Positions 1 to 64,000 of a DNA stretch of 64,000 bases are shown here, one piece after another. The notes under the pieces are model-generated. The model had not been told where the DNA came from. It ran no database searches and worked only from the letters and a program-made list of their open reading frames with translations. This DNA comes from Dehalococcoidia bacterium. Its GTDB lineage: Bacteria > Chloroflexota > Dehalococcoidia > Lucifugimonadales > UBA3495. How positions within the stretch are numbered: position 1 is the first letter of the stretch; the number at the start of each line of letters is the position of its first letter. Location: positions 1,465,046 through 1,529,045 of the forward strand of contig OZ244811.1 in the NCBI GenBank assembly GCA_965220105.1, in the 5' to 3' direction. The position numbers and the translations under genes are program-made.

Positions 1-540
1 CCAACGGCGCACTTCCTCCTCATCCAGGTAGCAAACGGCTACATCATCAAAAAAACCGGAGATTTTCAACTCGTTGGCCTGCAACCTCGTCTCGATGGCC
101 ACCATGCACCGTCGGGAGTACAGCGCATGGGTCGGCTCCGGTCGCCCTTCCACCACCGGAACCACGGCGTCCGCGCCCGCCCGCAACCCGGCCATGTGCG
201 CCAGCAGCGGGGCGGAGAGAAAGGGCATATCGCAGGCCACCACCAGGACCCAATCGGTTCGCGCCGAATCGAGGCCCGTGAAAATGCCGCCCAGCGACCC
301 GCAGTCGGTGTAAACATCTACGGCAGTTCGGTGGGAAGAATCCAGCGGCAGCGCATCCCCGCGAGCCGTATCCGCCACCACGACCACCACGTCGGTGGCG
401 CCCACGGCATCGACCGCACGCCGGATCACCCGCCGGATCAGCGGCTCTCCGCCGAAGGGTTCAATTGCTTTGTCCCGGCCCAAACGCCGGCTCTGGCCAC
501 CGGCCAGTATCACGGCGGTAATGTCGGTGTCGTTCGACAT
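1..540 (-). CDS. mobA: Molybdenum cofactor guanylyltransferase (3' end runs off the window)
   Basis: Manual translation from ATG 540: MSNDTDITAVILAGGQSRRLGRDKAIEPFGG...LGGIFTGL...WVLVVACDMPF. Contains the LAGGxSRRxGxDKA and ACDMPF motifs. Open to the window edge, so absent from the ORF track. Confidence 0.85.
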   Translation of the reverse strand, partial: MSNDTDITAVILAGGQSRRLGRDKAIEPFGGEPLIRRVIRRAVDAVGATDVVVVVADTARGDALPLDSSHRTAVDVYTDCGSLGGIFTGLDSARTDWVLVVACDMPFLSAPLLAHMAGLRAGADAVVPVVEGRPEPTHALYSRRCMVAIETRLQANELKISGFFDDVAVCYLDEEEVRRW

Positions 541-688
541 GTCTAAGATGGCTACTCAGTTGGCGTAAGTATAACCCATGCTGGCCCGCTGGCCGAATCG
601 CAACGGCCCGCTGTTCCGGCTCCGTGATACCCTACGGCCCATCACGATCTCGCCAACCCCAAGTCTAACCAGCCACACGGAGCAAATC

Positions 689-1816
689 ATGCCGCGCGCT
701 GCCTTTGTTTACGACGATGCCATGAGCCAGCACGTTCTGCGTCCCGATCACCCCATGCGGCCCATCAGGTTGCGCCACACTTTTGAGTTGCTGGACGCCT
801 ACGGCGCCTTCGATAGCGATGATTCCCTCCTGGTGACGCCGACTCTGGCCGACGAAGCCACCGTGGGCGAGTTTCATTCCCGGGACTACATGGCCGCCGT
901 ACGGACTTTCAGCCTCGGTTTGACCGGTTTCCAGCCCCAGCGGTTCGGCTTTGCCCAGGGCGGCGACAACCCAACCTACCCCGGTATGTACGAAGCCGCC
1001 CTGCTGAGCACCGGCGCGACCCTTACCGCCGCGCGCATGGTCGCCGACGGCGAGGTGTCGGCGGCGTTCAACATAAGCGGCGGACTCCACCACGCCGCCG
1101 CCCGCCAGGCCAGCGGGTTCTGCGTGTTCAACGACCCGGTGGTCGCCATCAAGTACCTGCTGAATCGGGGCCGGCGCGTCGCCTACGTCGACATCGACGC
1201 CCACCACGGCGACGGCGTGCAGGATGCCTTCTACGACGAACCCCGTGTGCTCACCATCTCGGTGCATGAGTCAGGCCAGTATTTGTTCCCGGGCACCGGG
1301 TTTGCCGGCGAAACCGGCGCCGGCGCAGGAGTCGGGTATGCGGTCAACCTGCCCCTGTATCCCTACACGGATGACGACATTTATCTGGACGCTTTTGAGT
1401 CCGTCGTTCCGCCGTTGATTCGGGCCTTCGACCCGGACGTGCTGCTCACCCAGCTCGGCATCGACTCCTACCACACCGACCCGTTGACCCACCTCCAGGT
1501 AACCAGCCGGGGCTTCACTGCGGCGGTGGAATGCCTGGGCGGATTGGGCTACCCCTGGCTCGCTACCGGTGGCGGTGGCTACGACCTGGGCGCGGTGGCT
1601 CGTTGCTGGACGCTGGCCTACGGTGTGATGTGCGGCGCGGAGTGGCCCGACCGCGTTCCCCCGGCTGCCATCGAGCGCCTGGGCCGCAACAACCTGCGGG
1701 ATACCGAAATCCCTGAGATCCCGGCCAACGTCCGCGCCGACGCCCGGGCGCTTGCTGACGAGAGCGTCGCCGCCATCCGCGACGCCGTGTTCCCGGCGCA
1801 CGGCCTCACGCCGTAA
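689..1816 (+). CDS. acuC: Histone deacetylase family / acetoin utilization protein AcuC-like
   Basis: Motifs HPMRPIR, GGLHHA, GFCVFND, DIDAHHGDG, GGGGY. Start moved to ATG 689 (MPRAAFVY), which follows a GGAG RBS. Confidence 0.85.
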   Translation: MPRAAFVYDDAMSQHVLRPDHPMRPIRLRHTFELLDAYGAFDSDDSLLVTPTLADEATVGEFHSRDYMAAVRTFSLGLTGFQPQRFGFAQGGDNPTYPGMYEAALLSTGATLTAARMVADGEVSAAFNISGGLHHAAARQASGFCVFNDPVVAIKYLLNRGRRVAYVDIDAHHGDGVQDAFYDEPRVLTISVHESGQYLFPGTGFAGETGAGAGVGYAVNLPLYPYTDDDIYLDAFESVVPPLIRAFDPDVLLTQLGIDSYHTDPLTHLQVTSRGFTAAVECLGGLGYPWLATGGGGYDLGAVARCWTLAYGVMCGAEWPDRVPPAAIERLGRNNLRDTEIPEIPANVRADARALADESVAAIRDAVFPAHGLTP

Positions 1817-1829
1817 CCTGGCCGGACAC

Positions 1830-2663
1830 CTATTCTTCGGTGCGTTGGCCCAACCTGGGAAGGCATCGCACGGCGGTCGTAATGAAGCCGCTGTGGGCCA
1901 CCATCCGGTGCGCCGGACGCACGCTGCGTCGGGTTACGTTCCAGCCACGCAACAGCGTCTCGGCGGTTTCGACCCGCGCGAAACGTCCATCCGCGTTTAA
2001 CGCCAGCACCAATTCCTGAACTTGCAGAATGGTGGGCAAAAACGACAGCAGGATGCCGCCGGTGATCAGCGCGTCGGCAGCGGCGTTCACCGCCTGCCAC
2101 GGCTCGGGCAGGTCCAGTATCACCCGGTCGACCGGCGCACCCGTGATGCCCTCGAAGATGTCCCCCACCGTCACCTCCAGTTGCGAGGTGTCCGGTATCA
2201 CCGATTTCACGTTGGCCAACGCTTTCGGCACTACCTCGGGATTGATTTCGTAGGAATGGACGCTGCCGGTCGGTCCCACGGCCCGCAGCAGAGCGGTGGT
2301 CAGCGCGCCCGAGCCGAAACCGGCCTCCACCACGCTGGCCCCCGGAAATATGTCGGCCATCGACACGATGTTGCCCAGGTCCTTTGCGTAGATGACCTGC
2401 GGTCCCCGGGGCATCAATCGGACGTAGTCACCCAGCGTGGGGCGTATCCCCAGCAGCACGTGCCCCCGATTGGTGGTGTACCACCCGCCCACCGCCTGCC
2501 CGATGACGGAATCGTGGGGCAACTCGCCGAGATGCGAGTGGAAGCTCCCGCCGTCCTTCAGCGCGTGTTGGTAAGTCCGGCCCTTGCGGTCGATAAAGAG
2601 CGCCAGGTCGCCGTCAACGAAGCGGCCCCGGTCGACAGCATTGGAAGGAGGGTAATCGGGCAT
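1830..2663 (-). CDS. trmI: tRNA (adenine-58 N1)-methyltransferase, GCD14/TrmI family
   Basis: MPRGPQVIYAKD, VVEAGFGSGALT, ILDLPEPW and HSGFI motifs. Confidence 0.85.
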   Translation of the reverse strand: MPDYPPSNAVDRGRFVDGDLALFIDRKGRTYQHALKDGGSFHSHLGELPHDSVIGQAVGGWYTTNRGHVLLGIRPTLGDYVRLMPRGPQVIYAKDLGNIVSMADIFPGASVVEAGFGSGALTTALLRAVGPTGSVHSYEINPEVVPKALANVKSVIPDTSQLEVTVGDIFEGITGAPVDRVILDLPEPWQAVNAAADALITGGILLSFLPTILQVQELVLALNADGRFARVETAETLLRGWNVTRRSVRPAHRMVAHSGFITTAVRCLPRLGQRTEE

Positions 2664-2748
2664 GGTGGTTCATCCCTGGCACACCGCGTTGGCTGCGCCG
2701 GCAGCGACCCCACGGGTGACGATTGGGTTGGTGTATTATACAGGCGTT

Positions 2749-3147
2749 ATGGCCGAACGTATTTTTGACCTGGATGACGCCAACGCGCTGGTGCCCTGGT
2801 TGGAGGAGCGCTTTGCCGCCATGGCGCCAATTCGTTCGCAGCTGGTGGAACGCCAGGAATATCTGTTGACCCTGCTGCGCCACCGCCGGAGCAACGGGCA
2901 TTCCAGCAGCGAAGAGGAAATCGCTGCCGTGGAAAATGAGGTGTCCCGCATTACCCGTCAGCTCCAGGAGGCGGTGGCCGAGATAACCGACGCCGGCATC
3001 CTGGTCCGGGACATCGGCCGGGGCCTGGTTGATTTCCCCGCCCAGCGCGACGGCGACACCGTGTATCTGTGCTGGCTGCGCGGCGAACCGACCATCGAAT
3101 GGTGGCATCCCACCGACACCGGTTTCAGCGGGCGCAGGCCGTTATAA
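2749..3147 (+). CDS. DUF2203 domain protein
   Basis: FDLDDANALVP...GILVRDIGRGLVDFPA...VYLCWLRGEPTIEWWH...GFSGRRPL pattern. Start moved to ATG 2749. Confidence 0.8.
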   Translation: MAERIFDLDDANALVPWLEERFAAMAPIRSQLVERQEYLLTLLRHRRSNGHSSSEEEIAAVENEVSRITRQLQEAVAEITDAGILVRDIGRGLVDFPAQRDGDTVYLCWLRGEPTIEWWHPTDTGFSGRRPL

Positions 3148-3167
3148 CTCGGAGTCCGCCGGCCCGA

Positions 3168-3956
3168 CTACCGGGGCGGAGTTTCGCCGACCTCGCCGCC
3201 GCTGATCTCCAGCAACGCGGCGCGAATCTCATCGGCGTGCACGGCGTAAAAGGTGCCAACCACCCGCCCGCCAGCGTCCGACCCGCGGGCCGCTGCGCGC
3301 ACCATCCCAACCACCTCGCCGGCGGTGTTCAGTACGGGACCCCCGCTGTCGCCAGGATCGACGGCTGCATCCATCTCCAGGTTCCGCCCGTAACTGTCGG
3401 GCCCGAAGCTGGTGATTTGCGACAGTATTCCGGCGTTCGCCTTGGGCGATCCTACCGTCCCCTCGCGTTTCACGCCGCTACCGGAATAACCCAACGCCAG
3501 CAGGTCGCCGGCGATATCCCGGATGGTGGCGTTGCCCAGCGGCAGCGCGTCCGCCCCGGGTGGCAGGTGGGCCGTCTCCACGTCGTAGCGCAGCAACGCC
3601 ACGTCACGGCGCGCGTCAGTGCCCGCCACGTCGGCGGTGAAGGTTGGCGACGTGGACTGCCGAACGATGACCTGTTCTCGCCCCGCCACGACGTGGGCTG
3701 CCGTAACAATGAACCCGGGTTGCAGCAACCAGCCGGTGCCGTGCTGCCCATCGGTCGGGTCGATGTAAAACACTGAAGGCCAAACTTGTTGGTACAGCGA
3801 TTTCAGTCCGGACTCTTCTATTCGGGTTTCGGCGACCGCCGTCCGAACCTCGCCGGAGATTCGGTCGCCGATAGCTGCGTCGGACGGAGCGCACGCGCCG
3901 GCCAGCAGCGCCAATATCGCCGCCACGGCGACCGGTGCGATGCCGATGCGGACCAA
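3168..3956 (-). CDS. Trypsin-like (S1) serine protease, predicted lipoprotein
   Basis: TAAHVV, DVALL and GDSGGP catalytic motifs; signal peptide ending LAGAC. Confidence 0.85.
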   Translation of the reverse strand: MVRIGIAPVAVAAILALLAGACAPSDAAIGDRISGEVRTAVAETRIEESGLKSLYQQVWPSVFYIDPTDGQHGTGWLLQPGFIVTAAHVVAGREQVIVRQSTSPTFTADVAGTDARRDVALLRYDVETAHLPPGADALPLGNATIRDIAGDLLALGYSGSGVKREGTVGSPKANAGILSQITSFGPDSYGRNLEMDAAVDPGDSGGPVLNTAGEVVGMVRAAARGSDAGGRVVGTFYAVHADEIRAALLEISGGEVGETPPR

Positions 3957-3974
3957 TGAATCCGGGGAAATCGG

Positions 3975-5474
3975 CTAGATGAACCGGGCCTGCTCCCGGG
4001 GAGCGTCGGCGTAGTCGATATAGACGGTGATGACCTCGCTGAAGAAGTCCACCGCCTCCACACCCTGCTCCCGCTGGCCCACTCCCGACGCTTTCAGCCC
4101 GCCAAAGGGCAGGTGGACTTCACCGCCCAAAGTGGGAGCGTTGACGTGCACCATCCCGGCGTCCACCGTGTTGATGTAGCGGAAGGCCCGGGGAATGTCC
4201 CGGGTGTATACGGACGAAGACAGGCCGAATTTCACGTTGTTGGAGATTTCCACCGCATGATCCAGGTCCCGGGCCCGGAACACTGTCAGCACCGGCCCGA
4301 ATATCTCCTCCCGTGCGATCCGCATGTCGGGCGCCACGTCGGTGAAGATGGTCGGTTCCACGTACCACCCGTCGTCATAGATCCCGCCGGACAACGTCTG
4401 CCCGCCGTAGGCCAAGGTTGCTCCCTCTGCCCTGCCGGTGGCGATGTATTCCGACACCGTGCGTTGCTGCGACTCGCTGGACAGGGGGCTAATGTCGATG
4501 CCGTCCTCCAGACCGTCGCCAATGGTGAGTTTGGAGGTGCTGTCGAGCAGACGCGCCATGAACTCGTCGTACACGCCATCTTCCACGATGACCCGGCTGG
4601 TCGCCGTGCAGCGCTGGCCGGTGGAGCCGAAAGCGCCCTGCACGATGCCGCCCAATGCCTTGTCCAAGTCGGCATCCGCCAGCAGGATGACGGCGTTCTT
4701 CCCGCCCATTTCGGCCTGCACCTTCTTCAGCAGGGACGCGCCGCGGGTGTAGAGCTCGGTGCCGATCTCCGTGCTGCCGGTGAACGAAATCCCGGTTACG
4801 TCGGGAGATTCCACCAGGGCGTTGCCCACGCTGCCGCCGGGACCGGTGACCAGGTTGAGCACTCCGGGCGGCACGCCGGCCTCTTCAAATACCTCGGTCA
4901 GTTTCACGGCGCTGAGGGGCGTACCCGACGCCGGCTTGAACACGATGGCGTTGCCGCAGATCAGGGCCGGCGCCATCTTCCAGGCCGGTATCGCGATGGG
5001 GAAGTTCCACGGCGTAATGATGCCAACCACGCCCAGCGGTCGCCGCACCGTGTAGGCCACCGTATTGGGCAATTCCGACGGTGTCGTGTAGCCAAACATC
5101 CGCCGACCCTCGCCGGCGGCGTACTCCATGATGTTCATGGCCCGTTTGACCTCGCCGCGCGCGTCGGGCAGCGGCTTGCCTTCCTCCTCGGTTATCGTGC
5201 GGGCGATTTCTTCGGCCCGCCGGTCCATGATCTCCAGGGCCCGGAACAGGACCTGCGCGCGCACCGGCGCGGGAGTGTCCGCCCACGCCGTCGCAGCCTC
5301 GGCCGCCGCAGCCACCGCCCGCAAGGTGTCCTCGGGGTTGGACAACTGGAAATTTCCGAGCAACCGGTCCTTGTGCGCCGGGTTGTACACGGAGTACGTG
5401 CGACCGGAGTCGGAGGGCGTCCATTGCCCGGCGATAAAGTTGTTGTGGGTGCGAACGTCGGCGGCGGTGGTCAT
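3975..5474 (-). CDS. NAD(P)-dependent aldehyde dehydrogenase
   Basis: [34 protein letters not shown] motifs. Confidence 0.95.
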
Positions 5475-5659
5475 CGGGGTGGCGCTCCTAGTGTCAATAT
5501 TGGTCGGCCTATCGCAGAATACTACCCCCGGAACCCGGCGGCAAGTCGGCTGGCTCGGCGCCTGCCGCGTGCGTTACAATGCCGCCCGGTGGGCGGATGC
5601 CGGCGCCACCCCGGCCATCAGGCCGACGTCAAAAGTACGGGAACCGAGAGGTGTTTATT

Positions 5660-5947
5660 ATGGCAGGCTATATCATCGCTAACATTGAGGTCACTGACCC
5701 CGAAATGTTCGAGACCTATCGCGGACAGGTCCCCGCAACCATCGAGAAACACGGCGGCAAATACCTGGTGCGCGGCGGCGACGTTGAGGTCGTAGAAGGC
5801 GACCAGCCCGCCCGCCGCACCGTCGTCCTGGAGTTCGAAAGCCTCGAGAAAGCCCGCGGGTGGTACTTCTCGGATGATTACGCCGGCCCCAGGGAACTCC
5901 GCATCAAATCCACCATCTCCAATGTGATGATAGTTGAAGGAGCCTGA
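5660..5947 (+). CDS. DUF1330 domain protein
   Basis: HGGKYLVRGG...VLEFESLEKARGWYFSDDY pattern; GAGG RBS before ATG 5660. Confidence 0.85.
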   Translation: MAGYIIANIEVTDPEMFETYRGQVPATIEKHGGKYLVRGGDVEVVEGDQPARRTVVLEFESLEKARGWYFSDDYAGPRELRIKSTISNVMIVEGA

Positions 5948-6003
5948 AACCTCGTTTTCCCCGACGGGAGAGGTCTCGGTGGGGGCTGAATACCGGGCCG
6001 GCG

Positions 6004-6453
6004 CTACGCCTCGAAGTCCACTCCGACGCCCACGATTTCCACCTGCATCGAGCGGATGTCCGGCGCAGCGGCGTCAAAGGTGACGCCCACCACCACGTTG
6101 ATACCGCGCTCGACTTCCGGGCCGCCGGGAATTTCAAACTTGCTGTCCAGGTGGTCGCCTTTCAGGCCGAGTCTCTGGTGATCGGCGATAATTTTCTCCC
6201 CGTCGTACACCAGAACCTCTACCAGGTTGGCGTGGGATCGGGCTCGGAAGGCGACCGACACCGACTCCGCCCTGGTGCGGTTACCGTTCTGGACGGTGGG
6301 AGTCGGGATGGCGAAATGCAGCCAGGTGTTCTGGCCTTCGTTACCCTCGATTCGCACGAAGGGCCCACAGTGGCGTATGGACGTTATTCGGTTCAGGTAT
6401 TCTCCGGTCATGGCGGAGCCGTGTACCCAGGAAGTGAATTTTTGACCTGCCAT
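6004..6453 (-). CDS. Hypothetical beta-rich protein (DUF6623-like)
   Basis: GGAGGT RBS before ATG 6453. SWVHG...WLHFAIPTP pattern matches DUF6623 from memory only. Confidence 0.55.
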   Translation of the reverse strand: MAGQKFTSWVHGSAMTGEYLNRITSIRHCGPFVRIEGNEGQNTWLHFAIPTPTVQNGNRTRAESVSVAFRARSHANLVEVLVYDGEKIIADHQRLGLKGDHLDSKFEIPGGPEVERGINVVVGVTFDAAAPDIRSMQVEIVGVGVDFEA

Positions 6454-6485
6454 GGTTAGTACCTCCAGCCGGGTGCTTGTGTCAG

Positions 6486-7055
6486 TTAGGATGCCGTCAT
6501 TATAGCGGAGAGCGTCGGTTGGCGCTTCCCCACCGCCAATTGCTCCATCTCTAACAATCTGGCTTTCACGCCCAGACCGCCGGCGCCGTAACCATGCAGG
6601 CCGCCGCCGCTGCCGATTACCCGGTGGCACGGCACCACCAGGGGCAGCGGGTTTTTCGCCATCGCCTGGCCCGCGGCCCGGGACGCCCGGGGATTGCCGG
6701 CCGCCTCGGCCAGCCAACGATACGACCGGGTCTCGCCGGCGGGAATGCTCCGGCAAGCTTTCCAAGCCGCGCCAAAAAACGGCGGCGCCGTTCCCAGGTC
6801 CAGCTCGATTCCTTCCAGCGCATTGACTTCCCCCGCAAAATACGCGTGGAAGGCGGCCAGGGCGTCGGCGAAGGCGTTGGAGTCCTCAGCCGCCGACCCC
6901 AGCTCTGCGCCGAGCCCGGCCAGCGCCTCTTGAGGCTCCGGTTGCAGGCTGATCCGACGCAATCCCTGCGCCGTGCCCAGTAGCGCCAGCCAACCCACGG
7001 CGCATTCTTCCATGTGGAAATACAGCTCTCTGGAAACGGTTTTGCGATCAGTCAT
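6486..7055 (-). CDS. ogt: Methylated-DNA--protein-cysteine methyltransferase
   Basis: IPAGETRSY, RAAGQA and PLVVPCHRVI active-site motif. Confidence 0.92.
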   Translation of the reverse strand: MTDRKTVSRELYFHMEECAVGWLALLGTAQGLRRISLQPEPQEALAGLGAELGSAAEDSNAFADALAAFHAYFAGEVNALEGIELDLGTAPPFFGAAWKACRSIPAGETRSYRWLAEAAGNPRASRAAGQAMAKNPLPLVVPCHRVIGSGGGLHGYGAGGLGVKARLLEMEQLAVGKRQPTLSAIMTAS

Positions 7056-7058
7056 GCG

Positions 7059-7112
7059 TTGGTCCTTGCCAGCAAGTTGGTTCTTGCCAGCAAGTTGGTT
7101 CTTGCCAGCAAG
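7059..7112. repeat. 18-bp tandem repeat x3 (TTGGTYCTTGCCAGCAAG) plus a degenerate fourth copy, immediately upstream of ogt
   Basis: Copies at 7059, 7077 and 7095; degenerate TTAGTCCTTCCC at 7113. Confidence 0.95.
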
Positions 7113-7224
7113 TTAGTCCTTCCCTGCTCATGGGGACGTGCGGTTGTGCAGCATGTTGAACCCGAACCACGTCTGGCGGTCAACCACCCGGTGTCATCTC
7201 CGGGTGCCCATCGACCGGGCTGCA

Positions 7225-9765
7225 TCAGGATTCTCTTCGGCGCAGTGCGTACAGCGCCAACGGTCCCCGCAAGCTGGCCCATGCCGGCCCCAGATGCTCT
7301 CCCCGGTCACTGGCTGTGCCGTCGCGACCGGCATAGATGTGGCGGGCGTAGGCGTCAACGATGGCCACCACCGCTTGACGTTGTTCCGGTATCACGGCGG
7401 TGATGTTCGCGCCCCATTGGTGCGGAGTCTGGTGGGGTCGCGGTCCCAACGACGCGACACGACTGAGGCGCTGCAAACGGCGGTAGGCGGTTCGCACGTC
7501 CTTTGGTGTAGCCAGCATCCAACGCCATCCGGTCCACGCTGCCGCCACCAGTATCAGCGCCGCGCCTCCGAAACCGCTTGCCCAGGGCAGCGCGTTCCGC
7601 AGGTTGAACAGCCAGACCGGGCCGTCCAGGTCGGCCAACGGGAGCGCGTCGTCGCCGAGCAACTGGTCGAAATCTTCGCATTCTTCCTCGATTTCGCAGA
7701 TGAATTCATCGTCCGCCGACGAGGACAGATTGGCGCCATCGCGATTGGCCGCCTCTTCCGGCGGAATGGGTATGGGGATGGACTTGCCCGGGGTGGGCTC
7801 AAATGGAATCCAACCGTAACCGTTGAAGTACACCTCAGACCAGCCATGGCTGTGGTGGTCGGCCACTACGTATAACTCGGAGTCGGGCACCCGGCTGCCC
7901 ACGGTGTACCCGGTTGCCATGCGGGCGGGAATCCCGATACTCCGCATCAGCACGGTCATCGCTGACCCGAAATATTCGCTGTAACCTTCCCGACTCTCGA
8001 AAAGGAAGTGGTCGACGCCGTCCGACCCGAACGGAGGCGGTTCGATGGCCAGATTGTAGGCGTAGTTCGTCTTTAGGTATCTTTCCACTGCCTTGGCCTT
8101 GTCGTAGGGGCTTTCGGCGTTCGCGGTGACCTGGCGGGCCAACTCGCCGATTCGGTACGGCGTATCCGGCGGGAGCTGGGTATATCGAGTCCAGACCCAC
8201 GGGGCGTACTCGTCGCCCGCCGTCCGCAGATCGTCCGGCGTGGCGTTGGACACTGCCGTGGTTACCTGGTACGGCGCACCCGACTCAGCGACCCCGCGGG
8301 ACGTTCGCACCGATAGCACGTCCGGTTGCGCCGGCACGGTCTCCGCTACCTCGGCCCGCAGCACGGCTCCATCCTGGTCTCGCTCCACCGATTCCAGCAA
8401 GAACGACGTTGGCAACGACGCGGCGATGGCCTGGTTCGATGCGTCGCTGGTTTCCGAAACCGCCGCACGCACTCCTTCTACCGTCTCCGCCAGCGTGGTC
8501 GGCAGATTATCGGTCGACCCGCCCACATGCGGGTCAATCACATACTTGGGCGAATCGAAGGTCTCGATGCGAATGTCCCGGTTCGATCCGATGGCCTGGC
8601 CGCCGGCGAACACGCTGCGGCTGTTGTATTTCGGCACCACCTCAAATGTGACATTGAAACGCTTCTGCTCGGGACTGGGTGCGCTGTACTCGGGTTGCCA
8701 GCCCGGTTCCTGCAGCACCGTTCCTTCCGAGATCCAACCTTCGTGGGTGTACGTGGCATAGGAGCGCGCCTTCCAGTACATGGGTACTGGAGAATTTACC
8801 TGCAACACCGGCGTGTCGGTAGGGTTGATCGTCCCCTGGAACGCCATGGCGTCCCCCCAGATGCGGTACGGCAGCGGCCGGCGGGCCGGCAGCCCGGCGA
8901 ACAGACGGTTGAAATCCTCCTCCCACGTGACCAGCGGCGTGCGCGTAACGGAATAAAATGCGTTGGCCGGTCCCCACTGCCCGCCGATTGGCAGCAGGAA
9001 CGCAATCAGCAGCGCCACCAGCGCCACCAGCGCCGTGTCGCTCATCGTCAGTATGCCCAGGTGCCCGTCGTAGATTCGGCCCTCCCGATCCCAACGCTGT
9101 CTCGCCCGCACCGACTGCACCCATCCGACCAGCAACAGGCCGGTGAACAGATACATGGCCAGGTATACGCTGGCGTTTTCCGGCAGGAACGTCAGGTTGG
9201 ACAGCAGCCCGACCGTGCCCAGCGCAAAAACCCCCCAGAACGTTCGGTACCGAAAGAACACCCAGCCCCCCAGGAATCCCGACACCCAGGCGGCAATCAT
9301 CATGCCCACCGCGAAGGGCAGCGGGTCCACGCTGATGCCGTCGTTGCGGGCGGCGAAGAGCCACATCCCCAGTCGTTCGAAGAGCTGCCCCGAGGTTTCG
9401 ATTTTCAACGCGGCGGGCGCTGCCGCAGTCATGAACCAGATGATCACACCGATCCCGATGAGGATTCCCAGCGGGAGCAGGAACGCAGCCCAAAACCTGA
9501 TCCGCGAAAGAACCAGCGCCGTCAGCAGGGACAGCAGCATGGTTCCCACCAGCGAAGGGGTGGGCGCCCAGTCGGCCACTTCCACCGACCACACGACGAT
9601 CACCAAGTTGAACGCCAGGAACATCGAGCTCAGCCACCCGTCGGGAGGACGCAGCGCCGCGAGCAACGCCAGTAGCCGGTTCGACCACGGCGTGCTGCCC
9701 GTTCCGGGTTCGGCCGGTCGACGGGGCAATGCCGTCGCAGACGCGGTGGGTGTTGCCGTCACCAT
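7225..9765 (-). CDS. Membrane transglutaminase-like protein (TgpA/DUF3488 + Transglut_core)
   Basis: Multiple N-terminal hydrophobic helices; GYSEYF...LMRSIGIPARMATGY, HGWSEVY and WIPFEPTP. Lies downstream of DUF58 and MoxR. Confidence 0.88.
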   Translation of the reverse strand: MVTATPTASATALPRRPAEPGTGSTPWSNRLLALLAALRPPDGWLSSMFLAFNLVIVVWSVEVADWAPTPSLVGTMLLSLLTALVLSRIRFWAAFLLPLGILIGIGVIIWFMTAAAPAALKIETSGQLFERLGMWLFAARNDGISVDPLPFAVGMMIAAWVSGFLGGWVFFRYRTFWGVFALGTVGLLSNLTFLPENASVYLAMYLFTGLLLVGWVQSVRARQRWDREGRIYDGHLGILTMSDTALVALVALLIAFLLPIGGQWGPANAFYSVTRTPLVTWEEDFNRLFAGLPARRPLPYRIWGDAMAFQGTINPTDTPVLQVNSPVPMYWKARSYATYTHEGWISEGTVLQEPGWQPEYSAPSPEQKRFNVTFEVVPKYNSRSVFAGGQAIGSNRDIRIETFDSPKYVIDPHVGGSTDNLPTTLAETVEGVRAAVSETSDASNQAIAASLPTSFLLESVERDQDGAVLRAEVAETVPAQPDVLSVRTSRGVAESGAPYQVTTAVSNATPDDLRTAGDEYAPWVWTRYTQLPPDTPYRIGELARQVTANAESPYDKAKAVERYLKTNYAYNLAIEPPPFGSDGVDHFLFESREGYSEYFGSAMTVLMRSIGIPARMATGYTVGSRVPDSELYVVADHHSHGWSEVYFNGYGWIPFEPTPGKSIPIPIPPEEAANRDGANLSSSADDEFICEIEEECEDFDQLLGDDALPLADLDGPVWLFNLRNALPWASGFGGAALILVAAAWTGWRWMLATPKDVRTAYRRLQRLSRVASLGPRPHQTPHQWGANITAVIPEQRQAVVAIVDAYARHIYAGRDGTASDRGEHLGPAWASLRGPLALYALRRRES

Positions 9766-9803
9766 GGTCAGTAGTCCAGTTGCCTAACCAGCATTACCAT
9801 GCG

Positions 9804-11141
9804 CTAGCTCACAGATACCGGACGCCCGTCGGTCTGGCTCGCCCCGGCGGTCTCCGGACCGCTCGCCGGTACGGCTCCGGACGACGCCAGTACCCGATCG
9901 ACCCCCACGGTCACCGGCGCCGACAATGCGGTGTTGATGTCGGAATCGCGTCCCATCAGGTAAAGCGGGATATCGTGCTGGCCCAGGTAATCCGCGGCCA
10001 CCCGCGCGGTCGTGCCCGGCGCCGAGCCGGCCGGGGTCTCCAGGAAAGTCGTGCGGTCGACGTAGCACACTGCCACGTTGATGCCCTGCCGCCGAACGCT
10101 GCTCAGCGCCGGCGCCCATTCCGGTCGCTGGGACGGTGTGATGACCATCAGCGTGTTGAACCCCGACAGGTGCGGGCGCAACTCATACATGAACCGTTCC
10201 AGCGGCACCGTGCCGTCGGCGTGGATGCCGGCCAGCGTTTCCATCAAAGCTCCCAATTGCGCCGGGCGGCGGTCTGGCGGCAACATCCACGGGTTGGACG
10301 CGTTGGCCGCCAGTCCAACCGGCACCGCTTCCTCGTCCCAGCGTTGTATCAGCGACGCGGCCACCGTAACGGCCAACTCCTCGGTGTCGTCGGGAGGTTC
10401 GCCGACGTGGGAACGTCGCTCCATGTCCAGCAACACCCAGGCCTGCGCCGACACGCCGATGTCAAACTCTTTGACCATCAGACGGTTCATCCGCGCCGTG
10501 TAGGGCCAGTGGATGCGTCTCAGGCTATCGCCGTAGGCGTATTCCCGCACCGACGACGACTCCGGGGTAATGGCCGGTGTGCGCCGGGAAAATGCGCTGT
10601 CGCTGGGCAGATTAGCAAACCTGCTGTCCAGGTCGGGCAGTGGCACTGTGGCCGGCAGCACCGTGTACGGCTGGTCATTGAGGAAGGTGCGGTCCAGCCG
10701 GAATAGTCCGAAAGGGTCCCGGGCCGTAACCCTCACCCGGCCGGTACTGTAAATGCCGCGCCGGGAGAGATACGTGAAGATGCGAAACGTCCGCTGCTGA
10801 CCCCGAACCAGTGCTACGGTACGCCCGCCCGGGTTCGGCAGGTCGGTGTCCTCTACCACTTCCAGCCAGGATTTGGGCAACCTGGACCGGTTGAGCAGCT
10901 GGATCTGACCTTCCAGGTAGTCCCCAACGCGTCCCCGAGTGTCCAGCCGGTGGAGCCTTACCTCCAGTCCGCGAATGTTCAGCCAGGCCCATCCGTAGCC
11001 AATCCCAGTGATCAGGATCAGCGTGAATAGCAGGCGATAGAAGAAGCCGAAACCGGTGCCCAGCGCGTAGAAAAGCGCCGCCAGAATCAGAATGCCTAGC
11101 AGGATTTTGCGGCGATGTTGGCTCAGGAATTCCCTTACCAT
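9804..11141 (-). CDS. DUF58 domain protein
   Basis: DPFGLF, VREYAYGDSLRRIHW and LMVKEF motifs. Confidence 0.9.
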   Translation of the reverse strand: MVREFLSQHRRKILLGILILAALFYALGTGFGFFYRLLFTLILITGIGYGWAWLNIRGLEVRLHRLDTRGRVGDYLEGQIQLLNRSRLPKSWLEVVEDTDLPNPGGRTVALVRGQQRTFRIFTYLSRRGIYSTGRVRVTARDPFGLFRLDRTFLNDQPYTVLPATVPLPDLDSRFANLPSDSAFSRRTPAITPESSSVREYAYGDSLRRIHWPYTARMNRLMVKEFDIGVSAQAWVLLDMERRSHVGEPPDDTEELAVTVAASLIQRWDEEAVPVGLAANASNPWMLPPDRRPAQLGALMETLAGIHADGTVPLERFMYELRPHLSGFNTLMVITPSQRPEWAPALSSVRRQGINVAVCYVDRTTFLETPAGSAPGTTARVAADYLGQHDIPLYLMGRDSDINTALSAPVTVGVDRVLASSGAVPASGPETAGASQTDGRPVSVS

Positions 11142-11186
11142 CGTCCATCAACTCCCGGGCGACGCCGATGTTGGTCGGGAGCCGAC

Positions 11187-12185
11187 CTAGCGGGCTCCCG
11201 GTACGGGTACGGTGTTGAGCAGGTCCTGCACCATATTTTCCGAGCGCACGCCCCTCATGCGAGCCGCCGGCGTCAGCACGATGCGGTGTGACAGAACCGC
11301 CGGGGCCAGTTCCTTCACGTCGTCGGGCAGCACGTAGTCCCGTCCCCGGATCAACGCGAGCGCCCGGCTCGCTCGGAACAACCCCAACGAAGCCCGCGGA
11401 GACGCCCCCAGCGAGGCGTCATTGTGAGCCCGCGTCGCTTCCGCCAGCCCGACCACGTATTCTCGCACCAGCCCGTCGACGTACACGTCCTGCGCCGCGC
11501 GTTGCAGGTACAGCACCTGCTCCGGCGTCGCCACCGGCTGCAAATTCCCGATGGGATGAGTGTGTTCCTGCTGGGCGATGATGAGGATCTCCTCATCGAA
11601 CTGGGGGTAGCCGATGCCGATCCGCATCAGGAACCGGTCCAGTTGCGCCTCCGGCAGCGGGAAAGTCCCTTCATATTCGACGGAATTTTGGGTGGCAATT
11701 ACCAGGAAGGGCAACGCCAGCGGGTGGGTAACCCCGTCCACCGTAACCTGCCGCTCCTCCATGGCTTCCAGCAACGCCGACTGCGTCTTGGGGGTGGCCC
11801 GGTTTATCTCGTCGGCCAGCACCAACTGCGCCGCGATGGGCCCCGAACGAAAGCTGAACTCCCCGGTGGACTGGTTGTACACCGAAACTCCGGTAACGTC
11901 GCTGGGCAACAGGTCGGGAGTGAACTGAATCCGGGAGAAGGTGCCGCCGATCGACACCGCCAGGGAGCGGGCCAGCATCGTTTTGCCGACTCCAGGGACG
12001 TCTTCCACCAGGATGTGACCCTCGGCAACCAGCGCCGACAACGCCTGTTCGATGACGGCGGCTTTGCCGACTATCACCGTCGCCACGTTTTCCGCGATGC
12101 GGTGGGCGATGGCGGACGCTTCCGTGATGGCCACGGGCACGCCGGACGGATCGTTGATTACCGTATTCTGCACTGGAAGATCCAT
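11187..12185 (-). CDS. moxR: MoxR-family AAA+ ATPase
   Basis: [49 protein letters not shown]. Start codon uncertain (12185 or 12221). Confidence 0.93.
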
Positions 12186-12420
12186 GCTGATGCGATTCTG
12201 CGCCAATCGTAAGTTTAGCACAGCCGGCGGTGCGGCAATGATGCCCGTCGGAAATTACTGGAGTGTTGCGCCTGACCGATTATCCTGCAAAGGCCGGCTA
12301 GCGTTTATACTGTCGACCTGCACATGCAATCCGTAGCATCGCCGCCGGCGTAATAGATGTTGGAATCCCCAATGTCAACGGGCGTTGAAAGCGTCAAGTT
12401 GGCCGCGACCGGAGTGATAT

Positions 12421-13758
12421 ATGACGCTCTCAAACCACCGCAAACTCATCTCGTTGCTGCCATTGTTGGGGCTGTTGGCGATAGTGTCGCTGGCCTGCGC
12501 GCAATCGAGCGCTCCCGAGCAACCCGGATCGCCTCCGACCGTCGCATCGTCCTCCGATACGACGCCCGCCGCCGGGTCGGAGGAATCAAAGGCGCTTCAA
12601 TCCACGCCGGAAGAACCGATACCGACAGCCGACAAACCGGACGACCCCAACCCGACGCCCATCGAGGCCAAGGCGCGGGCCATGCCGGAGATTCCGCAAA
12701 TATCCGGCATCGACGCCTGGCTCAACACCGATACCGAGTTGCAGGTCGCCGACCTTACTGCCGACGGCAAGGTGGTCCTGGTCGACTTCTGGACGTATAC
12801 CTGCATCAATTGCCTACGCACGCTGCCCTACCTGCGGGCCTGGTGGAGCCAGTACGAGGACGACGGACTGGTCATCCTGGGCATCCACTCCCCGGAGTTC
12901 GATTTTGAGAAGGACTACGACAACGTAGCAAAAGCCATCGAGACCAACGACGTGGGCTGGCCCGTCGCCCAGGACAACGATATGGTGACCTGGTCGAATT
13001 TTGAAAACCGTTTCTGGCCGGCCAAGTACCTCTTCAACTCCCACGGCGAACAGATCTACAGCCACTTTGGCGAGGGCGGTTACGGCGAAACCGAGCAGCA
13101 CATACGCAACGCCCTGGTAGAAGCCGGCGCGGACTTGTCCGACGACCCGGCGAGCCTCCCCGACGACCAGGTGCGCGACCCGGCCTTCCAGTCTGCCCGG
13201 GAATCCGGCAACGCCCCCATCACGCGCGAGCTTTATGCCGGTTGGCACCGCAACGTCGGTGTCGCCCGCGCCGGCCGCCTGCCCTACGTTGCCCAGGAGG
13301 AATACTTCGAAGCCATTGCCGCCGGCGACAGCAACGCCGCTGGCGTTCTGGACGCGACCGTCCCCCAGGAAATTCAACAGCACGTCCTGTATTTCCAGGG
13401 CCAGTGGTCGGTGGAACCGGAACGCGTCCGCCATGCCCGGCTGACGCAAAACCTGGAGGATTACCTCGCGCTGAATTACGCCGCCAAGAGCGTCAATGTG
13501 GTGCTAACCTCCGATTCCGGCGAACCCTATCGCGTGGTCATCACCCAGGACGGGGCGATGCTGACGCAGGATAATGCCGGCCAGGACATCCAGTGGGACG
13601 AAACCGGTCAGTCCTACATCCTGGTCGACACGCCGCGTATGTACGCCATCATCGATAACGCGCAATACACTCGGGAGGCCATCCTGACAATGCGGTCCAA
13701 TTCGGACGACTTCGGTATTTTCGCCCTCACCTTCGGCGTGTACGCGGAGGGCCCGTGA
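12421..13758 (+). CDS. Thioredoxin-like lipoprotein resembling the DipZ C-terminal region (redoxin + beta-sandwich)
   Basis: Lipobox SLAC, Pro/Ser/Thr linker, DFWTYTCINC (CxxC), HSPEF and NRFWPAKY. Confidence 0.85.
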   Translation: MTLSNHRKLISLLPLLGLLAIVSLACAQSSAPEQPGSPPTVASSSDTTPAAGSEESKALQSTPEEPIPTADKPDDPNPTPIEAKARAMPEIPQISGIDAWLNTDTELQVADLTADGKVVLVDFWTYTCINCLRTLPYLRAWWSQYEDDGLVILGIHSPEFDFEKDYDNVAKAIETNDVGWPVAQDNDMVTWSNFENRFWPAKYLFNSHGEQIYSHFGEGGYGETEQHIRNALVEAGADLSDDPASLPDDQVRDPAFQSARESGNAPITRELYAGWHRNVGVARAGRLPYVAQEEYFEAIAAGDSNAAGVLDATVPQEIQQHVLYFQGQWSVEPERVRHARLTQNLEDYLALNYAAKSVNVVLTSDSGEPYRVVITQDGAMLTQDNAGQDIQWDETGQSYILVDTPRMYAIIDNAQYTREAILTMRSNSDDFGIFALTFGVYAEGP

Positions 13759-14711
13759 TGCCCAGGATCCTTGTTTTCGCGGTCGCCGCCGGCCTCCTGG
13801 CGGCGCTGGTCGGGTGTTCGGCCGGCGGAACCACCGAACCGCCTGGTAGATACGCCGAACCCGCATCCTCAACCACCGCGCCGCCCGCCATACAGGTACC
13901 CACCGTCGATTCATCAGACGCCGTCCTGCGCGCCGACCTGGCCACCAGGGTATTGGAGGTCGGCGACCAGCGCGTTGCCTTCCTGCTGTCCACCCAGACG
14001 GCGTTGGTGAAAGCCCCCAGCGTGACGGTCACCATATCCGGTCAGGACGGTGCGGTCGAACCCGCCGAAATAACGGCTGTATTCAACGAATGGCCCTACG
14101 GCGTCCGGGGGTCGTACACCGCGGTTGTTCCCTTCCCGTCTGCCGGCAACTACGTCCTCACCGCCGCCGTCGCTGACGACACCGTTTCGGGTTCAGTGGA
14201 AATTCCGGTAAGCGTGGTGGTCGATTCACCGGTGCCCGCCTTGGGCGACCCAATCCCACCCAGCAAAACCAAAACCCTGTCCGATGGTCTGGAGCTGACC
14301 CAAATCACCACCGCCTACCAACCCGACCCCGAGCTGTACGCGGTTTCCATAGGTGACGCCGTTGCCGAAGAACAGCCCGCCGTCATCGTTTTCGCCACGC
14401 CGGCATTCTGCACCAGCCCTACGTGCGGACCCCAGGTCGACACCGTGTCCGAGTTGCGCGCCGCTCACCCCGACGATGCCAACTTCATCCACGTGGAACT
14501 CTACGACAACCCAGCAGAAATTCAGGGGGACTTGAGCAAAGCCAGGCTCGTCGACACCGCCGATGAGTGGGGCTTCACTTGGCTGGAACACTGGACCAAC
14601 GAATCGTGGGTATTCGTGGCGGATGGCCAGGGGATCGTCCGACACCGCTTCGAAGGGTTTGCAACGTTCAACGAACTGGAAGCGGCGCTGCGGGACGTGA
14701 CCGGGCCGTAA
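13755..14711 (+). CDS. Lipoprotein with C-terminal thioredoxin-like domain (CxxxxC)
   Basis: Lipobox LVGC, FATPAFCTSPTCGP; start overlaps the upstream stop (GTGA). Confidence 0.75.
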   Translation: MMPRILVFAVAAGLLAALVGCSAGGTTEPPGRYAEPASSTTAPPAIQVPTVDSSDAVLRADLATRVLEVGDQRVAFLLSTQTALVKAPSVTVTISGQDGAVEPAEITAVFNEWPYGVRGSYTAVVPFPSAGNYVLTAAVADDTVSGSVEIPVSVVVDSPVPALGDPIPPSKTKTLSDGLELTQITTAYQPDPELYAVSIGDAVAEEQPAVIVFATPAFCTSPTCGPQVDTVSELRAAHPDDANFIHVELYDNPAEIQGDLSKARLVDTADEWGFTWLEHWTNESWVFVADGQGIVRHRFEGFATFNELEAALRDVTGP

Positions 14712-14742
14712 CCGGCAATCCCGGCCCGGTCCCGTTGCGACG

Positions 14743-14782
14743 AAAAACACGCCTCCGGAAGGTTATCCGGGGGCGCGTTTTT
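14743..14782. terminator. Probable bidirectional intrinsic terminator
   Basis: AAAAACACGCCTCCGG...CCGGGGGCGCGTTTTT hairpin directly after the lipoprotein pair. Confidence 0.7.
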
Positions 14783-14822
14783 ATCGCCGGCCGTGGTGAT
14801 AGCTCGAAACGGCAGCGCTTAG

Positions 14823-16279
14823 TACTACAGTCGCAGATTGGAAACGGATATAATTGGGACAGTCTGGTGGTGATGAGGTGTGGCGGTGGCTGTGTTGAAA
14901 GCGGAAGTGGCCCGGTGGGCCGAGGGCATCGAAGGGGTGCATGAGTGCATTGCCGGACGGTTCCGCCGCCCTGAGCCTCGCCGGCGGGTACTGGACTACT
15001 TGCGGGTACTGGACTACTTGCGGGGACTGGTCAGTTCCGTAGAGCGCAAGAACGGGTGGCAACTGGCGGAGCAGGCGGGGGATGCCACACCCGACGGGGT
15101 GCAGCGCCTGTTGTACAACTATCGGTGGGATGCGGACCTGGTTCGTGATGACCTGAAATCCTACGTGGTGGAGCATCTGTCCGCCGCTGACGCGGCGCTG
15201 GTGGTGGACGAGACCGGATTCCTCAAGAAAGGGGAGAAGTCGGTAAGAAAGGGGAGAAGTCGGTAAGAAAGGGGAGAAGTCGGTTGGGGTGCAGCGTCAG
15301 TACAGCGGGACGGCGGGGCGGATCGAGAACGGTCAGATTGGCGTTTTTCTGGCCTATGCCAGCGCCAGGGGCAGAACCCTGCTGGACCGGGAATTGTACC
15401 TGCCCCAGGTGTGGGCGGAAGACTGGGAGCGGCGGCGGGAGGCTGGGGTGCCGGAGAGTGTCGGCTTTCGGACCAAGCCGCAACTGGCCCAGCTAATGCT
15501 GAAGCGGGCGCTGGAATCCGGAGTCCCCTTCGGCTGGGTTGCTGGAGATGAGGTCTATGGCAACGACCGCAAGCTGCGGCGGTGGCTGGAGCGAGCGGGA
15601 ATTCCCCACGTGCTGGCCATCAGGAGCAACGAGAAGCTGTGGGTCTTGACGGACCAGGGCCTGTGTCAGGTGCGGGCTGACCGGCTGACGTCGCAGGTTG
15701 ACGAGTTGGGTTGGACCAGATGCAGTGCGGGCGATGGGGCCAAGGGGCCACGGGTCTACGATTGGGCCGTCGTGGAAATACGGCCTCTTGGGGAGCCGGG
15801 CCAGGGCTACTGGCTGCTGGCCCGGCGCAGCATTGCCCAGCCCGGGGAGTTGGCTTACTTGGTATGCTTCGGCCCGGCCGGAACGGCCTTGGCGGAACTG
15901 GTGAGGGTGGCTGGGACCCGGTGGGCCATCGCGGAGTGTTTCGAGGAGGCCAAGGGGCAGGTGGGACTGGACCAGTATGAGGTGCGGAGGTGGGACGGCT
16001 GGTACCGGCACATCACCTTGGCGATGCTGGCGCAGGCGTAGCTGTCAGTAATCAAGCATCAAGCGATGGAACCAGGAGAAAAGGGGGCTGCTACGGGCCC
16101 GATGCAGAGCTGATTCCCATAACGGCCCCGGAGGTGCGCCGGCTGCTCACCCGACTTGTATGGACGGAAAATCAACTGCCTGATTTCATCCTGTCCTGGT
16201 CGTGGTGGAGACGGCGCCACCAAGCCAGAGCCCGCCAATGCCATTACAAACGCCGCCTGTCAAATCTGCGACTGTAGTA
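14823..16279 (+). mobile_element. IS701-family insertion sequence
   Basis: Perfect 17-bp TIR TACTACAGTCGCAGATT (14823-14839 / 16263-16279), flanked by a TTAG direct repeat (14819-14822 / 16280-16283). Confidence 0.92.
14880..16277 (+). pseudogene. Disrupted IS701 transposase
   Basis: DETGFLKKG, QRQYSGTAGRIENGQ, RWAIAECFEEAK and WRRRHQ motifs. Carries an in-frame 18-bp duplication, a frameshifting 20-bp triplication (15225-15284), an in-frame TAG (16039-16041) and an A4G5 frameshift site (16079-16087). Confidence 0.9.
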
Positions 16280-16282
16280 TTA

Positions 16283-17167
16283 GAAAGTGTTTAAAAAGGG
16301 TCTGGGAAATAGCAGGCAATGTAGCAGGGCAGGCTATAGACTTGGGGCATGAGCCGAGCAGTTTATTCCACGGATTTGACGGAGGCCGAGTGGCGGATTC
16401 TGGAACCCCTGGTTCCGCCGGTGAAGCCGGGTGGCCGGCCCGCCAAGTACTCCCGCCGGGAGGTGGTGAATGCCATCCGGTACGTGCTGCGCACCGGTTG
16501 TGCATGGCGTCTGTTGCCTCACGACCTGCCGCCCTGGCAATCGGTCTACCACTACTTTTGGGTTTGGCGGCGAGATGGGACCTGGCCGGGGATTCACGAT
16601 GCCCTGCTCCCCACGATGCCCTGCTCCCCACGATGCGGCGGTTCCTGGGCCGCCAGCCCAGCCCCAGCGGGGCCATCATCGACCGCCAGTCGGTGAAGAC
16701 CACGGAAAAAGGGGGCCTCGGGGGTACGACGCGGGCAAGAAGGTGAAAGGCCGCAAACGGCATATTGTGGTGGATACCCAGGGACTGCTGTTGGCGGTGG
16801 CGGTGCACCCAGCCGATGTGCAAGACCGGGATGGGGCCAAGCTGGTCATTAGCAAGCTGACCGGAAGGTTTCCCCGGTTGAGCTTGATCTGGGCGGATGG
16901 CGGCTACGCCGGAAAGTTGATCGAGTGGGTGGCGACACTGACGGGTTGGACTCTGGAGATAGTGAGGCGTCCCGGGAACAGCCACCGCTTTGAGGTGTTG
17001 CCCCGACGCTGGGTGGTGGAGCGCACTTTCGCCTGGCTGGGCCGGCACCGGAGATTGAGCAAAGATTATGAAGCACTGCCGGAAACCACCGAAGCCTGGG
17101 TCTACACGGCTATGACCGGACTCATGCTCCGCCGCTTGGCACGCCCCACAGCTTTTTAAACACGCTC
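16283..17167 (+). mobile_element. IS5-family insertion sequence (IS1031/IS427-like)
   Basis: TIR GAAAGTGTTTAAAAAG / GAGCGTGTTTAAAAAG (14/16); flanks are TTA and TAA. Confidence 0.88.
16349..17159 (+). pseudogene. IS5 transposase frameshifted by a 17-bp duplication
   Basis: [53 protein letters not shown]. Extra CACGATGCCCTGCTCCC copy at 16595-16628; A5G5 site at 16706-16715 is probably the native frameshift. Confidence 0.88.
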
Positions 17168-17170
17168 TAA

Positions 17171-17294
17171 GACAAGCTCAGGGTGAGCGGATTCCGAAGT
17201 TTGTTCCGCTCATCCTGAGCCTGTCGAAGGACGGCAACGAGATTGCCACGCTGCGCTCGCAATGACAGTTTGAGCGAAGGGGGGTACGCGTGGG
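17171..17294. repeat. Truncated composite palindromic element (cargo-b hairpin + cargo-a arm + shell-1 right end)
   Basis: 20-bp stem GACAAGCTCAGGGTGAGCGG / CCGCTCATCCTGAGCCTGTC (18/20), then GAGATTGCCACGCTGCGCTCGCAATGAC, then GGGTACGCGTGGG. The left part is missing at the IS5 junction. Confidence 0.85.
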
Positions 17295-17307
17295 CGGTTT
17301 GCCGCTA

Positions 17308-17335
17308 TTGACACGCCTCGCGTTGCTAGTATAAA
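17308..17335 (+). promoter_or_regulatory. Sigma70-type promoter for the ABC transporter operon
   Basis: TTGACA-16 bp-TATAAA, about 195 bp upstream of the SBP start. Confidence 0.65.
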
Positions 17336-17530
17336 GTCCGCGCAAATTCAAAAATGGCGATTCACAACGCGTTCCAACCGACGGTACGCGCCATGAGAAC
17401 AGAATCGACCGTGCGATTTCATATCCAAGGACACGCGCCGAGATCAATATTTGGCCAGGGTTCCCGGATCGACCGATAACTGCCAATTTGGTCTGCGGCC
17501 TCTGACAGGAAAATCGAGTCTGGAGGTCTA

Positions 17531-19333
17531 GTGATGAACCGTTACGGAATAAAGGTCCCCTCAACGTTAATAATCGTGCCCATGCTGATGCTCTTGGCGT
17601 TTGCCGTGGCATGCGGTGGCGCCGGGGCTCCGGCTGAAACTGATCAAGCCGGCGGCGACTCTGGCTCCGCTGCGGCGGCAGTAGCCCAGCCCACAACGGC
17701 TGCCGAGGCCAAAGATCAGCCGGCGGCCATGGCCAGCAACGGCAAAGTGTTGCCGGTACAAAAGATCGTCCTGGGGTTGATCACGCCCATCGACGACACT
17801 GTGGTGCCTTGGCTCGGCGGTGTCGACTTTGTGTACCAGCACAGCCCATTCATGGAATATCTGGTCCAGCTGGACTCCCATACCAGCGAATGGAAGCCCA
17901 TGCTGGCCAAAAGCTGGGAGATGAACGCCACCGGCGACGTTTGGACCTTTGAGTTGGAGCAGGGTGTTCAGTTCCACCGCGGTTTCGGCGAGTTCACGGC
18001 TGCTGATGTGGAACACAGCTTCCAGGTCAACTGCCAGAAGGGTACCCGCGCCAGCTACAAGGGCGGCATCTGTAACATTGACCATGTGGAGATTGTCGAC
18101 CCCTACAACATCAAGGTTCACACGGTCAATCCCTCCGCGGAGTACCTGTTTTACGTAGCCGAGTCTGCGGGCAACATGATATCCAGCAAGGCCCAGTGCG
18201 AGCAGGCCGGCGGGTTTGACGTCGCTGCAAACCAGGCCAGCGAGGGTTGCACCACCGAGTACTACGAACGTCTGGCCGGCACCGGTCCTTATCAGTACGA
18301 CGGCCGGGTCGAGGAGGTTCAAGTGGATTACTCCCTGGCCTTCCCGGACGGTCACTGGCGCCACGACCCCGACTATCCGGAAATGCGCAACACCTGGGTG
18401 TTGGAAGAGGCCACCCGCTTGGCCCAGTTCCGCGCCGGTGAGACCCACATGACCGAGGTCAACCGAGACTTGGGCGACCGGCTGGTTGAGGAAGGTTACA
18501 AGATCATCCAGAGCACCGGCCCGGCCCAGCAGACGGCCTTCCGCTTTGGCGGCATGTTCTACAACGACCCGGAGAATTATGACCCCAACTTCCCCGTTAC
18601 GGCCCCGGGCGAAATCGGCATTATGGTGCGCAAGGCGCTGAACAAGGCCGTGGACCGGGAAACCTTCAAGCAAGAGCTTTACAAGGGTCGGGTGTGGGAC
18701 TCCAAGGTGCACTCTTTCCACAGTGAACTGACCCCGTGGAACCCCCAGTGGGACGCGGACTGGGAGGCGGAGTACGGCTATGACTTGGAGGCGGCCAAGC
18801 AGCTTCTGGTTGACGCCGGCTACCCCGAAGGGTTCGAGATTATCGTCCCCATGTATCCCTTCCCGGGCGCGCCGGAACTGCCGCAGATAGCCCAGTTCAT
18901 GCAACTGGCCTGGGCGGAGATTGGCGTGGACCTGACGCTGCGGGACGAGGACCGGGCGGCGGTAGTAGCCCGGCGTCGCCAAAAGGCCAACCACGAAACA
19001 GCCCTGGCGACTACGCCCTCCTTCAAGGCTCAGGAAGCCCAGATGATGCTGTTCAACACCCATAAGGACGACGGCGGCGTGGTCTGGATGTACGAGACCA
19101 AGGAGCTGCGGGACCTGTACCACACGTTGCAGACGACCATGGACCCCAACGAACGCGCCAAGGTTCTGATACAGATGGGGAACATCAAGTTCTACGAACA
19201 CGAGTGGATACCCCTCTTCTGGGTGCCCATTGAGACCATCGTAGACCCCAAAATCATCTGCGCCTGGCCGTTCCCAGGCTGGGAGGGCGGCGATCTGGGC
19301 AGCAATGAGGAAATCGAGGCGCCCCCCTGCTGA
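17531..19333 (+). CDS. Family-5 (Dpp/Opp-type) ABC solute-binding lipoprotein
   Basis: Lipobox AVAC; PMLAKSWE...WTFELEQGVQFH.G.GEFTAADV and LAGTGPY motifs; followed by two permeases. Confidence 0.88.
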   Translation: MMNRYGIKVPSTLIIVPMLMLLAFAVACGGAGAPAETDQAGGDSGSAAAAVAQPTTAAEAKDQPAAMASNGKVLPVQKIVLGLITPIDDTVVPWLGGVDFVYQHSPFMEYLVQLDSHTSEWKPMLAKSWEMNATGDVWTFELEQGVQFHRGFGEFTAADVEHSFQVNCQKGTRASYKGGICNIDHVEIVDPYNIKVHTVNPSAEYLFYVAESAGNMISSKAQCEQAGGFDVAANQASEGCTTEYYERLAGTGPYQYDGRVEEVQVDYSLAFPDGHWRHDPDYPEMRNTWVLEEATRLAQFRAGETHMTEVNRDLGDRLVEEGYKIIQSTGPAQQTAFRFGGMFYNDPENYDPNFPVTAPGEIGIMVRKALNKAVDRETFKQELYKGRVWDSKVHSFHSELTPWNPQWDADWEAEYGYDLEAAKQLLVDAGYPEGFEIIVPMYPFPGAPELPQIAQFMQLAWAEIGVDLTLRDEDRAAVVARRRQKANHETALATTPSFKAQEAQMMLFNTHKDDGGVVWMYETKELRDLYHTLQTTMDPNERAKVLIQMGNIKFYEHEWIPLFWVPIETIVDPKIICAWPFPGWEGGDLGSNEEIEAPPC

Positions 19334-19366
19334 TCCTCGCTGCAACGTCGCAACAGCCTGGTTTCA

Positions 19367-19406
19367 ACGCACCGCAATTGGTGGGCAACCGTGAATCGCG
19401 GTGCGT
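19367..19406 (+). other. Intercistronic stem-loop between SBP and permease genes
   Basis: ACGCACCGCAATT / AATCGCGGTGCGT inverted repeat (12/13). A role in mRNA stabilisation or attenuation is inferred. Confidence 0.5.
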
Positions 19407-19449
19407 GTCGCTGATGGCAGCAACCGCCCAACTCGGTTAGGAGTCAAGG

Positions 19450-20370
19450 ATGCAACGGTATATCCTGCTACGTCTCCTCCAGGCGATCCTCGTGCTTGCA
19501 GTGGTGAGCGTAGTCGCCTTTGCTCTGGGCCACGCTGGCGGCAACCCGTTGGATGCCATATTGCCGGACGATGCCGACGCCCAGGTCAGGGCGGACCTGG
19601 AGGAATTCTGGGGCATCAACGAGCCGTTGCACTTGCAGTATTTCACCTATGTCTGGAACGCCGTCAGGGGTGACTTCGGACACTCGTTCAAGTACCCCAG
19701 GTTCACGGTATCCGAACTCATCCAGGCCCGGTTCGTGGCCACGATTCAGTTAGCGGGGGCCGGCATACTTGTGGCCGTCGCTATAGGGTTGCCCATCGGG
19801 GTTTTGACGGCGACCTACCGAGACACCGTCTTCGATTGGACGGGCAAAGTGGTGGCGCTGCTGGGACAATCCCTGCCCGTATTCTGGCTGGGCATCATCC
19901 TCATGTGGATCTTTGCGGTGCAGTTGGATTGGTTCCCGACCTCCGGGAGGGGTGGCATCAGCAACCTGATCCTGCCGGCCGTCGCCATCGGGTGGTTCCA
20001 GGTGGCCGCCATGCTCCGGTTGGTCCGGTCTTCCATGCTGGACGTGCTGGATAGCGAGTACGTGAAATTGGCCCGAATCAAGGGGCTGCCGGAACGGAAG
20101 ATAATCTGGAAGCACTGCCTGCGGAACGCCGCCATCGCCCCGCTGACCTATTTCGCAATCACGTTGGGGTCGCTGATGGTGGGCTCCGTTTCCATCGAAA
20201 CGGTCTTCCAGTGGCCCGGTCTGGGGTTCCTCCTGTTCAACGCGGCGCGCTCCAGCGATTACGCTTTGTTGCAGGGCATAATGCTTACCTTCACCACCAT
20301 ATACATCACGGCGAATTTGCTGGTGGACATAGCTTACGCCTACCTCGACCCCCGCATACGGTACAACTGA
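19450..20370 (+). CDS. dppB: Peptide/nickel ABC transporter permease (DppB/OppB-like)
   Basis: LPVFWLG, RSSMLDVLDSEYVKLARIKGL (EAA loop), ETVFQWPGLG, YAYLDPRI. Confidence 0.92.
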   Translation: MQRYILLRLLQAILVLAVVSVVAFALGHAGGNPLDAILPDDADAQVRADLEEFWGINEPLHLQYFTYVWNAVRGDFGHSFKYPRFTVSELIQARFVATIQLAGAGILVAVAIGLPIGVLTATYRDTVFDWTGKVVALLGQSLPVFWLGIILMWIFAVQLDWFPTSGRGGISNLILPAVAIGWFQVAAMLRLVRSSMLDVLDSEYVKLARIKGLPERKIIWKHCLRNAAIAPLTYFAITLGSLMVGSVSIETVFQWPGLGFLLFNAARSSDYALLQGIMLTFTTIYITANLLVDIAYAYLDPRIRYN

Positions 20371-20401
20371 CGCCCCGAGGGCTTAAGCGAGGACGATAAC
20401 C

Positions 20402-21280
20402 ATGGCTTTAGCAATACCGAGAGTCCGCCCGCGTCTACCGTCGGGGGGAGTCGCCGGGGTTACAAAGGAAGTACTCCGATACCCGCTGATCCCGGTATTT
20501 GTCCTCTTGGTGGTCCTGATCGTTCCCTCCATTATGCCTGGATGGCTTGCCCCTTACGAACCATTGGCCGGCGACATTACCAACCGTCTCGCGGCGCCGT
20601 CAACGGAGCATTGGTTCGGCACCGATAAGATCGGCAGAGACATACTCACCCGCGTCATCTACGGCGCCAGGGTGTCGGTGATTGTGGCCGGCGTGGCCAT
20701 CGCGATATCAGGGTTAATTGGCACCGCCTTCGGCATCATTTCCGCCTTTTACGGTGGCTGGTGGGACAATGTCATGATGCGCCTGGTGGACATCTCGCTG
20801 TCCTTGCCGATAATCGTAGTCGCAATTGTGGTGGCAGCCATGGCCGGGCCCAGCATGAAGATACTCATCGCCGTGCTGGTACTAAGCCAGTGGTCTCGCT
20901 ATGCCCGTCTGGTGCGAGGAGAAACGTTGACCATTCGGGCTCAAGACTACATATCCCGGGCCAGAGTGGCCGGCGCTTCCAACCCGCGGATCATGCTCCG
21001 CTACATCTTCCCGAATATTGTCAACACCATAGTGGTGCTGGCCACCCTGCAGGTGGGCTTCGTCATCGTACTGGAGGCAACCCTCAGCTTCCTCGGGGCC
21101 GGAATCTCCCGACCCACCCCAGCGTGGGGCCTGATGGTGGCCGACGGGCGTGAGTTTGTGACGGACGCCTGGTGGGTATCTTTCTTCCCCGGTTTGGCCA
21201 TCCTGCTTACGGTGTTGTCCATGAACCTGCTGGGAGACTGGCTGCGCGACCGGCTGGACCCGAAGCAAAGGAATGTGTAA
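20402..21280 (+). CDS. dppC: Peptide/nickel ABC transporter permease (DppC/OppC-like)
   Basis: HWFGTDKIGRDILTRVIYGARVS, LEATLSFLGAG, PAWGLMVADGR, NLLGDWLRDRLDPK. Confidence 0.92.
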   Translation: MALAIPRVRPRLPSGGVAGVTKEVLRYPLIPVFVLLVVLIVPSIMPGWLAPYEPLAGDITNRLAAPSTEHWFGTDKIGRDILTRVIYGARVSVIVAGVAIAISGLIGTAFGIISAFYGGWWDNVMMRLVDISLSLPIIVVAIVVAAMAGPSMKILIAVLVLSQWSRYARLVRGETLTIRAQDYISRARVAGASNPRIMLRYIFPNIVNTIVVLATLQVGFVIVLEATLSFLGAGISRPTPAWGLMVADGREFVTDAWWVSFFPGLAILLTVLSMNLLGDWLRDRLDPKQRNV

Positions 21281-21299
21281 CCCGTTGGGTTCGGCGCAA

Positions 21300-21800
21300 G
21301 GCAAACGGATCCTCACCGGTTTTGCGCCTGGAGCAGACTACGGAAGGTCGGATACTGCTTGACGCCTCGAATATCCGGGCCTGCAAATGCCGGCGCCGCT
21401 TGAGCTACCGGAACACCGTCCAGGCGGTGTTCCACGCCCCTCGGTCATCTTTGAGACCGCGGGTAGGTGCGCCCAACATCACCGCCGAGGCCAACGTTCA
21501 CCCGTGCCATGTTTGCGAACATGCAGAACGGTGGGATGTGAACGCGTCGCATGAAATCAGGCTGCGACCCTTCAGGCAAAACCCGGCTGGCAACTCACCG
21601 GGCCTACCCGCTCTCCCGCAGATACACATTCGTGCCTTCGAATCAGCCAAGTACCTCGTTGCCTTTTGCTAACTGCGGAGGCGCCTTCGCAGATTACCCC
21701 GCTTACGGGGCGCCGCTCCCGGCCCGGATGTCCCGTCGCCTCGGAAAGGCGTGTGGTAGAAGATTCGGAACGCCCGGCAGGAGGGCTTGGAAAAGGTAGT
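21300..21800 (+). pseudogene. Heavily decayed oligopeptide ABC ATPase (OppF/DppF-like) remnant
   Basis: LRLEQTTEGRILLDASNI...SYRNTVQAVFHAPRSSLRPR resembles ILRL..PT.G.I..DG.DI...YR..VQ.VFQDP.SSLNPR. No Walker A or signature motif survives. Extent approximate. Confidence 0.6.
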
Positions 21801-21933
21801 TTGTCACCTCTGGTAACCTCTGCTTTTCAACTGCCTTGCCAACACTGGCCATCAGCCCCGGCGTTACATGATCCCGCCGGGTTCCTGGTTTCGCTATTGC
21901 CCCGGCCCATTGAAACGGGATAACCTATGACTA

Positions 21934-23361
21934 ATGAGTAACGTCCTCCATCCCGAAACCGAGCCCGCCAATACCGTGGTCTGCGGTTGGTGCGGGGCAG
22001 CCGGCCAAAGCCCGGGCCAGCCTTGCCAACAATGCCAACGGGTCGTCGCCATTATCCCCAGGTGGGCCCGGCGGCTTCCCGGTAGCCGCAGATGGCTTTC
22101 CAGACGCCGTTTGATCCGACTCTCCGTCGCCGCCGTGCTGCTGGCCTTTGCGGCATGGCTGTATTTTCCCTTTTTCCCCAACCCTATTCAGCTGCTGTTC
22201 AAGGCACCCAGTACCGAGGTTAGCTCGGCCTCCGCCCCGGGCCAATGGTCGATGGCCGGCAGAGACCTGCAGCTCACCCGGCATATACCAGTGGCGCCGG
22301 TCCAGCCGGAAGGACGGGTCGTTTGGTCGCGCGACTTGGGCACTCCCACCCGCGGAGCCCCGGTAGTGCATGACGGGATGGTCTACGTGGGCGGTTATTT
22401 TAAGATCATCGCCCTTGATTCGGCGACCGGGCAGGTGGCTTGGGAACATAAGACTCCCAGTCCACTGGACCATTCGTTGGCGATTGCCGGCGATCTCCTC
22501 TACGTGGGCCTGCTGGACCATCGGATCCTCGCCCTGGACCGGAACACGCGGGAGGTCCGGTGGGATTTCAAAACCGAAGGGCCCATTGTCGCGGCTCCGG
22601 TGGTAGATGGCGGCATCGTGTATTTCGGCTCGTCCGATAGTTTCCTCTACGCCCTGGATGCAGTCACTGGAAAGCCCCTTTGGCAGCAAAAGATTCAGGG
22701 CGAGCTCCGCGCTGCGCCTGCGGTGAGCTATGGGCGAGTGTTTGCCACGGATAATCTGGGCAATCTCTATATGTTGGACGCCAGGACCGGCCAGAGCAAG
22801 TTGCGGTTCCGCACCATGGGAAACACCAAAGCATCCCCGGTGGTTGCCAATGAGGTCGCTTATTTTCCCGCTGGCGGCCGGGTTTACGCCGTTGACGCCC
22901 ATGCGCGGGAAATCCCCGGAGAATTCCAGTTCAAGCGGGTCTGGTCGCAATTTTGGGTATGGCGTATTCCTGGCGTGCCCCCTCCTCCAGTTCAAAAGGG
23001 GGGGCAGTGGCGTTTCGATCCGGAGAAGCAGACCTCCTCCGGGTTGGTGGCCACTCCGGCGGTAACATCCGATTCCCTTTACGTAGGGAGTTTCCACGGC
23101 AACTTTTACGGGGTGGACGCGCATTCCGGCAGGGAAACATGGCGGTTTGCGGCTGAGGACGCCATTTTCGGGTCCGCAGTGGTACTGGGAGACCGGGTCT
23201 ATTTCGGCTCCAACGACGGATTCTTTTACGCCTTGCGCCGTGCCGACGGAGAATTGATCTGGAAGCTCCCGTTGGAAGCCCCCATCGAGATATCGCCGGT
23301 ATTTGCCGACGGGCGTTTCTACGTCAGAACCAGCGAAGGGATGCTGCACGCCATCGAGTGA
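21934..23361 (+). CDS. Zn-ribbon + TM helix + PQQ-like (BamB-type) beta-propeller protein
   Basis: N-terminal CGWC-x10-CQQC, hydrophobic helix, then repeated W/F...AP.V.DG.VY.G propeller blades. Confidence 0.85.
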   Translation: MSNVLHPETEPANTVVCGWCGAAGQSPGQPCQQCQRVVAIIPRWARRLPGSRRWLSRRRLIRLSVAAVLLAFAAWLYFPFFPNPIQLLFKAPSTEVSSASAPGQWSMAGRDLQLTRHIPVAPVQPEGRVVWSRDLGTPTRGAPVVHDGMVYVGGYFKIIALDSATGQVAWEHKTPSPLDHSLAIAGDLLYVGLLDHRILALDRNTREVRWDFKTEGPIVAAPVVDGGIVYFGSSDSFLYALDAVTGKPLWQQKIQGELRAAPAVSYGRVFATDNLGNLYMLDARTGQSKLRFRTMGNTKASPVVANEVAYFPAGGRVYAVDAHAREIPGEFQFKRVWSQFWVWRIPGVPPPPVQKGGQWRFDPEKQTSSGLVATPAVTSDSLYVGSFHGNFYGVDAHSGRETWRFAAEDAIFGSAVVLGDRVYFGSNDGFFYALRRADGELIWKLPLEAPIEISPVFADGRFYVRTSEGMLHAIE

Positions 23362-23560
23362 CGTAGCTGCCTCCAACGGCATGACGCCCGGCGCAGCAAT
23401 CCCTGTTCCAAACTAGCCGGCATCGGTGACGGCGCAGGTCCAGGTCGCCTGGGCGCCGCTCCATGGGACGACATTCTCCCCGCACGTGATTGCCAGAGCG
23501 TAACTTAGGGTAGGCAACGGGCGTGGAGCCCAAGCCTGATTGAGGTAGCGGGTTTACGTC

Positions 23561-23728
23561 CTCATGCGTACCCACTTTGTCATTGCGAGCGTAGCGTGGC
23601 AATCTCGTTGTCGTAGCAACGGCGGTTCGCCGATGTGTGTTCAACCTCATCGAGATTGCCACGTCCCTCGGCGAGCTCGGGATGAGTGGGGCTCCTCGCA
23701 ATGACAGATCAAAGTGGGTACGCGTGAG
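23561..23728. mobile_element. Shell-1 composite MITE-like element
   Basis: TIR CTCATGCGTACCCACTTT / CTCACGCGTACCCACTTT; flanking 10-mers GGTTTACGTC and GGTTTACCTC (9/10); about 95% identical to 49311-49479. Confidence 0.88.
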
Positions 23729-23822
23729 GGTTTACCTCTCCTTGTCTGCCGCGGCCCGGGCGTTTAGAATTTGGCATTGAGCCAAGTTGGGTAACCTGAA
23801 ATTAATCGGCAGGAGCGTACGA

Positions 23823-24887
23823 ATGGATGTTGGAATGATGATGATCTTCTCGAGTTACGGCTGGGAAGAAGGCTCGGACGGCCAGATGTGGGAGGAGGAG
23901 CTGCGCCTCGCAGAAATCGCTGCCGATGCAGGCTTCGATTGCCTGTGGTCTGCGGAACATCATTTCAACGATTATTCCTTCGTACCCGACAACATCCAGT
24001 TGATGACCCACATTGCGGCGAAGCATCCGAACATCGACGTGGGGACAGCCGCCGTGATCCTGCCCTGGCATGACCCGTTGCGAGTGGCGGAAAATGCCGC
24101 CGTCCTCGACTTGTTGAGCAATGGCCGCTTGCGACTCGGGTTCGGGCGAGGCCTGGCACGGCGTGAATTCGAAATGTTCGGCATTAGCATGGATGAATCG
24201 CGAGAACGTTTTGACGAAGCGGCGCCGATGATAGTCGAGGCCCTCAGGACGGGGTTCATAGAGGGCGACGGGACGTTCTACCAGCAGTCTCGCACGGAAA
24301 TCCGCCCCCGCCCCCAGCATTCCTTCGACGGCCGTATCTACGCGGTCGCCGCCAGCGAAGAATCGGTCCTCTCGGCGGCCAAGCTCGGCGCGCACATCAT
24401 CATGTTCGCCGACCGCCCCTGGGAGATGCGGATGCCCGGGATCGAACGTGGCCGAGCCCTGCACCGCGAATTTCACGGCACAGAGCCGCCAGCCCTGATG
24501 CTCTCGGAATTCGTCGTCTGCGGCCCTGACAATGCCCAATGCGAGGCAGAAGCGCGCCAATATCAAGGCAAATTTGTCGAGAGCAATTTTTACCACTATG
24601 AATTTCTCGGGGATCATTTCCGGTCTGTGAAGGGTTACGACGCCTATCAACAGAAGGCGGAGATCGCGCGTTCCGCCGGCCTCGAAGGTGCTATCGACGG
24701 TTTCATGCGAGCGGCCAGCTGGGGCACGCCTGACCGCATTCTCAGGGGGCTTGAAGAACGCCGCGCGCTGCTGGGCGATTTCGAGCTGAACGTCGCCTTC
24801 CGCTTTGGCGGCACGCCGTTCCACATCGCGGAACGGGGCCTGAAGCTCTTCGCCGAAGAAGTTCTACCAGTCCTGAAGTCCTGGTAG
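23823..24887 (+). CDS. Luciferase-like (LLM class) flavin-dependent monooxygenase
   Basis: WSAEHHF, GTAAVILPWHDPLRVAE, GRLRLGFGRG; AGGAG RBS before ATG 23823. Confidence 0.92.
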   Translation: MDVGMMMIFSSYGWEEGSDGQMWEEELRLAEIAADAGFDCLWSAEHHFNDYSFVPDNIQLMTHIAAKHPNIDVGTAAVILPWHDPLRVAENAAVLDLLSNGRLRLGFGRGLARREFEMFGISMDESRERFDEAAPMIVEALRTGFIEGDGTFYQQSRTEIRPRPQHSFDGRIYAVAASEESVLSAAKLGAHIIMFADRPWEMRMPGIERGRALHREFHGTEPPALMLSEFVVCGPDNAQCEAEARQYQGKFVESNFYHYEFLGDHFRSVKGYDAYQQKAEIARSAGLEGAIDGFMRAASWGTPDRILRGLEERRALLGDFELNVAFRFGGTPFHIAERGLKLFAEEVLPVLKSW

Positions 24888-24941
24888 CAACACCGGATTG
24901 TCTGACTCAGGGGATTGCGACACCGAGACTGGAGATCCGGC

Positions 24942-25937
24942 ATGCGATCAATTGACATCCACGCCCACATTACTCCTCAGTGCTTCTGGCGTGCCACCAG
25001 CGACGGCGGCAGCTGGCACGGATTGCGGCGGGAGCGCGACGGCCGGGGGCAGGAGCTGCTGGTATCGGGGCAGGAGAGGGGCCAACTCCCTCCCAAATCC
25101 AGTTGGACGCCGGAGCAGCGTCTGGCAGACATGGACTCGCTGGGCGTGGACGTTCACGTAATCTCTCCGTTTGCCGGGCTTTATAACTACCACTTGGACA
25201 CTGCCCTGGCCGTGGCCACGTCCCGTGAGACCAACGACGAGATCGGGCAAATGACCCAATCCTGGCCGGACCGTTTCGCCGGCCTGGCGACCCTACCCAT
25301 GCAGGACGTCGATGCCGCCGTAGCCGAACTGGATCGGGTAATGGTCCAGATGGGTTTCAAGGGCGCCGTTATCAACGACCATGTAAATGGCAGGTTGCTG
25401 GACGAATCGGAATTCCTGCCCTTCTGGCAAGCGGCAGAGCAATTGGGCGCGCTGATTCTGTTCCACCAGGGCGGCGACACGGTGGTCAGCCCGCGCATCC
25501 GTCGCTACCACCTTCCCAATACGATCGGGAACCTGGCGGACCGGACGTTGACCTTCGCGTCCCTGGTGATCGGCGGCGTGATGGACGCCTGTCCAGACCT
25601 GAAAATTTGCCTGTCTCATGGCGGCGGGTACGCCTGTTACGGCGCCGGCCGCATGGATCGAGGCTGGCACGGGCTGAGTGAGGAGGAAAGGCGGAGCATG
25701 GAGCCACCCACTTCCTACCTCTCCCGTTTTTACTACGACAGCATCGTCTACACCGAGTCGGCGCTGCGCTTCCTGATCGACGCGGTGGGAGTGGACCGGG
25801 TATTGTTCGGCACCGACTGGCCTTACGACATGGCGCAGGACTGGCCGGTTTCCTGGGTTTTGAGCCTGCCGGGCCTTACCGTCGAAGAGAAGGAAGCGAT
25901 CCTGTGGAAGAATGTGGAGCGCGTGCTGGGCCTGTAG
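24942..25937 (+). CDS. Amidohydrolase_2 (ACMSD-like decarboxylase/hydratase)
   Basis: IDIHAH, LSHGGG, YYDS and LFGTDWP motifs. Confidence 0.9.
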   Translation: MRSIDIHAHITPQCFWRATSDGGSWHGLRRERDGRGQELLVSGQERGQLPPKSSWTPEQRLADMDSLGVDVHVISPFAGLYNYHLDTALAVATSRETNDEIGQMTQSWPDRFAGLATLPMQDVDAAVAELDRVMVQMGFKGAVINDHVNGRLLDESEFLPFWQAAEQLGALILFHQGGDTVVSPRIRRYHLPNTIGNLADRTLTFASLVIGGVMDACPDLKICLSHGGGYACYGAGRMDRGWHGLSEEERRSMEPPTSYLSRFYYDSIVYTESALRFLIDAVGVDRVLFGTDWPYDMAQDWPVSWVLSLPGLTVEEKEAILWKNVERVLGL

Positions 25938-25976
25938 GCCCAGCACGCAGCTCAGGCGACTCTCCGGAGGCGAAAC

Positions 25977-26996
25977 TTGCGGAAGATAGACGTGCACGCC
26001 CACTACATCCCCGCCAGCGTCGTGGGCGCTGAGACTCGTGGCGAGGACTGGTACGGGCTGGTTTATTCGGAAAGACCCAGCCCAGGCTTCGACGATCCCA
26101 ACGGTCGCCGGGTGGTCATCAACAGTCCCAAGCTTCGATTTACGCCGGCCGAACGGTTGGCCGACATGGACGCCAGCGGCACCGACGTGCAGGTGGTATC
26201 GATCCACACCCCTTTCTTCGGCTACAGCTGGGATTCTGTTCAGACGCAGGAGATGGCTCGGGAAGTGAACGATGCGATCGCCGAGCTGGCCCGTCAGCAT
26301 CCCCAAAGGTTTGTCGGTATGGCAACGCTGCCAGCCCAGGACGTCGCCGCATCCATCGACGAGCTGGAGCGGGCGGTAAATGTGCTCGGACTGAAAGGCG
26401 CCGAGCTGGACGCGGTGGTGAACGGCGAGAATTGGGACGAACCGCACTTTCTGCCATTGTTCAAAGCCGCCGAGGAGTTGGGCGCCCTGCTCTTCTTCCA
26501 CCCGCAGCCCCAGGCCAACATCGTGGCGCTGGAACGGTCGCGCAAGTATTCGTTACCCAACAGCGTGGGCGTACCGCTGGAGGACGCCATGGTGGTGGCG
26601 ACACTGATCTTCGGGGGGATTTTGGAGGAGTGCCCTAACCTGAAGGCGTGCATCGCGCACGGGGGCGGCCCAGCCTGCTTCGGCATGGGCCGGATGGATC
26701 ACGGCTGGTGGGTACGCCCGGAAGCCCGGGGCAATATCACCAGACCGCCGAGCACCTACCAAAAGCAGTTGTACTACGACTTCCTCACCAGCAGCGAACC
26801 CGCCTTGAGGTTCCTCATCGACGCGGTGGGCGCCGACCGGGTGGTGATGGGCAGCGATTGGCCTTTCGTCGAATGGGACCCGTCTCCGGGTGGTTGGTTG
26901 GATGGCTTGCAAAGCCTTTCCCAGGAGGAAAAGGAAAAGATCGGTCACCGCAACCTGGAACAGTTGTTGGGGATTCAGGCGACTGATCCCGGTTGA
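25977..26996 (+). CDS. Amidohydrolase_2 (ACMSD-like), tandem paralogue
   Basis: IDVHAH, FFHP, IAHGGG and MGSDWP motifs; GGAGG RBS and TTG start. Confidence 0.9.
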   Translation: MRKIDVHAHYIPASVVGAETRGEDWYGLVYSERPSPGFDDPNGRRVVINSPKLRFTPAERLADMDASGTDVQVVSIHTPFFGYSWDSVQTQEMAREVNDAIAELARQHPQRFVGMATLPAQDVAASIDELERAVNVLGLKGAELDAVVNGENWDEPHFLPLFKAAEELGALLFFHPQPQANIVALERSRKYSLPNSVGVPLEDAMVVATLIFGGILEECPNLKACIAHGGGPACFGMGRMDHGWWVRPEARGNITRPPSTYQKQLYYDFLTSSEPALRFLIDAVGADRVVMGSDWPFVEWDPSPGGWLDGLQSLSQEEKEKIGHRNLEQLLGIQATDPG

Positions 26997-27155
26997 AATC
27001 GGCATTAGCGGATCGGATGGGTCTGCGGGCGGGAACATCCCGTGGTTGCCATTGCTCGCCCCGTCGCCAGTGAGCCGGCGGTCGCCCCCGTTACGCAGTG
27101 GCATGGCGCACGGCGCACGGCGCATTCACCGCCAAAGGGTTTTAGGAGGACACAC

Positions 27156-30100
27156 GTGTACAAGATCGGGATCGACGTTGGAGGCACCTTTACCGATTTC
27201 GTCGTAGCCGGCGAAGGGAAGCAGCCGCGTTTCTTCAAGACTCAGTCCACCACCGAGGACCCTTCCATCGGCGTGATGACCGGGTTGCAGGAAGCCGCAG
27301 CCGCCTACGGACTGTCTTTGGATCAGTTGCTCGGCGACACGGACCTGGTGATCCATGGGTCGACTGTAGCGACCAACACGCTGGTAGAACGCAAGGGGGC
27401 CAGGGTGGGCCTCATCACCACCGACGGCTTCCGTGACCTCCTGGAAATGCGCGAGGGGTTGAAAGAGGACCGGTACAACCTCAGGATGACCCCGGTCGAG
27501 CCGTTGGCGGCCCGTTACCTGCGCGTGGGCGTTCCGGAACGGGTTCGCGCCAACGGTTTGGTCGAACTCCCCCTGGACCAGGACGCTTTGGTCCGAAACC
27601 TGGAGTTCCTGGTCCAGGAGGGGGCCGACGCGTTGGCGGTCTGTTTCCTGTTTTCATACCTCAACCCCTCCCACGAACAGCAGGCCTGGGAAACCATTCA
27701 CCGCCGCTACCCGGACCTGTACACCTCCCTCTCGCACGAGGTAATTCCCCAGATCAAGGAATTCGACCGGCTGAGCACCACGGTAATCAACTCTTACGTG
27801 GGCCCGGTGTTCAGCCGTTATCTGCTGCATCTGAAGAACCGGTTCGAACCCTACCCCCAGTTGCAGGACGTGCTAATCATGCAGTCCAATGGCGGCGTGG
27901 CCCCGATAGACGACTCCAGCCGTATGGCAGTGCGGGCTATCCTGTCCGGCCCAGCGGGAGGGGTCAGCGCCGCCGCCCACATCGGGCAGTTGTTGGAGGA
28001 ATCCAAAGTCATCGCCTTCGACATGGGCGGTACCAGCACTGACATCTCCCTGATCGAAAACGGGACTCCCCACATCACCAACGAGAAGTTCGAGGCCGGG
28101 TGGAAGATCGCCGCCCCGATGATCGACATCCACACGCTGGGCGCTGGCGGGGGCAGTATCGCCAGGGTGGATGACGGAGGGATTCTCCATGTCGGCCCGG
28201 ACAGCGCCGGCGCTGAACCCGGCCCCGCCTGCTACGGCAGGGGAGGAGTGAATCCCACCGTAACCGACGCCAGCCTGGTGTTGGGCTATTTGGACGCGGC
28301 GAATTTCCTGGGCGGCCGGGCCAGTCTCGACTCCCGGGCCGCCGAGCGATCCCTGGCCGAGCACGTGGCCACACCCCTCAATCTGACCAATGTTGAGGCC
28401 GCCTACGGGGTGTTCAAGGTGGTCTGCACCACCATTGCCCAAGGCGTAAGACTGATGTCGGTGCAACGAGGTGTCGACCCGCGAGCATTTACCCTGCTGG
28501 GGTTCGGCGGCGCGTCGGGCCTTCACGCCGCAGAGGTTGCCCGTCAGTTGCAGGTGACGAAGGTGTACATACCTGCGTCGGCGCCGGTGTTGTCGGCCTA
28601 CGGCATGTTGAACACCGACATCAAATACGACTTTTCCCGTTCCTATCCCGTGAGCCTGGACCGGCTGAACCCGGGCGAACTCCGGTCGATCCTGGACGAA
28701 CTGGAGACCCAGGGACGGGATAAGCTCCGGGGCCAGGGCGTCGCTCCCGAAGCGGTGGAATTTTATTACTCTGCTGACATGCGGTACCTGGACCAAGTCT
28801 ACGAAGTCTCCGTGCCGCTACCAGATCCCACGCTGCCGGACTCGGTGTTTCTGTCCAGATGGACGTCCAATTTCCACCAGAGATACCAGGAGCTCTACTC
28901 CTATAGCCAACAGGACCAGGAGGTGCGGTTGGTCACTCTCCGGGTGACGGCAGTCGGCAAGCTCCCCAGGATGGCCCAGCTGGACCGGACGGAGGCTGAG
29001 AGTACCGCCAGCGCATCGGGCAGCCGCTGGATCTTTTTGGGTGAATGGCTACGGGCGCCAACCTATGCTACCGACTCCCTGCCCACTGGCACGGAGATCG
29101 CCGGCCCGGCGATTTTGGAGTCAGATTTCACTACCATCCTGGTATGTCCGGGAGATTACGCCACGGTCGATGCCATGGGCGGCATCGAGTTGCGCGTCAA
29201 CCAGGAAACCCCCGCGGGTGTCCCGAATGCGACGCCCGATTCCGTCGGTATGGAGGGTCCAGATGGCCTCGGGGAATACGATCCCATCACCATGGCGGTG
29301 GTGGAGCACCGGTTGGAATCCATCGCTCAGGAGATGACCGAGGCGATGCTGCGAACCGCCATGTCCCAGATCCTCAACTCCAGCCGAGACTTTTCCACCG
29401 CGATTCTGGACGGTGACTGTCAGCTGGTGGCCCAGGGCGAAGGGATACCGGTGCACATCAGCGCGCTCCCGGTGGCCGGCGCTGCCGTCCGGGACTACTT
29501 TGGGGAGGATGTCTCCGAAGGAGATCTGTTCATTCTGAACGACCCCTATTTCGGCGGCAGTCACCTGCCCGACATCACCATCATCCGGCCCATATTTCAC
29601 CAGGGACGGCTGCTGTTTTACGGGGTGAACCGAGCGCACCACAGCGACGTCGGGGGAGGCACCCACGGCGGTTACAATCCCGGCGCCAATGAGATATTTC
29701 AGGAGGGCCTTCGCATCCCTCCCCTGAAGCTCTATGACCAGGGCGTTCCCAGGCACGACCTGCTCCAAATGCTGTCAGCAAACGTCCGGCAATCGGAGAA
29801 TTTCCTGGGCGACCTCAACGCGCAGATAGGCTCGGTGATGTTGGCCGCCCAGAGGATCGAAGCGCTGCTGGCCGACTACGGCGCCGACCGGTTGATGGCC
29901 GTCGTAGCCGGAATCCTGGACGCCACCGAGAGCCAGGTGCGGCAGTTCATCTCCGAGTGGCCCGACGGCGTGTACTACGGGGAGTCGTTGGTCGACGATG
30001 ACGGGTTCGACAGCAAGCTGGTGCCCATCAGGGCGAAAGTAACTATTGCCGACGACTCCATGACCATCGATCTCTCCGAGTCTAGTCCTCAAGTCGAAGG

Positions 30101-30911
30101 GTTCATCAACAGCGCTTACGCCAACACCCGGTCCCTGGCCCACGCTGCCATTATGTACCTGGCGCCGATGGATGTGGCCCGCAACGAGGGTTCCATGCGG
30201 CCCGTCCAGATAATCGCCCCCAGGGGACTCGTCGTCAACGCCAATCCTCCCGCGCCGGTGTGCATGAGTACCAACCACTGCGCCGAAGAGGTGGTGGAGG
30301 CGGTGTTCAAGGCATTGGCTCCCGCCATCCCAAGCTCGGTCTCTGCCGGGTTTTCCCGCCGGCTCCGCTACGCAATCACCGGGATCGACCCGAGGTCTGG
30401 GCGACGCTTCATCTGGCACTTCTTCCTGGCCAGAGGCGGTGGCGGAGCCTCCGACGGCTACGACGGTTGGTCCAACGTCGGTGAGGTTAACGTGGCCGGA
30501 GGCATACGGTCGCCCAGCATCGAGGTGACCGAAGAGCGGTTTCCATTCTTCATCAAGCGCCACGAGTTTCGGCCCGACTCGGGAGGAGTCGGCGCGTGGC
30601 GCGGCGGCCTCGGAGCAGTGTGCGACCTGATCTACGAAGGGGAAGGTCCAGCCCTGCTCAACACGGCGGGCGACGGCGTGGTAGTGCCACCCTTCGGGCT
30701 GTTCGGCGCAACCGATGGTTTGCCGCACCACTACACGATCGTTTCCAACGGCGCGGAACGGGTGTTGGGGTCGAAAGAGGTGGGGGTCGTCGTCAATCCC
30801 GGAGACCACATCATCTGCCTCTCCTCCGGCGGCGGCGGTTACGGTCGCCTGGAAGACCGGGATAAAGAGGCATTAACGTGGGACCTGAAAAACGGATATG
30901 TGACTGAGTGA
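27156..30911 (+). CDS. Fused hydantoinase A/B - ATP-dependent 5-oxoprolinase family protein
   Basis: GIDVGGTFTD, TVATN, DMGGTSTD, SRDFSTA, LNDPYFGGSHLPD, HHSDVGG, GGGGYG. GTG start at 27156 after AGGAGG. Confidence 0.93.
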   Translation: MYKIGIDVGGTFTDFVVAGEGKQPRFFKTQSTTEDPSIGVMTGLQEAAAAYGLSLDQLLGDTDLVIHGSTVATNTLVERKGARVGLITTDGFRDLLEMREGLKEDRYNLRMTPVEPLAARYLRVGVPERVRANGLVELPLDQDALVRNLEFLVQEGADALAVCFLFSYLNPSHEQQAWETIHRRYPDLYTSLSHEVIPQIKEFDRLSTTVINSYVGPVFSRYLLHLKNRFEPYPQLQDVLIMQSNGGVAPIDDSSRMAVRAILSGPAGGVSAAAHIGQLLEESKVIAFDMGGTSTDISLIENGTPHITNEKFEAGWKIAAPMIDIHTLGAGGGSIARVDDGGILHVGPDSAGAEPGPACYGRGGVNPTVTDASLVLGYLDAANFLGGRASLDSRAAERSLAEHVATPLNLTNVEAAYGVFKVVCTTIAQGVRLMSVQRGVDPRAFTLLGFGGASGLHAAEVARQLQVTKVYIPASAPVLSAYGMLNTDIKYDFSRSYPVSLDRLNPGELRSILDELETQGRDKLRGQGVAPEAVEFYYSADMRYLDQVYEVSVPLPDPTLPDSVFLSRWTSNFHQRYQELYSYSQQDQEVRLVTLRVTAVGKLPRMAQLDRTEAESTASASGSRWIFLGEWLRAPTYATDSLPTGTEIAGPAILESDFTTILVCPGDYATVDAMGGIELRVNQETPAGVPNATPDSVGMEGPDGLGEYDPITMAVVEHRLESIAQEMTEAMLRTAMSQILNSSRDFSTAILDGDCQLVAQGEGIPVHISALPVAGAAVRDYFGEDVSEGDLFILNDPYFGGSHLPDITIIRPIFHQGRLLFYGVNRAHHSDVGGGTHGGYNPGANEIFQEGLRIPPLKLYDQGVPRHDLLQMLSANVRQSENFLGDLNAQIGSVMLAAQRIEALLADYGADRLMAVVAGILDATESQVRQFISEWPDGVYYGESLVDDDGFDSKLVPIRAKVTIADDSMTIDLSESSPQVEGFINSAYANTRSLAHAAIMYLAPMDVARNEGSMRPVQIIAPRGLVVNANPPAPVCMSTNHCAEEVVEAVFKALAPAIPSSVSAGFSRRLRYAITGIDPRSGRRFIWHFFLARGGGGASDGYDGWSNVGEVNVAGGIRSPSIEVTEERFPFFIKRHEFRPDSGGVGAWRGGLGAVCDLIYEGEGPALLNTAGDGVVVPPFGLFGATDGLPHHYTIVSNGAERVLGSKEVGVVVNPGDHIICLSSGGGGYGRLEDRDKEALTWDLKNGYVTE

Positions 30912-30924
30912 GGAAGGAGAACGG

Positions 30925-31072
30925 CTCGCGCGTACCCCTTTTAATCTGTCATTGCGAGCGTAGCGTGGCAATCTCGTCGTCGTAGCAACGGCGGTTCGCC
31001 GACGTGTGTTCAACCTCATCGAGATTGCCACGTCGCTGTGCTCCTCGCAATGACAAAGTGAGTACGCATGAG
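30925..31072. mobile_element. Shell-1 composite MITE-like element with inverted core
   Basis: Perfect 10-bp flanking direct repeat AGGAGAACGG (30915-30924 / 31073-31082); ends CTCGCGCGTACCCCTTT and AAAGTGAGTACGCATGAG; lies between convergent genes. Confidence 0.9.
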
Positions 31073-31090
31073 AGGAGAACGGCGGTTGAC

Positions 31091-31873
31091 CTACTCCTCC
31101 GCCACCACGTAGTTCCTGAGCGTGCCGATACCGCTGACCTCCACCTCGATGGTGTCTCCGGGGAACATGTCCCCGTCGGCTCCCTCGGTCCCCATCCACA
31201 GGACGTCGCCAGGGTACAGAGTGGCATAGTTGCTGAGTTCGTGAATCCAGGTGGCGGTGTCCCAGATCTGGTCGGCAGACGAGAAGTCCTCCCACACCTC
31301 ACCGTTGTGGCGCACGATGATGCGGAACCCCTTGGGGTCGAGATCGGTGACGATCCAGGGGCCCATGGGCTTCCAGGTATCGCAATTTTTGCCCCGGAAC
31401 ATGGTGCGGTCGGCCTGCTGCCAGGGCCGCTGGCTGATATCGTTGCCTATGGTATAACCGAAGACGTAGTCCAGGGCTTCGCTTACCGGCACGTTGCGGG
31501 CTTTCTTGCCTATAACCACCGCCAGTTGACCTTCCGGCTGGACCGCGCCGGAGGACTCGCCAGGAACGACAATGTTTTCTTCCGTACCGATGACGGCGTG
31601 GACTGATCGATAGTTGGGTGAGGGGCGGTCCGGATATGCGGGAGGCGCTCCTCGTCGCGCGGCCATACCTTCCACGTGTCCCCGGTAGTTGGGTCCGGCG
31701 GCGTACAGCATCGGGGGCCTGATGGGCGCCAGCAGCTTCACCCGGTCCAGGGCATAAGAATGGTTGGTGACGGCATAGTCTTCCAGCGGATTGCCCCACA
31801 CCTCGGTCACGTTGTTGCCTTCCACGATGCCAAAACTGGTCTTTTCGTCTATTTGAAAGCGGCACCAAATCAT
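31091..31873 (-). CDS. Fumarylacetoacetate hydrolase family protein
   Basis: AAGPNY, VQPEGQLAVVIGK, GYTIGNDIS, GKNCDTWKPMGPWI, GDVLWMGT. Confidence 0.9.
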   Translation of the reverse strand: MIWCRFQIDEKTSFGIVEGNNVTEVWGNPLEDYAVTNHSYALDRVKLLAPIRPPMLYAAGPNYRGHVEGMAARRGAPPAYPDRPSPNYRSVHAVIGTEENIVVPGESSGAVQPEGQLAVVIGKKARNVPVSEALDYVFGYTIGNDISQRPWQQADRTMFRGKNCDTWKPMGPWIVTDLDPKGFRIIVRHNGEVWEDFSSADQIWDTATWIHELSNYATLYPGDVLWMGTEGADGDMFPGDTIEVEVSGIGTLRNYVVAEE

Positions 31874-31905
31874 GGGTCATCTCCTTTTGAGACCGTCTTT
31901 TGAGG

Positions 31906-32871
31906 CTATTCGGGCGTCACCAACGATTCAGCTTCTGCACCGGAGAGCACCCGCAGGATGTTGGCGCAAGCGAAGGTGGCCGCCCGCAGCGCCGTTTCTC
32001 CGCTTTGGCCAGCCATGTGCGGTGTTATGACCACGTTGTCCAGGTCGAATAGAGGGTTGTCCGCCGGCGTTGGCTCTACCTCAAGAACGTCCAATCCCGC
32101 CCCGGCAATCTTCCCTTCCGTGAGAGCCCGATAGAGTGCTGCCTCGTCCACCACCGGACCCCGGCACGCGTTGATCAAGAAAGCCGTTGGCTTCATCATC
32201 TCAAACTCGCGGTCGGACATCATCCCCCTGGTGCGTCGGGTCAAAGGCACGTGGAGGCTGACGATGTCGGAGGACTCCAACAGTTCGTCAAAAGGCCCCG
32301 GTTTGGCCTTGAGTTCCCGCTGGATGTCCTGCGGGATATCGATGACGTCGTGGTAAATCGTCCGGGTGTCGAACCCGGTGAGTCTCTTGGCGACGTGCTT
32401 GCCAATGCGCCCGAGTCCGACGATACCCACCGTCTTGTCGGTGAGCTCCGATAATTCGGTCTGATAAAGGGCGCCGCGCCATTGACGTTGCCGGGTGGTG
32501 CTGTCCCATTGAGCCATCAGGTTCCTGGCGATGCTTATCATCAAGGCAATGGTTTGCTCAGAAACCGAGATGGCGTTGGCTCCGCCGTTGTTCGCTACCG
32601 GAATGCCCATCTCCAGGATGGTCTCCAGATCCAACCGGTCGTAACCCGCGCTGAGAGTCTGGATCAATTTCACGTTGGGGCATTCCTTCAGTACGTTGAC
32701 CGAGATGTCGCTGGATATGATGGCGTCGGCTTCGCGGCATAGATCGATTTTTTCCGCCTCCGATAAAGCGGCGTCCACAACCGTAACCTCCAAGTCGTCG
32801 GGGGCCTGGGCCAGCATCACCTCGGCACGTCCTCCCACTCCGCTGAAATAAGCAACTTTCCAAGAGGGCAT
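31906..32871 (-). CDS. D-isomer-specific 2-hydroxyacid dehydrogenase
   Basis: SAGYDRLD, GIVGLGRIG, SLHVPL, INACRG, AGLDV, ITPHMAG. Confidence 0.93.
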   Translation of the reverse strand: MPSWKVAYFSGVGGRAEVMLAQAPDDLEVTVVDAALSEAEKIDLCREADAIISSDISVNVLKECPNVKLIQTLSAGYDRLDLETILEMGIPVANNGGANAISVSEQTIALMISIARNLMAQWDSTTRQRQWRGALYQTELSELTDKTVGIVGLGRIGKHVAKRLTGFDTRTIYHDVIDIPQDIQRELKAKPGPFDELLESSDIVSLHVPLTRRTRGMMSDREFEMMKPTAFLINACRGPVVDEAALYRALTEGKIAGAGLDVLEVEPTPADNPLFDLDNVVITPHMAGQSGETALRAATFACANILRVLSGAEAESLVTPE

Positions 32872-33030
32872 TTTGGCTATCTCCTTCGCGTTTAGCCTGG
32901 AATAGTCTGCACTTCCACCGCAATTATAGATGGGGCAGAGGCAGTGTCAAAACTGTTCGGGGCGACCGAGTGTTTTGCATCAACCGCGCTCTTGAGATGC
33001 TTTCAAAGTAGCGTCCGCAACCTGGAGCCG

Positions 33031-33993
33031 TCAGGTGACGAAGGGGAGAACTTCCTCCGTGAACCGCGCCAGCTGACCCATCTGGTCCGGAGCAGCGAAC
33101 CTGACGATGAAGTAATCGGCCCCGCGTTCTTGGTACGCCTCGATCGCGTCGATGCACTTCTGGGGCGGGCCGAACACGCACAGCAGTTGTTTGCTGATGA
33201 CGTCGTAGGGAACGCTGTAGTACGCCCGCATGAACTGGTCGCCTTCGGCCAGGGCAGCGTCGGTATCATCCTTCAGATTTATCGAGATATACAGGCAACG
33301 GCCTATGCCCGCCGGGTCCCGGCCCACTTCACCAGCGCATTGTTCGATCCTTTCCCAGCAACGGTCGAACAGCTCCACCGACGGAACGTTGGTGATCCAG
33401 GCGTCGCCCAGCTCGGCGACTCTGGCCAGGCCCCGCTGCACCCAGTTGCTGGAAATCCAGAGGGGGATGGACAGCTGGACCGGTCGGGGTTCCAGCTCGA
33501 CGTTCTGGAGTGGATAGAACTCCCCGGACGTGCTGACCGGCTCTCCCGTCCACAGGGCGCGCATGGTGCGGATGCTCTCCTCCATTCGGGAGGCGCGTTC
33601 CGTTATCGGAACGCCGACCGCCGCGTGTTCATCGACGAACATCTGGTTGTTGCCGCGGCCCGCGCCGAGGCCCAGGATGGTGCGCCCGCTGGAGATGTTG
33701 TCGATGGTGGACGCGGCGTGGGCCAGGTGGACGGGATGGCGCAGGGCGTTGAGCAGGACGGCGGTTCCGACCTTGACCCGGTTGGTGCGGGCGGCGATGG
33801 CCGCCATGGCCGTCAGGGGCTCCAGGCGAGGCTTGGAGGTGATGCTGTCGCCAACCCAGACGGAGTCATAGCCAAGCCGCTCCGCAGTCTCGGCCATCTG
33901 CCAGGTCAGTTCCACCCTGGGGCCGCCGCTGTCGGCGTACACCAGCACACCCCTGGTGGGAAGCAGGACCCCGAAGTTTTTCACCAGTGCCAT
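33031..33993 (-). CDS. LLM class oxidoreductase (possibly F420-dependent)
   Basis: LGYDSVWVGDS, EPLTAMAAIAARTNRVKVGTAV, SGRTILGLGAG. Confidence 0.88.
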   Translation of the reverse strand: MALVKNFGVLLPTRGVLVYADSGGPRVELTWQMAETAERLGYDSVWVGDSITSKPRLEPLTAMAAIAARTNRVKVGTAVLLNALRHPVHLAHAASTIDNISSGRTILGLGAGRGNNQMFVDEHAAVGVPITERASRMEESIRTMRALWTGEPVSTSGEFYPLQNVELEPRPVQLSIPLWISSNWVQRGLARVAELGDAWITNVPSVELFDRCWERIEQCAGEVGRDPAGIGRCLYISINLKDDTDAALAEGDQFMRAYYSVPYDVISKQLLCVFGPPQKCIDAIEAYQERGADYFIVRFAAPDQMGQLARFTEEVLPFVT

Positions 33994-34095
33994 TCCGTTT
34001 CGATTCTCCCGGGCGAGCGTTTATCCGCACTTTGGGCGACGGGGGCATTATACATTGCCGGCTTTCGCGGTGCGATTGGCACGGTGCGGTCAGCA

Positions 34096-34214
34096 GGGCC
34101 TTTTCAAAGTCGGTGTATTGACCAATTCCGCTCGTCCTGAGCCTGTCGAAAGACGATCGCCGATGGTTCGACAAGCTCACCATGAGCGGAGGTTGGGGGA
34201 CTTTGAAAAGGCCC
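34096..34214. mobile_element. Shell-2 MITE-like element carrying the cargo-b doublet
   Basis: Perfect 16-bp TIR GGGCCTTTTCAAAGTC; internal CCGCTCGTCCTGAGCCTGTCGAA...TTCGACAAGCTCACCATGAGCGG. No TSD visible. Confidence 0.82.
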
Positions 34215-34406
34215 ACGCCGGACTTGCTCGGGGTCTGGACGTTTTTGTGCCGATGAACATTGAACCCTCCGAAACGGGTTAAAGGAATGCGCCGTTGATT
34301 CCCGGTGTCGGCAGGGAGGAACAGTTATACTGACACGGCAAATTGCCTTATTGAAGATTAAACCCCGCCCGAGCCTGGCAGGAGAACCTGAAGGAGGAAC
34401 ACGCCA

Positions 34407-35540
34407 ATGCATTGTGGAGTGATGGTCACTGGTTACAACCAAGGTGACTGGGACCGTCTGATGGAGGGAGATTACGACCGCCCGCCGACGGTACCGGACG
34501 CCAGGAATATGGATGACACCCTCTATATGGGGGAACTAGTCGAGCCGCTGGGGTTCGATTCGATCTGGGCAACCGAACACTACGGCTCCGCATACTCGAT
34601 GCAGCCCAACCCATTGCAATACCTGGCATATTGGGCGGGCCGCACCAGCCGGGTCGATGTGGGTACCGCGGTCATCGTCGCGCCGTGGTGGAATCCGGTG
34701 CGGCTGGCTTCCGAGATCTCCATGCTCGACATCCTGCTGAAAGGCCGGCGCCTCCATCTGGGGATCGGCCGCGGAATCGCGCCCCACGAGTATGCTTCGC
34801 TCGGCTATCCGATAGATCAATCGCACAAGTATTTCTACGACGTAATCAACGCCATCAAGGCCGCTGACGGCGCGGAACGCTTCGATTTCCAGGGCGAGGT
34901 CTACGATATCCCTCCGACCAGCATCCGGCCTCAGGCCCGCCATAAGGGTGAACTGACCAAGAACATTAAGGTGGCGTTCACTACCGAGGCGTCAGCAAGA
35001 ATGGCTGCCGAGAACGGTCTTGGGCAGATGTTTGTTGCCGGCGACAATGTCGAGGAGATGACCGATAAGGTGCGAAGGTTCAACCAGATTCGGAGCGAAC
35101 TGGGCCTTCCGCCCGACCAGCCTACCACTTTGTTGTGGATGTATTGCGCCGAGACGGCGGCGGAGGCCGAAGAGGGATGGGACTACTTCCATAACCAACT
35201 CACCGCGGCCCAGCACCACTACTTCGAATGGAACAATCCAGGCTATGAGGGTATACACGGCTACGAGGAATATCTCATACGCCAGAATGCCGACGTCGGT
35301 ACCGCGGATGCCAGTTTCGCCGCCCGGCGTTCAACCCAACCCATCGGTACGCCGGACGAGATCATCGAGAAGATCAGGGCGCTCCAGGAGACCATCAGCC
35401 TGGAAAAGCTGGTGATCCACATGTTCTACGGCGGGATGCCGAGGGATAAAGCCGAAAAAAGCCTCAAACTCTTCGCAGAGAAAGTCCTTCCGGAGGTGCA
35501 GGTCATGCCCACTCCAATCAATCCCAGATCCCTGGGGTGA
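34407..35540 (+). CDS. Luciferase-like (LLM class) flavin-dependent monooxygenase
   Basis: GFDSIWATEHY, GTAVIVAPWWNPVRLASE, LHLGIGRG; GGAGG RBS. Confidence 0.9.
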   Translation: MHCGVMVTGYNQGDWDRLMEGDYDRPPTVPDARNMDDTLYMGELVEPLGFDSIWATEHYGSAYSMQPNPLQYLAYWAGRTSRVDVGTAVIVAPWWNPVRLASEISMLDILLKGRRLHLGIGRGIAPHEYASLGYPIDQSHKYFYDVINAIKAADGAERFDFQGEVYDIPPTSIRPQARHKGELTKNIKVAFTTEASARMAAENGLGQMFVAGDNVEEMTDKVRRFNQIRSELGLPPDQPTTLLWMYCAETAAEAEEGWDYFHNQLTAAQHHYFEWNNPGYEGIHGYEEYLIRQNADVGTADASFAARRSTQPIGTPDEIIEKIRALQETISLEKLVIHMFYGGMPRDKAEKSLKLFAEKVLPEVQVMPTPINPRSLG

Positions 35541-35604
35541 GCCCGCCGGCCGGTCAAAATGCCGTCACACAGATTCCGAACATCACGGGCTTCTATGGGT
35601 CCGC

Positions 35605-36416
35605 CTAACGCCCGGCAGTTTCCCAAGCCACGACACAGGGGCGCAGGGGCTGTACCCCCTCGATTTGCCAGACACCTTCCTCTTCGTGCAACGAGCTCTC
35701 TAACGCCCGCTCCAGCCGGGTCATCGCTTCGGTCCCAAGAGTAACGTAGATTCGACGGGCGATCATGTCGCTCGCTTCCTGGCGGCTGCCGAACCCCCGT
35801 GGCGGCTGTTCGTCCAGCTCGGTCACCTCCGGCCTGATGCCCAACTGCTCCAGAACCGGGAGGAACTCCGGCAGACAGGGGAGCCGGCGGCGTTTTTCGC
35901 CGTGAACTTGCTCCCAAAGACCGGAGATTTGCGACTGCGGCGGAGACTGGAACAGAACGGCCAGGACCAGACGGCGGGCGTGGCCGTCCATCTTTCGGAC
36001 GAATGATCCGATGTCCTCTATGACGTAAACCACGTGGCTGCACAGCACCACGTCGGCGGGTTCAACGGAGACTTCCAGCCAGCCGGCCTCGATCATGGAG
36101 ACGTTTGCGATGTTGTATTCGAGGGCAGTCTCCCGCAGCACGGAGCACATGCTGGGCGACGGCTCCACCGCCGTCACTGTTCGGCAGGTGAGCGCCAGCG
36201 GCAGGGCCAGCCGCCCGCGCCCACGTCCAACAGGGTTTCACCCGGCCTGAGGCGCGCACGGAGTTCTTCGACCAACGGATCTCCCGCCCGGTGCGGGTCG
36301 GCCTTGAACTGCGGCGCGGATTCCGTCCAGTGGTCGGTGGGCCGCACTCCCCGCATCCGGTCCGACTGCTCGTGCTCCACCCGCACCATTTCGCCCCAAG
36401 ATTCGATCGCGTTCAT
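35605..36416 (-). pseudogene. Class I SAM-dependent methyltransferase split by a frameshift
   Basis: TLLDVGAGG in one frame continues as LALPLALTCRTVTAVEPS in another (junction about 36210), then DVVLCSHVVY. Real deletion or assembly error. Confidence 0.8.
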
Positions 36417-36569
36417 TAGACCTTCTCCGATGATGAATATCGGGGCCCGTTGGCCCGCAAGGCTTGGCATCCGCCGGGCACGCACATTCTAACCGCGAAG
36501 GCGGCGGTGCAACAGTCATGCGGGACTGCCGCTATCCGAAGAGTGGGGTAGTTGTAGTATGTTGGGAAT

Positions 36570-37850
36570 GTGGCAGCGATAGCAAAAATTCTGATGGTTT
36601 TACTGGTGGCGCTTGCAGTAGGATGCGACCGCGCGACGCCAACGCAAACAACGACCTTCACGGTTCCGACGCTCCCGGCGCCAGCGCAAACAACGACCCC
36701 TACGGTTCCGACGCCTCCGGCGCCAGCGCAAGCAAAGACCTCTACGATTCCGACGCCACCGTCGCCATCTTCGGAACCGGAGATGGCGACCCTGCGGCTG
36801 GAACCGGTGTTGACTGCCAGGTCGTTCCGGTCACCCACCAACCTGGTTCAGGCTGACAATGGCCAGGTGTGGGTATCCGAGCAGGCCGGACGGGTCTGGG
36901 TATTCGACGGGACGAATCCTGGCCACATCGCCGTCCCGGAGCCCCTGGACATCACCGATCGCGTGAATAGCCGCCGTTCCGAAGAAGGGCTGCTGGGTAT
37001 GGCGTTGGACCCGAAAATCCAACGGCACCTGTACCTTTACTACACCGCGGCCAACCCACGCCGTTCGGTGGTCTCGCGTTTCACCGTTTCGTCTGACCGT
37101 CCCTCCGCCGACCCAGACAGCGAAATGGTGATCCTGGAAGTTGAGCAACCATTCGCCAATCACAACGGCGGCCAGCTCGCTTTCGGGCCGGACGGCTACC
37201 TGTACATCGGCCTGGGCGACGGCGGAGCGGCCGGCGACCCGCTGGGCAACGGTCAGAATACGTCAACACTGCTCGGGGCCATCCTGCGAATCGACGTATC
37301 CCGAACCACATTAGACCATGCGTACACCGTCCCGCCGGACAACCCCTTCTTCGCTGACGGCGGCGGGCGCGGTGAAATTTGGGCCTATGGCCTGCGTAAC
37401 CCGTGGCGGTTCGCCTTTGATCGCGACATCGGTGAGCTATGGGCCGGCGATGTGGGGCAGAACCGTTGGGAGGAAATTGACCTCATCGAGCGGGGCGCCA
37501 ACTACGGATGGAACGTGCTGGAGGGCACCCATTGCTTCCTTGCCAGGGACGGTTGCGAACGTAAAGGAACGGTACCGCCGGTATGGGAATACTCGCTGGA
37601 TGGTGAACCGTGCTCGGTGATCGGTGGCTACGTCTACCGTGGCTCCGCGATCCGGTGGCTGAACGGCGCCTATGTATACGGCGACTTCTGCTCCGGCAAG
37701 GTCTTCGGCCTGCGCTACGTCGACGGCGAGGTGGTGGAACATCAACAACTCCTCGACACTGGCCTGCATATCATGTCTTTCGCCCAGGACAACAACGGAG
37801 AGCTATACCTGCTCTCCCAGGAGTCGGGCATCTATCGCCTCTCCAATTAG
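36570..37850 (+). CDS. PQQ-dependent glucose/sorbosone dehydrogenase (YliI/GSDH-like) lipoprotein
   Basis: EEGLLGMA, NHNGGQLAFGPDGYLYIGLGDGG, GAILRID, WAYGLRNPWR. Confidence 0.9.
   Translation: MAAIAKILMVLLVALAVGCDRATPTQTTTFTVPTLPAPAQTTTPTVPTPPAPAQAKTSTIPTPPSPSSEPEMATLRLEPVLTARSFRSPTNLVQADNGQVWVSEQAGRVWVFDGTNPGHIAVPEPLDITDRVNSRRSEEGLLGMALDPKIQRHLYLYYTAANPRRSVVSRFTVSSDRPSADPDSEMVILEVEQPFANHNGGQLAFGPDGYLYIGLGDGGAAGDPLGNGQNTSTLLGAILRIDVSRTTLDHAYTVPPDNPFFADGGGRGEIWAYGLRNPWRFAFDRDIGELWAGDVGQNRWEEIDLIERGANYGWNVLEGTHCFLARDGCERKGTVPPVWEYSLDGEPCSVIGGYVYRGSAIRWLNGAYVYGDFCSGKVFGLRYVDGEVVEHQQLLDTGLHIMSFAQDNNGELYLLSQESGIYRLSN
36642..36767 (+). repeat. Three in-frame 42-bp repeats encoding a Pro/Thr linker
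   Basis: TQTTTFTVPTLPAP / AQTTTPTVPTPPAP / AQAKTSTIPTPPSP. Confidence 0.85.
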
Positions 37851-37910
37851 CCAGGAGGGTGTCCGGGGACTGGACAAACCTGGCGTGTCGAGGCCTCACG
37901 CCATTTGCTC

Positions 37911-38040
37911 GATTATTTGCAATGACGTTGCGACCCCGTACTTGATGCGGGGGTGGCAATCTCGTTGGCGAAAAAACCCGGCTGCCGATTGGGATTGCCA
38001 CGTCGCTTAGCTCCTCGCAATGACAGTACCTCAAATAACC
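37911..38040. repeat. Cargo-a palindromic doublet, divergent copy
   Basis: ...GGTGGCAATCTC and GGGATTGCCACGTCGCTTAGCTCCTCGCAATGAC arms; outer GATTATTTG / CAAATAACC; lies between convergent genes. Confidence 0.78.
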
Positions 38041-38077
38041 GGCCTCACATTTGACCAGACTGTCCGCAGTTGCGATA

Positions 38078-39031
38078 TCAGAACCAGTTGGCTTTGTCCA
38101 CCACGTTTCGTAGTTCTCTGCCCTCGTTGAAGCGTTTGCAGTTGTCGATGAAGAGCTCGGTACGTCGGTCGTCGAGATAGGGGCCGTTACCCGCCACGTG
38201 GGGCGTGATCAGCACTCCGGGCATACTCCAAAGGGGGTGTCCAGCGGGCAGCGGCTCAATTTGAAATACATCGAGACCGGCGCCGGCAATCTCGCCCGCC
38301 CGCAATGCATCCACCAGATCGTCCAGAATTACCGTGGCTCCCCTCCCGATATTGATGAAATATCCGCTGCTCTTCATGGCGCGGAACTGGGCCCGTCCGA
38401 ACATACCTTGCGTTTCCGGCGTTTCCGGAACGGTCACGATGACAAAGTCGCCCCGCGGCAGGACTTCCAGCAGGTCATCGGGCCGGTGCAGCTCCGAAAC
38501 TCCCGCGGAGGGCGCTGGCAGTCTGGGATCGACCCCAAGCACCGTCATTCCGAACTCCGAGCACAACCGGGCGGTTTCGCCGCCGATGCCCCCGACACCC
38601 ACGATCACCACGGTGGCTTCCGGCAAGTAGATCGTTGGGTACCCCTGCTGCCAGACGCCGGCAACCTGTTGCGGTATGTACACCTGTAACCCCCGGGCGA
38701 AAGCTAACAGCAGGGACATGATGTGGGCGCTGATATGGTCGTTGTAGATCTCTCTGGTGTTGGTAACCACCACGTCGCTCCCAATTAAATCCTGGTGGTA
38801 ATACCCGGCGCGCGGCCCGGCCTGGGGGCAGGCAATCCACTTGAGGTTGCGAGCCCGCTCCAACAGTTCCGGCACAATATCGCCAAAGGCCGCGTCAGCG
38901 TCGCCGATGACCTCCATCGCCTCCCCCACCGTGGGGCAAACGTGAACGTCGATATCCGGTATTTCCTCCCGCAGCCGCTCCGGCCAGTGGCCCTGGTAGT
39001 TGGGTGGGCAGATTACCAGCTTGAATCCCAT
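38078..39031 (-). CDS. D-2-hydroxyacid dehydrogenase (NAD(P)-dependent)
   Basis: VIVGVGGIG, VPETPET, INIGRG, AGLDV, ITPHVAG; AGGAGG RBS before ATG 39031. Confidence 0.9.
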   Translation of the reverse strand: MGFKLVICPPNYQGHWPERLREEIPDIDVHVCPTVGEAMEVIGDADAAFGDIVPELLERARNLKWIACPQAGPRAGYYHQDLIGSDVVVTNTREIYNDHISAHIMSLLLAFARGLQVYIPQQVAGVWQQGYPTIYLPEATVVIVGVGGIGGETARLCSEFGMTVLGVDPRLPAPSAGVSELHRPDDLLEVLPRGDFVIVTVPETPETQGMFGRAQFRAMKSSGYFINIGRGATVILDDLVDALRAGEIAGAGLDVFQIEPLPAGHPLWSMPGVLITPHVAGNGPYLDDRRTELFIDNCKRFNEGRELRNVVDKANWF

Positions 39032-39184
39032 CTCGGCGTTCCTCCTGCTTGATCTCAGTTGCGACATTCTAGGCCGAATTGAAGCGGGCGCAACACTCAG
39101 CGACGCAACCATTACGCCTTATCCGTATTACGTGCGTCATCCGAGTTGTATAATACGACCGAAAATGGCCTGGAGCGGAAGAAT

Positions 39185-40009
39185 ATGGCGAATTTGACCA
39201 ACACGCACCGAATCGGCGCCCTGGTTCCCGCCACCAACCCGGTGGTCGAACCCGACTTCTACCGGGTGACGCCGCCGGAAATCACGGTGCACTTCGAGCG
39301 TATGTGGAACGGCGCCTGGGGAACCCAGCCGGAAATTTCCACCGACACCGGGCACCGTCTCAGCATGACCAGCAACGAAGCCGACGAAGTCGACTGGGCG
39401 CTGTTCGGATTCGACGTCGGCAAGATGAACGACGACGTGGCCCGTGGCGCCAGCGCCCTGTCCAACATCGGTCCCGACGTTCTGGTCTATGCCTGCACTT
39501 CTGGCACGTGGCATAGGGGCTATATGGCCTACGACCAGCGGATGGCGGAAATCATGGAGGCAGCCAGCGGCGTCCAGTCAATAACCGCCGTCGCCTCCTG
39601 CATCGCCGCCATGCGGCACATGGGCAGCCGCCGGTTGAGCATCGCTGGTCCTTACCGCAACTTCCACCTGCGAAACCGCCTGAAGCCGCTGATGGAAGAG
39701 GCCGGCTTCGAGGTGCTGAGCGCCGACGGCGAACCGTGGATGCAGGACTCGATGAACCCCCGCGAAATCGACGCCGAGCCGCCCCAGACCATCATCGACT
39801 TCGTGCCGACGGTGGTCCAGGAAGAGTCCGATACCATCTTCCTGCCCGGCACGGCCTGGCGGGCGCTTGACGCAGCTGAAGCACTGGAGCAGAAGCTGGG
39901 CAAGACCGTCATCACAGTCAACCAGGCCACCATCTGGATGGCCCTCCGGCGGCTGGGGTGGTCGAAGCCGATAGACGGCTACGGCAGCCTGCTGCGAAGC
40001 CTGGAGTAG
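39185..40009 (+). CDS. Maleate isomerase / arylmalonate decarboxylase (Asp/Glu racemase superfamily) homologue with one catalytic Cys
   Basis: IGALVPATNPVVEPDF, VYACTSG, SIAGPY, IFLPGTAW, GKTVITVNQATIW. Confidence 0.85.
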   Translation: MANLTNTHRIGALVPATNPVVEPDFYRVTPPEITVHFERMWNGAWGTQPEISTDTGHRLSMTSNEADEVDWALFGFDVGKMNDDVARGASALSNIGPDVLVYACTSGTWHRGYMAYDQRMAEIMEAASGVQSITAVASCIAAMRHMGSRRLSIAGPYRNFHLRNRLKPLMEEAGFEVLSADGEPWMQDSMNPREIDAEPPQTIIDFVPTVVQEESDTIFLPGTAWRALDAAEALEQKLGKTVITVNQATIWMALRRLGWSKPIDGYGSLLRSLE

Positions 40010-40120
40010 CCGGCGAACGGACTTATCGGCAAGGGGGACCGGCCCCGGGAGTGTGGGTCGGATCCACGCAACTGTCAGGGTCGCCGAATTTATTTCTCCG
40101 CGCCTGAATGGCGGTGTCTT

Positions 40121-40258
40121 CAGAAGTGGCGTGATGGCGGGACGTGGGGACGAGTTGAGGCGGATTTGCGTGCCCCGGCACGAGAAGCGGCGAGGCTGGA
40201 AGCCACACCCGGCTCGGCCATCATCGGCAGCCAGTCGGTGAAAACCACGGATAAAGGA
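40121..40258 (+). pseudogene. Short remnant of an IS5-family transposase
   Basis: Manual translation QKWRDGGTWGRVEADLRAPAREAARLEATPGSAIIGSQSVKTTDKG aligns to WRRDGTW...[17 protein letters not shown] of the IS5 at 16.3 kb. Confidence 0.75.
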
Positions 40259-40370
40259 TTGTCGTACTCAAACGCCACGCCGTACCTCAACTCGGACCGC
40301 ATGGCTTCCCTCTACTAAACCCTTCCCACTTCTAATCCGAGGGCATCCTGTGCGGTTGGTTCGGTCTCCC

Positions 40371-41267
40371 TTATGGCAAGTACTTGTCCTCCATCTCCCG
40401 AATGCGCTGCGCCCCCAGGATACCTCCGTTGCTGGCCACGCCCCACCTGCTTTGAGCAGCCGTCGCCAGGAAATCGTCGATGGCGCCGGTGCCGCGTTCC
40501 TGGAAATCGCTCAGCAAGTCCCAGGACGCCTGGAGCCCCGCCATGGTAGTGAGGGCGGGATACCAGGCCCCGGCGGCCCCCGCTTCCTGCAATTCTTCCA
40601 AAGTGGGATGAGTCTGGCTCCCGTGGGTGAACAGGGGCAGCACCGGACCGGGTATCCGCCGGATCGCTTCCTGGTTGTCCTCCCAGGACGCTACGGCGGG
40701 GCAGACTACGTCCACGTTGGTCTGGCTCTTGTAAGCCAGGCAGCGTTCCATCACCTCCTCGAAGGTCGCCCCCGGGACGCCGGCGTAATCGCATCTGGCC
40801 ACGATTACGAAGTCCGGGTCCAGCTCCATCTTGGCGTCCATAGCGGCCCGCAGCTTGCCCACCATCTCTTCGATGGAAACGCACCGGCGGCGGGGGCCGG
40901 ACTTGGGCGGGTAGGTCTGGTCCTCCAGGTGGGTGCCGGCGATCCCCGCCCGGATGTACTCCTTCACCGTCTCGTACACCTGAATGGCGTCCCCGTAGCC
41001 GGTATCCATGTCAACGAACGCCGGGATGTCTATCGTGTTGACGATGCGGCGGGCGTTGTCCACCATGTCCCGCATACTGGTCCCGCCCTCGGTCAAGCCC
41101 ATGAGTTGCGCCGAGGTATTTCCCCCGGACATGTAAAAGGCCTCGAACCCCAGCACCTCGGCCATCTTTGCGCCCATGGCGTTCATCCCGCCGGCCAGAA
41201 CGAAAATCTCCGGACGCTCGAACAGCTCCTTGAGCCTGGTAGTCATACGTTGCTTCTCTGGCATCAC
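40371..41267 (-). CDS. Isocitrate lyase / PEP mutase superfamily enzyme with atypical active-site loop
   Basis: FYMSG, VDMDTGYG, HLEDQ, VSIEEMVGKLRAA and IVARCD motifs. Confidence 0.88.
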   Translation of the reverse strand: MMPEKQRMTTRLKELFERPEIFVLAGGMNAMGAKMAEVLGFEAFYMSGGNTSAQLMGLTEGGTSMRDMVDNARRIVNTIDIPAFVDMDTGYGDAIQVYETVKEYIRAGIAGTHLEDQTYPPKSGPRRRCVSIEEMVGKLRAAMDAKMELDPDFVIVARCDYAGVPGATFEEVMERCLAYKSQTNVDVVCPAVASWEDNQEAIRRIPGPVLPLFTHGSQTHPTLEELQEAGAAGAWYPALTTMAGLQASWDLLSDFQERGTGAIDDFLATAAQSRWGVASNGGILGAQRIREMEDKYLP

Positions 41268-41325
41268 TCTTCCCCCTTTCGGTATTTGGTGTATTGCCCA
41301 ATCGTCCCGTCTTCCGGGGTTGGTT

Positions 41326-41607
41326 TCAAGCGAGAATCAGGTGGTTGATCGGGATCCCGTGCATCAGCAGGCGCCGCGCATTACTGTGGCGGAGCGTACG
41401 AGTTTCGTTGCGACGACCCCAAGCTAACTGCCCCAGCATCACGGGTTTCGCTGGAGGATTCGGAGCGGAGGCGACGACGGTCTGGACTTCGGGCGGTTCC
41501 AGGTACTCCGGCAGGTAGGAACCTATCCCTCGGAGTGATTGTTGCGTTTTGTCGCCTTTGGGGTGGATTCCCCGGGCGCGGCGGGCGCTCAGCGTGGTGG
41601 TGGTCAT
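41326..41607 (-). pseudogene. Internally deleted tyrosine recombinase/integrase
   Basis: LPEYLEPPEVQTVVASAPNP...AWGRRNET (box-I-like) joined directly to RTLRHSNARRLLMHGIPINHL (box-II-like). Confidence 0.65.
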
Positions 41608-41766
41608 GGACGGCAGTGTAACAAAATGGGCACTTTGGTTGCACCGTCGAAAATTAAACCTCAACGGCGCGGGACGCTCCAACGGATCGTCCGCGCTGTC
41701 GAAGCAGGTCTCGCAGGGGTTCGTTGACCCGGCTCGCATCCTCCATATTGACCAATCTTTTGCTAT

Positions 41767-41918
41767 CTTTAATCTGTCATTGCGAGGAGCACCCGCTCAT
41801 CCCGAGCTCGCCGAGGGACGTGGCAATCTCGATGAGGTTGCCACGTCGGCGAACCGCCGTTGCTACGACGACGAGATTGCCGCGCTACGCTCGCAATGAC
41901 AAAGTGGGGACGCATGAG
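41767..41918. mobile_element. Shell-1 composite element, reverse orientation, one end truncated
   Basis: Near reverse complement of 23561-23728 and 49311-49479; ends AAAGTGGGGACGCATGAG; left TIR mostly missing and no TSD. Confidence 0.85.
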
Positions 41919-42313
41919 GAATGCCCTGGCCCATATTGGGTGGCCGGAGATGAAGTGAGTGTGCCGGCTGAGGACCTCCGGTCGCCTGGCCGCCAGGGTT
42001 CGCGTCTCACGTCAAGCACGGCGTGATGGCAGCCCGCGACGGCGGCGGAAACCTCAAAGCCCGAGTAGGAGACCGAATCTCCGTGGGTGTAAGCCGCGCG
42101 AGAATGGGATTTCCAGACTGGGGTTTAACCGTGCCTTCCCGGAGGCTTCGTTGCGATTTGGTTCTGCGGCCAATCGTACGACGTCGCGTTGCCATTGCCG
42201 AAGACGTGGGCCAGTCGGACGGCGACGGGGGGACGCGGTGCACCCGGAGCGTCCCCCTGCGGGATCGTCATGTCTTTGCCCCGGAGGGGATATTGGCAAG
42301 TCGGTTGGGGCGA

Positions 42314-44182
42314 TCATTTACAGGGGGTTGCCGACCGACAGGCGCGGATCAGGTCGAAATGTCCGTAGTTTGCCCCGTCGGAACCGGGGAATTCCCAAGT
42401 GTCGATGATCTCGGGGTTGGCGACGAACTCGATGTAGATGTAGAAGAGGGGCAGGTAGCCGTATTCGGTGAAGATGAGCTCACCCATCTGGTGTTGGACC
42501 TTGGCGCGTTCGTCGACGGGGACGGTTTGGCCCAACTCGGCGAAGAGCCGGTCCAGTTCCTCGGTTTCGTAGAGGTGGATGAAACCGCTGGAGCGGTTGA
42601 AGAGGCTGAGCTGGGCGTAAACGGTTTTGTAGGACGGCGAGCCGACGAAGAAGCCGAGGGATTTGGGTTCCTTCTTGGTCCAGGAGGCGTAGTAGGTGCC
42701 GAATTCCCATTCCTCGTAACTCACGTCGACGCCAACGTCGCTGAACATGACGCCCATGGCCTGGACCAGGTCGGCAGATTCAGGGAAGCCGAAGATGTTC
42801 ATGACGATCATCTTGAGCTCGGCCGGGTTGTCGTCGCCGTAGCCAGCTTCGGCCAGCAGCGCACGGGCGCGGTCGGGGTCATAGCCGTAAAGCTCTTCGA
42901 ACCGGTCGAACCAGGTTTCGTCCCAGCCGGGCAGGTTGGGATAGAAGCCACCCACCGGGCTGAGGGTTACGCGTCCGCTGAAGAGAGTGTCGATCAGCAG
43001 GTCCTTGTCCACCGCCCGGTTGAGGGCTTCACGCACTTTGATGTTGGTGGGCGCGTAATCCGGGTACATCCAGGGTTGCTCCCAGGTACTCGATTCGCCG
43101 GAACCGGGGGTTTCGGGGTAGAGGCCCATGAAGATGCCCCAGAGCTGGTTGCCGGGGAAGTTGCTCTGGATGACCTTCATGCCATGATCGGTCACCGCGG
43201 TATCGGCCAGTTCGCGGGTCAACTCGGTGAGGTGGATTTCACTGGCGAGGAGGCCGGCGTTGCGGGTAGCCGGCTCGGAAATCCAGCGGAGGTCGACGTT
43301 CGGCCAGTCCACGGGGGCGGGATTGCCGCCCTCTCCGTTGAGACGCCAGTGTTCGGGCAGCTTTTCAAATTCGACGTTCACGCCAAACTCGCGGTCGACG
43401 TAGCGGTAGGGGCCGGTGCCAATCATGTCGTCGGTATAGCCTTCCAGCCCCTCGGCGTCCCAGTAGGCCTTACTCATCATGAGGCCGCCGCCGCTGGGCG
43501 CAATGTAAAAGAGGAAGTCGGGATTGGGGGATTTGAGCTGCACGACGAGTTCGTGGTCGCTGACGATTTGAGAGGCCGGCAGGTCGATGGAACGCCAGTC
43601 GGTGGCGTAGGCCAGGAGAGTGTCTTCGCGGGTCAGCATGGTGGCGCTGTGCAGGACGTCCTGGGCGGTGAACTCGCCCCAGCCGTCATGGAATTCGACG
43701 CCCTCCACCAGCTGGAAGGACCATTGCTTGCCGTCTTCGGAGAGTTCCCAGCTGGTGGCCAGTTGGGGAACCCAGATGTTGCGTTCGGGGTCGATGTCGA
43801 CCAGGACTTCCATCACCAGGTCCATCTGCTGATGGTGGTCGACGGTGCCTGCCCAGGGAAGGTTGGTCTCGCCGGCGGAGGGGTCCACGGCGATTACGAG
43901 GGTATCCACCTTGACGTCCCCCAGCTGCTGGGGAACGGGGGCTGCCGTGGCGGCGGGGGCCGGTGTGGAACCGGCGGCGGCGCGGAAGGCAGGAGCGGTG
44001 GCCGAAGGCGCGGGGGGCTGGGTTGCCGCCGCTGGGGCCGCTGGGGCCGCCGTGGCAGCCGACTGAGCGTCCGATGGCGCAGCGGAGCCGGCCGGTTCGC
44101 CGGCGCAGGCTACTGCCGCAAACAGAATCAAGAGGACGGTAGTCGCGAACCAAAAGCGGGCGATGGTCTTCAGGATAATCAT
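42314..44182 (-). CDS. Family-5 ABC solute-binding lipoprotein (paralogue 1 of 3)
   Basis: Lipobox AVAC, PQLATSWELS, FHDGWGEFTAQDV, MIGTGPY. Confidence 0.9.
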   Translation of the reverse strand: MIILKTIARFWFATTVLLILFAAVACAGEPAGSAAPSDAQSAATAAPAAPAAATQPPAPSATAPAFRAAAGSTPAPAATAAPVPQQLGDVKVDTLVIAVDPSAGETNLPWAGTVDHHQQMDLVMEVLVDIDPERNIWVPQLATSWELSEDGKQWSFQLVEGVEFHDGWGEFTAQDVLHSATMLTREDTLLAYATDWRSIDLPASQIVSDHELVVQLKSPNPDFLFYIAPSGGGLMMSKAYWDAEGLEGYTDDMIGTGPYRYVDREFGVNVEFEKLPEHWRLNGEGGNPAPVDWPNVDLRWISEPATRNAGLLASEIHLTELTRELADTAVTDHGMKVIQSNFPGNQLWGIFMGLYPETPGSGESSTWEQPWMYPDYAPTNIKVREALNRAVDKDLLIDTLFSGRVTLSPVGGFYPNLPGWDETWFDRFEELYGYDPDRARALLAEAGYGDDNPAELKMIVMNIFGFPESADLVQAMGVMFSDVGVDVSYEEWEFGTYYASWTKKEPKSLGFFVGSPSYKTVYAQLSLFNRSSGFIHLYETEELDRLFAELGQTVPVDERAKVQHQMGELIFTEYGYLPLFYIYIEFVANPEIIDTWEFPGSDGANYGHFDLIRACRSATPCK

Positions 44183-44269
44183 TGGCGATGACTCTCCAGT
44201 ACTCCCAGTGCCTGCTGCTACGGTTGGCAGCAGTTGGGTTTATGTGTCGATAGCGCTGCGGGCGCGGTC

Positions 44270-44299
44270 AATTTAGCCGAAATTCGCAATGGCAGTCAA
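44270..44299 (-). promoter_or_regulatory. Sigma70-type promoter of SBP paralogue 1
   Basis: Minus strand TTGACT-18 bp-TAAATT; homologous context upstream of paralogue 3. Confidence 0.55.
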
Positions 44300-44477
44300 A
44301 CGCCCCGATTACAGGATGCGACATGCGGCAAGGTCCACGGTCGGCAGGGAACCCCGACCCCGAAACGGTGGGAGAGCCGAAGCGTCCCCCACCGTTGCAG
44401 GATCGAATTGTTGCCGGCGAGTCGGACTGACGCAGAGGCGTGCCCGGTCACGCTGCGCGGCGGGATGGTTGGGACGG

Positions 44478-46343
44478 TCAGTAGCAGGGCTCGGCGGTAC
44501 GGCAAGCGCGGATCAGGTCGAAGTGACCGTAGTTGGCGCCGTCGGAGCCGGGGAACTCCCAGCTGTCGATGATGTCGGGATTGGCGACGAACTCGATGAA
44601 TATGTAGAAGAGGGGGATGTAGGCGTAGTCTTCGAAGAGGATGTCGCCCATCTGGTTCTGGATGTCGGTACGTTCGGCCACGTCGGCGGAGTTGCTGAGT
44701 CGGAAGAACAGGTCGTCGAGCTCCTGCGTCTCGTAGAAGTGGCCGGCGCTGCCCGAACGGTTGAACAGGGACATTTGGGCGTACACGGTCTTGTAGGAAG
44801 GCGGCACGACCCACATGCCGACGGATTCCGGCTTCTTGTTGCGTCGGTCGGCGCGGAACGTGTTGAACTCCCATTCCTCGTAGGTGATGTCGAAGCCGAC
44901 GTCGGCGAGCATAATGCCCATCGCCTGCATGAGGTCAGGGGATTCGGGGAAGCCGAAGATGTTCATGACGAGCATCTTGAGGTGGGGTTGGTTGTCATCG
45001 CCGTAGCCGGCCTGGGCGAGCAGGTCGCGGGCGCGGTCGGGGTCGTAGCCGTAGACCTCGTCGAAGCGGTCGAGCCAAACCTGGTCCCAACCGGGGAGGT
45101 TGGGGTAGAAGCCGCCCACCGGGCTGATGGTGACGCGCCCGCTGAACAGGGTGTCGACGAGCAGGTCCTTATCGATGGCGCGGTTGGCCGCTTCCCGAAC
45201 CAGGATGTCGGTGGGGGCATAGTCGGGGTACATCCAGGGCACTTCCCAGGTGCTGGGTTGTCCGGGAGCGTCGGTAACCGAATAGAGCCCTTCGAAGGTG
45301 CCCCAGAGCTGGTTGCCGGGGAAGTTGCTCTGGATGATCTTCATGTCGTGGTCGTTGACGGCCACGTTGGCCAGCTCACGGGTGAGCTCGGTGAGGTGAA
45401 TCTCGCCGGCCAGCAGACCGGCGTTGCGGGTGCCCGGTTCGGAGATCCAACGCAGGTCGACCATGGGCCAGTCGACTTCCAGCGGGTTGTTGCCCTGGCC
45501 GTTGAGGCGCCAGTGGTCGGGCTGTTTTTCGAAGAGCACGTTTACGCCCAGGGTGCGGTCGGCGTAACGGTATGGGCCGGTGCCGATCATATCGCGGTCG
45601 TAGCCCGCCAGGCCCTCGGCATCCCAGTAGGCTTTGCTCATCATGAGGCCACCACCGCTGGGGGCAATGTAAAACAGGAAGTCGGGGTTGGGGTTCTTCA
45701 ACTGAATGATGACTTCGGTGTCACTGACGACCTGGGAAGCTACCAGGTCAACGGTGCGCCAGTCGTTGGCGTAGGCCAGGGTGGAGTCCTCCTGGGACAG
45801 CAAATTGGCGCTGTGGAGGACGTCGGCGGCGGTGAATTGACCCCAGTCATCGTGGAAGGGAACCCCGTCAACCAGTTGGAAGGTCCAGCGGGTGCCGTCG
45901 GGGGAGAGTTCCCACTCGGTGGCCAGTTGGGGAACCCAGACGTTGCGCTCGGGGTCGATGTCCACGAGGACTTCCATGACCAGGTCCATCTGTTGATGGT
46001 GGTCGACCGAGCCGTTCCAGGGGAGGTTGGTTTCACCGGCCGCCGGATCGACGGCGATAACGAGGGTGTCGACCTTGAGTTCGCCCTGCTGCTCGGGCAC
46101 CGGGGCCGGCAAGGCGGTGGGTGGCGCCACGGTGGCGGCCGAGCGGAAGGCGGGAGCGGTGGGGGAAGGCGCGACCTGACCGGTGGAAGGCGCCGTGGTG
46201 GCGGCAGCGGCGACCGGGGCGGGCTGAGTGGCGGGTGGGGCCTCGGCCTGGGGCGCGGCCCCCTGGCAGGCTACCGCCGCGATCAGCAACGATGCAGCGG
46301 GGATGGCGAACAGGATCCGGAAAATACTCTTGTGTCCAAACAT
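44478..46343 (-). CDS. Family-5 ABC solute-binding lipoprotein (paralogue 2 of 3)
   Basis: Same motifs; collinear along its full length with 42314-44182 and 50744-52609. Confidence 0.9.
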   Translation of the reverse strand: MFGHKSIFRILFAIPAASLLIAAVACQGAAPQAEAPPATQPAPVAAAATTAPSTGQVAPSPTAPAFRSAATVAPPTALPAPVPEQQGELKVDTLVIAVDPAAGETNLPWNGSVDHHQQMDLVMEVLVDIDPERNVWVPQLATEWELSPDGTRWTFQLVDGVPFHDDWGQFTAADVLHSANLLSQEDSTLAYANDWRTVDLVASQVVSDTEVIIQLKNPNPDFLFYIAPSGGGLMMSKAYWDAEGLAGYDRDMIGTGPYRYADRTLGVNVLFEKQPDHWRLNGQGNNPLEVDWPMVDLRWISEPGTRNAGLLAGEIHLTELTRELANVAVNDHDMKIIQSNFPGNQLWGTFEGLYSVTDAPGQPSTWEVPWMYPDYAPTDILVREAANRAIDKDLLVDTLFSGRVTISPVGGFYPNLPGWDQVWLDRFDEVYGYDPDRARDLLAQAGYGDDNQPHLKMLVMNIFGFPESPDLMQAMGIMLADVGFDITYEEWEFNTFRADRRNKKPESVGMWVVPPSYKTVYAQMSLFNRSGSAGHFYETQELDDLFFRLSNSADVAERTDIQNQMGDILFEDYAYIPLFYIFIEFVANPDIIDSWEFPGSDGANYGHFDLIRACRTAEPCY

Positions 46344-46432
46344 CGGTGAGGAACCTCCGTTTTAGCGAAGTGATTGCCGAGTAATGGTAGGAAATTGACC
46401 TTAATTAGCGATAAACACAACGAGTTCTGGCC

Positions 46433-46461
46433 AGTCTAGCGGCAGGGTAGACGGTAGTCAA
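46433..46461 (-). promoter_or_regulatory. Sigma70-type promoter of SBP paralogue 2
   Basis: Minus strand TTGACT-17 bp-TAGACT. Confidence 0.55.
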
Positions 46462-46478
46462 CGGTGTGTACTCGTTCA

Positions 46479-46620
46479 CAGGGCCTTGCGACTATCCCCC
46501 TAATGTCATTGCGAGGAGCGAAGCGACGTGGCAATCTCGCTCATCCTGAGCCTGTCGAAGGACGCCAACGAGATTGCCACGCTGCGCTCGCAATGACATT
46601 GCCGATAACTGAAAGACCCT
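46479..46620. mobile_element. Shell-2 MITE-like element carrying the cargo-a doublet
   Basis: Ends CAGGGCCTTGCGACTAT / ATAACTGAAAGACCCT; perfect 9-bp flanking repeat ACTCGTTCA (46470-46478 / 46621-46629); core AATGTCATTGCGAG...CTCGCAATGACATT. Confidence 0.85.
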
Positions 46621-46645
46621 ACTCGTTCAGCATATCTGAGACGCA

Positions 46646-46766
46646 CTAGTAGACCAACCGCTTTGAAATGATGGGAATCCGTCTTCACGCCTTGCTTTAG
46701 ACCGACTTCGCTGGAGAACCAGGACGAAGCCAGCAACTCATCATTTCAAAGATTTCGGACCACTAG
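46646..46766. mobile_element. IS630-type mini-element (non-autonomous, about 120 bp)
   Basis: 27-bp TIR (21/27, inner 13 bp CTTTGAAATGATG perfect), bounded by CTAG at 46646 and 46763; abuts the full IS630. Confidence 0.7.
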
Positions 46767-47998
46767 TACCCAGTCACATTTGTATTGATGGGTATAAGGA
46801 CTTGAGCTTGATGCGGGCGTCCTCGGTTGTGAAGCGCCAGTCCGCTCGAAACCCCTGCCGATTCCGCTGGTTTTCCCATGCCCCGGTTTCCTGCTCCAGG
46901 ATTCCCCGGCTGGGGATACGGCGGTCCAGGCACTGCCCTGCCAGCACCCCCAGTTCTATCTCCGCCATATTCAGCCAACTGCCGTGCTTCGGCGTGTAGT
47001 GAATCTCCAGCCGCTCCGCGATGCGCCGGGCCTCTGCCGGCTCGAAGGCCTCGTACAAAGATGCCAGATGATGGGTGTTCAAGTTGTCCATCACCAGCAC
47101 TATCCGCTCCCTATCGGGATAGTCCTCGTCCACCAGCTTCCGCACCACCTCCGCCCAGTCAACCCTGGTGCGCCGGTCCGTCACCTCCACCCGCCGCCAT
47201 CCCTCCAAGGGCGCGAACAGCATGAACAGGTTGCTCACCCCGTTGCGCTGGTATTCATAATCGTAGGCCATGACTGAACCAGGCCGCGGCGGACGGGATT
47301 GCCGAGTCTCCCCCACCAGTTGCTTGCTGGTCTCGTCCAGGCACACCAGAACTTCCTTGTCTTCATAGCTGCGGTGATAGACCTCCAGCACGTCTTCCAT
47401 GGCGCATACAAACTCGGCGCTGCCCTGGGGAGGCAGACACCAGCACTCTTTCAGCCAGGGCTTCAGTTGGTTTTTTTCAAGGTCCGGCGCACCGTCTCGT
47501 CGCTGATGCTCTCCACTATCTCTCCTTCCACCAGTCCGTCGGCCAGCAGTTGCAACGTCCAACTGACTCGTCCCTCCGGCGGCGGCGAGCAGGCCAGGGC
47601 AATCAGGTGGGCCTCACCCTGACCATCCAACTTCTTCCGGCGCCGGTTCAGTTGCTCTTTGCGACCCAGGGCGGCCGCCACTCCCTCCTCCACACAGCGG
47701 CGGCGTACCCGTTCCACCGTGGCGGTGCCCACCTTCAGGGACCGGGCTATCTCCTGGTCCATCATTGGCCCCTCGGCCTGATTCTCATCGCTCAGCAGCA
47801 GGATGCGGGCGTGAGTCTGCTTATAGGCTGCCGCCCGTCCCTTGGAAACCAACGCCTTCAGTTCCTCCTGTTCTTCTACCGTCAGTTCTACCCGATACTT
47901 CTTCACCATCACGTCCCTCACCACTTCCCCATTTGTTCCTGTATCTACTTGACCTTCACATCCTACCATCCATCAATTCATTGGTGGTAGGCCACTAG
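46763..47998 (-). mobile_element. IS630-family insertion sequence
   Basis: CTAG at both ends; 29-bp imperfect TIR (20/29); two overlapping transposase ORFs. Confidence 0.9.
46774..47909 (-). CDS. IS630 transposase, two ORFs joined by a probable programmed -1 frameshift
   Basis: HTH ORF ends RRTLKKTN; DDE ORF has CLDETSKQ, VMDNLNTH, HYTPKHGSWLNMAEIE. Slippery A-AAA-AAC on the minus strand at 47470-47476. Confidence 0.88.
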
Positions 47999-48094
47999 GG
48001 GCCAGCAGATGTGGACGGTACCTACGGGTTCGCTGTGGGGGCCGGCCACTGACGTTGATTGGCGCCTTTCGTGCGCGTTGGGCGGCAAATGCGC

Positions 48095-48122
48095 TTGACA
48101 CCGGGAAGCGCTGGGCTATGAT
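48095..48122 (+). promoter_or_regulatory. Sigma70-type promoter of the isolated dppB
   Basis: TTGACA-16 bp-TATGAT. Confidence 0.6.
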
Positions 48123-48165
48123 GTTGGCATTCTCGTCGGGTATGACGGCAACGAGGGGTCTATCC

Positions 48166-49083
48166 GTGCAGCGTTACATCATGGTCCGGGTCCTGCAAAC
48201 CATCGTGGCGCTATGGGCGGTGAGTATCATTGTGTTCGCACTGGCCAGAGTCACCGGCAACCCTCTGGACACGCTATTGTCGTTCGAGTCGACGGAGGAA
48301 GACCGGGTCCGGGTGGCCAGAGCCTGGGGGCTGGACAAGCCTTTGCCGGTGCAATACTTCACCTTCATAGGCAATGCATTCCAGGGAGAATTCGGCCAGT
48401 CGTTCAAGTGGCGGCAATCGGCGCGCAGCCTGGTGATAGCGCGACTGCCGGCGACCCTTTCGCTGGCGGGGCTGGCGATGGCGGTGGCCACCATCATCGC
48501 GGTGCCCATCGGGGTCATCACCGCGGTGAAACGTGATTCGTTCCTGGACTACGGAGGCAAGGCGCTGGCTCTCGTGGGTCAGGCGGCGCCACCGTTCTGG
48601 GTGGGGCTGGTGCTGATCTGGGTTTTCGGCGTGGTGCTGGACGTGGTGCCGACGTCGGGACGCAGCGGCGGCACCTCTTACATCCTGCCGGCGGTCTCGT
48701 TGGGGTTGTTCTGGGTGGCGGCGTTGATGCGGCTCATCCGGTCCTCTATGCTGGATGCGCTGGACAGCGAATACGTGAAGCTGGCGCGGGTGAAGGGGCT
48801 GCCGGAATGGAAGGTGATCTGGAAGCACACGTTACGCAACGCGGCCATCGCACCCATCACCTACTTCGGGATCATCCTGGGGTCATTGATGGTTGGGTCG
48901 GTGTCGATTGAGACGGTATTTGCGTGGCCGGGGATAGGGTTCCTGGCATTTCAGTCGGTAGCGGCCCGGGATTTCCCGGTTATCCAGACGGTGGTGTTGT
49001 TGTTCAGCATCATCTACATGTTCACCAATCTGTTGATTGACATCCTGTACGCTTACCTGGACCCGCGTATTCGGTACGGCTAG
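48166..49083 (+). CDS. dppB: Peptide/nickel ABC transporter permease (DppB/OppB-like)
   Basis: Paralogue of 19450-20370; RSSMLDALDSEYVKLARVKGL, YAYLDPRI; GTG start after GAGGGG. Confidence 0.92.
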   Translation: MQRYIMVRVLQTIVALWAVSIIVFALARVTGNPLDTLLSFESTEEDRVRVARAWGLDKPLPVQYFTFIGNAFQGEFGQSFKWRQSARSLVIARLPATLSLAGLAMAVATIIAVPIGVITAVKRDSFLDYGGKALALVGQAAPPFWVGLVLIWVFGVVLDVVPTSGRSGGTSYILPAVSLGLFWVAALMRLIRSSMLDALDSEYVKLARVKGLPEWKVIWKHTLRNAAIAPITYFGIILGSLMVGSVSIETVFAWPGIGFLAFQSVAARDFPVIQTVVLLFSIIYMFTNLLIDILYAYLDPRIRYG

Positions 49084-49310
49084 GACGGCAAGCGTCTCCT
49101 GCCGCAGCAGAAGATCTGCGCTCCGGACGCGATAACCCCCTGAGTGCTGTCAGTCCTGTTGGTACAGGCGGAGGCGAGCGTTGCATTGCGCCGGGCCGTA
49201 GAACCGGTGCCGGTCCTGGTACGGACCGGGCAGTCGCGGGCGAGGTCAATCGGATCGCCAACCGGGTTACGGACGGACGTTCGGCGCCGCGCGTCAGTAC
49301 AGAACCGGTG

Positions 49311-49479
49311 CTCATGCGTACCCACTTTGTCATTGCGAGCGTAGCGTGGCAATCTCGTCGTCGTAGCAACGGCGGTGCGCCGACGTGCGTTCAACCTCAT
49401 CGAGATTGCCACGTCCCTCGGCGAGCTCGGGATGAGCGGGCGCTCCTCGCAATGACGGATTAAAGTGGGTAAGCGTGAG
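49311..49479. mobile_element. Shell-1 composite MITE-like element
   Basis: TIR CTCATGCGTACCCACTTT / AAAGTGGGTAAGCGTGAG; flanks AGAACCGGTG and GGAACCGGTG (9/10); lies between convergent permease genes. Confidence 0.9.
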
Positions 49480-49601
49480 GGAACCGGTGGCGTTGTCCTA
49501 TGCGACAGAAATCACCTGTTGCACTTCAGATGTGAATCCATCGACTGGATTGCGGCCTGCGCCGGGCTGGCGGAGGCGGGGCCGGGAGGGGACTGGGGTG
49601 G

Positions 49602-50702
49602 TTAGATCTGGCGTTGCTTGGGGTCCAGGCGGTCGCGGAGCCAATCGCCGAGGAGGTTCATGGACAGCACGGTTAGCATGATGGCGAGCCCGGGGAACAG
49701 GGACATCCACCAGCCGCTCTGGGAGGTTACCAGCTCGCGTCCGTCGGCGACCATCAGGCCCCAGGCTGGGGTGGGCCTGGGGATGCCGGCGCCCAGGAAG
49801 CTGAGGGTGCTCTCCAGGATGATGACGAAGCCGACCTGCAGCGTGGCGAGGACGACCAGGCTGTTGAAAACGTTGGGGAAGATGTGGCGCAGCATGATGC
49901 GGGGATGAGAGGAGCCGGCCACTCGGGACCGGGCGACGAAGTCCTGGACGCGCACGGAGAGGGCCTCGCCGCGGGCCATGCGGGCGTAGTGGGCCCAGAG
50001 CAGTAGAATGAGCACGGTGATGATGGTCCCAAAGCTGGCTCCCAGGGCGGTGACGAGCACCAGCGCCAGCAGGATGACCGGGATGGATAGCGAGATGTCG
50101 ACGGCGCGCATCACGATGATGTCTACCCAGCGACCGAAGTAGCCGGCGGCAACTCCCAGGGTGGTGCCAATGACGCCGCCGCAGAGGATGGAAACCACGG
50201 CCACGATCACGGAGATGCGGGAGCCATGAATGATTCGGCTCAAGATGTCCCGCCCCACCTTGTCGGTGCCCAGCGGGTAGTCCCAACGGCCTCCGGGCTT
50301 GGCGACCACCGATACCCGGGTACCGGGAACGGCTTCGGTAGCGCCGTACATGAGCACGGCAGCGCCGTTGCGGACCATGCGGGCGGCGTTGCCGGCCATG
50401 ACCTCGGACACGCTGCGGGCCGGGTCTACCTGATCCACTACGCTTTTGATTTCCCATTCTCCCTCTACCCAGGCCGGGGGTAACAGGCGCACCCTGAGGT
50501 CGCCGTCGATGGGGTCTTTTGGCGCGATCACCTCGGCGAAGATGGAGGGAAGCACCAGCATGATCATGACCACTGCCATGGGGATCAACGGGTATCGACG
50601 GACCTCCTGGAAGATGCGCCTGGCGCGGGACGGAGTTCTGGCGGCAGGAGCGGCGACTCCTGCCGATGCGTCCGAGGTGTTTGCTGGGCTGGTGATTGCC
50701 AC
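49602..50702 (-). CDS. dppC: Peptide/nickel ABC permease (DppC/OppC-like) with an enlarged extracytoplasmic loop
   Basis: LGTDKVGRDILSRIIHGSRIS, LESTLSFLGAG, NLLGDWLRDRLDPK; about 55 extra residues before YPLGTD relative to 20402-21280. Confidence 0.9.
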   Translation of the reverse strand: MAITSPANTSDASAGVAAPAARTPSRARRIFQEVRRYPLIPMAVVMIMLVLPSIFAEVIAPKDPIDGDLRVRLLPPAWVEGEWEIKSVVDQVDPARSVSEVMAGNAARMVRNGAAVLMYGATEAVPGTRVSVVAKPGGRWDYPLGTDKVGRDILSRIIHGSRISVIVAVVSILCGGVIGTTLGVAAGYFGRWVDIIVMRAVDISLSIPVILLALVLVTALGASFGTIITVLILLLWAHYARMARGEALSVRVQDFVARSRVAGSSHPRIMLRHIFPNVFNSLVVLATLQVGFVIILESTLSFLGAGIPRPTPAWGLMVADGRELVTSQSGWWMSLFPGLAIMLTVLSMNLLGDWLRDRLDPKQRQI

Positions 50703-50743
50703 CTTGATCAGCTCCCGTAGGTTGGTGTGATGCGCATGCCGGT

Positions 50744-52609
50744 CTATTTACAGGGAGTAGAGGTCCGGCAGGCCCGAATCAAATCGAAGTGACCGTAGTT
50801 GGACCCGTCTGACCCGGGGAACTCCCAGGATTCGATAATGTCCGGATTGGCCACGAATTCTATGAAGATGTAAAAGAGGGGCAGGTAGGCGTATTCCTCA
50901 AAGAGGATGTCGCCCATCTGATTTTGAATATCGGCGCGGTCGTCCGGCGGTACGGTGCGGTCCAGTTCCTGGAACAGTGTGTCCAACTCCTGGGTTTCGA
51001 AGAGGTGAATGGCCCCATTGGAGCGGTTGAACAGGCTCAGTTGGGCGTAGACCGTTTTGTAGGACGGGGGCGCTACCCAGAAGCCGACGGACTCCGGTTC
51101 CTTTTTGGTCCATGCAGAATAGTAGTTGCCGAACTCCCACTCTTCGTAGGTAACATCGACGCCGATATCGGCGAACATCACCCCGACGGCCTGCATCAGG
51201 TCCGCCGATTCGGAGAATCCGAAGATATTCATAACGATCATCTTCATCTCAGCGGGGTTGTCGGGCCCGTAACCGGCTTCGACCAGCAGTTCACGAGCTC
51301 GGTCTGGGTCGTAGCCGTACAAGTCATCGAACCGTTCTACCCAGGTTTCGTCCCAACCGGGCAGGTTCGGGTAGAATCCGCCGACCGGACTGACGGTAAC
51401 CCGGCCACTGAACAAGGTGTCGATGAGGAGCTCCTTGTCCACCGCTCGGTTCAGGGCTTCGCGCACCCGCGGGTCGTTGGCGGAGAAGTCGGGAAACATC
51501 CAGGGTTGTTCCCAGGTGCTCCATTCCCCGGGCGCCGGGGTTTCCGGATAGAGGCCCTGGAAAACGCCCCAAAGCTGGTTGCCGGGGAAGTTGCTCTGGA
51601 TGACCTTCATGCCATGATCGGTAACCGCGGTATCGGCCAGTTCGCGGGTCAACTCGGTGAGGTGGATCTCGCCGGCCAGCAACCCGGCGTTGCGGGTGCC
51701 GGGCTCCGAAATCCAACGCAGATTGACCATAGGCCAGTCCGCCGGCGCCGGGTTGCCTCCCTGACCGTTGAGTCGCCAATGCTCCGGCAAGCGCTCGAAG
51801 TCGACGTCTACGCCCAGTTCTCGACCGGCGAACCGGTAGGGGCCGGTACCGATCATATCCCGGTTGTAACCGTCCAGGCCCTCGGCGTCCCAGAATGCTT
51901 TGCTCATCATGAGTCCGCCACCGCTGGGAGCGATATAAAAGAGGTAATCCGGATTGGGGTTGCCCAGCTGGACCACCAACTCGTGGTCGCTGACGATTAC
52001 CGACTGATCCAGATCAATGGTGCGCCATTCGGTGATGGTCCCGATGAGAGAATCGTCGCGGGTGAGCATGCTCACGCTGTGGAAGAAGTCGGCGGCGGTG
52101 AACTCACCCCAATCGTCGTGAAACTCGACGCCTTCGATCAGCTGGAACGTCCACCGGGTGCCGTCTTCGGAGAGTTTCCAGCTGGTGGCCAACTGGGGAA
52201 CCCAGACATTGCGTTCAGCGTCGATGTCCACGAGCACTTCCATCACCAGGTCCATCTGCTGATGATGGTCCCCGGTGCCGCCCCAGGGCAAATTGGTTTC
52301 ACCAGCCGCCGGGTCTACGGCGATCACCAGCGTGTCCGCCTTGAGTTGACCCTCCGGCTGGGGGGCGGCAGCCACGGTAGCGGCTGGCGCGGGCGTGGAG
52401 TCGGCGGCGGCGCGGAAAGCGGGAGCGGTGGGTGACAGGGCCGGCGCCTGGGTAGATGCTGCCGCTGGGGCTGAGGTGGCTGCTGGCTGGGCAACGGTCG
52501 GCGCAGCGCCGGGCGCGGATTGATCGCCAGCGCAGGCCACCGCGGCGACGAGCATCAGGAGGGCGGGAACTGCGGACCACAATCGAACGATGGATTTCAG
52601 GTCAATCAT
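50744..52609 (-). CDS. Family-5 ABC solute-binding lipoprotein (paralogue 3 of 3)
   Basis: Same motifs as paralogues 1 and 2; lies directly upstream of dppC. Confidence 0.9.
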   Translation of the reverse strand: MIDLKSIVRLWSAVPALLMLVAAVACAGDQSAPGAAPTVAQPAATSAPAAASTQAPALSPTAPAFRAAADSTPAPAATVAAAPQPEGQLKADTLVIAVDPAAGETNLPWGGTGDHHQQMDLVMEVLVDIDAERNVWVPQLATSWKLSEDGTRWTFQLIEGVEFHDDWGEFTAADFFHSVSMLTRDDSLIGTITEWRTIDLDQSVIVSDHELVVQLGNPNPDYLFYIAPSGGGLMMSKAFWDAEGLDGYNRDMIGTGPYRFAGRELGVDVDFERLPEHWRLNGQGGNPAPADWPMVNLRWISEPGTRNAGLLAGEIHLTELTRELADTAVTDHGMKVIQSNFPGNQLWGVFQGLYPETPAPGEWSTWEQPWMFPDFSANDPRVREALNRAVDKELLIDTLFSGRVTVSPVGGFYPNLPGWDETWVERFDDLYGYDPDRARELLVEAGYGPDNPAEMKMIVMNIFGFSESADLMQAVGVMFADIGVDVTYEEWEFGNYYSAWTKKEPESVGFWVAPPSYKTVYAQLSLFNRSNGAIHLFETQELDTLFQELDRTVPPDDRADIQNQMGDILFEEYAYLPLFYIFIEFVANPDIIESWEFPGSDGSNYGHFDLIRACRTSTPCK

Positions 52610-52696
52610 CGCAGATAACTCTCCTAGACACCCGGTATCTACTGCTAATGGCGGTGCAATCCGACTTGGTGTACCGATGACGTCGTATTGGCGGTT

Positions 52697-52726
52697 AATC
52701 TATCCGAATTGCGGTATACCCGTCAA
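52697..52726 (-). promoter_or_regulatory. Sigma70-type promoter of SBP paralogue 3
   Basis: Minus strand TTGACG-18 bp-TAGATT; flanks homologous to 44260-44303. Confidence 0.55.
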
Positions 52727-53100
52727 ACGCATATTTTTAGGCTATTCTCGTTGAAAACCGGTTATAAATTGGCTATGTTGCTACTCTATTCGTGACACGT
52801 CATTTGGCCCCACGTAAGCGGGGCCGTCCACGGAGTGCGAATTGCGGAAATCGTCCCCGGCAGCCGCCGGTTTCGGCGGCAAGGGGTGGGGGAGAACGCG
52901 CACCCCAGCTCCCGTACCTGCCGAGGCTGGTAAAAATCCGGGCCCTGCTGGCGGCGAACAATTGACCGGTTGCCTGGATTCAAGCTCGGAGGGAGCGATA
53001 CAGCCTCACCCCAATCGACCTTGCGCGCATCATCGGTGTCTACCCCGTCACGGTGAAATTCTGGGAAACCGAAACCTCGGCCCCGCAGCAGGAACTGCCG

Positions 53101-53379
53101 GCAGCCCCGCCGCCAACTGCCCTGCCCCCTCCTTCATTCGTCCGTAGGTCATGTCCTGGTGCTTCGATGCGTTGGCCTTCACCTTGGCGCCGGCCTACGC
53201 CACATGACGCAGCTTCACCAGCCCGGCCCGTTGGCACAGCGCCAGCGCCTGCAGAAACAGGCCCATCAGCTATGGGCCGCCAGCGCCCCGAACGCCATGT
53301 CCTCGTGGAGCCGTTGGGCGATCCTTCGCGACGAGGCCACCCCGATGCAGTAGCCGCAGAGTGGCACCTTGACCATCAT
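53101..53379 (-). pseudogene. Decayed IS1182-family transposase fragment
   Basis: Manual translation MMVKVPLCGYCIGVASSRRIAQRLHEDMAFGALAAH / GLFLQALALCQRAGLVKLRHVA*AGAKVKANASKHQDMTYGRMKE, with internal deletion, frameshift and stop. Confidence 0.8.
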
Positions 53380-53461
53380 CCCAAGCTTCACATCCCCGGA
53401 TGGTGCAGCGGCCCGCCAACTCACCGGTATTTCTCAGACACCCTGCCAGGGATACAGAGCG

Positions 53462-54970
53462 CTAGAGCCGGGTCCGCACCCGCACTGCGCTGCCATCCAT
53501 TCCAAAATCCGCTTCCGCCTTCTCCCGTCGTTCTTGAGCCTTGCGTTCCCGCGTCCAGGATTTGCGCGTGAACTGGCGACCCAGGCCCCGCTCAATCTCC
53601 CGCCACTTCCGGTCTTCGTCCGGCGTGATGAACGTAATAGCCTCGCCGGCCCTACCCATCCGGCCCGTGCGACCCACCCGGTGCGTGAACAGCAGCTCCG
53701 AATCCGGCAGGTCGAAATTGATAACCTGGCCGATACCCTCAACGTCCAAGCCTCGGGCGGCCACGTTGGTAGCCACCAGGATGGGAACGACGCCAGAACG
53801 GAAATCCTGCATCACCCGCTCGCGCGCCGGCTGGCTCAGGTTGCCCTGCAACGCGCCCACCGGATAGCCCAACGCATCCAGCTGACCCGCCAGCCGCTTG
53901 ACGCCATGCTTGGTCTTGCCAAACACCAGGATTGGTGCGCCATCCCGCCGGTCCAACAGCGTTCGCAGCGCATCCATCTTGTCAGTTTTCTGGATGGTGT
54001 AAACCAGGTGCTCCACCGACGGCAGCGCCTGCATTTCTGCATCAACTTCCACCCTGACCGGATTGTGCAGGTGCTTCTTGGCGGTCCTCGCCACCCAATC
54101 GGGCATGGTTGCGGACAACAGGGCAGTCTGCCGTTCGGATGGCGTCTGACTCAGGATGGCGTCGACGTCGCGGGCGAACCCGCGGTCCAGCATCTCGTCA
54201 GCCTCGTCCAGCACCAGGAATCGCACCGATTTCAGATTGAGACTCCCCTGCCGCACATGATCCAGCGTGCGGCCGGGAGTGCCGATGATGATCTGCGCCC
54301 CCCGCTTCAACGCCTTGTAATCCGGGCCCACCGACCGACCACCGTACAGCAACGTAACGTGCAGCCCTTGCGATCGCGCCAACGCCTCCGTAACGCCACC
54401 CACCTGAATCGCCAGTTCGCGGGTTGGCACCAGCACCAGCGCCTGCACCTGCCGCGTCGCCGAGTCGCACTGCTCCACCAGCGGCACCGCAAAGGCCAGC
54501 GTCTTGCCAGACCCCGTGCGAGCCTGTCCAACCAGGTCGCGCCCTTCCAGCAGATACGGTATCGACTTCTCCTGAATCGGCGTGGGCTCCGCTATGTCCA
54601 TGGCGGCAATCGCGGTTCTGGTTGCCCGGTTCAGAACCATCGTGGGGAAGACGGAATCGGCGGCAACGACGCCGGCCCCGACGGCTTTCGCCGTGCTGCC
54701 ATTCGCCGATCTGCCGTTGCCCGAGCTGCCGTTGGCAGCAGACAATTCGCCCGCTGCCACCATCGGCGCGGACGCGACGCTGTTCCGACGGAGGTACAGG
54801 CAGGGTGGGCAATACACCGGCCGGCCTTCGCTGGGCAGGAACGGCACGGTGGTTGACGCTTTGCAGTCGGCGCAAATTGCCTGGTGGCGCTGCGGACGAC
54901 TGATCTGTGGGCTATGGGGTTGTTTGCGGTTGGCTTGGGGCGAGCGGTTCGACCGGGGTTGAAATGGCAT
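53462..54970 (-). CDS. DEAD-box RNA helicase with an N-terminal CxxC-x17-CxxC zinc-ribbon domain
   Basis: GSGKT, PTRELA, TPGR, DEAD, SAT and HRVGRTGR motifs; N-terminal CADC...RPVYCPPC; AAGGAG RBS before ATG 54970. Confidence 0.92.
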   Translation of the reverse strand: MPFQPRSNRSPQANRKQPHSPQISRPQRHQAICADCKASTTVPFLPSEGRPVYCPPCLYLRRNSVASAPMVAAGELSAANGSSGNGRSANGSTAKAVGAGVVAADSVFPTMVLNRATRTAIAAMDIAEPTPIQEKSIPYLLEGRDLVGQARTGSGKTLAFAVPLVEQCDSATRQVQALVLVPTRELAIQVGGVTEALARSQGLHVTLLYGGRSVGPDYKALKRGAQIIIGTPGRTLDHVRQGSLNLKSVRFLVLDEADEMLDRGFARDVDAILSQTPSERQTALLSATMPDWVARTAKKHLHNPVRVEVDAEMQALPSVEHLVYTIQKTDKMDALRTLLDRRDGAPILVFGKTKHGVKRLAGQLDALGYPVGALQGNLSQPARERVMQDFRSGVVPILVATNVAARGLDVEGIGQVINFDLPDSELLFTHRVGRTGRMGRAGEAITFITPDEDRKWREIERGLGRQFTRKSWTRERKAQERREKAEADFGMDGSAVRVRTRL

Positions 54971-55552
54971 AGATGGACGGACTCCTTGGCCTGGAGAGGT
55001 AAAATGGCATTCAGCGCGGGATTCTAAAGTGCGGCAATTGCCGGCCCGCCGCTGTGAAAACGTCGGTGCGCCATTCGAGCGCGCCACCATTGTAACAGCC
55101 CTGCCCGGCCCGCATATCGACCTGGTCGGGCACAGCGGGCTAATTCTGGCAGTACCGGTCACCACCCCGCCATCCACGCCGCGGGCCACCTCGAGAACCA
55201 CATTCGCCAACTATCTCAAGTCCCCGTTGGAGAGTCCGCCAGAACTCAAAACGTGGGTTTCTGGTACTGACTACGTGGGGGCCAAAGCAGACCTTATTGA
55301 GAATTTTGGCTGGGAGATGGCGCTGCCCAACGCATGAACTCCCGTATTTACGGCAGAAGACAAATGGTGCGGCGTCCCCTGCCCTCAAAGTCACGCATTA
55401 GTTTGTCGCGGTCTCCGATGGCGCAGTCAGGATCATGGGCAACGAAGAGAGTGTGCGCTGCCCGAGGATTCTGGCCAAGGCCCCCCAGGACTCAACGCCA
55501 TGAAGGATTAATTGAAAATTCTGCACGCCATCCACGGCTAAGCTGCTTCACC

Positions 55553-55725
55553 GAGATTGCCACGTCGCTACGCTCCTCGCAATGACAGACGGGGCGCACG
55601 ACTTGATATGTCATTGCGAGCGTAGCGTGGCAATCTCGCTCATCCTGAGCCTGTCGAAGGACGCCAACGCAGCAATCTTGGCTACGGGAACGAGGTCTCC
55701 ACGTCGCTCCGTTCCTCGCGATGAC
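55553..55725. repeat. Cluster of three cargo-a arms with an embedded cargo-b half
   Basis: GAGATTGCCACGTCGCTACGCTCCTCGCAATGAC; TGTCATTGCGAGCGTAGCGTGGCAATCTC followed by GCTCATCCTGAGCCTGTCGAAGGA; GAGGTCTCCACGTCGCTCCGTTCCTCGCGATGAC. Confidence 0.85.
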
Positions 55726-55817
55726 TTGAGCAGAAGAACCGAAAGGACCCAAGCACTGTTCCGCGAAGGGCGAGTTCATAGTGGCAGACGGATCCGATGT
55801 CGTCCGTGCCTGGCGGT

Positions 55818-57161
55818 TCAGCCTCTGCCCACCGCCGCCTGACCCAGCACACTCATCAACTGCCCCACATCGTCCAGACGCTCCAGGTTCTCCAGCATCC
55901 CCAGCACGCGCTCGGTGTCAGCTTCGGAAAGGGCGCGACGGAAGCAGTCGCGTATCTTTTCCAGGCGCTGATCCCGGGACATGGGATTGGCCACCGATCC
56001 GCTGAAGGCGGCGCATTCGGCGCTGACCGTAGTCCCGTCTTTGAGCAAAGCGGTGGCGAGCGTGGCGCCCGATGCGGGGCCTTCCGGTTCCACCCGGATG
56101 CGACCCAGCATTTCCTCCATGTCCGGAGAGAAGCGGCGGGCGTCGGTGAAGGTGTCGATACCCACCTGCCCGTCCAGCAGGGCGGCGGCGGCGCAGTATT
56201 CCACGCTGAACTTGCCGTCCAGGCCGCTGCGGGGCGCCGGCCCCGAATGGCCCCGTCCCCGGCGGTGAAGGGTCACCTGCTCGATGTCGTCGGGGTCAAG
56301 GCCGTTCTGCTCGCGTAGGTTTAGCGCCGCCTCGATGGCGTTCTGCATATAGACCTGGGCGGGGAACCGTTTGATGTCAAAACCCGGGTCGAGCAGCCGC
56401 CACGACGCCCCCAGGCCTCCGGTGGCCGTGTCCCAATTGAACTCGCCCCCGAACAGGGCCGCTGCAAAACCCACGGGCGATTCCAACGCCTCTTCGCTGG
56501 CGGTGTAGCCCATGCCGGCCAGGATGGCCGCCTCGGCGCCCATGCGGGCGGCGTTGCCCGGGTGGGTGGACTTGACCATGGTGCCCGTGTTGGCGGTGAG
56601 GCCGCCGGTGCGAGAGGCGGCAATGCCCAGGGCCATCAGGGTTTGCCCGGCGTCCTGGCCCAGGGTCTTGGCTGCTGCTGCCGCGCCCCCCAGGGGACCC
56701 ACCAGGCCCGGCGGATGATAGGCGGGAGCGGTGGCCGGCGCTGAAGCGGCCCGCAACCGCCCCTGGATTTCCCAGCCCAACACGTAGGCGGTGATGACTC
56801 GCTCACCTGAAGCGTGGTGGTGTTCCGCCAGCGCCAGGGCCGCCGGCAGACAGGATGAGGTGCCGTGGGTGGGCGGAAACCCCTGGATCTCGTAGTCCAG
56901 GCAGTGGCCGAAGACCCCGTTTGCGAAGGCGGCGGCCGGCGGGTTGGTCTGGTAGCCCCAACCTACCACCGAGGCCTGGGACGAGCCGCCGGCGTCCCGC
57001 ACGTAGCGGCCGATGATGTCGGCGAGTTCCTGGACCGAACCAGCGACCATGTTGGCCACCCCGTCCAGGATGGCGATTTTGGCCGCTTCCACCACCGGAG
57101 GCGGCAGGTTTTCAAAGTCGGTGTCGGCAATAAACTGGGCCAGGGTTCGGGTTGTGCTCAT
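55818..57161 (-). CDS. MmgE/PrpD family protein
   Basis: AILDGVANMVAGS, AAFANGVFGHCLDYE, KSTHPG and DGKFSVEY patterns. Confidence 0.88.
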   Translation of the reverse strand: MSTTRTLAQFIADTDFENLPPPVVEAAKIAILDGVANMVAGSVQELADIIGRYVRDAGGSSQASVVGWGYQTNPPAAAFANGVFGHCLDYEIQGFPPTHGTSSCLPAALALAEHHHASGERVITAYVLGWEIQGRLRAASAPATAPAYHPPGLVGPLGGAAAAAKTLGQDAGQTLMALGIAASRTGGLTANTGTMVKSTHPGNAARMGAEAAILAGMGYTASEEALESPVGFAAALFGGEFNWDTATGGLGASWRLLDPGFDIKRFPAQVYMQNAIEAALNLREQNGLDPDDIEQVTLHRRGRGHSGPAPRSGLDGKFSVEYCAAAALLDGQVGIDTFTDARRFSPDMEEMLGRIRVEPEGPASGATLATALLKDGTTVSAECAAFSGSVANPMSRDQRLEKIRDCFRRALSEADTERVLGMLENLERLDDVGQLMSVLGQAAVGRG

Positions 57162-57248
57162 GGATTACCTACCTCGCAGGTCGCCGGGATAACGTCAGGA
57201 TAGGTTATCACCCAGGGCATAGTGAAGCCACAGCAGCCCGCTGCGCCG

Positions 57249-57372
57249 CAGGACGATTGCAAAGTCCCTGGACACCCGCTCATGGTGAGCTTGTCGAACC
57301 ATCGGCGACCATCCTTCGACAGGCTCAGGACGAGCGGGTAGAGTCAACCCCGGTAACTTCGCAATCGTCCTG
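57249..57372. mobile_element. Shell-2-related MITE-like element carrying the cargo-b doublet
   Basis: 17-bp TIR CAGGACGATTGCAAAGT (16/17; 13/17 to the shell-2 end); 62-bp core differs from the reverse complement of the 34128-34189 core at about 3 positions. TSD not convincing. Confidence 0.8.
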
Positions 57373-57447
57373 GAGCGCCAGACGGAGGTTGCTCCAATAC
57401 ATGGGATGCGGGCTATAATGCCCCAAAACCAGTTTGGGGGTGTCCCT

Positions 57448-57858
57448 ATGGCTAAAATCAAACACATTGCCATCACCTGCGAGGACCCGGATGCGATGGC
57501 AAAGTTCTATAAGGAAGGCTTCGACCTCGTCGAGGTCGCGCGTAACGCCCGACAGATCCAACTCTCCGACGGCGACATCAACCTGACCATCCTCAAGTGG
57601 AAGACCGACGAGGACGCCGACGTCGGCCCCGATGGCGAGAACTACAGCGGTATCCACCACATCGGATTCCAGGTAGACAGCCTGGAGGATGCGGGAGCCA
57701 GGCTCCGGGAGATTCACGGAAAGGAAATTGTCCGACGTGAAGTAGCAGGGGACGGCGAACCCCGCCTGCCTCGCGCCGAGGAGAAGTGGTCTGGTCCCAA
57801 CGGGCAGGTCCTGGATATATCGGAGCCGGGATGGCTCCACAAATTGCCCATGGATTAG
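57448..57858 (+). CDS. VOC (glyoxalase/bleomycin resistance) family protein
   Basis: IKHIAI...AKFYKEGF...GIHHIGFQVDSLE...GPNGQVLDI. Confidence 0.85.
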   Translation: MAKIKHIAITCEDPDAMAKFYKEGFDLVEVARNARQIQLSDGDINLTILKWKTDEDADVGPDGENYSGIHHIGFQVDSLEDAGARLREIHGKEIVRREVAGDGEPRLPRAEEKWSGPNGQVLDISEPGWLHKLPMD

Positions 57859-57884
57859 CAAACTATCTGGGGGAGGGGAATGTT

Positions 57885-58331
57885 ATGGAAGCAACTTGCG
57901 TTACCCACATCGGAATCTGCGTAAGAGACATGGACCGGTCATTGGCTTTCTATCGGGACATACTGGGAATGACGGTGCTGGGCGACCGGATGACCGACCC
58001 GACCGAAGGGGGCCGACTGCACAACTATCGACGCCAGCGCCAGGCCCGCCGCTGGGTCAGCCTTGCCTACGGAGCTGGGGCCACACCTACGCTAACCCTC
58101 ACCAGCCATCCCGGCGATGAGCCCGATGGGGAACCAATCAAGCTGGACATGGTCGGCATCAGCCATATCTCCTTCGGAGTCGCCGACGTGAAGACGCTAA
58201 CCGAGGAACTGCTCAGCAAGGGCGTCGAACTGGCTGGCCCCATCGAGTCCTTTACTGGCCCCAATGGAGACATCCGCAGTATCTACGTCCACGACCCCGA
58301 CGGGATCCTGGTCCAGTTCAATACTCCGTAG
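57885..58331 (+). CDS. VOC family protein
   Basis: THIGICVRDMDRSLAFYRDILG...SHISFGV...YVHDPDGILVQF. Confidence 0.88.
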   Translation: MEATCVTHIGICVRDMDRSLAFYRDILGMTVLGDRMTDPTEGGRLHNYRRQRQARRWVSLAYGAGATPTLTLTSHPGDEPDGEPIKLDMVGISHISFGVADVKTLTEELLSKGVELAGPIESFTGPNGDIRSIYVHDPDGILVQFNTP

Positions 58332-58520
58332 AGAGAAATGCAAAACCACCCCACTGGTTCTTTGGCTTGGTTCATGGACCTAGCAGGAATCGTTGTTTCC
58401 ATACCGATGTAGAGAACGAACGTAAGCCGGACCGGTATTGAGCGCTAGCTTTTGCCACCCAACCATTTTGTTCCTCTTAGTCCGGCAAACTACTCGATTT
58501 CCTTTGAGAGGGCAACGGGC

Positions 58521-59048
58521 ATGAAAACGCAGACGGCGGTATTCCAAGACCCCATAGACAAGTTCGAACTTCTTATGGAGCGACTTCGGAAGTGCGGCCC
58601 CATAAGAATGGAAACCAGACGGGAACATAACTCCCTGCGGCAAGAAATCAAGCAGCGAGTCAGTTCCGAAAAGGGAATATACGTCTTTTATGAGGACGAA
58701 GTACCCCTGTACGTGGGAAGAACAGACCAGATGGCTGATAGGTTGCTTAACCACGGAAGGAAACCAAGTGCGGATGTGCCATCCTCCGCTACTTTTGCGC
58801 TGATACTTGCCAAGTATGAATTCAAGAAAATGTACTCGGTGCAACATAGCCTGTTTGGCAAGGAATTAGCCAGGGAGCTGAATGGCCATCACAGCATGAA
58901 GATGGAACTCTGGAAGGAAGCCGTAGAACGAGTGAGGCGGATGTCAACTCGGGTCGTCGAGGTCGAGCATCCCCACGAACAGGCTGTCTTCGAGGTCTAC
59001 GTCCATGAGAAGATGGAGACGCCGTTCAACAGTTTTGTGAACCACTAA
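58521..59048 (+). CDS. Stand-alone GIY-YIG nuclease domain protein
   Basis: KGIYVFYEDEVPLYVGRTDQMADRLLNH (GIY-x-YVG-R-H) and a late FE; DNA visibly more AT-rich than neighbours. Confidence 0.8.
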   Translation: MKTQTAVFQDPIDKFELLMERLRKCGPIRMETRREHNSLRQEIKQRVSSEKGIYVFYEDEVPLYVGRTDQMADRLLNHGRKPSADVPSSATFALILAKYEFKKMYSVQHSLFGKELARELNGHHSMKMELWKEAVERVRRMSTRVVEVEHPHEQAVFEVYVHEKMETPFNSFVNH

Positions 59049-59396
59049 GCATAGGAAGGACTCGACGCTGAGTCAGGTATTCTGGGCCATTTGCCCCTTT
59101 TTGCACTTATCTGACCGCAGTAGCCGATACGTCTTCCTGCGCCATTCATCGATATCCTTACCCAGGATAAAGCCCGTGGACAAATAGCGCAGACACCATG
59201 CCAGAGCAATGCGCCACAGGCTGGATTGCACACGACAATCATCATTGCCACGCTTTCACCACCAAAACGGCGTTGCAGCCGCGCTCAGTGCTTCCATCTC
59301 CGGCGTGTATAGGCGCGCCGGGCCGCCTAAGGCTGGTCGGCAAAGCGAAACGCCCGGGAAAAGTTTCCCGGGCGCGTGAAATGCCAGCCGGTTCCC

Positions 59397-60767
59397 CTAA
59401 ACCCGTATCACCCCCACCACATCCCCGTTCGCTTCCTCGATGGCAATCTCAGTGCCGAAGGGGCGGGAAACGTCCTGCAGCCACTGCAGGGTTTGGCGGG
59501 CGATGGGTTCTTCCGCCAGCACGGGGCGGCCTCGCTGGGGAATGGGACGGCCAAAGCCCATGTCGATGGGGTACAGGATAACCTCTCTCAGGTCGCCGCC
59601 GGCGTAGTTGCATACCGCCACCACGCTCTGCCAGAACACCGGGTCGGCGGCAAAGGCGCGGGTGCCGCCGCCGGAGCGGGTGTCCAGATAATCGCCGGGG
59701 GTGCTGTTGAAGTCCAGCCCGAAACGGCGGTAGGCCTCGTGGGGTAGCCACAGGACGCTTTCATTCTGGAAGATGAAGTTGCCCAGGCTGTAGAAAATGG
59801 GCCGATTCTTGTAAATCTCGATGCCCCGCAGGAAATGGGGGCCGTGACCTACGAAGGCGGCGCAGCCCTGGTCGATGGTCCAGCGGGCAAAGTCCACCAG
59901 GAAGTGGGGCGGCGACTGGCGGGAATGGCCGTGGAAGTCGCCCTCGGACCCGCTCTCGTGGCAGTGGACCCCATAGACCTGCCAGTCGGACTGCGTCTGC
60001 GCGCCCCGGATCCAGTTGCCGATGCCCAGCCGGTCATCCTCGTTCAGAGCGGTGCGGACGGCGAACTGTTCGTCCAAGATGAACTTGTGGTCCAGGAAAT
60101 CTATTTCGGAGCCGTGGTCCGTCGCATCATCGTCGCCCCGGAAGCCGAAGTGGCGATAGAAGGCGTGCTCCTCCTCGTACCCCAGCTCCAGGTTGGCCCG
60201 TTGCAGCGCGTCGAACACGTCCTGCTGCACGTGGTGGGTGATGTCGTGGCGCAGGGCGTTGACCCCCGGGCGACCGGCGAAATCGGGGCGGCCGGCGCCG
60301 GCCCGGGACTGCTCGCTGAAGGTGCTGGTGGCGCCCATCACTGCCACCCGGCCCCGGGCCGAGTCGACGTAAGTGGGAGAACGGGCCTCGTCCAGGTTGC
60401 GGCCGCCGCCGGCGTAAGCCAGGTCGATCTCCCGGCAGTGCTCCAGGGTAGTCAGGAAACCGCCCTCGGAAAAGTCGAAGGAGTGGTTGTTGGCGGCGGT
60501 CACGGCGTCGATGCCCATCCACTTCAGCTCATCCAGGTTGCGGGGGTCGGACCGGGTATAAGTGGCGCTGCTCCACTGCCAACTGCTCTCGTAGTCGTGG
60601 AACAACATCTCCAGGTTGACCAGGGACACGTCAGCTCCCCGAAGAACGTCCACCAGCTTGAGGAAACGGGGCTCCTGGAAGGCCTTCATCCGGCGGGTAA
60701 TCATGGCGTCGCCGCCTACGGCGATGGAAATATCGCGGCGCTCGGCGTCGTAAATCGTTGTGGTCAT
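59397..60767 (-). CDS. CapA-family metallophosphoesterase
   Basis: GDAMI, NLE, ANNHSFDF, GHGPHF and YSLGNF motifs. Confidence 0.88.
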   Translation of the reverse strand: MTTTIYDAERRDISIAVGGDAMITRRMKAFQEPRFLKLVDVLRGADVSLVNLEMLFHDYESSWQWSSATYTRSDPRNLDELKWMGIDAVTAANNHSFDFSEGGFLTTLEHCREIDLAYAGGGRNLDEARSPTYVDSARGRVAVMGATSTFSEQSRAGAGRPDFAGRPGVNALRHDITHHVQQDVFDALQRANLELGYEEEHAFYRHFGFRGDDDATDHGSEIDFLDHKFILDEQFAVRTALNEDDRLGIGNWIRGAQTQSDWQVYGVHCHESGSEGDFHGHSRQSPPHFLVDFARWTIDQGCAAFVGHGPHFLRGIEIYKNRPIFYSLGNFIFQNESVLWLPHEAYRRFGLDFNSTPGDYLDTRSGGGTRAFAADPVFWQSVVAVCNYAGGDLREVILYPIDMGFGRPIPQRGRPVLAEEPIARQTLQWLQDVSRPFGTEIAIEEANGDVVGVIRV

Positions 60768-61092
60768 GTCGCCTCCCTGTGGCATTGGGACAAGGGTGGG
60801 TCAAGTGCGGCCATTTTAGCAAATATGCAGTGGTGGATGATTGGCAGCCCGTGACCCGGGCAGAGCAGCCGCGTCTTATCCGAGGAGGACTTTGAGGCGA
60901 TGCCGTTCGGTTCTGGAGGATAATCCGCCACCTCGGATTCGCACCTGCTACCTCCCCCAGAAGTTTTCCTCTTTCCGGCCCCGGCGAGGTATATGACTGC
61001 TGGGTATATAAAAGGACCTGTTATCTTTTCTCGTTGCGTGATGAACACAGTGTTAGAATTACAGCCTATCCGGTTTTCAGAGGTTTGGCAGC

Positions 61093-61695
61093 ATGCATCC
61101 CAGCAAGTTCGGGGACACTTACGAGATGGCGAAGTTGTGCATGTTGGGCTGGCTCGCCCCCGATGAAGAATGGCTTATCCATCCCATGTACTTCCCCGCA
61201 AAAAGCGAAGCTCCAGATGAAACCTTCCCATGTTGGTACGCCGACTTTCTAGGGGTTCGCCTCGTGCGTGGGAACATTAAGCAGAGGCCGAAGCTCGTGG
61301 ATGCGGTTGCCGCAAACCCAGGTCGTCTCTTCCTCGACCCGGACACCGGCTTGCGACTGAACAAAGCGAAGCTGCGACAGTTCGTGAACGTCGAAGAGTT
61401 CATTGCAATTGCCCATTCCCCTGCCCGTGAACGAAAGCTCGTGCTGGTTTATGATCAAAGCATCAACTTTAACCACGGGGAGGCAGGAACTCCCAGACAG
61501 CAGGTTAGGAGGAAATTGTGCCGCGTGCATGATGCTAACGTCCACGCTGTTGCTTACGTTTCCCATATTGCTTTCATCTGGGCTTCCACAGAACCCGAAA
61601 TTGTGAGTGCCGCCACTCGACGGTTCTTGTTGGGGTCTCGTCTCCCGCTCTGGCGTCTCGTCGATGACGGGTGCGCCCATATACCACAGGCGTGA
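61093..61695 (+). CDS. Hypothetical protein (N-terminal FGDxY..K, central FLDPDTG, VYDQS motifs)
   Basis: 200-aa ORF with natural composition in a more AT-rich patch; no confident family. Confidence 0.65.
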   Translation: MHPSKFGDTYEMAKLCMLGWLAPDEEWLIHPMYFPAKSEAPDETFPCWYADFLGVRLVRGNIKQRPKLVDAVAANPGRLFLDPDTGLRLNKAKLRQFVNVEEFIAIAHSPARERKLVLVYDQSINFNHGEAGTPRQQVRRKLCRVHDANVHAVAYVSHIAFIWASTEPEIVSAATRRFLLGSRLPLWRLVDDGCAHIPQA

Positions 61696-61787
61696 GCAGT
61701 TAGGTGTCGAGTACCCATCCTCTTGCCACCAAATCATCCCCCCGAACCGAACTACACCTTTGAGGCCGTGTACATTCCACCATCCTC

Positions 61788-61896
61788 GGCCGATGCTACA
61801 ATAGTCCTCAAAGACCGACCCTGGTGAACAATCGAATTCCGGGCCGTCACTACCGCTCGGCGGTTACCGGGTGTTGGACCTGGCCGGAGCCATGGG
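61788..61896 (+). repeat. Duplicated promoter plus first codons of the CoA-transferase gene
   Basis: 109-110 bp direct repeat of 62621-62730 (roughly 88% identical); the ATG is lost (AAAGACC vs AAATGACC). Confidence 0.92.
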
Positions 61897-61942
61897 GCTT
61901 ACTATAGGGTGATCGGCAGTTACAGCACCGAGGGCAAAAATC

Positions 61943-62302
61943 ATGACGACCAAGATGGACTATCAAGCAGGCAGCAGAAGCATGATGACGCAGAGCCGCA
62001 TTGAGTTGGCCCAGGGCGATCTGCAACAGGCATCTGAGAAAGGTTGGGGCGCTGCCGCCCAGATGATGAAGGCGGTGGCCAATACGCGCGGCTGGGAACA
62101 TGGCCGACACCGGCACCTCCACCAGATCGCCAGTCGCCTCCGGGCTGAGAGGGGCGACCGAGACATTTACCGCCTGTTCGACACCGCGGGCGCCCTGCAC
62201 GAGAACTTCTACGAAAACCAGATGGCGGCTCAGGACATCTACGAGGCGCTGGACGACGTGGAACGCCTGCTGGACAAACTGGAAGCGATACTGTCGGGAT
62301 AA
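61943..62302 (+). CDS. PaREP1 family (HEPN-like) protein
   Basis: GDLQQASEKGWGAAAQMMKA...RGWEH...ALHENFYE pattern. Confidence 0.8.
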   Translation: MTTKMDYQAGSRSMMTQSRIELAQGDLQQASEKGWGAAAQMMKAVANTRGWEHGRHRHLHQIASRLRAERGDRDIYRLFDTAGALHENFYENQMAAQDIYEALDDVERLLDKLEAILSG

Positions 62303-62347
62303 TGGACCAGACACATGGCTATCTGTCAAGCAGATGTAACCTCTCAC

Positions 62348-62442
62348 CAGGGCCTTTTCAAAGTAATTGACCCCATCAAACTCCGCTCATGGTTGGACAC
62401 TCTCACCATCAGCGGACGTCCAGCGACCTTGAAAAGGCCCTG
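62348..62442. mobile_element. Shell-2 MITE-like element inserted into the left end of a shell-1 element
   Basis: TIR CAGGGCCTTTTCAAAGT / ACCTTGAAAAGGCCCTG (16/17); perfect 9-bp TSD ACCTCTCAC (62339-62347 / 62443-62451); decayed cargo-b core. Confidence 0.9.
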
Positions 62443-62446
62443 ACCT

Positions 62447-62583
62447 CTCACGCGTACCCAGTTTGTCATCGCGAGGAACGAAGCGACGTGGGGATCTCCG
62501 TGAGCGAGCGATAACGTCACCGACAACGAGATTGCCGCGCTTCGCTCGCAATGACGGTTTGATGCAAAGTGGTTACGCGTGAG
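62447..62583. mobile_element. Shell-1 composite element (original left end at 62343)
   Basis: CTCACGCGTACCCAGTT...AAAGTGGTTACGCGTGAG; reconstructed flanks GATGTAACCT (62333-62342) and GGTGGAACCT (62584-62593), 8/10. Confidence 0.85.
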
Positions 62584-62626
62584 GGTGGAACCTGAGGACA
62601 CAGCGTAATCTACCGCCGGTGGCCGA

Positions 62627-62635
62627 TGCTACAAT
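62627..62635 (+). promoter_or_regulatory. Extended -10 promoter (TG-C-TACAAT); CoA-transferase mRNA probably (near-)leaderless
   Basis: TACAAT ends 9 bp before ATG 62645; no SD in between. Confidence 0.6.
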
Positions 62636-62644
62636 GCTCCCCAA

Positions 62645-63874
62645 ATGACCGTCCCAGGCGAACAATTGAATTCCGGGCCGTCACTACCGCTCAGCGGTTA
62701 CCGGGTGTTGGACCTCGCCGGCCCGATGGGCGTCTACTGCGGCAAGCTGATGGCCGACATGGGCGCCGACGTTATCAAGGTCGAGCCGCCGGGCGGCGAT
62801 CCCATGCGGGGCATTGGTCCCTTCATCGACGGCCAACCCGGCCCCGGCCGCAGTTTGCATTGGCTCCACTTCAACACCAACAAGCGCAGCGTGACCCTGG
62901 ATATACGCTCATCCGAAGGGGCGGCGCTACTGCACAAGCTTGCCCTCGCCTCCGACGTGCTGCTGGAGACCGGCCCGCCCGGGTACATGGACTCTCTGGG
63001 TTTGGGATACGAGAGCCTGGCGGCGGACGTGCCCGGACTGGTGTATTCGTCCATCACGCCCTTCGGGCAGACCGGCCCCTATCGGGATTTCAAGGCGTCC
63101 GACCTGGTAGGGTTTGCCATGGGCGGGTACATGTACGTCACGGGCTGGCCCCATACCCCGCCCACCCGATTGTGGGGGTCTCGGGCCTACCACACCGCCT
63201 CGAACCGCGCTTACATCGCCATACTGCTGGCCTTGTACCATCGCACGATGACCGGGGAAGGACAGTACATCGACGTTTCTATGCAGGAGGCAGTGGCCGC
63301 CACCACCGAGCACGTCAACACAACCTACAACTATACCGGCGAGTCGGCGGTGCGCTGCGGGTTCCGCCACGGCGGCCAGTTCGTCGCCACCTGGCAGTGC
63401 AGGGACGGCTACGCCAGTATCACCACCAACACCCGGCAGGCGTGGGACGACCTGCGGGCCTGGATGGATCGGGACGGCATGGCCGGCGACCTGATGGACG
63501 AACAATACAACGACCACTTCATCCTGCGGGGCGAGCATTCGGGCCATATTGAGGGCCTTATCCAGCAGTGGGCCCTGCTTCACACCAGGCAGGAGATAAC
63601 CGAGTTCGGCCAGTCCAACCACCATCCGTGGGGTCCCGCGGCCACCCCCGATGAAATCCTGGATAACGAGCAACTATGGAGCCGGGGATACCTGACAACA
63701 GTAGAGTCTTCGGACGGCGGCCCGTCCCTGGTATACCCAGGCGACCCGTACCGCCTCACCGAGTCCCCACGCCAGACACGCCGCACGTCTCCCGCCCCCG
63801 GCGAACATAACGCGGAGGTCCTTTCCGGCATCCTGGGTCTCTCGCCGGAAGAGCTGGAACGCCTTTCCGCCTGA
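62645..63874 (+). CDS. Class III CoA-transferase (CaiB/BaiF family)
   Basis: RVLDLAG...CGKLMADMGADVIKVEPPGGD, FNTNKRSVTLD, YSSITPFGQTGPY, PAPGEHN. Confidence 0.93.
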   Translation: MTVPGEQLNSGPSLPLSGYRVLDLAGPMGVYCGKLMADMGADVIKVEPPGGDPMRGIGPFIDGQPGPGRSLHWLHFNTNKRSVTLDIRSSEGAALLHKLALASDVLLETGPPGYMDSLGLGYESLAADVPGLVYSSITPFGQTGPYRDFKASDLVGFAMGGYMYVTGWPHTPPTRLWGSRAYHTASNRAYIAILLALYHRTMTGEGQYIDVSMQEAVAATTEHVNTTYNYTGESAVRCGFRHGGQFVATWQCRDGYASITTNTRQAWDDLRAWMDRDGMAGDLMDEQYNDHFILRGEHSGHIEGLIQQWALLHTRQEITEFGQSNHHPWGPAATPDEILDNEQLWSRGYLTTVESSDGGPSLVYPGDPYRLTESPRQTRRTSPAPGEHNAEVLSGILGLSPEELERLSA

Positions 63875-63880
63875 GGTTGA

Positions 63881-64000
63881 ATGGACTTGCGCAGTGATTC
63901 GAATCACACCGCTCTCGCCCTCCAGGGCATCCGAGTGCTGGACTTCACCTGGATTCACGCCGGCCCTTCGGCCACGCGGATTCTCTCCGACCAGGGCGCG
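63881..64000 (+). CDS. Second class III CoA-transferase (5' part, runs off the window)
   Basis: [40 protein letters not shown]. Confidence 0.85.

Follow-up and report, generated by a model that had tools for sequence, protein, structure and literature searches.

IS4-family insertion sequences generate target duplications of roughly 8-13 bp, depending on the subgroup. In the Bacillus cereus group, IS231 and the MIC231 cassettes provide an example in which IS4-family ends surround foreign, non-transposase DNA that moves in trans; their duplications measure about 10-12 bp, and dyad-symmetric targets are preferred. The Correia elements (CREE/NEMIS) of Neisseria are abundant MITEs bounded by terminal inverted repeats (TIRs) in a genome with many Ssn-type hairpin repeats; they duplicate TA, are separate from the dRS3/NTS repeats, and no parent is known for them. 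The Nezha MITE of Anabaena and Nostoc (Zhou et al. 2008), for which ISNpu3 is the proposed partner, is summarised in PMC3184786 as an element measuring about 130-170 bp that carries TIRs, is flanked by direct repeats and folds very stably, with filled and empty sites in close species and with an IS of the same TIR and direct repeat only in another species. Finally, the Ssn nucleases are associated with hairpin repeats designated NTS and SRM, arranged as SRM-ssnA-SRM (Chenal et al. 2025, PMC11893778); no TIR-bounded shell producing target-site duplications (TSDs) around such repeats is described in that paper.

The elements considered here, designated Shell-1, occur in the 4.37 Mb genome of a Dehalococcoidia species (G000), of which 64,000 nt, the window, was the stretch of DNA initially analysed. 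Shell-1 belongs to an ordinary and well-documented class of mobile elements, but its hairpin cargo is unusual. As far as the published summary of Nezha goes, the two are alike in all of the properties listed above, but the host phylum is different, the TIRs are unrelated and the interior of Nezha is anonymous, whereas Shell-1 has an IS4-family parent and a core consisting of a doublet of Ssn-like-associated hairpins. Shell-1 shares with MIC231 the IS4-family ends, a foreign interior, mobilisation in trans, which is probable here, and similar duplications at dyad-symmetric targets. However, MIC231 cassettes carry passenger genes and are kilobase-sized, whereas Shell-1 is non-coding and 137-169 bp long, and the transposases of IS231 and of the Shell-1 parent are presumably only distantly related. 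Like Correia, Shell-1 is an abundant TIR-bearing MITE in a genome rich in Ssn-type hairpin repeats, but these repeats lie apart from the Correia elements, while they form the interior of Shell-1.

All six copies reported in the earlier note were found at its coordinates, and the 18-bp TIR that they were said to have in common, CTCACGCGTACCCACTTT, had 10 matches in the window with up to 3 mismatches, compared to 0.05 expected. The complete copy at 23561..23728 (168 bp, 169-type), with TIRs at 23561-23578 and 23711-23728, is flanked by GGTTTACGTC (23551-23560) and GGTTTACCTC (23729-23738), which agree at 9/10 positions. As single-stranded DNA this copy was predicted to form a rod hairpin of -54.6 kcal/mol (z -9.65). 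The 148-bp copy at 30925..31072, with a predicted fold z of -6.3, lies within a perfect 10/10 duplication of AGGAGAACGG (30915-30924 and 31073-31082). The 169-bp copy at 49311..49479 has the flanks AGAACCGGTG and GGAACCGGTG (9/10) and is 95% identical to the 23561 copy, in agreement with the value of about 95% given previously for two copies some 26 kb apart. The fourth complete copy (62447..62583, 137 bp) has a parent-like TIR variant, CCCAGTTT, and flanks, GCCCTGACCT and GGTGGAACCT, with an identity of only 5/10. The earlier note had scored this copy as 8/10. The same copy is present in another species, G065, where the orthologous flanks are likewise 5/10; it is an older copy whose flanking repeat has decayed. 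The two other copies are one-ended. At 17171..17294 the right TIR (17277-17294) has 3 mismatches, whereas a different hairpin module occupies the left part, and the copy adjoins one end, CTTTTTAAACAC at about 17152-17163, of an IS5-like element. At 41767..41918 the core and the right TIR (41901-41918) are intact and the left TIR has shrunk to CTTT.

The 137 occurrences of the TIR in G000 resolved into 45 paired, complete elements and about 47 one-ended copies. Of two apparently solo ends, the one at 2594224 had arisen by chance and the one at 2136462 belonged to a MITE that IS110/IS66 had disrupted. The complete elements were 129-213 bp in length, most often 148 or 169 bp. The proposed excess of 10-bp flanking repeats proved to be strong genome-wide, with a flank identity over the 45 pairs of 7.04/10 in register versus about 2.7 out of register, and 2.5-4.5 when one flank was shifted by 1-3 bp. 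The duplications differed in sequence from copy to copy; 11 of the 45 were perfect, 25 agreed at 8 or more of 10 positions and a few were 9 bp long. The result was replicated in 2 Mb of a second genome, G054, in which 12/51 duplications were perfect 10-mers. Insertion showed a preference for the dyad-symmetric motif GTCAA-N3-[N10]-N3-TTGAC: at 39 MITE sites, positions +4 to +6 after the TSD were T (25/39), T (28/39) and G (31/39), mirrored upstream by C-A-A. The TTG was already present in empty sites, and the half-sites GTCAA and TTGAC also flank copies of the parent IS.

Among 301 Dehalococcoidia genomes, the TIR was restricted to this genus, with 122 exact copies in G054 and about 295 matches, or about 150 Shell-1 copies, in G007. 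An Rfam search of the window gave zero matches and a full-text literature search with the core motif returned only irrelevant primer matches. The properties that distinguish a MITE are all present: 1) the element is small, multi-copy (45 complete copies) and non-coding, 2) it has terminal inverted repeats, 3) the duplication is fixed in length and variable in sequence, 4) relatives have empty sites with a single target and 5) an autonomous element with the same TIR and TSD exists, in congeners and not in G000. Shell-1 is a genuine MITE, previously unnamed as judged by comparison with Rfam and the full-text literature. It can be used as a genus-specific marker, and its insertions are a source of presence/absence polymorphisms.

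Empty sites in close relatives had been suggested as a check on transposition, and they were indeed found, precise and each holding the 10-bp target once. The target of the copy at 3357682-3357829 is duplicated around the element in G000, while G065 has a single GTCCCGGCGC. At 4312937-4313084, five species (G065, G063, G068, G069 and G007) have a single GGCCGTCGCC and no element, but different variants fill the site in G000 and in G024/G013, which requires that elements inserted more than once at this target or that loss and lineage sorting took place. The site of the 30925 copy is occupied in G065 and G068, and the element is absent in G063, G024 and G013. Some Shell-1 insertions are younger than the divergence of G000 from its nearest sampled relative, and the median pairwise identity among copies is about 94%, so that the description of the family as recently active is to be taken in a relative sense. 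In orthologous copies the core may be inverted or modules exchanged, a pattern suggestive of recombination among the copies.

A long, DDE transposase-encoding element with this TIR, for which a search had been suggested, was found in congeneric species by a GTDB-wide scan for TIRs whose position 15 is a nucleotide other than C, the ends then being paired by a script. It is an insertion sequence of 1183 bp, lacking the hairpin core, of which several Dehalococcoidia species of the genus have intact copies, and it has a single 360-aa open reading frame terminating within the right TIR. Its left end in G005, G052 and G019, CTCACGCGTACCCACTTTGAG, is identical to the Shell-1 TIR at 18/18 positions. 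The TSD was a perfect 10 bp in six copies (L213, L283, L330, L331, L333 and L336) and 9 bp in three (L326, L329 and L332), both within the IS4-family range. The transposase matched NF033591, "IS4 family transposase", with 155.4 and 152.1 bits, a small margin over the cut-off of 152, and PF01609 with 52.6 bits (cut-off 23), and YRKRMQPEQYFKDGK, as read from the sequence, fits Y(2)R(3)E(6)K, the signature that surrounds the catalytic E. These three sequence features place the parent transposase in the IS4 family. Transposase matches were found in 30 of the 54 genomes of the genus, including nine identical copies in G061 and pseudogenes in G065; from such matches, G048 and G019 seem to have forms with the last 36 transposase codons. 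The MITE and the parent have only their ends in common, an overlap of about 19 nt, which makes descent of the G000 form from the parent by internal deletion no more than a possibility. This defines an unnamed IS4-family IS that belongs to uncultured Dehalococcoidia and clearly prefers palindromic targets, and an orphan bacterial MITE has been followed through its ends, footprint, empty sites and target motif to a parent in sister species.

The absence of a transposase, reported earlier for the window, extends to the entire G000 genome. A tblastn search with the parent transposase gave a best E of 0.29, no long TIR-flanked element was found when up to 5 mismatches and spacings as large as 6 kb were allowed, whether or not a TSD was required, and no transposase lies between any pair of TIRs; the one 2.3-kb TIR pair encloses an ordinary gene. 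G007 and G054 also have no intact parent, the search of 2 Mb and all small contigs of G054 having yielded only a 1052-bp composite without an open reading frame. Since both are rich in MITEs, copy number does not track the present-day transposase. With the parent intact in congeners and leaving no trace in G000, the approximately 45 complete and 47 one-ended copies are most likely stranded relics that would now be immobile.

The core had been described as REP-like, a designation that was not upheld if it is meant to imply RAYT. Its two hairpin repeats, inverted relative to each other, are those that also flank a GIY-YIG (Ssn-like) gene at 899704-900021 of G000, the sole small gene of this type in the genome (about 100 aa, PF01541 52.6 bits). 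REP/BIME identity was rejected on the basis of the 10-bp TSDs and of an associated gene that is GIY-YIG and not RAYT. Arrays of core arms lie on both sides of this single-domain gene, as in the SRM-ssnA-SRM arrangement of the Ssn system, and the arms, which start with GTCATT and end with AATCTCG, resemble NTS (CGTCATTCC...GGAATCYRG; PMC11893778). However, the degenerate SRM pattern published there, HGTCWYN(0-2)YYVSBRHN(0-5)WNVSBRGN(0-2)RNCYNB, matched neither type of arm, and its 46 matches in G000 were all in other repeat types. There are 189 hairpin doublets, 115 of which have spread without Shell-1 ends.

Taken together, the sequence comparisons make it probable, at roughly 90%, that the DDE transposase encoded by the 1183-bp IS mobilised Shell-1 in trans. 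The TSD excess, the empty sites and the congeneric parent all support the original proposal of non-autonomous elements with DDE-type ends that are mobilised in trans. By analogy with IS4-family chemistry, the transposase would bind the 18-19-bp TIRs, the excised element would be joined to a target cut with a 10-bp, sometimes 9-bp, stagger, preferentially within the dyad-symmetric motif, and gap repair would produce the flanking duplication.

A resident transposase with a TSD of 9-11 bp, either of the ISAs1 family or of the IS4-like family with ends CTGACAGGGGTAGG, could instead have cross-mobilised the elements, a proposal that we regard as very unlikely. ISAs1 elements of the genus do give TSDs of 9-10 bp, and MITEs of their own contain this core as well, and the CTGACAGGGG element gives TSDs of 10-11 bp, but their ends, CAGGG... 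and CTGACAGGGG..., are unlike the Shell-1 TIR, and a perfectly matching parent IS exists. The CTGACAGGGG family, moreover, is missing from G007 despite its many Shell-1 copies. As candidate parents, this family was rejected genus-wide for these reasons and ISAs1 in G054, G007 and G065, where the ends are all CAGGGC.... The IS catalogue of G000 comprises IS701-type (TSD 5 and 9 bp), IS256 (8 bp), IS1380 (4 bp), IS66 (8 bp), IS630 (TA), ISAs1 (9 bp), IS1182-like (9 bp) and IS4-like CTGACAGGGG (11 bp) families, none of which has ends matching Shell-1; the earlier note had said the same of the IS701, IS5 and IS630 ends.

That the small GIY-YIG nuclease moves the elements, the 18-bp ends being the outer part of the hairpin system, would account for the identity of the core arms with the repeats around its gene and for the doublets that spread without Shell-1 ends. 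Nevertheless, the 10-bp duplication tracks the TIR and not the core, a core-less, DDE-encoding IS has the same TIR, TSD and target motif, ISAs1-type ends with 9-10-bp TSDs enclose the same core, and duplications of a fixed stagger are not accounted for by a nuclease acting on single strands, which makes this explanation still less probable. The least credible alternative is that recombination or gene conversion has spread the copies as palindromic modules with a regulatory or terminator role. The very stable predicted rods and the rearranged cores of orthologous copies are compatible with it, but recombination would create neither a distinct 10-bp duplication for each copy nor the precise single-copy empty sites in relatives.

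While transposition by the IS4-family enzyme remains the preferred reading for Shell-1, the hairpin doublet itself occurs within at least two unrelated end types, the IS4-type Shell-1 and the ISAs1-type Shell-2, and possibly a third. It is conceivable, though doubtful, that Ssn-type hairpin repeats are recurrently recruited as MITE interiors. If so, and if this were selected, either a rod-forming core that draws both ends close to each other could be a better substrate for DDE transposases, or DDE transposons could be a hitherto unrecognised vehicle that takes Ssn-associated repeats to hundreds of copies. The occurrence of the same cargo within several unrelated ends bears on the question, raised in the Ssn paper (PMC11893778), of the route by which these repeats come to number in the hundreds. 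In Shell-2, the ISAs1-type ends wrap the core with TSDs of 9-10 bp, and ends of this type were also found around other hairpin modules.

Direct reading of the window bore out the six copies of Shell-1, the hairpin-cored family with the 18-bp TIR CTCACGCGTACCCACTTT, described in the earlier note. The TIR had 10 matches with at most 3 mismatches in the window versus 0.05 in shuffled sequences. The complete copies were located at 23561-23728, 30925-31072, 49311-49479 and 62447-62583, with flanking 10-mers identical at 9/10, 10/10, 9/10 and 5/10 positions, respectively, while the copies at 17171-17294 and 41767-41918 had the right end only. The 8/10 match previously given for the 62447-62583 copy was not reproduced, and its orthologue in G065, the sampled species closest to the genome under study (G000), also scored 5/10. 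The 23561 and 49311 copies were 95% identical, in agreement with the initial estimate. In single-stranded form, each element is predicted to adopt a long rod fold (z-scores -9.7 and -6.3), and Rfam had no match anywhere in the window. An 877-bp IS5-like element with ends GTGTTTAAAAAG (about 16287-17163) adjoins the one-ended copy at 17171-17294.

The whole G000 genome, a single 4.37-Mb contig of 62% G+C in which the window spans G000:C1:1465046-1529045, contained 137 TIR matches, with 45 pairs less than 400 bp apart and size peaks at 148 bp (n=16) and 169 bp (n=13). The outer 10 bases of these pairs agreed in register at 7.04 of 10 positions, versus 2.5-4.5 when one flank was slid by 1-3 bp, showing that the excess of 10-bp flanking repeats is genome-wide. 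The duplications were perfect in 11 pairs, matched at 8/10 or better in 25 and were clean 9-mers in a few, and no two were alike in sequence. Median pairwise identity within a size class was about 94%, and one pair was identical.

Flanks were joined by script, the genus was searched and orthologous regions were fetched, which revealed empty sites with a single target copy at three insertions. The copy at 3357682-3357829 lies between GTCCCGGCCC and GTCCCGGCGC in G000, while G065 has a single GTCCCGGCGC and lacks the element. For the copy at G000:C1:4312937-4313084 (TSD GGCCTTCGCC), one GGCCGTCGCC was found in G065, G063, G068, G069 and G007. This target, GGCC[G/T]TCGCC, directly follows a GC-rich hairpin and is empty in five species, and in G024 and G013 (L035, L036) a different Shell-1 variant occupies exactly the same 10 bp; the variable occupancy could reflect a hot spot or lineage sorting. 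The window copy at 30925-31072 is shared with G065 and G068 and absent from G063, G024 and G013, where one GAGAACGG is left. Its G065 orthologue (L022, G065:C1:3742400-3743500) has the same TSD, with the whole core inverted and an extra 21-bp module, so Shell-1 cores rearrange in place, which implies that the inverted arms flip or undergo gene conversion with each other in situ.

No long element with Shell-1 ends was found in G000, and the earlier statement that the TIR matches none of the IS701, IS5 or IS630 ends extends to all of its IS families surveyed. A GTDB-wide scan for TIRs with a base other than C at position 15, followed by pairing of ends, identified 1183-bp elements with perfect 10-bp duplications in congeneric species, each with one 360-aa ORF whose stop codon lies inside the right end, thus supplying the longer transposase-encoding element with the same TIR. 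The transposase passed the cut-off of 152 for the NCBIfam model NF033591 ('IS4 family transposase') with 155.4 bits, reached 52.6 bits with Pfam DDE_Tnp_1, and contains YRKRMQPEQYFKDGK, a match to the Y(2)R(3)E(6)K signature of IS4. In a large protein collection, its relatives were unnamed and from metagenomic sources only. Matches occurred in 30 of 54 genus genomes, with intact copies in G061 (nine, identical), G008, G052, G015, G005, G019, G016 and G043, a 68% identical branch in G012, and pseudogenes in G065 and others. G000, G007, G013, G024 and G068 had no match, nor did tblastn (best E 0.29) or blastn detect the parent in G000. The left end in G005, G052 and G019, CTCACGCGTACCCACTTTGAG, is identical to the Shell-1 TIR at 18/18 positions, and the TSDs, 10 bp in six copies and 9 bp in three, show the same mix as the MITE. 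Many contigs of G048 and G019 gave 36-aa matches to the last transposase residues (325-360), possibly MITEs that are true deletion derivatives, having kept about 108 bp from the right end of the IS.

The target preference was determined from 39 reconstructed insertion sites (25 from G000, 14 from G054). Positions +4 to +8 past the duplication favored T (25/39), T (28/39), G (31/39), A/C and C (26/39), and the mirror image, G-T-C-A-A, was present more weakly upstream, giving the consensus GTCAA-N3-[N10]-N3-TTGAC. Given a background of about 19% T and 31% G, the counts at +4 to +6 are far above expectation. The TTG was seen in empty sites and thus belongs to the target, not the element. Parent copies are flanked by the same half-sites, which is a second, independent link between the MITE and the IS.

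The core arms, TGTCATTGCGAG...GTGGCAATCTCG, resemble at both flanks the NTS/SRM repeats of Neisseria (Chenal et al. 2025, PMC11893778), which are tied to the GIY-YIG nuclease Ssn. They did not fit the published degenerate SRM pattern and were therefore named Ssn-like-associated hairpins rather than SRMs. The only small GIY-YIG gene of G000 (899704-900021; PF01541, 52.6 bits), which lies outside the window, is flanked on either side by arrays of these very arms (G000:C1:899204-900520). About 593 arms form 189 inverted doublets in G000, with Shell-1 ends on both sides of 41, on one side of 33 and on neither side of 115. Many of the 115 carry another end pair, CAGGGTCTTTCGATT..., designated Shell-2, with 49 paired copies of 123-145 bp and 9-10-bp duplications; the copy at window 46479-46621 has ends CAGGGTCTTTCGATTGTCCCCTAAT and CAGGGTCATTCGATTATCGGCAAT around the same doublet. 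Shell-2 ends resemble a resident frameshifted ISAs1-family element (G000 324795-326147), and another hairpin module is likewise bounded by ISAs1-type ends in G054.

We consider it about 90% probable that Shell-1 is a MITE of the IS4-family element, stranded in a genome from which the parent has been lost. The DDE transposase would, by analogy with the IS4 family, cut its target with a 10-bp stagger. Cross-mobilization by ISAs1, whose type of ends encloses the same doublet in Shell-2, or by the CTGACAGGGG element is very unlikely, movement by the GIY-YIG nuclease, despite the arrays beside its gene, is even less credible, and spread by recombination is the least plausible; all three conflict with the footprint linked to the TIR, with the empty sites and with the existence of a perfectly matching parent. 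The proposal that Shell-1 is non-autonomous and moved in trans is supported by a congeneric IS with an 18/18 end and 9-10-bp duplications. IS231/MIC231 is a parallel to this pair. In Nezha/ISNpu3, as summarised in PMC3184786, the proposed partner IS of the MITE likewise occurs only in another species. Shell-1 is an unnamed, newly found MITE of an already known type; what may merit follow-up is that Ssn-like-associated hairpin doublets recur as the interior of MITEs whose ends are unrelated.

Several congeners have full Shell-1 copies. G007 has about 295 TIR matches, and a variant that encloses different cargo occurs in 122 exact copies in G054; perfect 10-bp duplications flank 12 of the 51 elements in a 2-Mb portion of that genome. 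Across 301 genomes from 192 genera of the class, the TIR 15-mer was absent outside this genus but for one single match. A 1052-bp Shell-1-ended element in G054 (L199:16136-17187; G054:C1:2936136-2937187) lacks a transposase and consists of hairpin modules and 22-bp tandem repeats. Its 10-bp duplication, GCCGTTGCTT, is perfect, so cargo of kilobase size can be carried between Shell-1 ends.

A separate 1333-bp IS4-like family with ends CTGACAGGGGTAGG and a 431-aa transposase (G000:C1:971296-972628, L041-L067) makes mostly 11-bp duplications, often in G or C homopolymer runs, with copy numbers reaching 24-35 in G050 and G060. A 3.28-kb IS1182-like element with ends GAGAAAATTGCG is present at G000:C1:2296095-2299376 and 3619767-3623049, and the duplications flanking these two copies, ACACCTCC and TGTGTTCCA, are swapped, the hallmark of recombination between the copies that has inverted 1.3 Mb.

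Follow-up and report, generated by a model that had tools for sequence, protein, structure and literature searches.

ISAs1-derived MITEs are short, non-coding, multi-copy elements that carry the TIRs of full-length ISAs1 elements in the same genome and have flank repeats mostly of 9-10 bp. Repeats of the NTS/SRM type linked to SsnA (PMC11893778) occur in hundreds of copies and flank, on both sides, a gene for a ~100-aa single-domain GIY-YIG protein. Neisserial intergenic mosaic elements (NIMEs), with the arrangement dRS3 - RS - dRS3 (Bentley et al. 2007, PMC1797815), place short conserved inverted repeats around many unrelated spacer families, with reshuffling by recombination supposed, and their repeat is targeted by an IS110-type element. 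REPINs and BIMEs are inverted doublets of a short repeat that form a long hairpin and are abundant, extragenic and tied to a single-copy gene. All of these features recur in the genome analysed here, and the system that we describe is a variant of kinds already known, namely ISAs1 MITEs, Ssn/SRM repeats and NIME-like mosaics.

Within the window (the whole 64,000-nt stretch of DNA that was analysed), four small elements are gene-less MITEs with ISAs1-type ends and hairpin-repeat interiors; an Rfam scan of the window gave no match. Unlike in other ISAs1-derived MITEs, the interior is not a deleted IS but a foreign hairpin, which is conserved and changes more slowly than the ends do. Whereas NIMEs form long arrays, the repeats found here mostly occur as single doublets within transposon ends and are dispersed. 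In contrast to REPINs and BIMEs, there is no Y1/RAYT gene, the linked gene encodes a GIY-YIG nuclease, and dispersal goes with DDE-type target duplications. The best overall explanation, which we consider probable, is that ISAs1 MITE shells are moved in trans and that their hairpin interiors are reshuffled by recombination at the repeat arms.

Three MITE families and their ISAs1 partners

The original prediction had placed the four elements in a single "second shell" with related TIRs. All four exist and their TIRs are related, since 15/18 bases agree between the S2b consensus and the end of the S2a IS (p ~6e-7, binomial arithmetic) and the S2c end matches S2a at 13/18. They do not form one shell, however, but belong to three MITE families (S2a, S2b and S2c), each with separate copies. 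The motif CAGG is common to all S2 ends.

The first S2a MITE (123 bp, 34094..34216) starts 2 nt earlier and stops 2 nt later than had been noted. Its ends are CAGGGCCTTTTCAAAG and CTTTGAAAAGGCCCAC, the right one reading GGCCCAC, not GGCCCTG, and it encloses a complete cargo-b hairpin, with the doublet (CCGCTCGTCCTGAGCCTGTCGAA, loop, TTCGACAAGCTCACCATGAGCGG) at 34126..34189. It folds at -34.6 kcal/mol (z -7.1), has one copy that is 92% identical at genome position 3646166, and shows no clean target duplication in its flanks. In the second S2a MITE (95 bp, 62348..62442), the outer cargo-b stem alone remains (CCGCTCATGG...CCATCAGCGG), and the inner part of the hairpin has therefore been deleted. 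The S2c MITE (124 bp, 57249..57372), with ends CAGGACGATTGCAAAGT, has a cargo-b hairpin as its interior; the 65-nt doublet at 57275..57339 folds at -17.9 kcal/mol (z -4.3), and two further species of the genus have copies of it at 97-98% identity. The flanks of this copy hold no clean repeat. Thus, of the three elements said to carry the cargo-b doublet, those at 34094 and 57249 have it complete, while the 62348 copy has only its outer stem.

The S2b MITE (142 bp, 46479..46620) has ends CAGGGCCTTGCGACTATC and GATAACTGAAAGACCCT, which are degenerate relative to the family consensus CAGGGYCTTTCGATTRTC. As had been described, it holds cargo a with a cargo-b half as spacer: the doublet at 46504..46598 consists of a 34-nt long cargo-a arm (TGTCATTGCGAGGAGCGAAGCGACGTGGCAATCTC), a 31-nt spacer (GCTCATCCTGAGCCTGTCGAAGGACGCCAAC, the cargo-b half, spacer cluster cl1) and an inverted 28-nt short arm. 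The element as a whole folds at -36.6 kcal/mol (z -6.1) and the doublet at -32.2 kcal/mol (z -6.1). It clearly belongs to S2b, with 95% identity over 125 nt to another S2b copy, so that this refuting condition of the original prediction did not apply; there are ~45 S2b copies in the genome. The insertion is occupied in three other samples (public short-read runs), and no empty site was seen in public short-read contigs, which break at the repeats; in DNA comparisons with relatives in the genus, flanks are just 74-78% identical, too divergent for reconstructing orthologous empty sites.

Two perfect 9-bp target duplications had been claimed, and both are present. One, ACTCGTTCA, lies at 46470..46478 and 46621..46629 around the S2b MITE. 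The other, ACCTCTCAC, lies at 62339..62347 and 62443..62451 around the shorter S2a MITE, and its right copy overlaps the first 5 nt (CTCAC) of a shell-1 terminal repeat. This repeat belongs to a shell-1 MITE with a cargo-a doublet (62447..62586) that was the target of the S2a insertion: the insertion site is the first 5 nt of the shell-1 end, and the duplicated target includes that end.

DDE transposases bounded by shell-2 ends, a search for which the original prediction had proposed, were found in the same genome. Full-length ISAs1 elements with S2a-type ends (CAGGGCCTTTCCAAAG; match 15-16/16) lie at 1844530-1845635 and 932836-934072 (1106-1237 bp). Three others, of 1228-1255 bp, have S2c ends (3205604-3206858, 3792148-3793402 and 3864709-3865936); the left end of the S2c MITE is identical to theirs at 17/17 positions and its right end differs by 1 mismatch. 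The partner ORFs matched the ISAs1 model NF033564 with 99.1 and 92 bits (cut-off 70 bits) as well as PF13808 (DDE_Tnp_1_assoc), and the ISAs1 copies in the genome are mostly frameshifted. Similarity between MITE and IS is confined to ~18 terminal nt, beyond which nothing aligns and a cargo hairpin is found instead, and a test for an origin of the MITE interior by internal deletion of the IS was negative. We propose that the IS contributed only the ends of these MITEs, and that the interiors come from two kinds of hairpin module.

S2b matches the S2a IS at only 15/18 positions, and no exact partner was found. Neither this genome nor 30 ISAs1 loci of relatives yielded an autonomous partner of S2b, shell 1 or S3, and those 30 loci carry neither S2b nor shell-1 ends. 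S2b may be cross-mobilised by an S2a-type transposase. Long-range pairs of S2b or shell-1 ends were considered as autonomous elements and rejected, as they proved to be MITEs interrupted by IS701/IS110 or two elements around a gene.

Members of the ISAs1 family duplicate 8-10 bp of target site (ISfinder). Exact flank repeats of at least 7 nt were present at 23 of 42 S2b copies (range 7-12 nt, mode 9-10), at 17 of 43 shell-1 copies (mode 10 nt) and at all 3 copies of the S2c IS; these repeats show that each shell moves as a unit. Mismatched-flank controls gave no such repeats (0/213 for S1 and 0/204 for S2b), and the reversed cargo-a arm pattern had 0 matches in 61 genomes, compared with 350 matches of the true pattern in this genome alone, so the pattern is not due to chance. 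A DDE transposase acting in trans would recognise the ~17-nt CAGG... ends and move the whole 95-142-bp unit.

Cargo modules and their combinations

The cargo-b hairpin is 62-65 nt long. It lies between CAGG...CAAAGT-type ends in most of the 14 species that were sampled, with ends that could be recognised in at least 9, and across the genus the subterminal parts of these MITEs can be aligned, though diverged, and the end variants are graded. We propose that CAGG...CAAAGT MITEs form a superfamily across the genus, with this hairpin as an ancestral core that evolves slowly and with ends that would have diversified alongside their cognate ISAs1 elements. Because cargo b is the conserved core of this genus-wide set, its sharing by S2a and S2c is probably due, for the most part, to descent; the exchange of cargo b that had been suggested for the 34094, 57249 and 62348 copies looks instead like common descent within an ISAs1 MITE superfamily. 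The cores of S2a and S2c are 97% identical while their subterminal parts barely align, and this identity requires strong constraint or gene conversion in addition to descent.

Cargo a is an inverted pair of arms, one of 28 nt and one of 34, 35 or 55 nt in nearly all parsed doublets (189 doublets found, 180 parsed). The genome holds 593 arm heads and 350 full arms. A shell end (shell 1, S2b or S3) is present on at least one side of 142 of the 180 doublets (~79%), and these ends are mutually unrelated (shell 1 CTCAYGCGTACCCAC, S2b CAGGGYCTTTCGATT, S3 GGAGACCTTTG). A further 117 arms occur solo, and 38 doublets are unshelled.

Several further copies lie in the window. Among the shell-1 MITEs, the one at 23561..23731 (169-bp class) combines spacer cl0 with a 55-nt long arm in its cargo-a doublet, and the one at 30927..31075 (148-bp class) has spacer cl0, a 34-nt long arm and a 10-11-nt flank repeat, (A)GGAGAACGGC. 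The copy at 41769..41921 has a 55-nt long arm and a degenerate left end, and the one at 49310..49482 (169-bp class) has the flank repeat GAACCGGTG. A composite fragment at 17170..17300 is made up of an inside-out cargo-b doublet, a single short arm of cargo a and a shell-1 end that is degenerate, and a cluster of unshelled cargo-a arms at 55540..55730 has a cargo-b half between two arms. A transition-mutated cargo-b half had been reported within a cargo-a arm of three shell-1 copies, and we found it in the long arms at 23561, 41769 and 49310. It is a 21-nt variant with 5 transitions in 28 nt that recurs in 26 doublets genome-wide; the insert characterises a single amplified subfamily, in which it is fixed, and does not go back to three separate events.

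Between the invariant arms, the spacers fall into 30 clusters, and across species the arms are kept while the spacers differ. Spacer cl0 is found in shell 1 (60 copies), S2b (2), S3 (1), mixed-shell elements (4) and unshelled doublets (3), and cl1, the cargo-b half, in S2b (16), shell 1 (4), chimeras (3) and unshelled doublets (5), with 3 of its 28 copies inverted. Other spacers include cl3 (19 copies in S2b) and cl5 (15 copies in S3). The S2b junctions stay constant across spacers cl0, cl1, cl3 and cl21, with CCCCTAAT adjoining the long arm and CGGCAAT the short arm, and the S2b subfamily with spacer cl6 differs in its shell-arm junction. Ends of two different shells are combined in eight elements, in five cases those of shell 1 and S2b. 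Two chimeras 5 kb apart (4294171 and 4299137) were examined as reciprocal products of one inversion, which was rejected because their flanks do not match. Shell labels change 11 times on the cl1 cargo tree, compared with 11.4 when shuffled, and so are unclustered, on a tree that is a star without resolution and speaks neither for nor against exchange. The combinatorial, modular character that had been predicted is evident from spacers common to several shells, constant junctions and the eight two-shell elements.

The GIY-YIG gene and its repeats

The original prediction had also proposed a search for HUH/RAYT or GIY-YIG genes flanked by the cargo hairpins. A search of the genome for Y1/HUH RAYT genes (PF01797) gave no match, with working positive controls. 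The sole small GIY-YIG gene of the genome (C1:899722-900018, 99 aa, PF01541 E 2.9e-11) is indeed flanked on either side by cargo-a arms and tandems of truncated arms; arm arrays were found only near this nuclease gene. Around its four closest homologues (68-75% identity), exact copies of GTCATTGCGAG number 10-19 within 1.5 kb and lie on both sides of the gene. More distant paralogues in the genus (45-50% identity) have inverted CGTCATTCCGGCGAAAGCCGGAATCCAG flanks in 9/9 cases, and this lineage-2 repeat fits the published SRM pattern and resembles NTS (PMC11893778). In these paralogues, canonical SRMs thus have an inverted, IS-like layout, as around SsnA. The nearest solved structure to the 99-aa protein is UPF0213 BH0048 (E 5e-5), and the NCBIfam models gave no match to it. 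We predict that the protein is Ssn-like, on the indirect grounds of its 45-50% identical paralogues with canonical SRM flanks.

The cargo-a repeat shares the frame GTCATT...AATC(Y)NG with NTS (PMC11893778). Nevertheless, the proposal that the cargo-a arm is itself a published SRM had to be rejected, as both arms fail the degenerate pattern, and strict matches to that pattern in the genome show no enrichment (46, versus 26-42 in simulations). Unlike a canonical SRM (-9 kcal/mol, z -4.7), single cargo-a arms fold weakly (-3.5 and -3.6 kcal/mol, z +0.4 and +0.6); only the obligate doublet of short and long arm folds strongly. A further difference from the SsnA/SRM system is that most cargo-a copies lie inside DDE-type MITE shells and that arms are abundant in genomes without the gene, 12 genomes of the genus having more than 100 arms yet no lineage-1 gene. 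The cargo-a arm is probably a divergent Ssn-related motif, and the doublet the gene-less form of the arm-gene-arm cassette.

Cargo b has a possible nuclease association of its own. An exact 25-mer of cargo b occurs across phyla (Chloroflexota, Proteobacteria and Myxococcota), and in genomes of other lineages it lies 3-57 nt upstream of UPF0213-like GIY-YIG genes. The cargo-b word and UPF0213-like genes are therefore a second candidate nuclease-motif pair spanning several phyla.

How shells and cargoes may have been combined

The shells hold nuclease-linked repeats in their interiors, and the ends of jumping genes therefore appear to disperse these repeats around the chromosome. Ends from at least three MITE families that are unrelated to each other (shell 1, S2b and S3) would have come to enclose cargo-a doublets, and the dispersal of the doublets would be the work of the shells, not of the nuclease gene. 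The ~600 near-identical arms could then serve as portable homology: arm-anchored recombination or gene conversion would swap or flip the spacer, now and then join halves that come from different shells, and so give rise to the combinatorial pattern. We infer this recombination from its products. How recognition repeats multiply to hundreds of copies was left unexplained in the 2025 account of Ssn. A concrete, testable route is suggested by this genus, in which MITE shells from three or more unrelated transposon families carry the repeats, and the repeats, abundant also where the nuclease gene is lacking, act as dispersed homology for the reshuffling of elements.

A more elaborate version of this model is a two-tier partnership, in which DDE MITE shells spread the arms and the nuclease nicks them when single-stranded, leading to spacer replacement and chimerism, and in which the cargo-b word is the site of a second, UPF0213-like clade. 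We put it forward tentatively, as a possibility that we would not expect to hold in full. If cargo b were a recognition site of UPF0213-like proteins, this would explain the identical 25-mers in Chloroflexota, Proteobacteria and Myxococcota.

The original prediction implied mobility or recombination at two or three levels. In a rival reading with that many levels of mobility, the GIY-YIG nuclease or another enzyme would copy cargo-a doublets and cargo-b halves to new sites, hairpin loops of existing MITEs among them, and the shells would be passive. The IS-like arm-gene-arm layout, the solo arms and unshelled doublets, and the spread of the 25-mer across phyla are all compatible with this idea, as is the precise placement of cargo-b-like words in loops of two kinds (doublet spacer and long-arm loop), and the tandems of truncated arms by the gene suggest repeated cutting or copying. 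However, we found no sign that the modules are themselves mobile. Unshelled doublets with the gene-proximal spacer stay near the GIY-YIG gene (9/10 within ~8 kb), unshelled units show no flank duplication or fixed target, and shell ends are present at 79% of doublets. Both the 21-nt arm insert and the cl1 spacer give the impression of a single event followed by shell amplification, the 12 arm-rich genomes lack the lineage-1 gene, and the activity published for Ssn is cleavage of ssDNA rather than transposition (Chenal et al. 2025, PMC11893778). Mobile modules are therefore unlikely, and the data fit DDE transposition of shells plus recombination at arms.

We consider it quite unlikely that no exchange took place and that each pairing of shell and cargo was born separately, by IS ends coming to flank a pre-existing hairpin (for example through inside-out transposition from two flanking IS, or fold-back copying of one end across a palindrome), and was then amplified. 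Arms and doublets do pre-exist outside shells, the major combinations are multi-copy (cl0 in shell 1, cl3 in S2b, cl5 in S3), and the different junction of the S2b cl6 subfamily fits an independent origin. Yet independent capture could not reproduce identical S2b junctions with four unrelated spacers, the two-shell elements and inverted spacers require recombination, and cl1 cargoes show almost no differences between shells and lie mixed with one another on the tree. Descent of all shells and cargoes from a single ancestral MITE by ordinary divergence, to which the homologous subterminal regions and graded ends of the cargo-b MITEs and the CAGG in every S2 end would lend themselves, is very improbable and is contradicted for cargo a, where shell 1, S2b and S3 have unrelated ends yet share their arms and some of their spacers.

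With shell transposition and arm recombination as the preferred reading, two smaller observations remain. The ~600 arms and ~110 cargo-b halves yield spurious small ORFs in the annotation of these Dehalococcoidia genomes. S3 copies are inserted in the loops of another palindrome.

Shell families and their ISAs1 partners

All four elements originally noticed within 34096-62451 were confirmed in the window, with exact bounds of 34094-34216, 46479-46620, 57249-57372 and 62348-62442. Two perfect 9-bp flank repeats had also been noticed and were confirmed, ACTCGTTCA at 46470-46478 and 46621-46629 around the 46479 copy and ACCTCTCAC at 62339-62347 and 62443-62451 around the 62348 copy. Because the right copy of ACCTCTCAC takes in the first five bases of the end of a shell-1 element, the 62348 copy must have inserted on a pre-existing one. 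Single-strand folding was much stronger than for shuffled sequence in all four elements (z -6.1 to -7.1). Just 3' of the 46479 MITE, 46745-47200 is the start of an insertion sequence (IS) with five more genome copies, 99-100% identical, and a 120-150-bp stretch at 46644-46794 has counterparts with 92-100% identity in four congeneric species.

The ends of these MITEs (their shells, enclosing a hairpin interior or cargo) had been taken for a single second shell. A search of the host genome, a single contig of 4.37 Mb with 62% GC from an organism present in sponge samples, for pairs of ends instead split them into three families. S2a, with ends CAGGGCCTTTTCAAAG, includes the 34094 and 62348 copies and one further copy; S2c, with ends CAGGACGATTGCAAAGT, is represented in the window by the 57249 copy and has five 124-bp copies of 91-98% identity; and S2b, with ends CAGGGYCTTTCGATTRTC, is represented by the 46479 copy and has some 45 paired copies, 123-156 bp long. 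A third shell outside this group, S3, has ends GGAGACCTTTG...CAAAGGTCTCC and about 16 copies with cargo-a doublets inside (for example, at C1:170108, 1460401 and 2663759 in whole-genome coordinates). Its insertion site is always the loop of a CCCCTCTCCC-N4-GGGAGAGGGG palindrome, itself another abundant repeat family.

The expectation that DDE transposases would be bounded by such ends was borne out by ISAs1 elements. Full-length ISs carry S2a ends (1106 and 1237 bp) or S2c ends (three copies, 1228-1255 bp), and their ORFs score 99 and 92 bits on the NCBIfam ISAs1 transposase model (curated cut-off 70). Similarity between MITE and IS is limited to about 18 terminal bases. S2b has no exact IS partner in the genome; since 15 of 18 positions in its end, the first 11 included, agree with the S2a IS end, we infer that its cross-mobilisation via the S2a IS is plausible. 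No partner IS for S2b, shell 1 or S3 was found in this genome or among 30 ISAs1 loci from relatives. Most ISAs1 copies in the genome are damaged, and the family is plentiful across the genus, with counts that reach at least 36 in a single genome.

Exact flank repeats of at least 7 nt surround 23 of 42 S2b copies, 17 of 43 shell-1 copies and all three S2c ISs, while mismatched-partner controls gave 0/204 and 0/213. Shell-bounded units have therefore moved as whole units, by DDE-type transposition. At C1:3205604-3206992 an S2c MITE and a full-length S2c IS are arranged head to tail with the same 9-bp TGATTGCCT between and flanking them, which indicates one target used in tandem. In two of the S2c IS copies, but not the third, a 15-bp stretch is tandemly duplicated (MDALY twice). 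At C1:1653564-1655167 an IS701-family element (453-aa transposase, NF049999, 324 bits) interrupts an S2b MITE within its spacer.

Cargo-a doublets as a mosaic

Cargo a is a doublet of inverted arms around a spacer. Genome-wide there are 593 arm heads (GTCATTGCGAG, at most 1 mismatch), 113 cargo-b halves (the repeated word of the cargo-b hairpin) and 189 doublets, 180 of which could be parsed. Apart from very few exceptions, the parsed doublets pair a 28-nt arm with one of 34/35 nt or 55 nt, the last being the long arm with a 21-nt cargo-b-half variant in its loop (26 doublets). ISAs1 MITEs, Ssn/SRM repeats (a nuclease-repeat system) and NIME-type mosaics are each already known separately; by our full-text literature search, this obligate short-plus-long design is apparently undescribed, as are Ssn-type arms as cores of several unrelated MITE families.

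A shell end, S3 included, was recognisable on at least one side in 142 of the 180 doublets, whose spacers fall into 30 clusters. Spacer cl0 occurs in 60 shell-1, two S2b and one S3 element, in four of mixed shells and in three unshelled doublets. Spacer cl1, the cargo-b half carried by the 46479 copy, is found with shell 1 (4), S2b (16), mixed shells (3) and no shell (5), and never with S3. Spacers cl3 (19 S2b, one unshelled) and cl5 (15 S3, one unshelled) each keep to one shell, and all ten cl10 doublets are unshelled.

The original inference that shells exchange hairpin modules is partly supported, by three kinds of product. S2b junctions are constant, with CCCCTAAT beside the long arm and CGGCAAT beside the short arm, and enclose four different spacers; 3 of the 28 cl1 spacers are flipped relative to the arms; and eight elements have ends of two different shells, shell 1 and S2b in five of them. 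In the cl1 cargo tree, shell labels are unclustered (11 changes versus 11.4 when shuffled), but its near-identical sequences form a star without resolved branches. Two of the shell-1/S2b chimeras (C1:3130558 and C1:4294194) have an 8-9-nt flank repeat shifted outward by 6-7 nt relative to the S2b end, which would fit mobilisation from a cryptic end.

Arms share identical inner and outer segments of 10-11 nt in about 600 copies, and these could provide the homology on which gene conversion or crossover acts. The spacer would be swapped or flipped by exchange between inner segments, and crossover between elements of different shells would give chimeras, the same logic as was proposed for the dRS3-RS-dRS3 mosaics of Neisseria (Bentley et al., 2007; PMC1797815). 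We infer such recombination at the arms only from its products; genus relatives are too divergent for reconstruction of empty sites, and contigs of public short-read runs break at repeats. The doublet might have gained its first two-sided ends by transposition that used the ends of two flanking IS copies inside out or, alternatively, by fold-back copying across the palindrome.

The GIY-YIG gene and the dispersal of arms

Cargo hairpins had been expected to flank either a HUH/RAYT or a GIY-YIG gene. The genome is without any Y1/RAYT gene, and its single small GIY-YIG gene (C1:899722-900018, 99 aa) does sit between cargo-a arms, with truncated-arm tandems and one full long arm upstream and a full short-spacer-long doublet followed by more arms downstream. 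The four closest homologues, from other species (68-75% identity; with this gene, lineage 1), have 10-19 exact GTCATTGCGAG copies no more than 1.5 kb away, to either side of the gene and laid out as in this genome. A second lineage (45-50% identity) is found in many genus members, and in 9/9 loci examined a single inverted CGTCATTCCGGCGAAAGCCGGAATCCAG pair brackets its gene. This sequence fits the degenerate Ssn-related motif of Chenal et al., 2025 (PMC11893778), and its departures from the Neisseria NTS are mostly compensatory changes in the stem. The cargo-a arm shares with these motifs the frame TGTCATT...AATCTCG but fails the published degenerate pattern, and a lone arm forms a hairpin no better than shuffled sequence. 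Gene linkage and homology, rather than motif definition, support its assignment as a probable divergent Ssn-type repeat.

Tandem arrays with a 25-bp period, each unit a truncated arm head of TTGTCATTGCGAG and 12 further nt, occur at C1:706150-706464 and adjoining the GIY-YIG gene both here (899400-900200) and in a second genome, G032 (L018:1150-1420); one locus holds 17 units. Outside the window, both copies of a 1260-bp IS110-family element (C1:383044-384303 and C1:3712973-3714247) lie at the same long-arm position, CTCCTCGCA^ATGAC, and hence target the cargo-a repeat site-specifically, which parallels the targeting of Neisseria dRS3 by an IS110-like recombinase.

Across the genus a genome carries anywhere from 0 to 767 arms, and a reversed-pattern control gave 0 in every genome. 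Each of the five genomes with a lineage-1 gene has 54 arms or more, and in twelve genus genomes the arms exceed 100 although lineage 1 is absent; arms abundant without their cognate gene also appear, by our full-text search, to be undescribed. Nine of the ten cl10 doublets lie no further than 8 kb from the GIY-YIG gene. This confinement, the arms that occur without lineage 1 and the abundance of ISAs1 together point to transposon shells, not the nuclease cassette, as the main disperser of arms.

Cargo b across species

In this genome the cargo-b hairpin (62-65 nt) occurs only within S2a and S2c shells; inside-out cargo-b doublets lie within a fifth shell, with ends TTAGAAACTATCTCAAAAC. Cargo b is abundant genus-wide, and many copies in two species show 97-98% identity to the one in the window. 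In most of 14 sampled species it lies between CAGG...CAAAGT-type ends (recognisable in at least nine), whose middle positions vary and whose subterminal parts have diverged yet can be aligned; the S2a IS end of this genome was found exactly in one other species. We read these MITEs as probably one old superfamily with ends tracking different ISAs1 transposases. The cargo-b core shared by the 34094, 57249 and 62348 copies, part of the predicted module exchange, would therefore reflect mainly descent, possibly aided by gene conversion.

The exact cargo-b-half 25-mer GCTCATCCTGAGCCTGTCGAAGGAC recurs without any change across Dehalococcoidia, Novosphingobium, Allosphingosinicella, Devosia, Luteimonas, Lysobacter and Myxococcales (loci L083-L196). 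It adjoins a small UPF0213-like GIY-YIG gene, absent from this genome, in 5 of 114 loci (L103, L129, L142, L146 and L162), and in four of the five it precedes the ATG by 3-57 nt in the same orientation. The encoded proteins match MGF[HY]VY[IL]L.C.DGSYYTGHTD... From this proximity, the word and gene may form a second nuclease-motif pair; such a link to another GIY-YIG clade is, by the same literature search, apparently undescribed. In sphingomonads GCTCATCCTGAGCCTGTCGAAGGAC forms a hairpin doublet of its own, whose loop measures about 35 nt.
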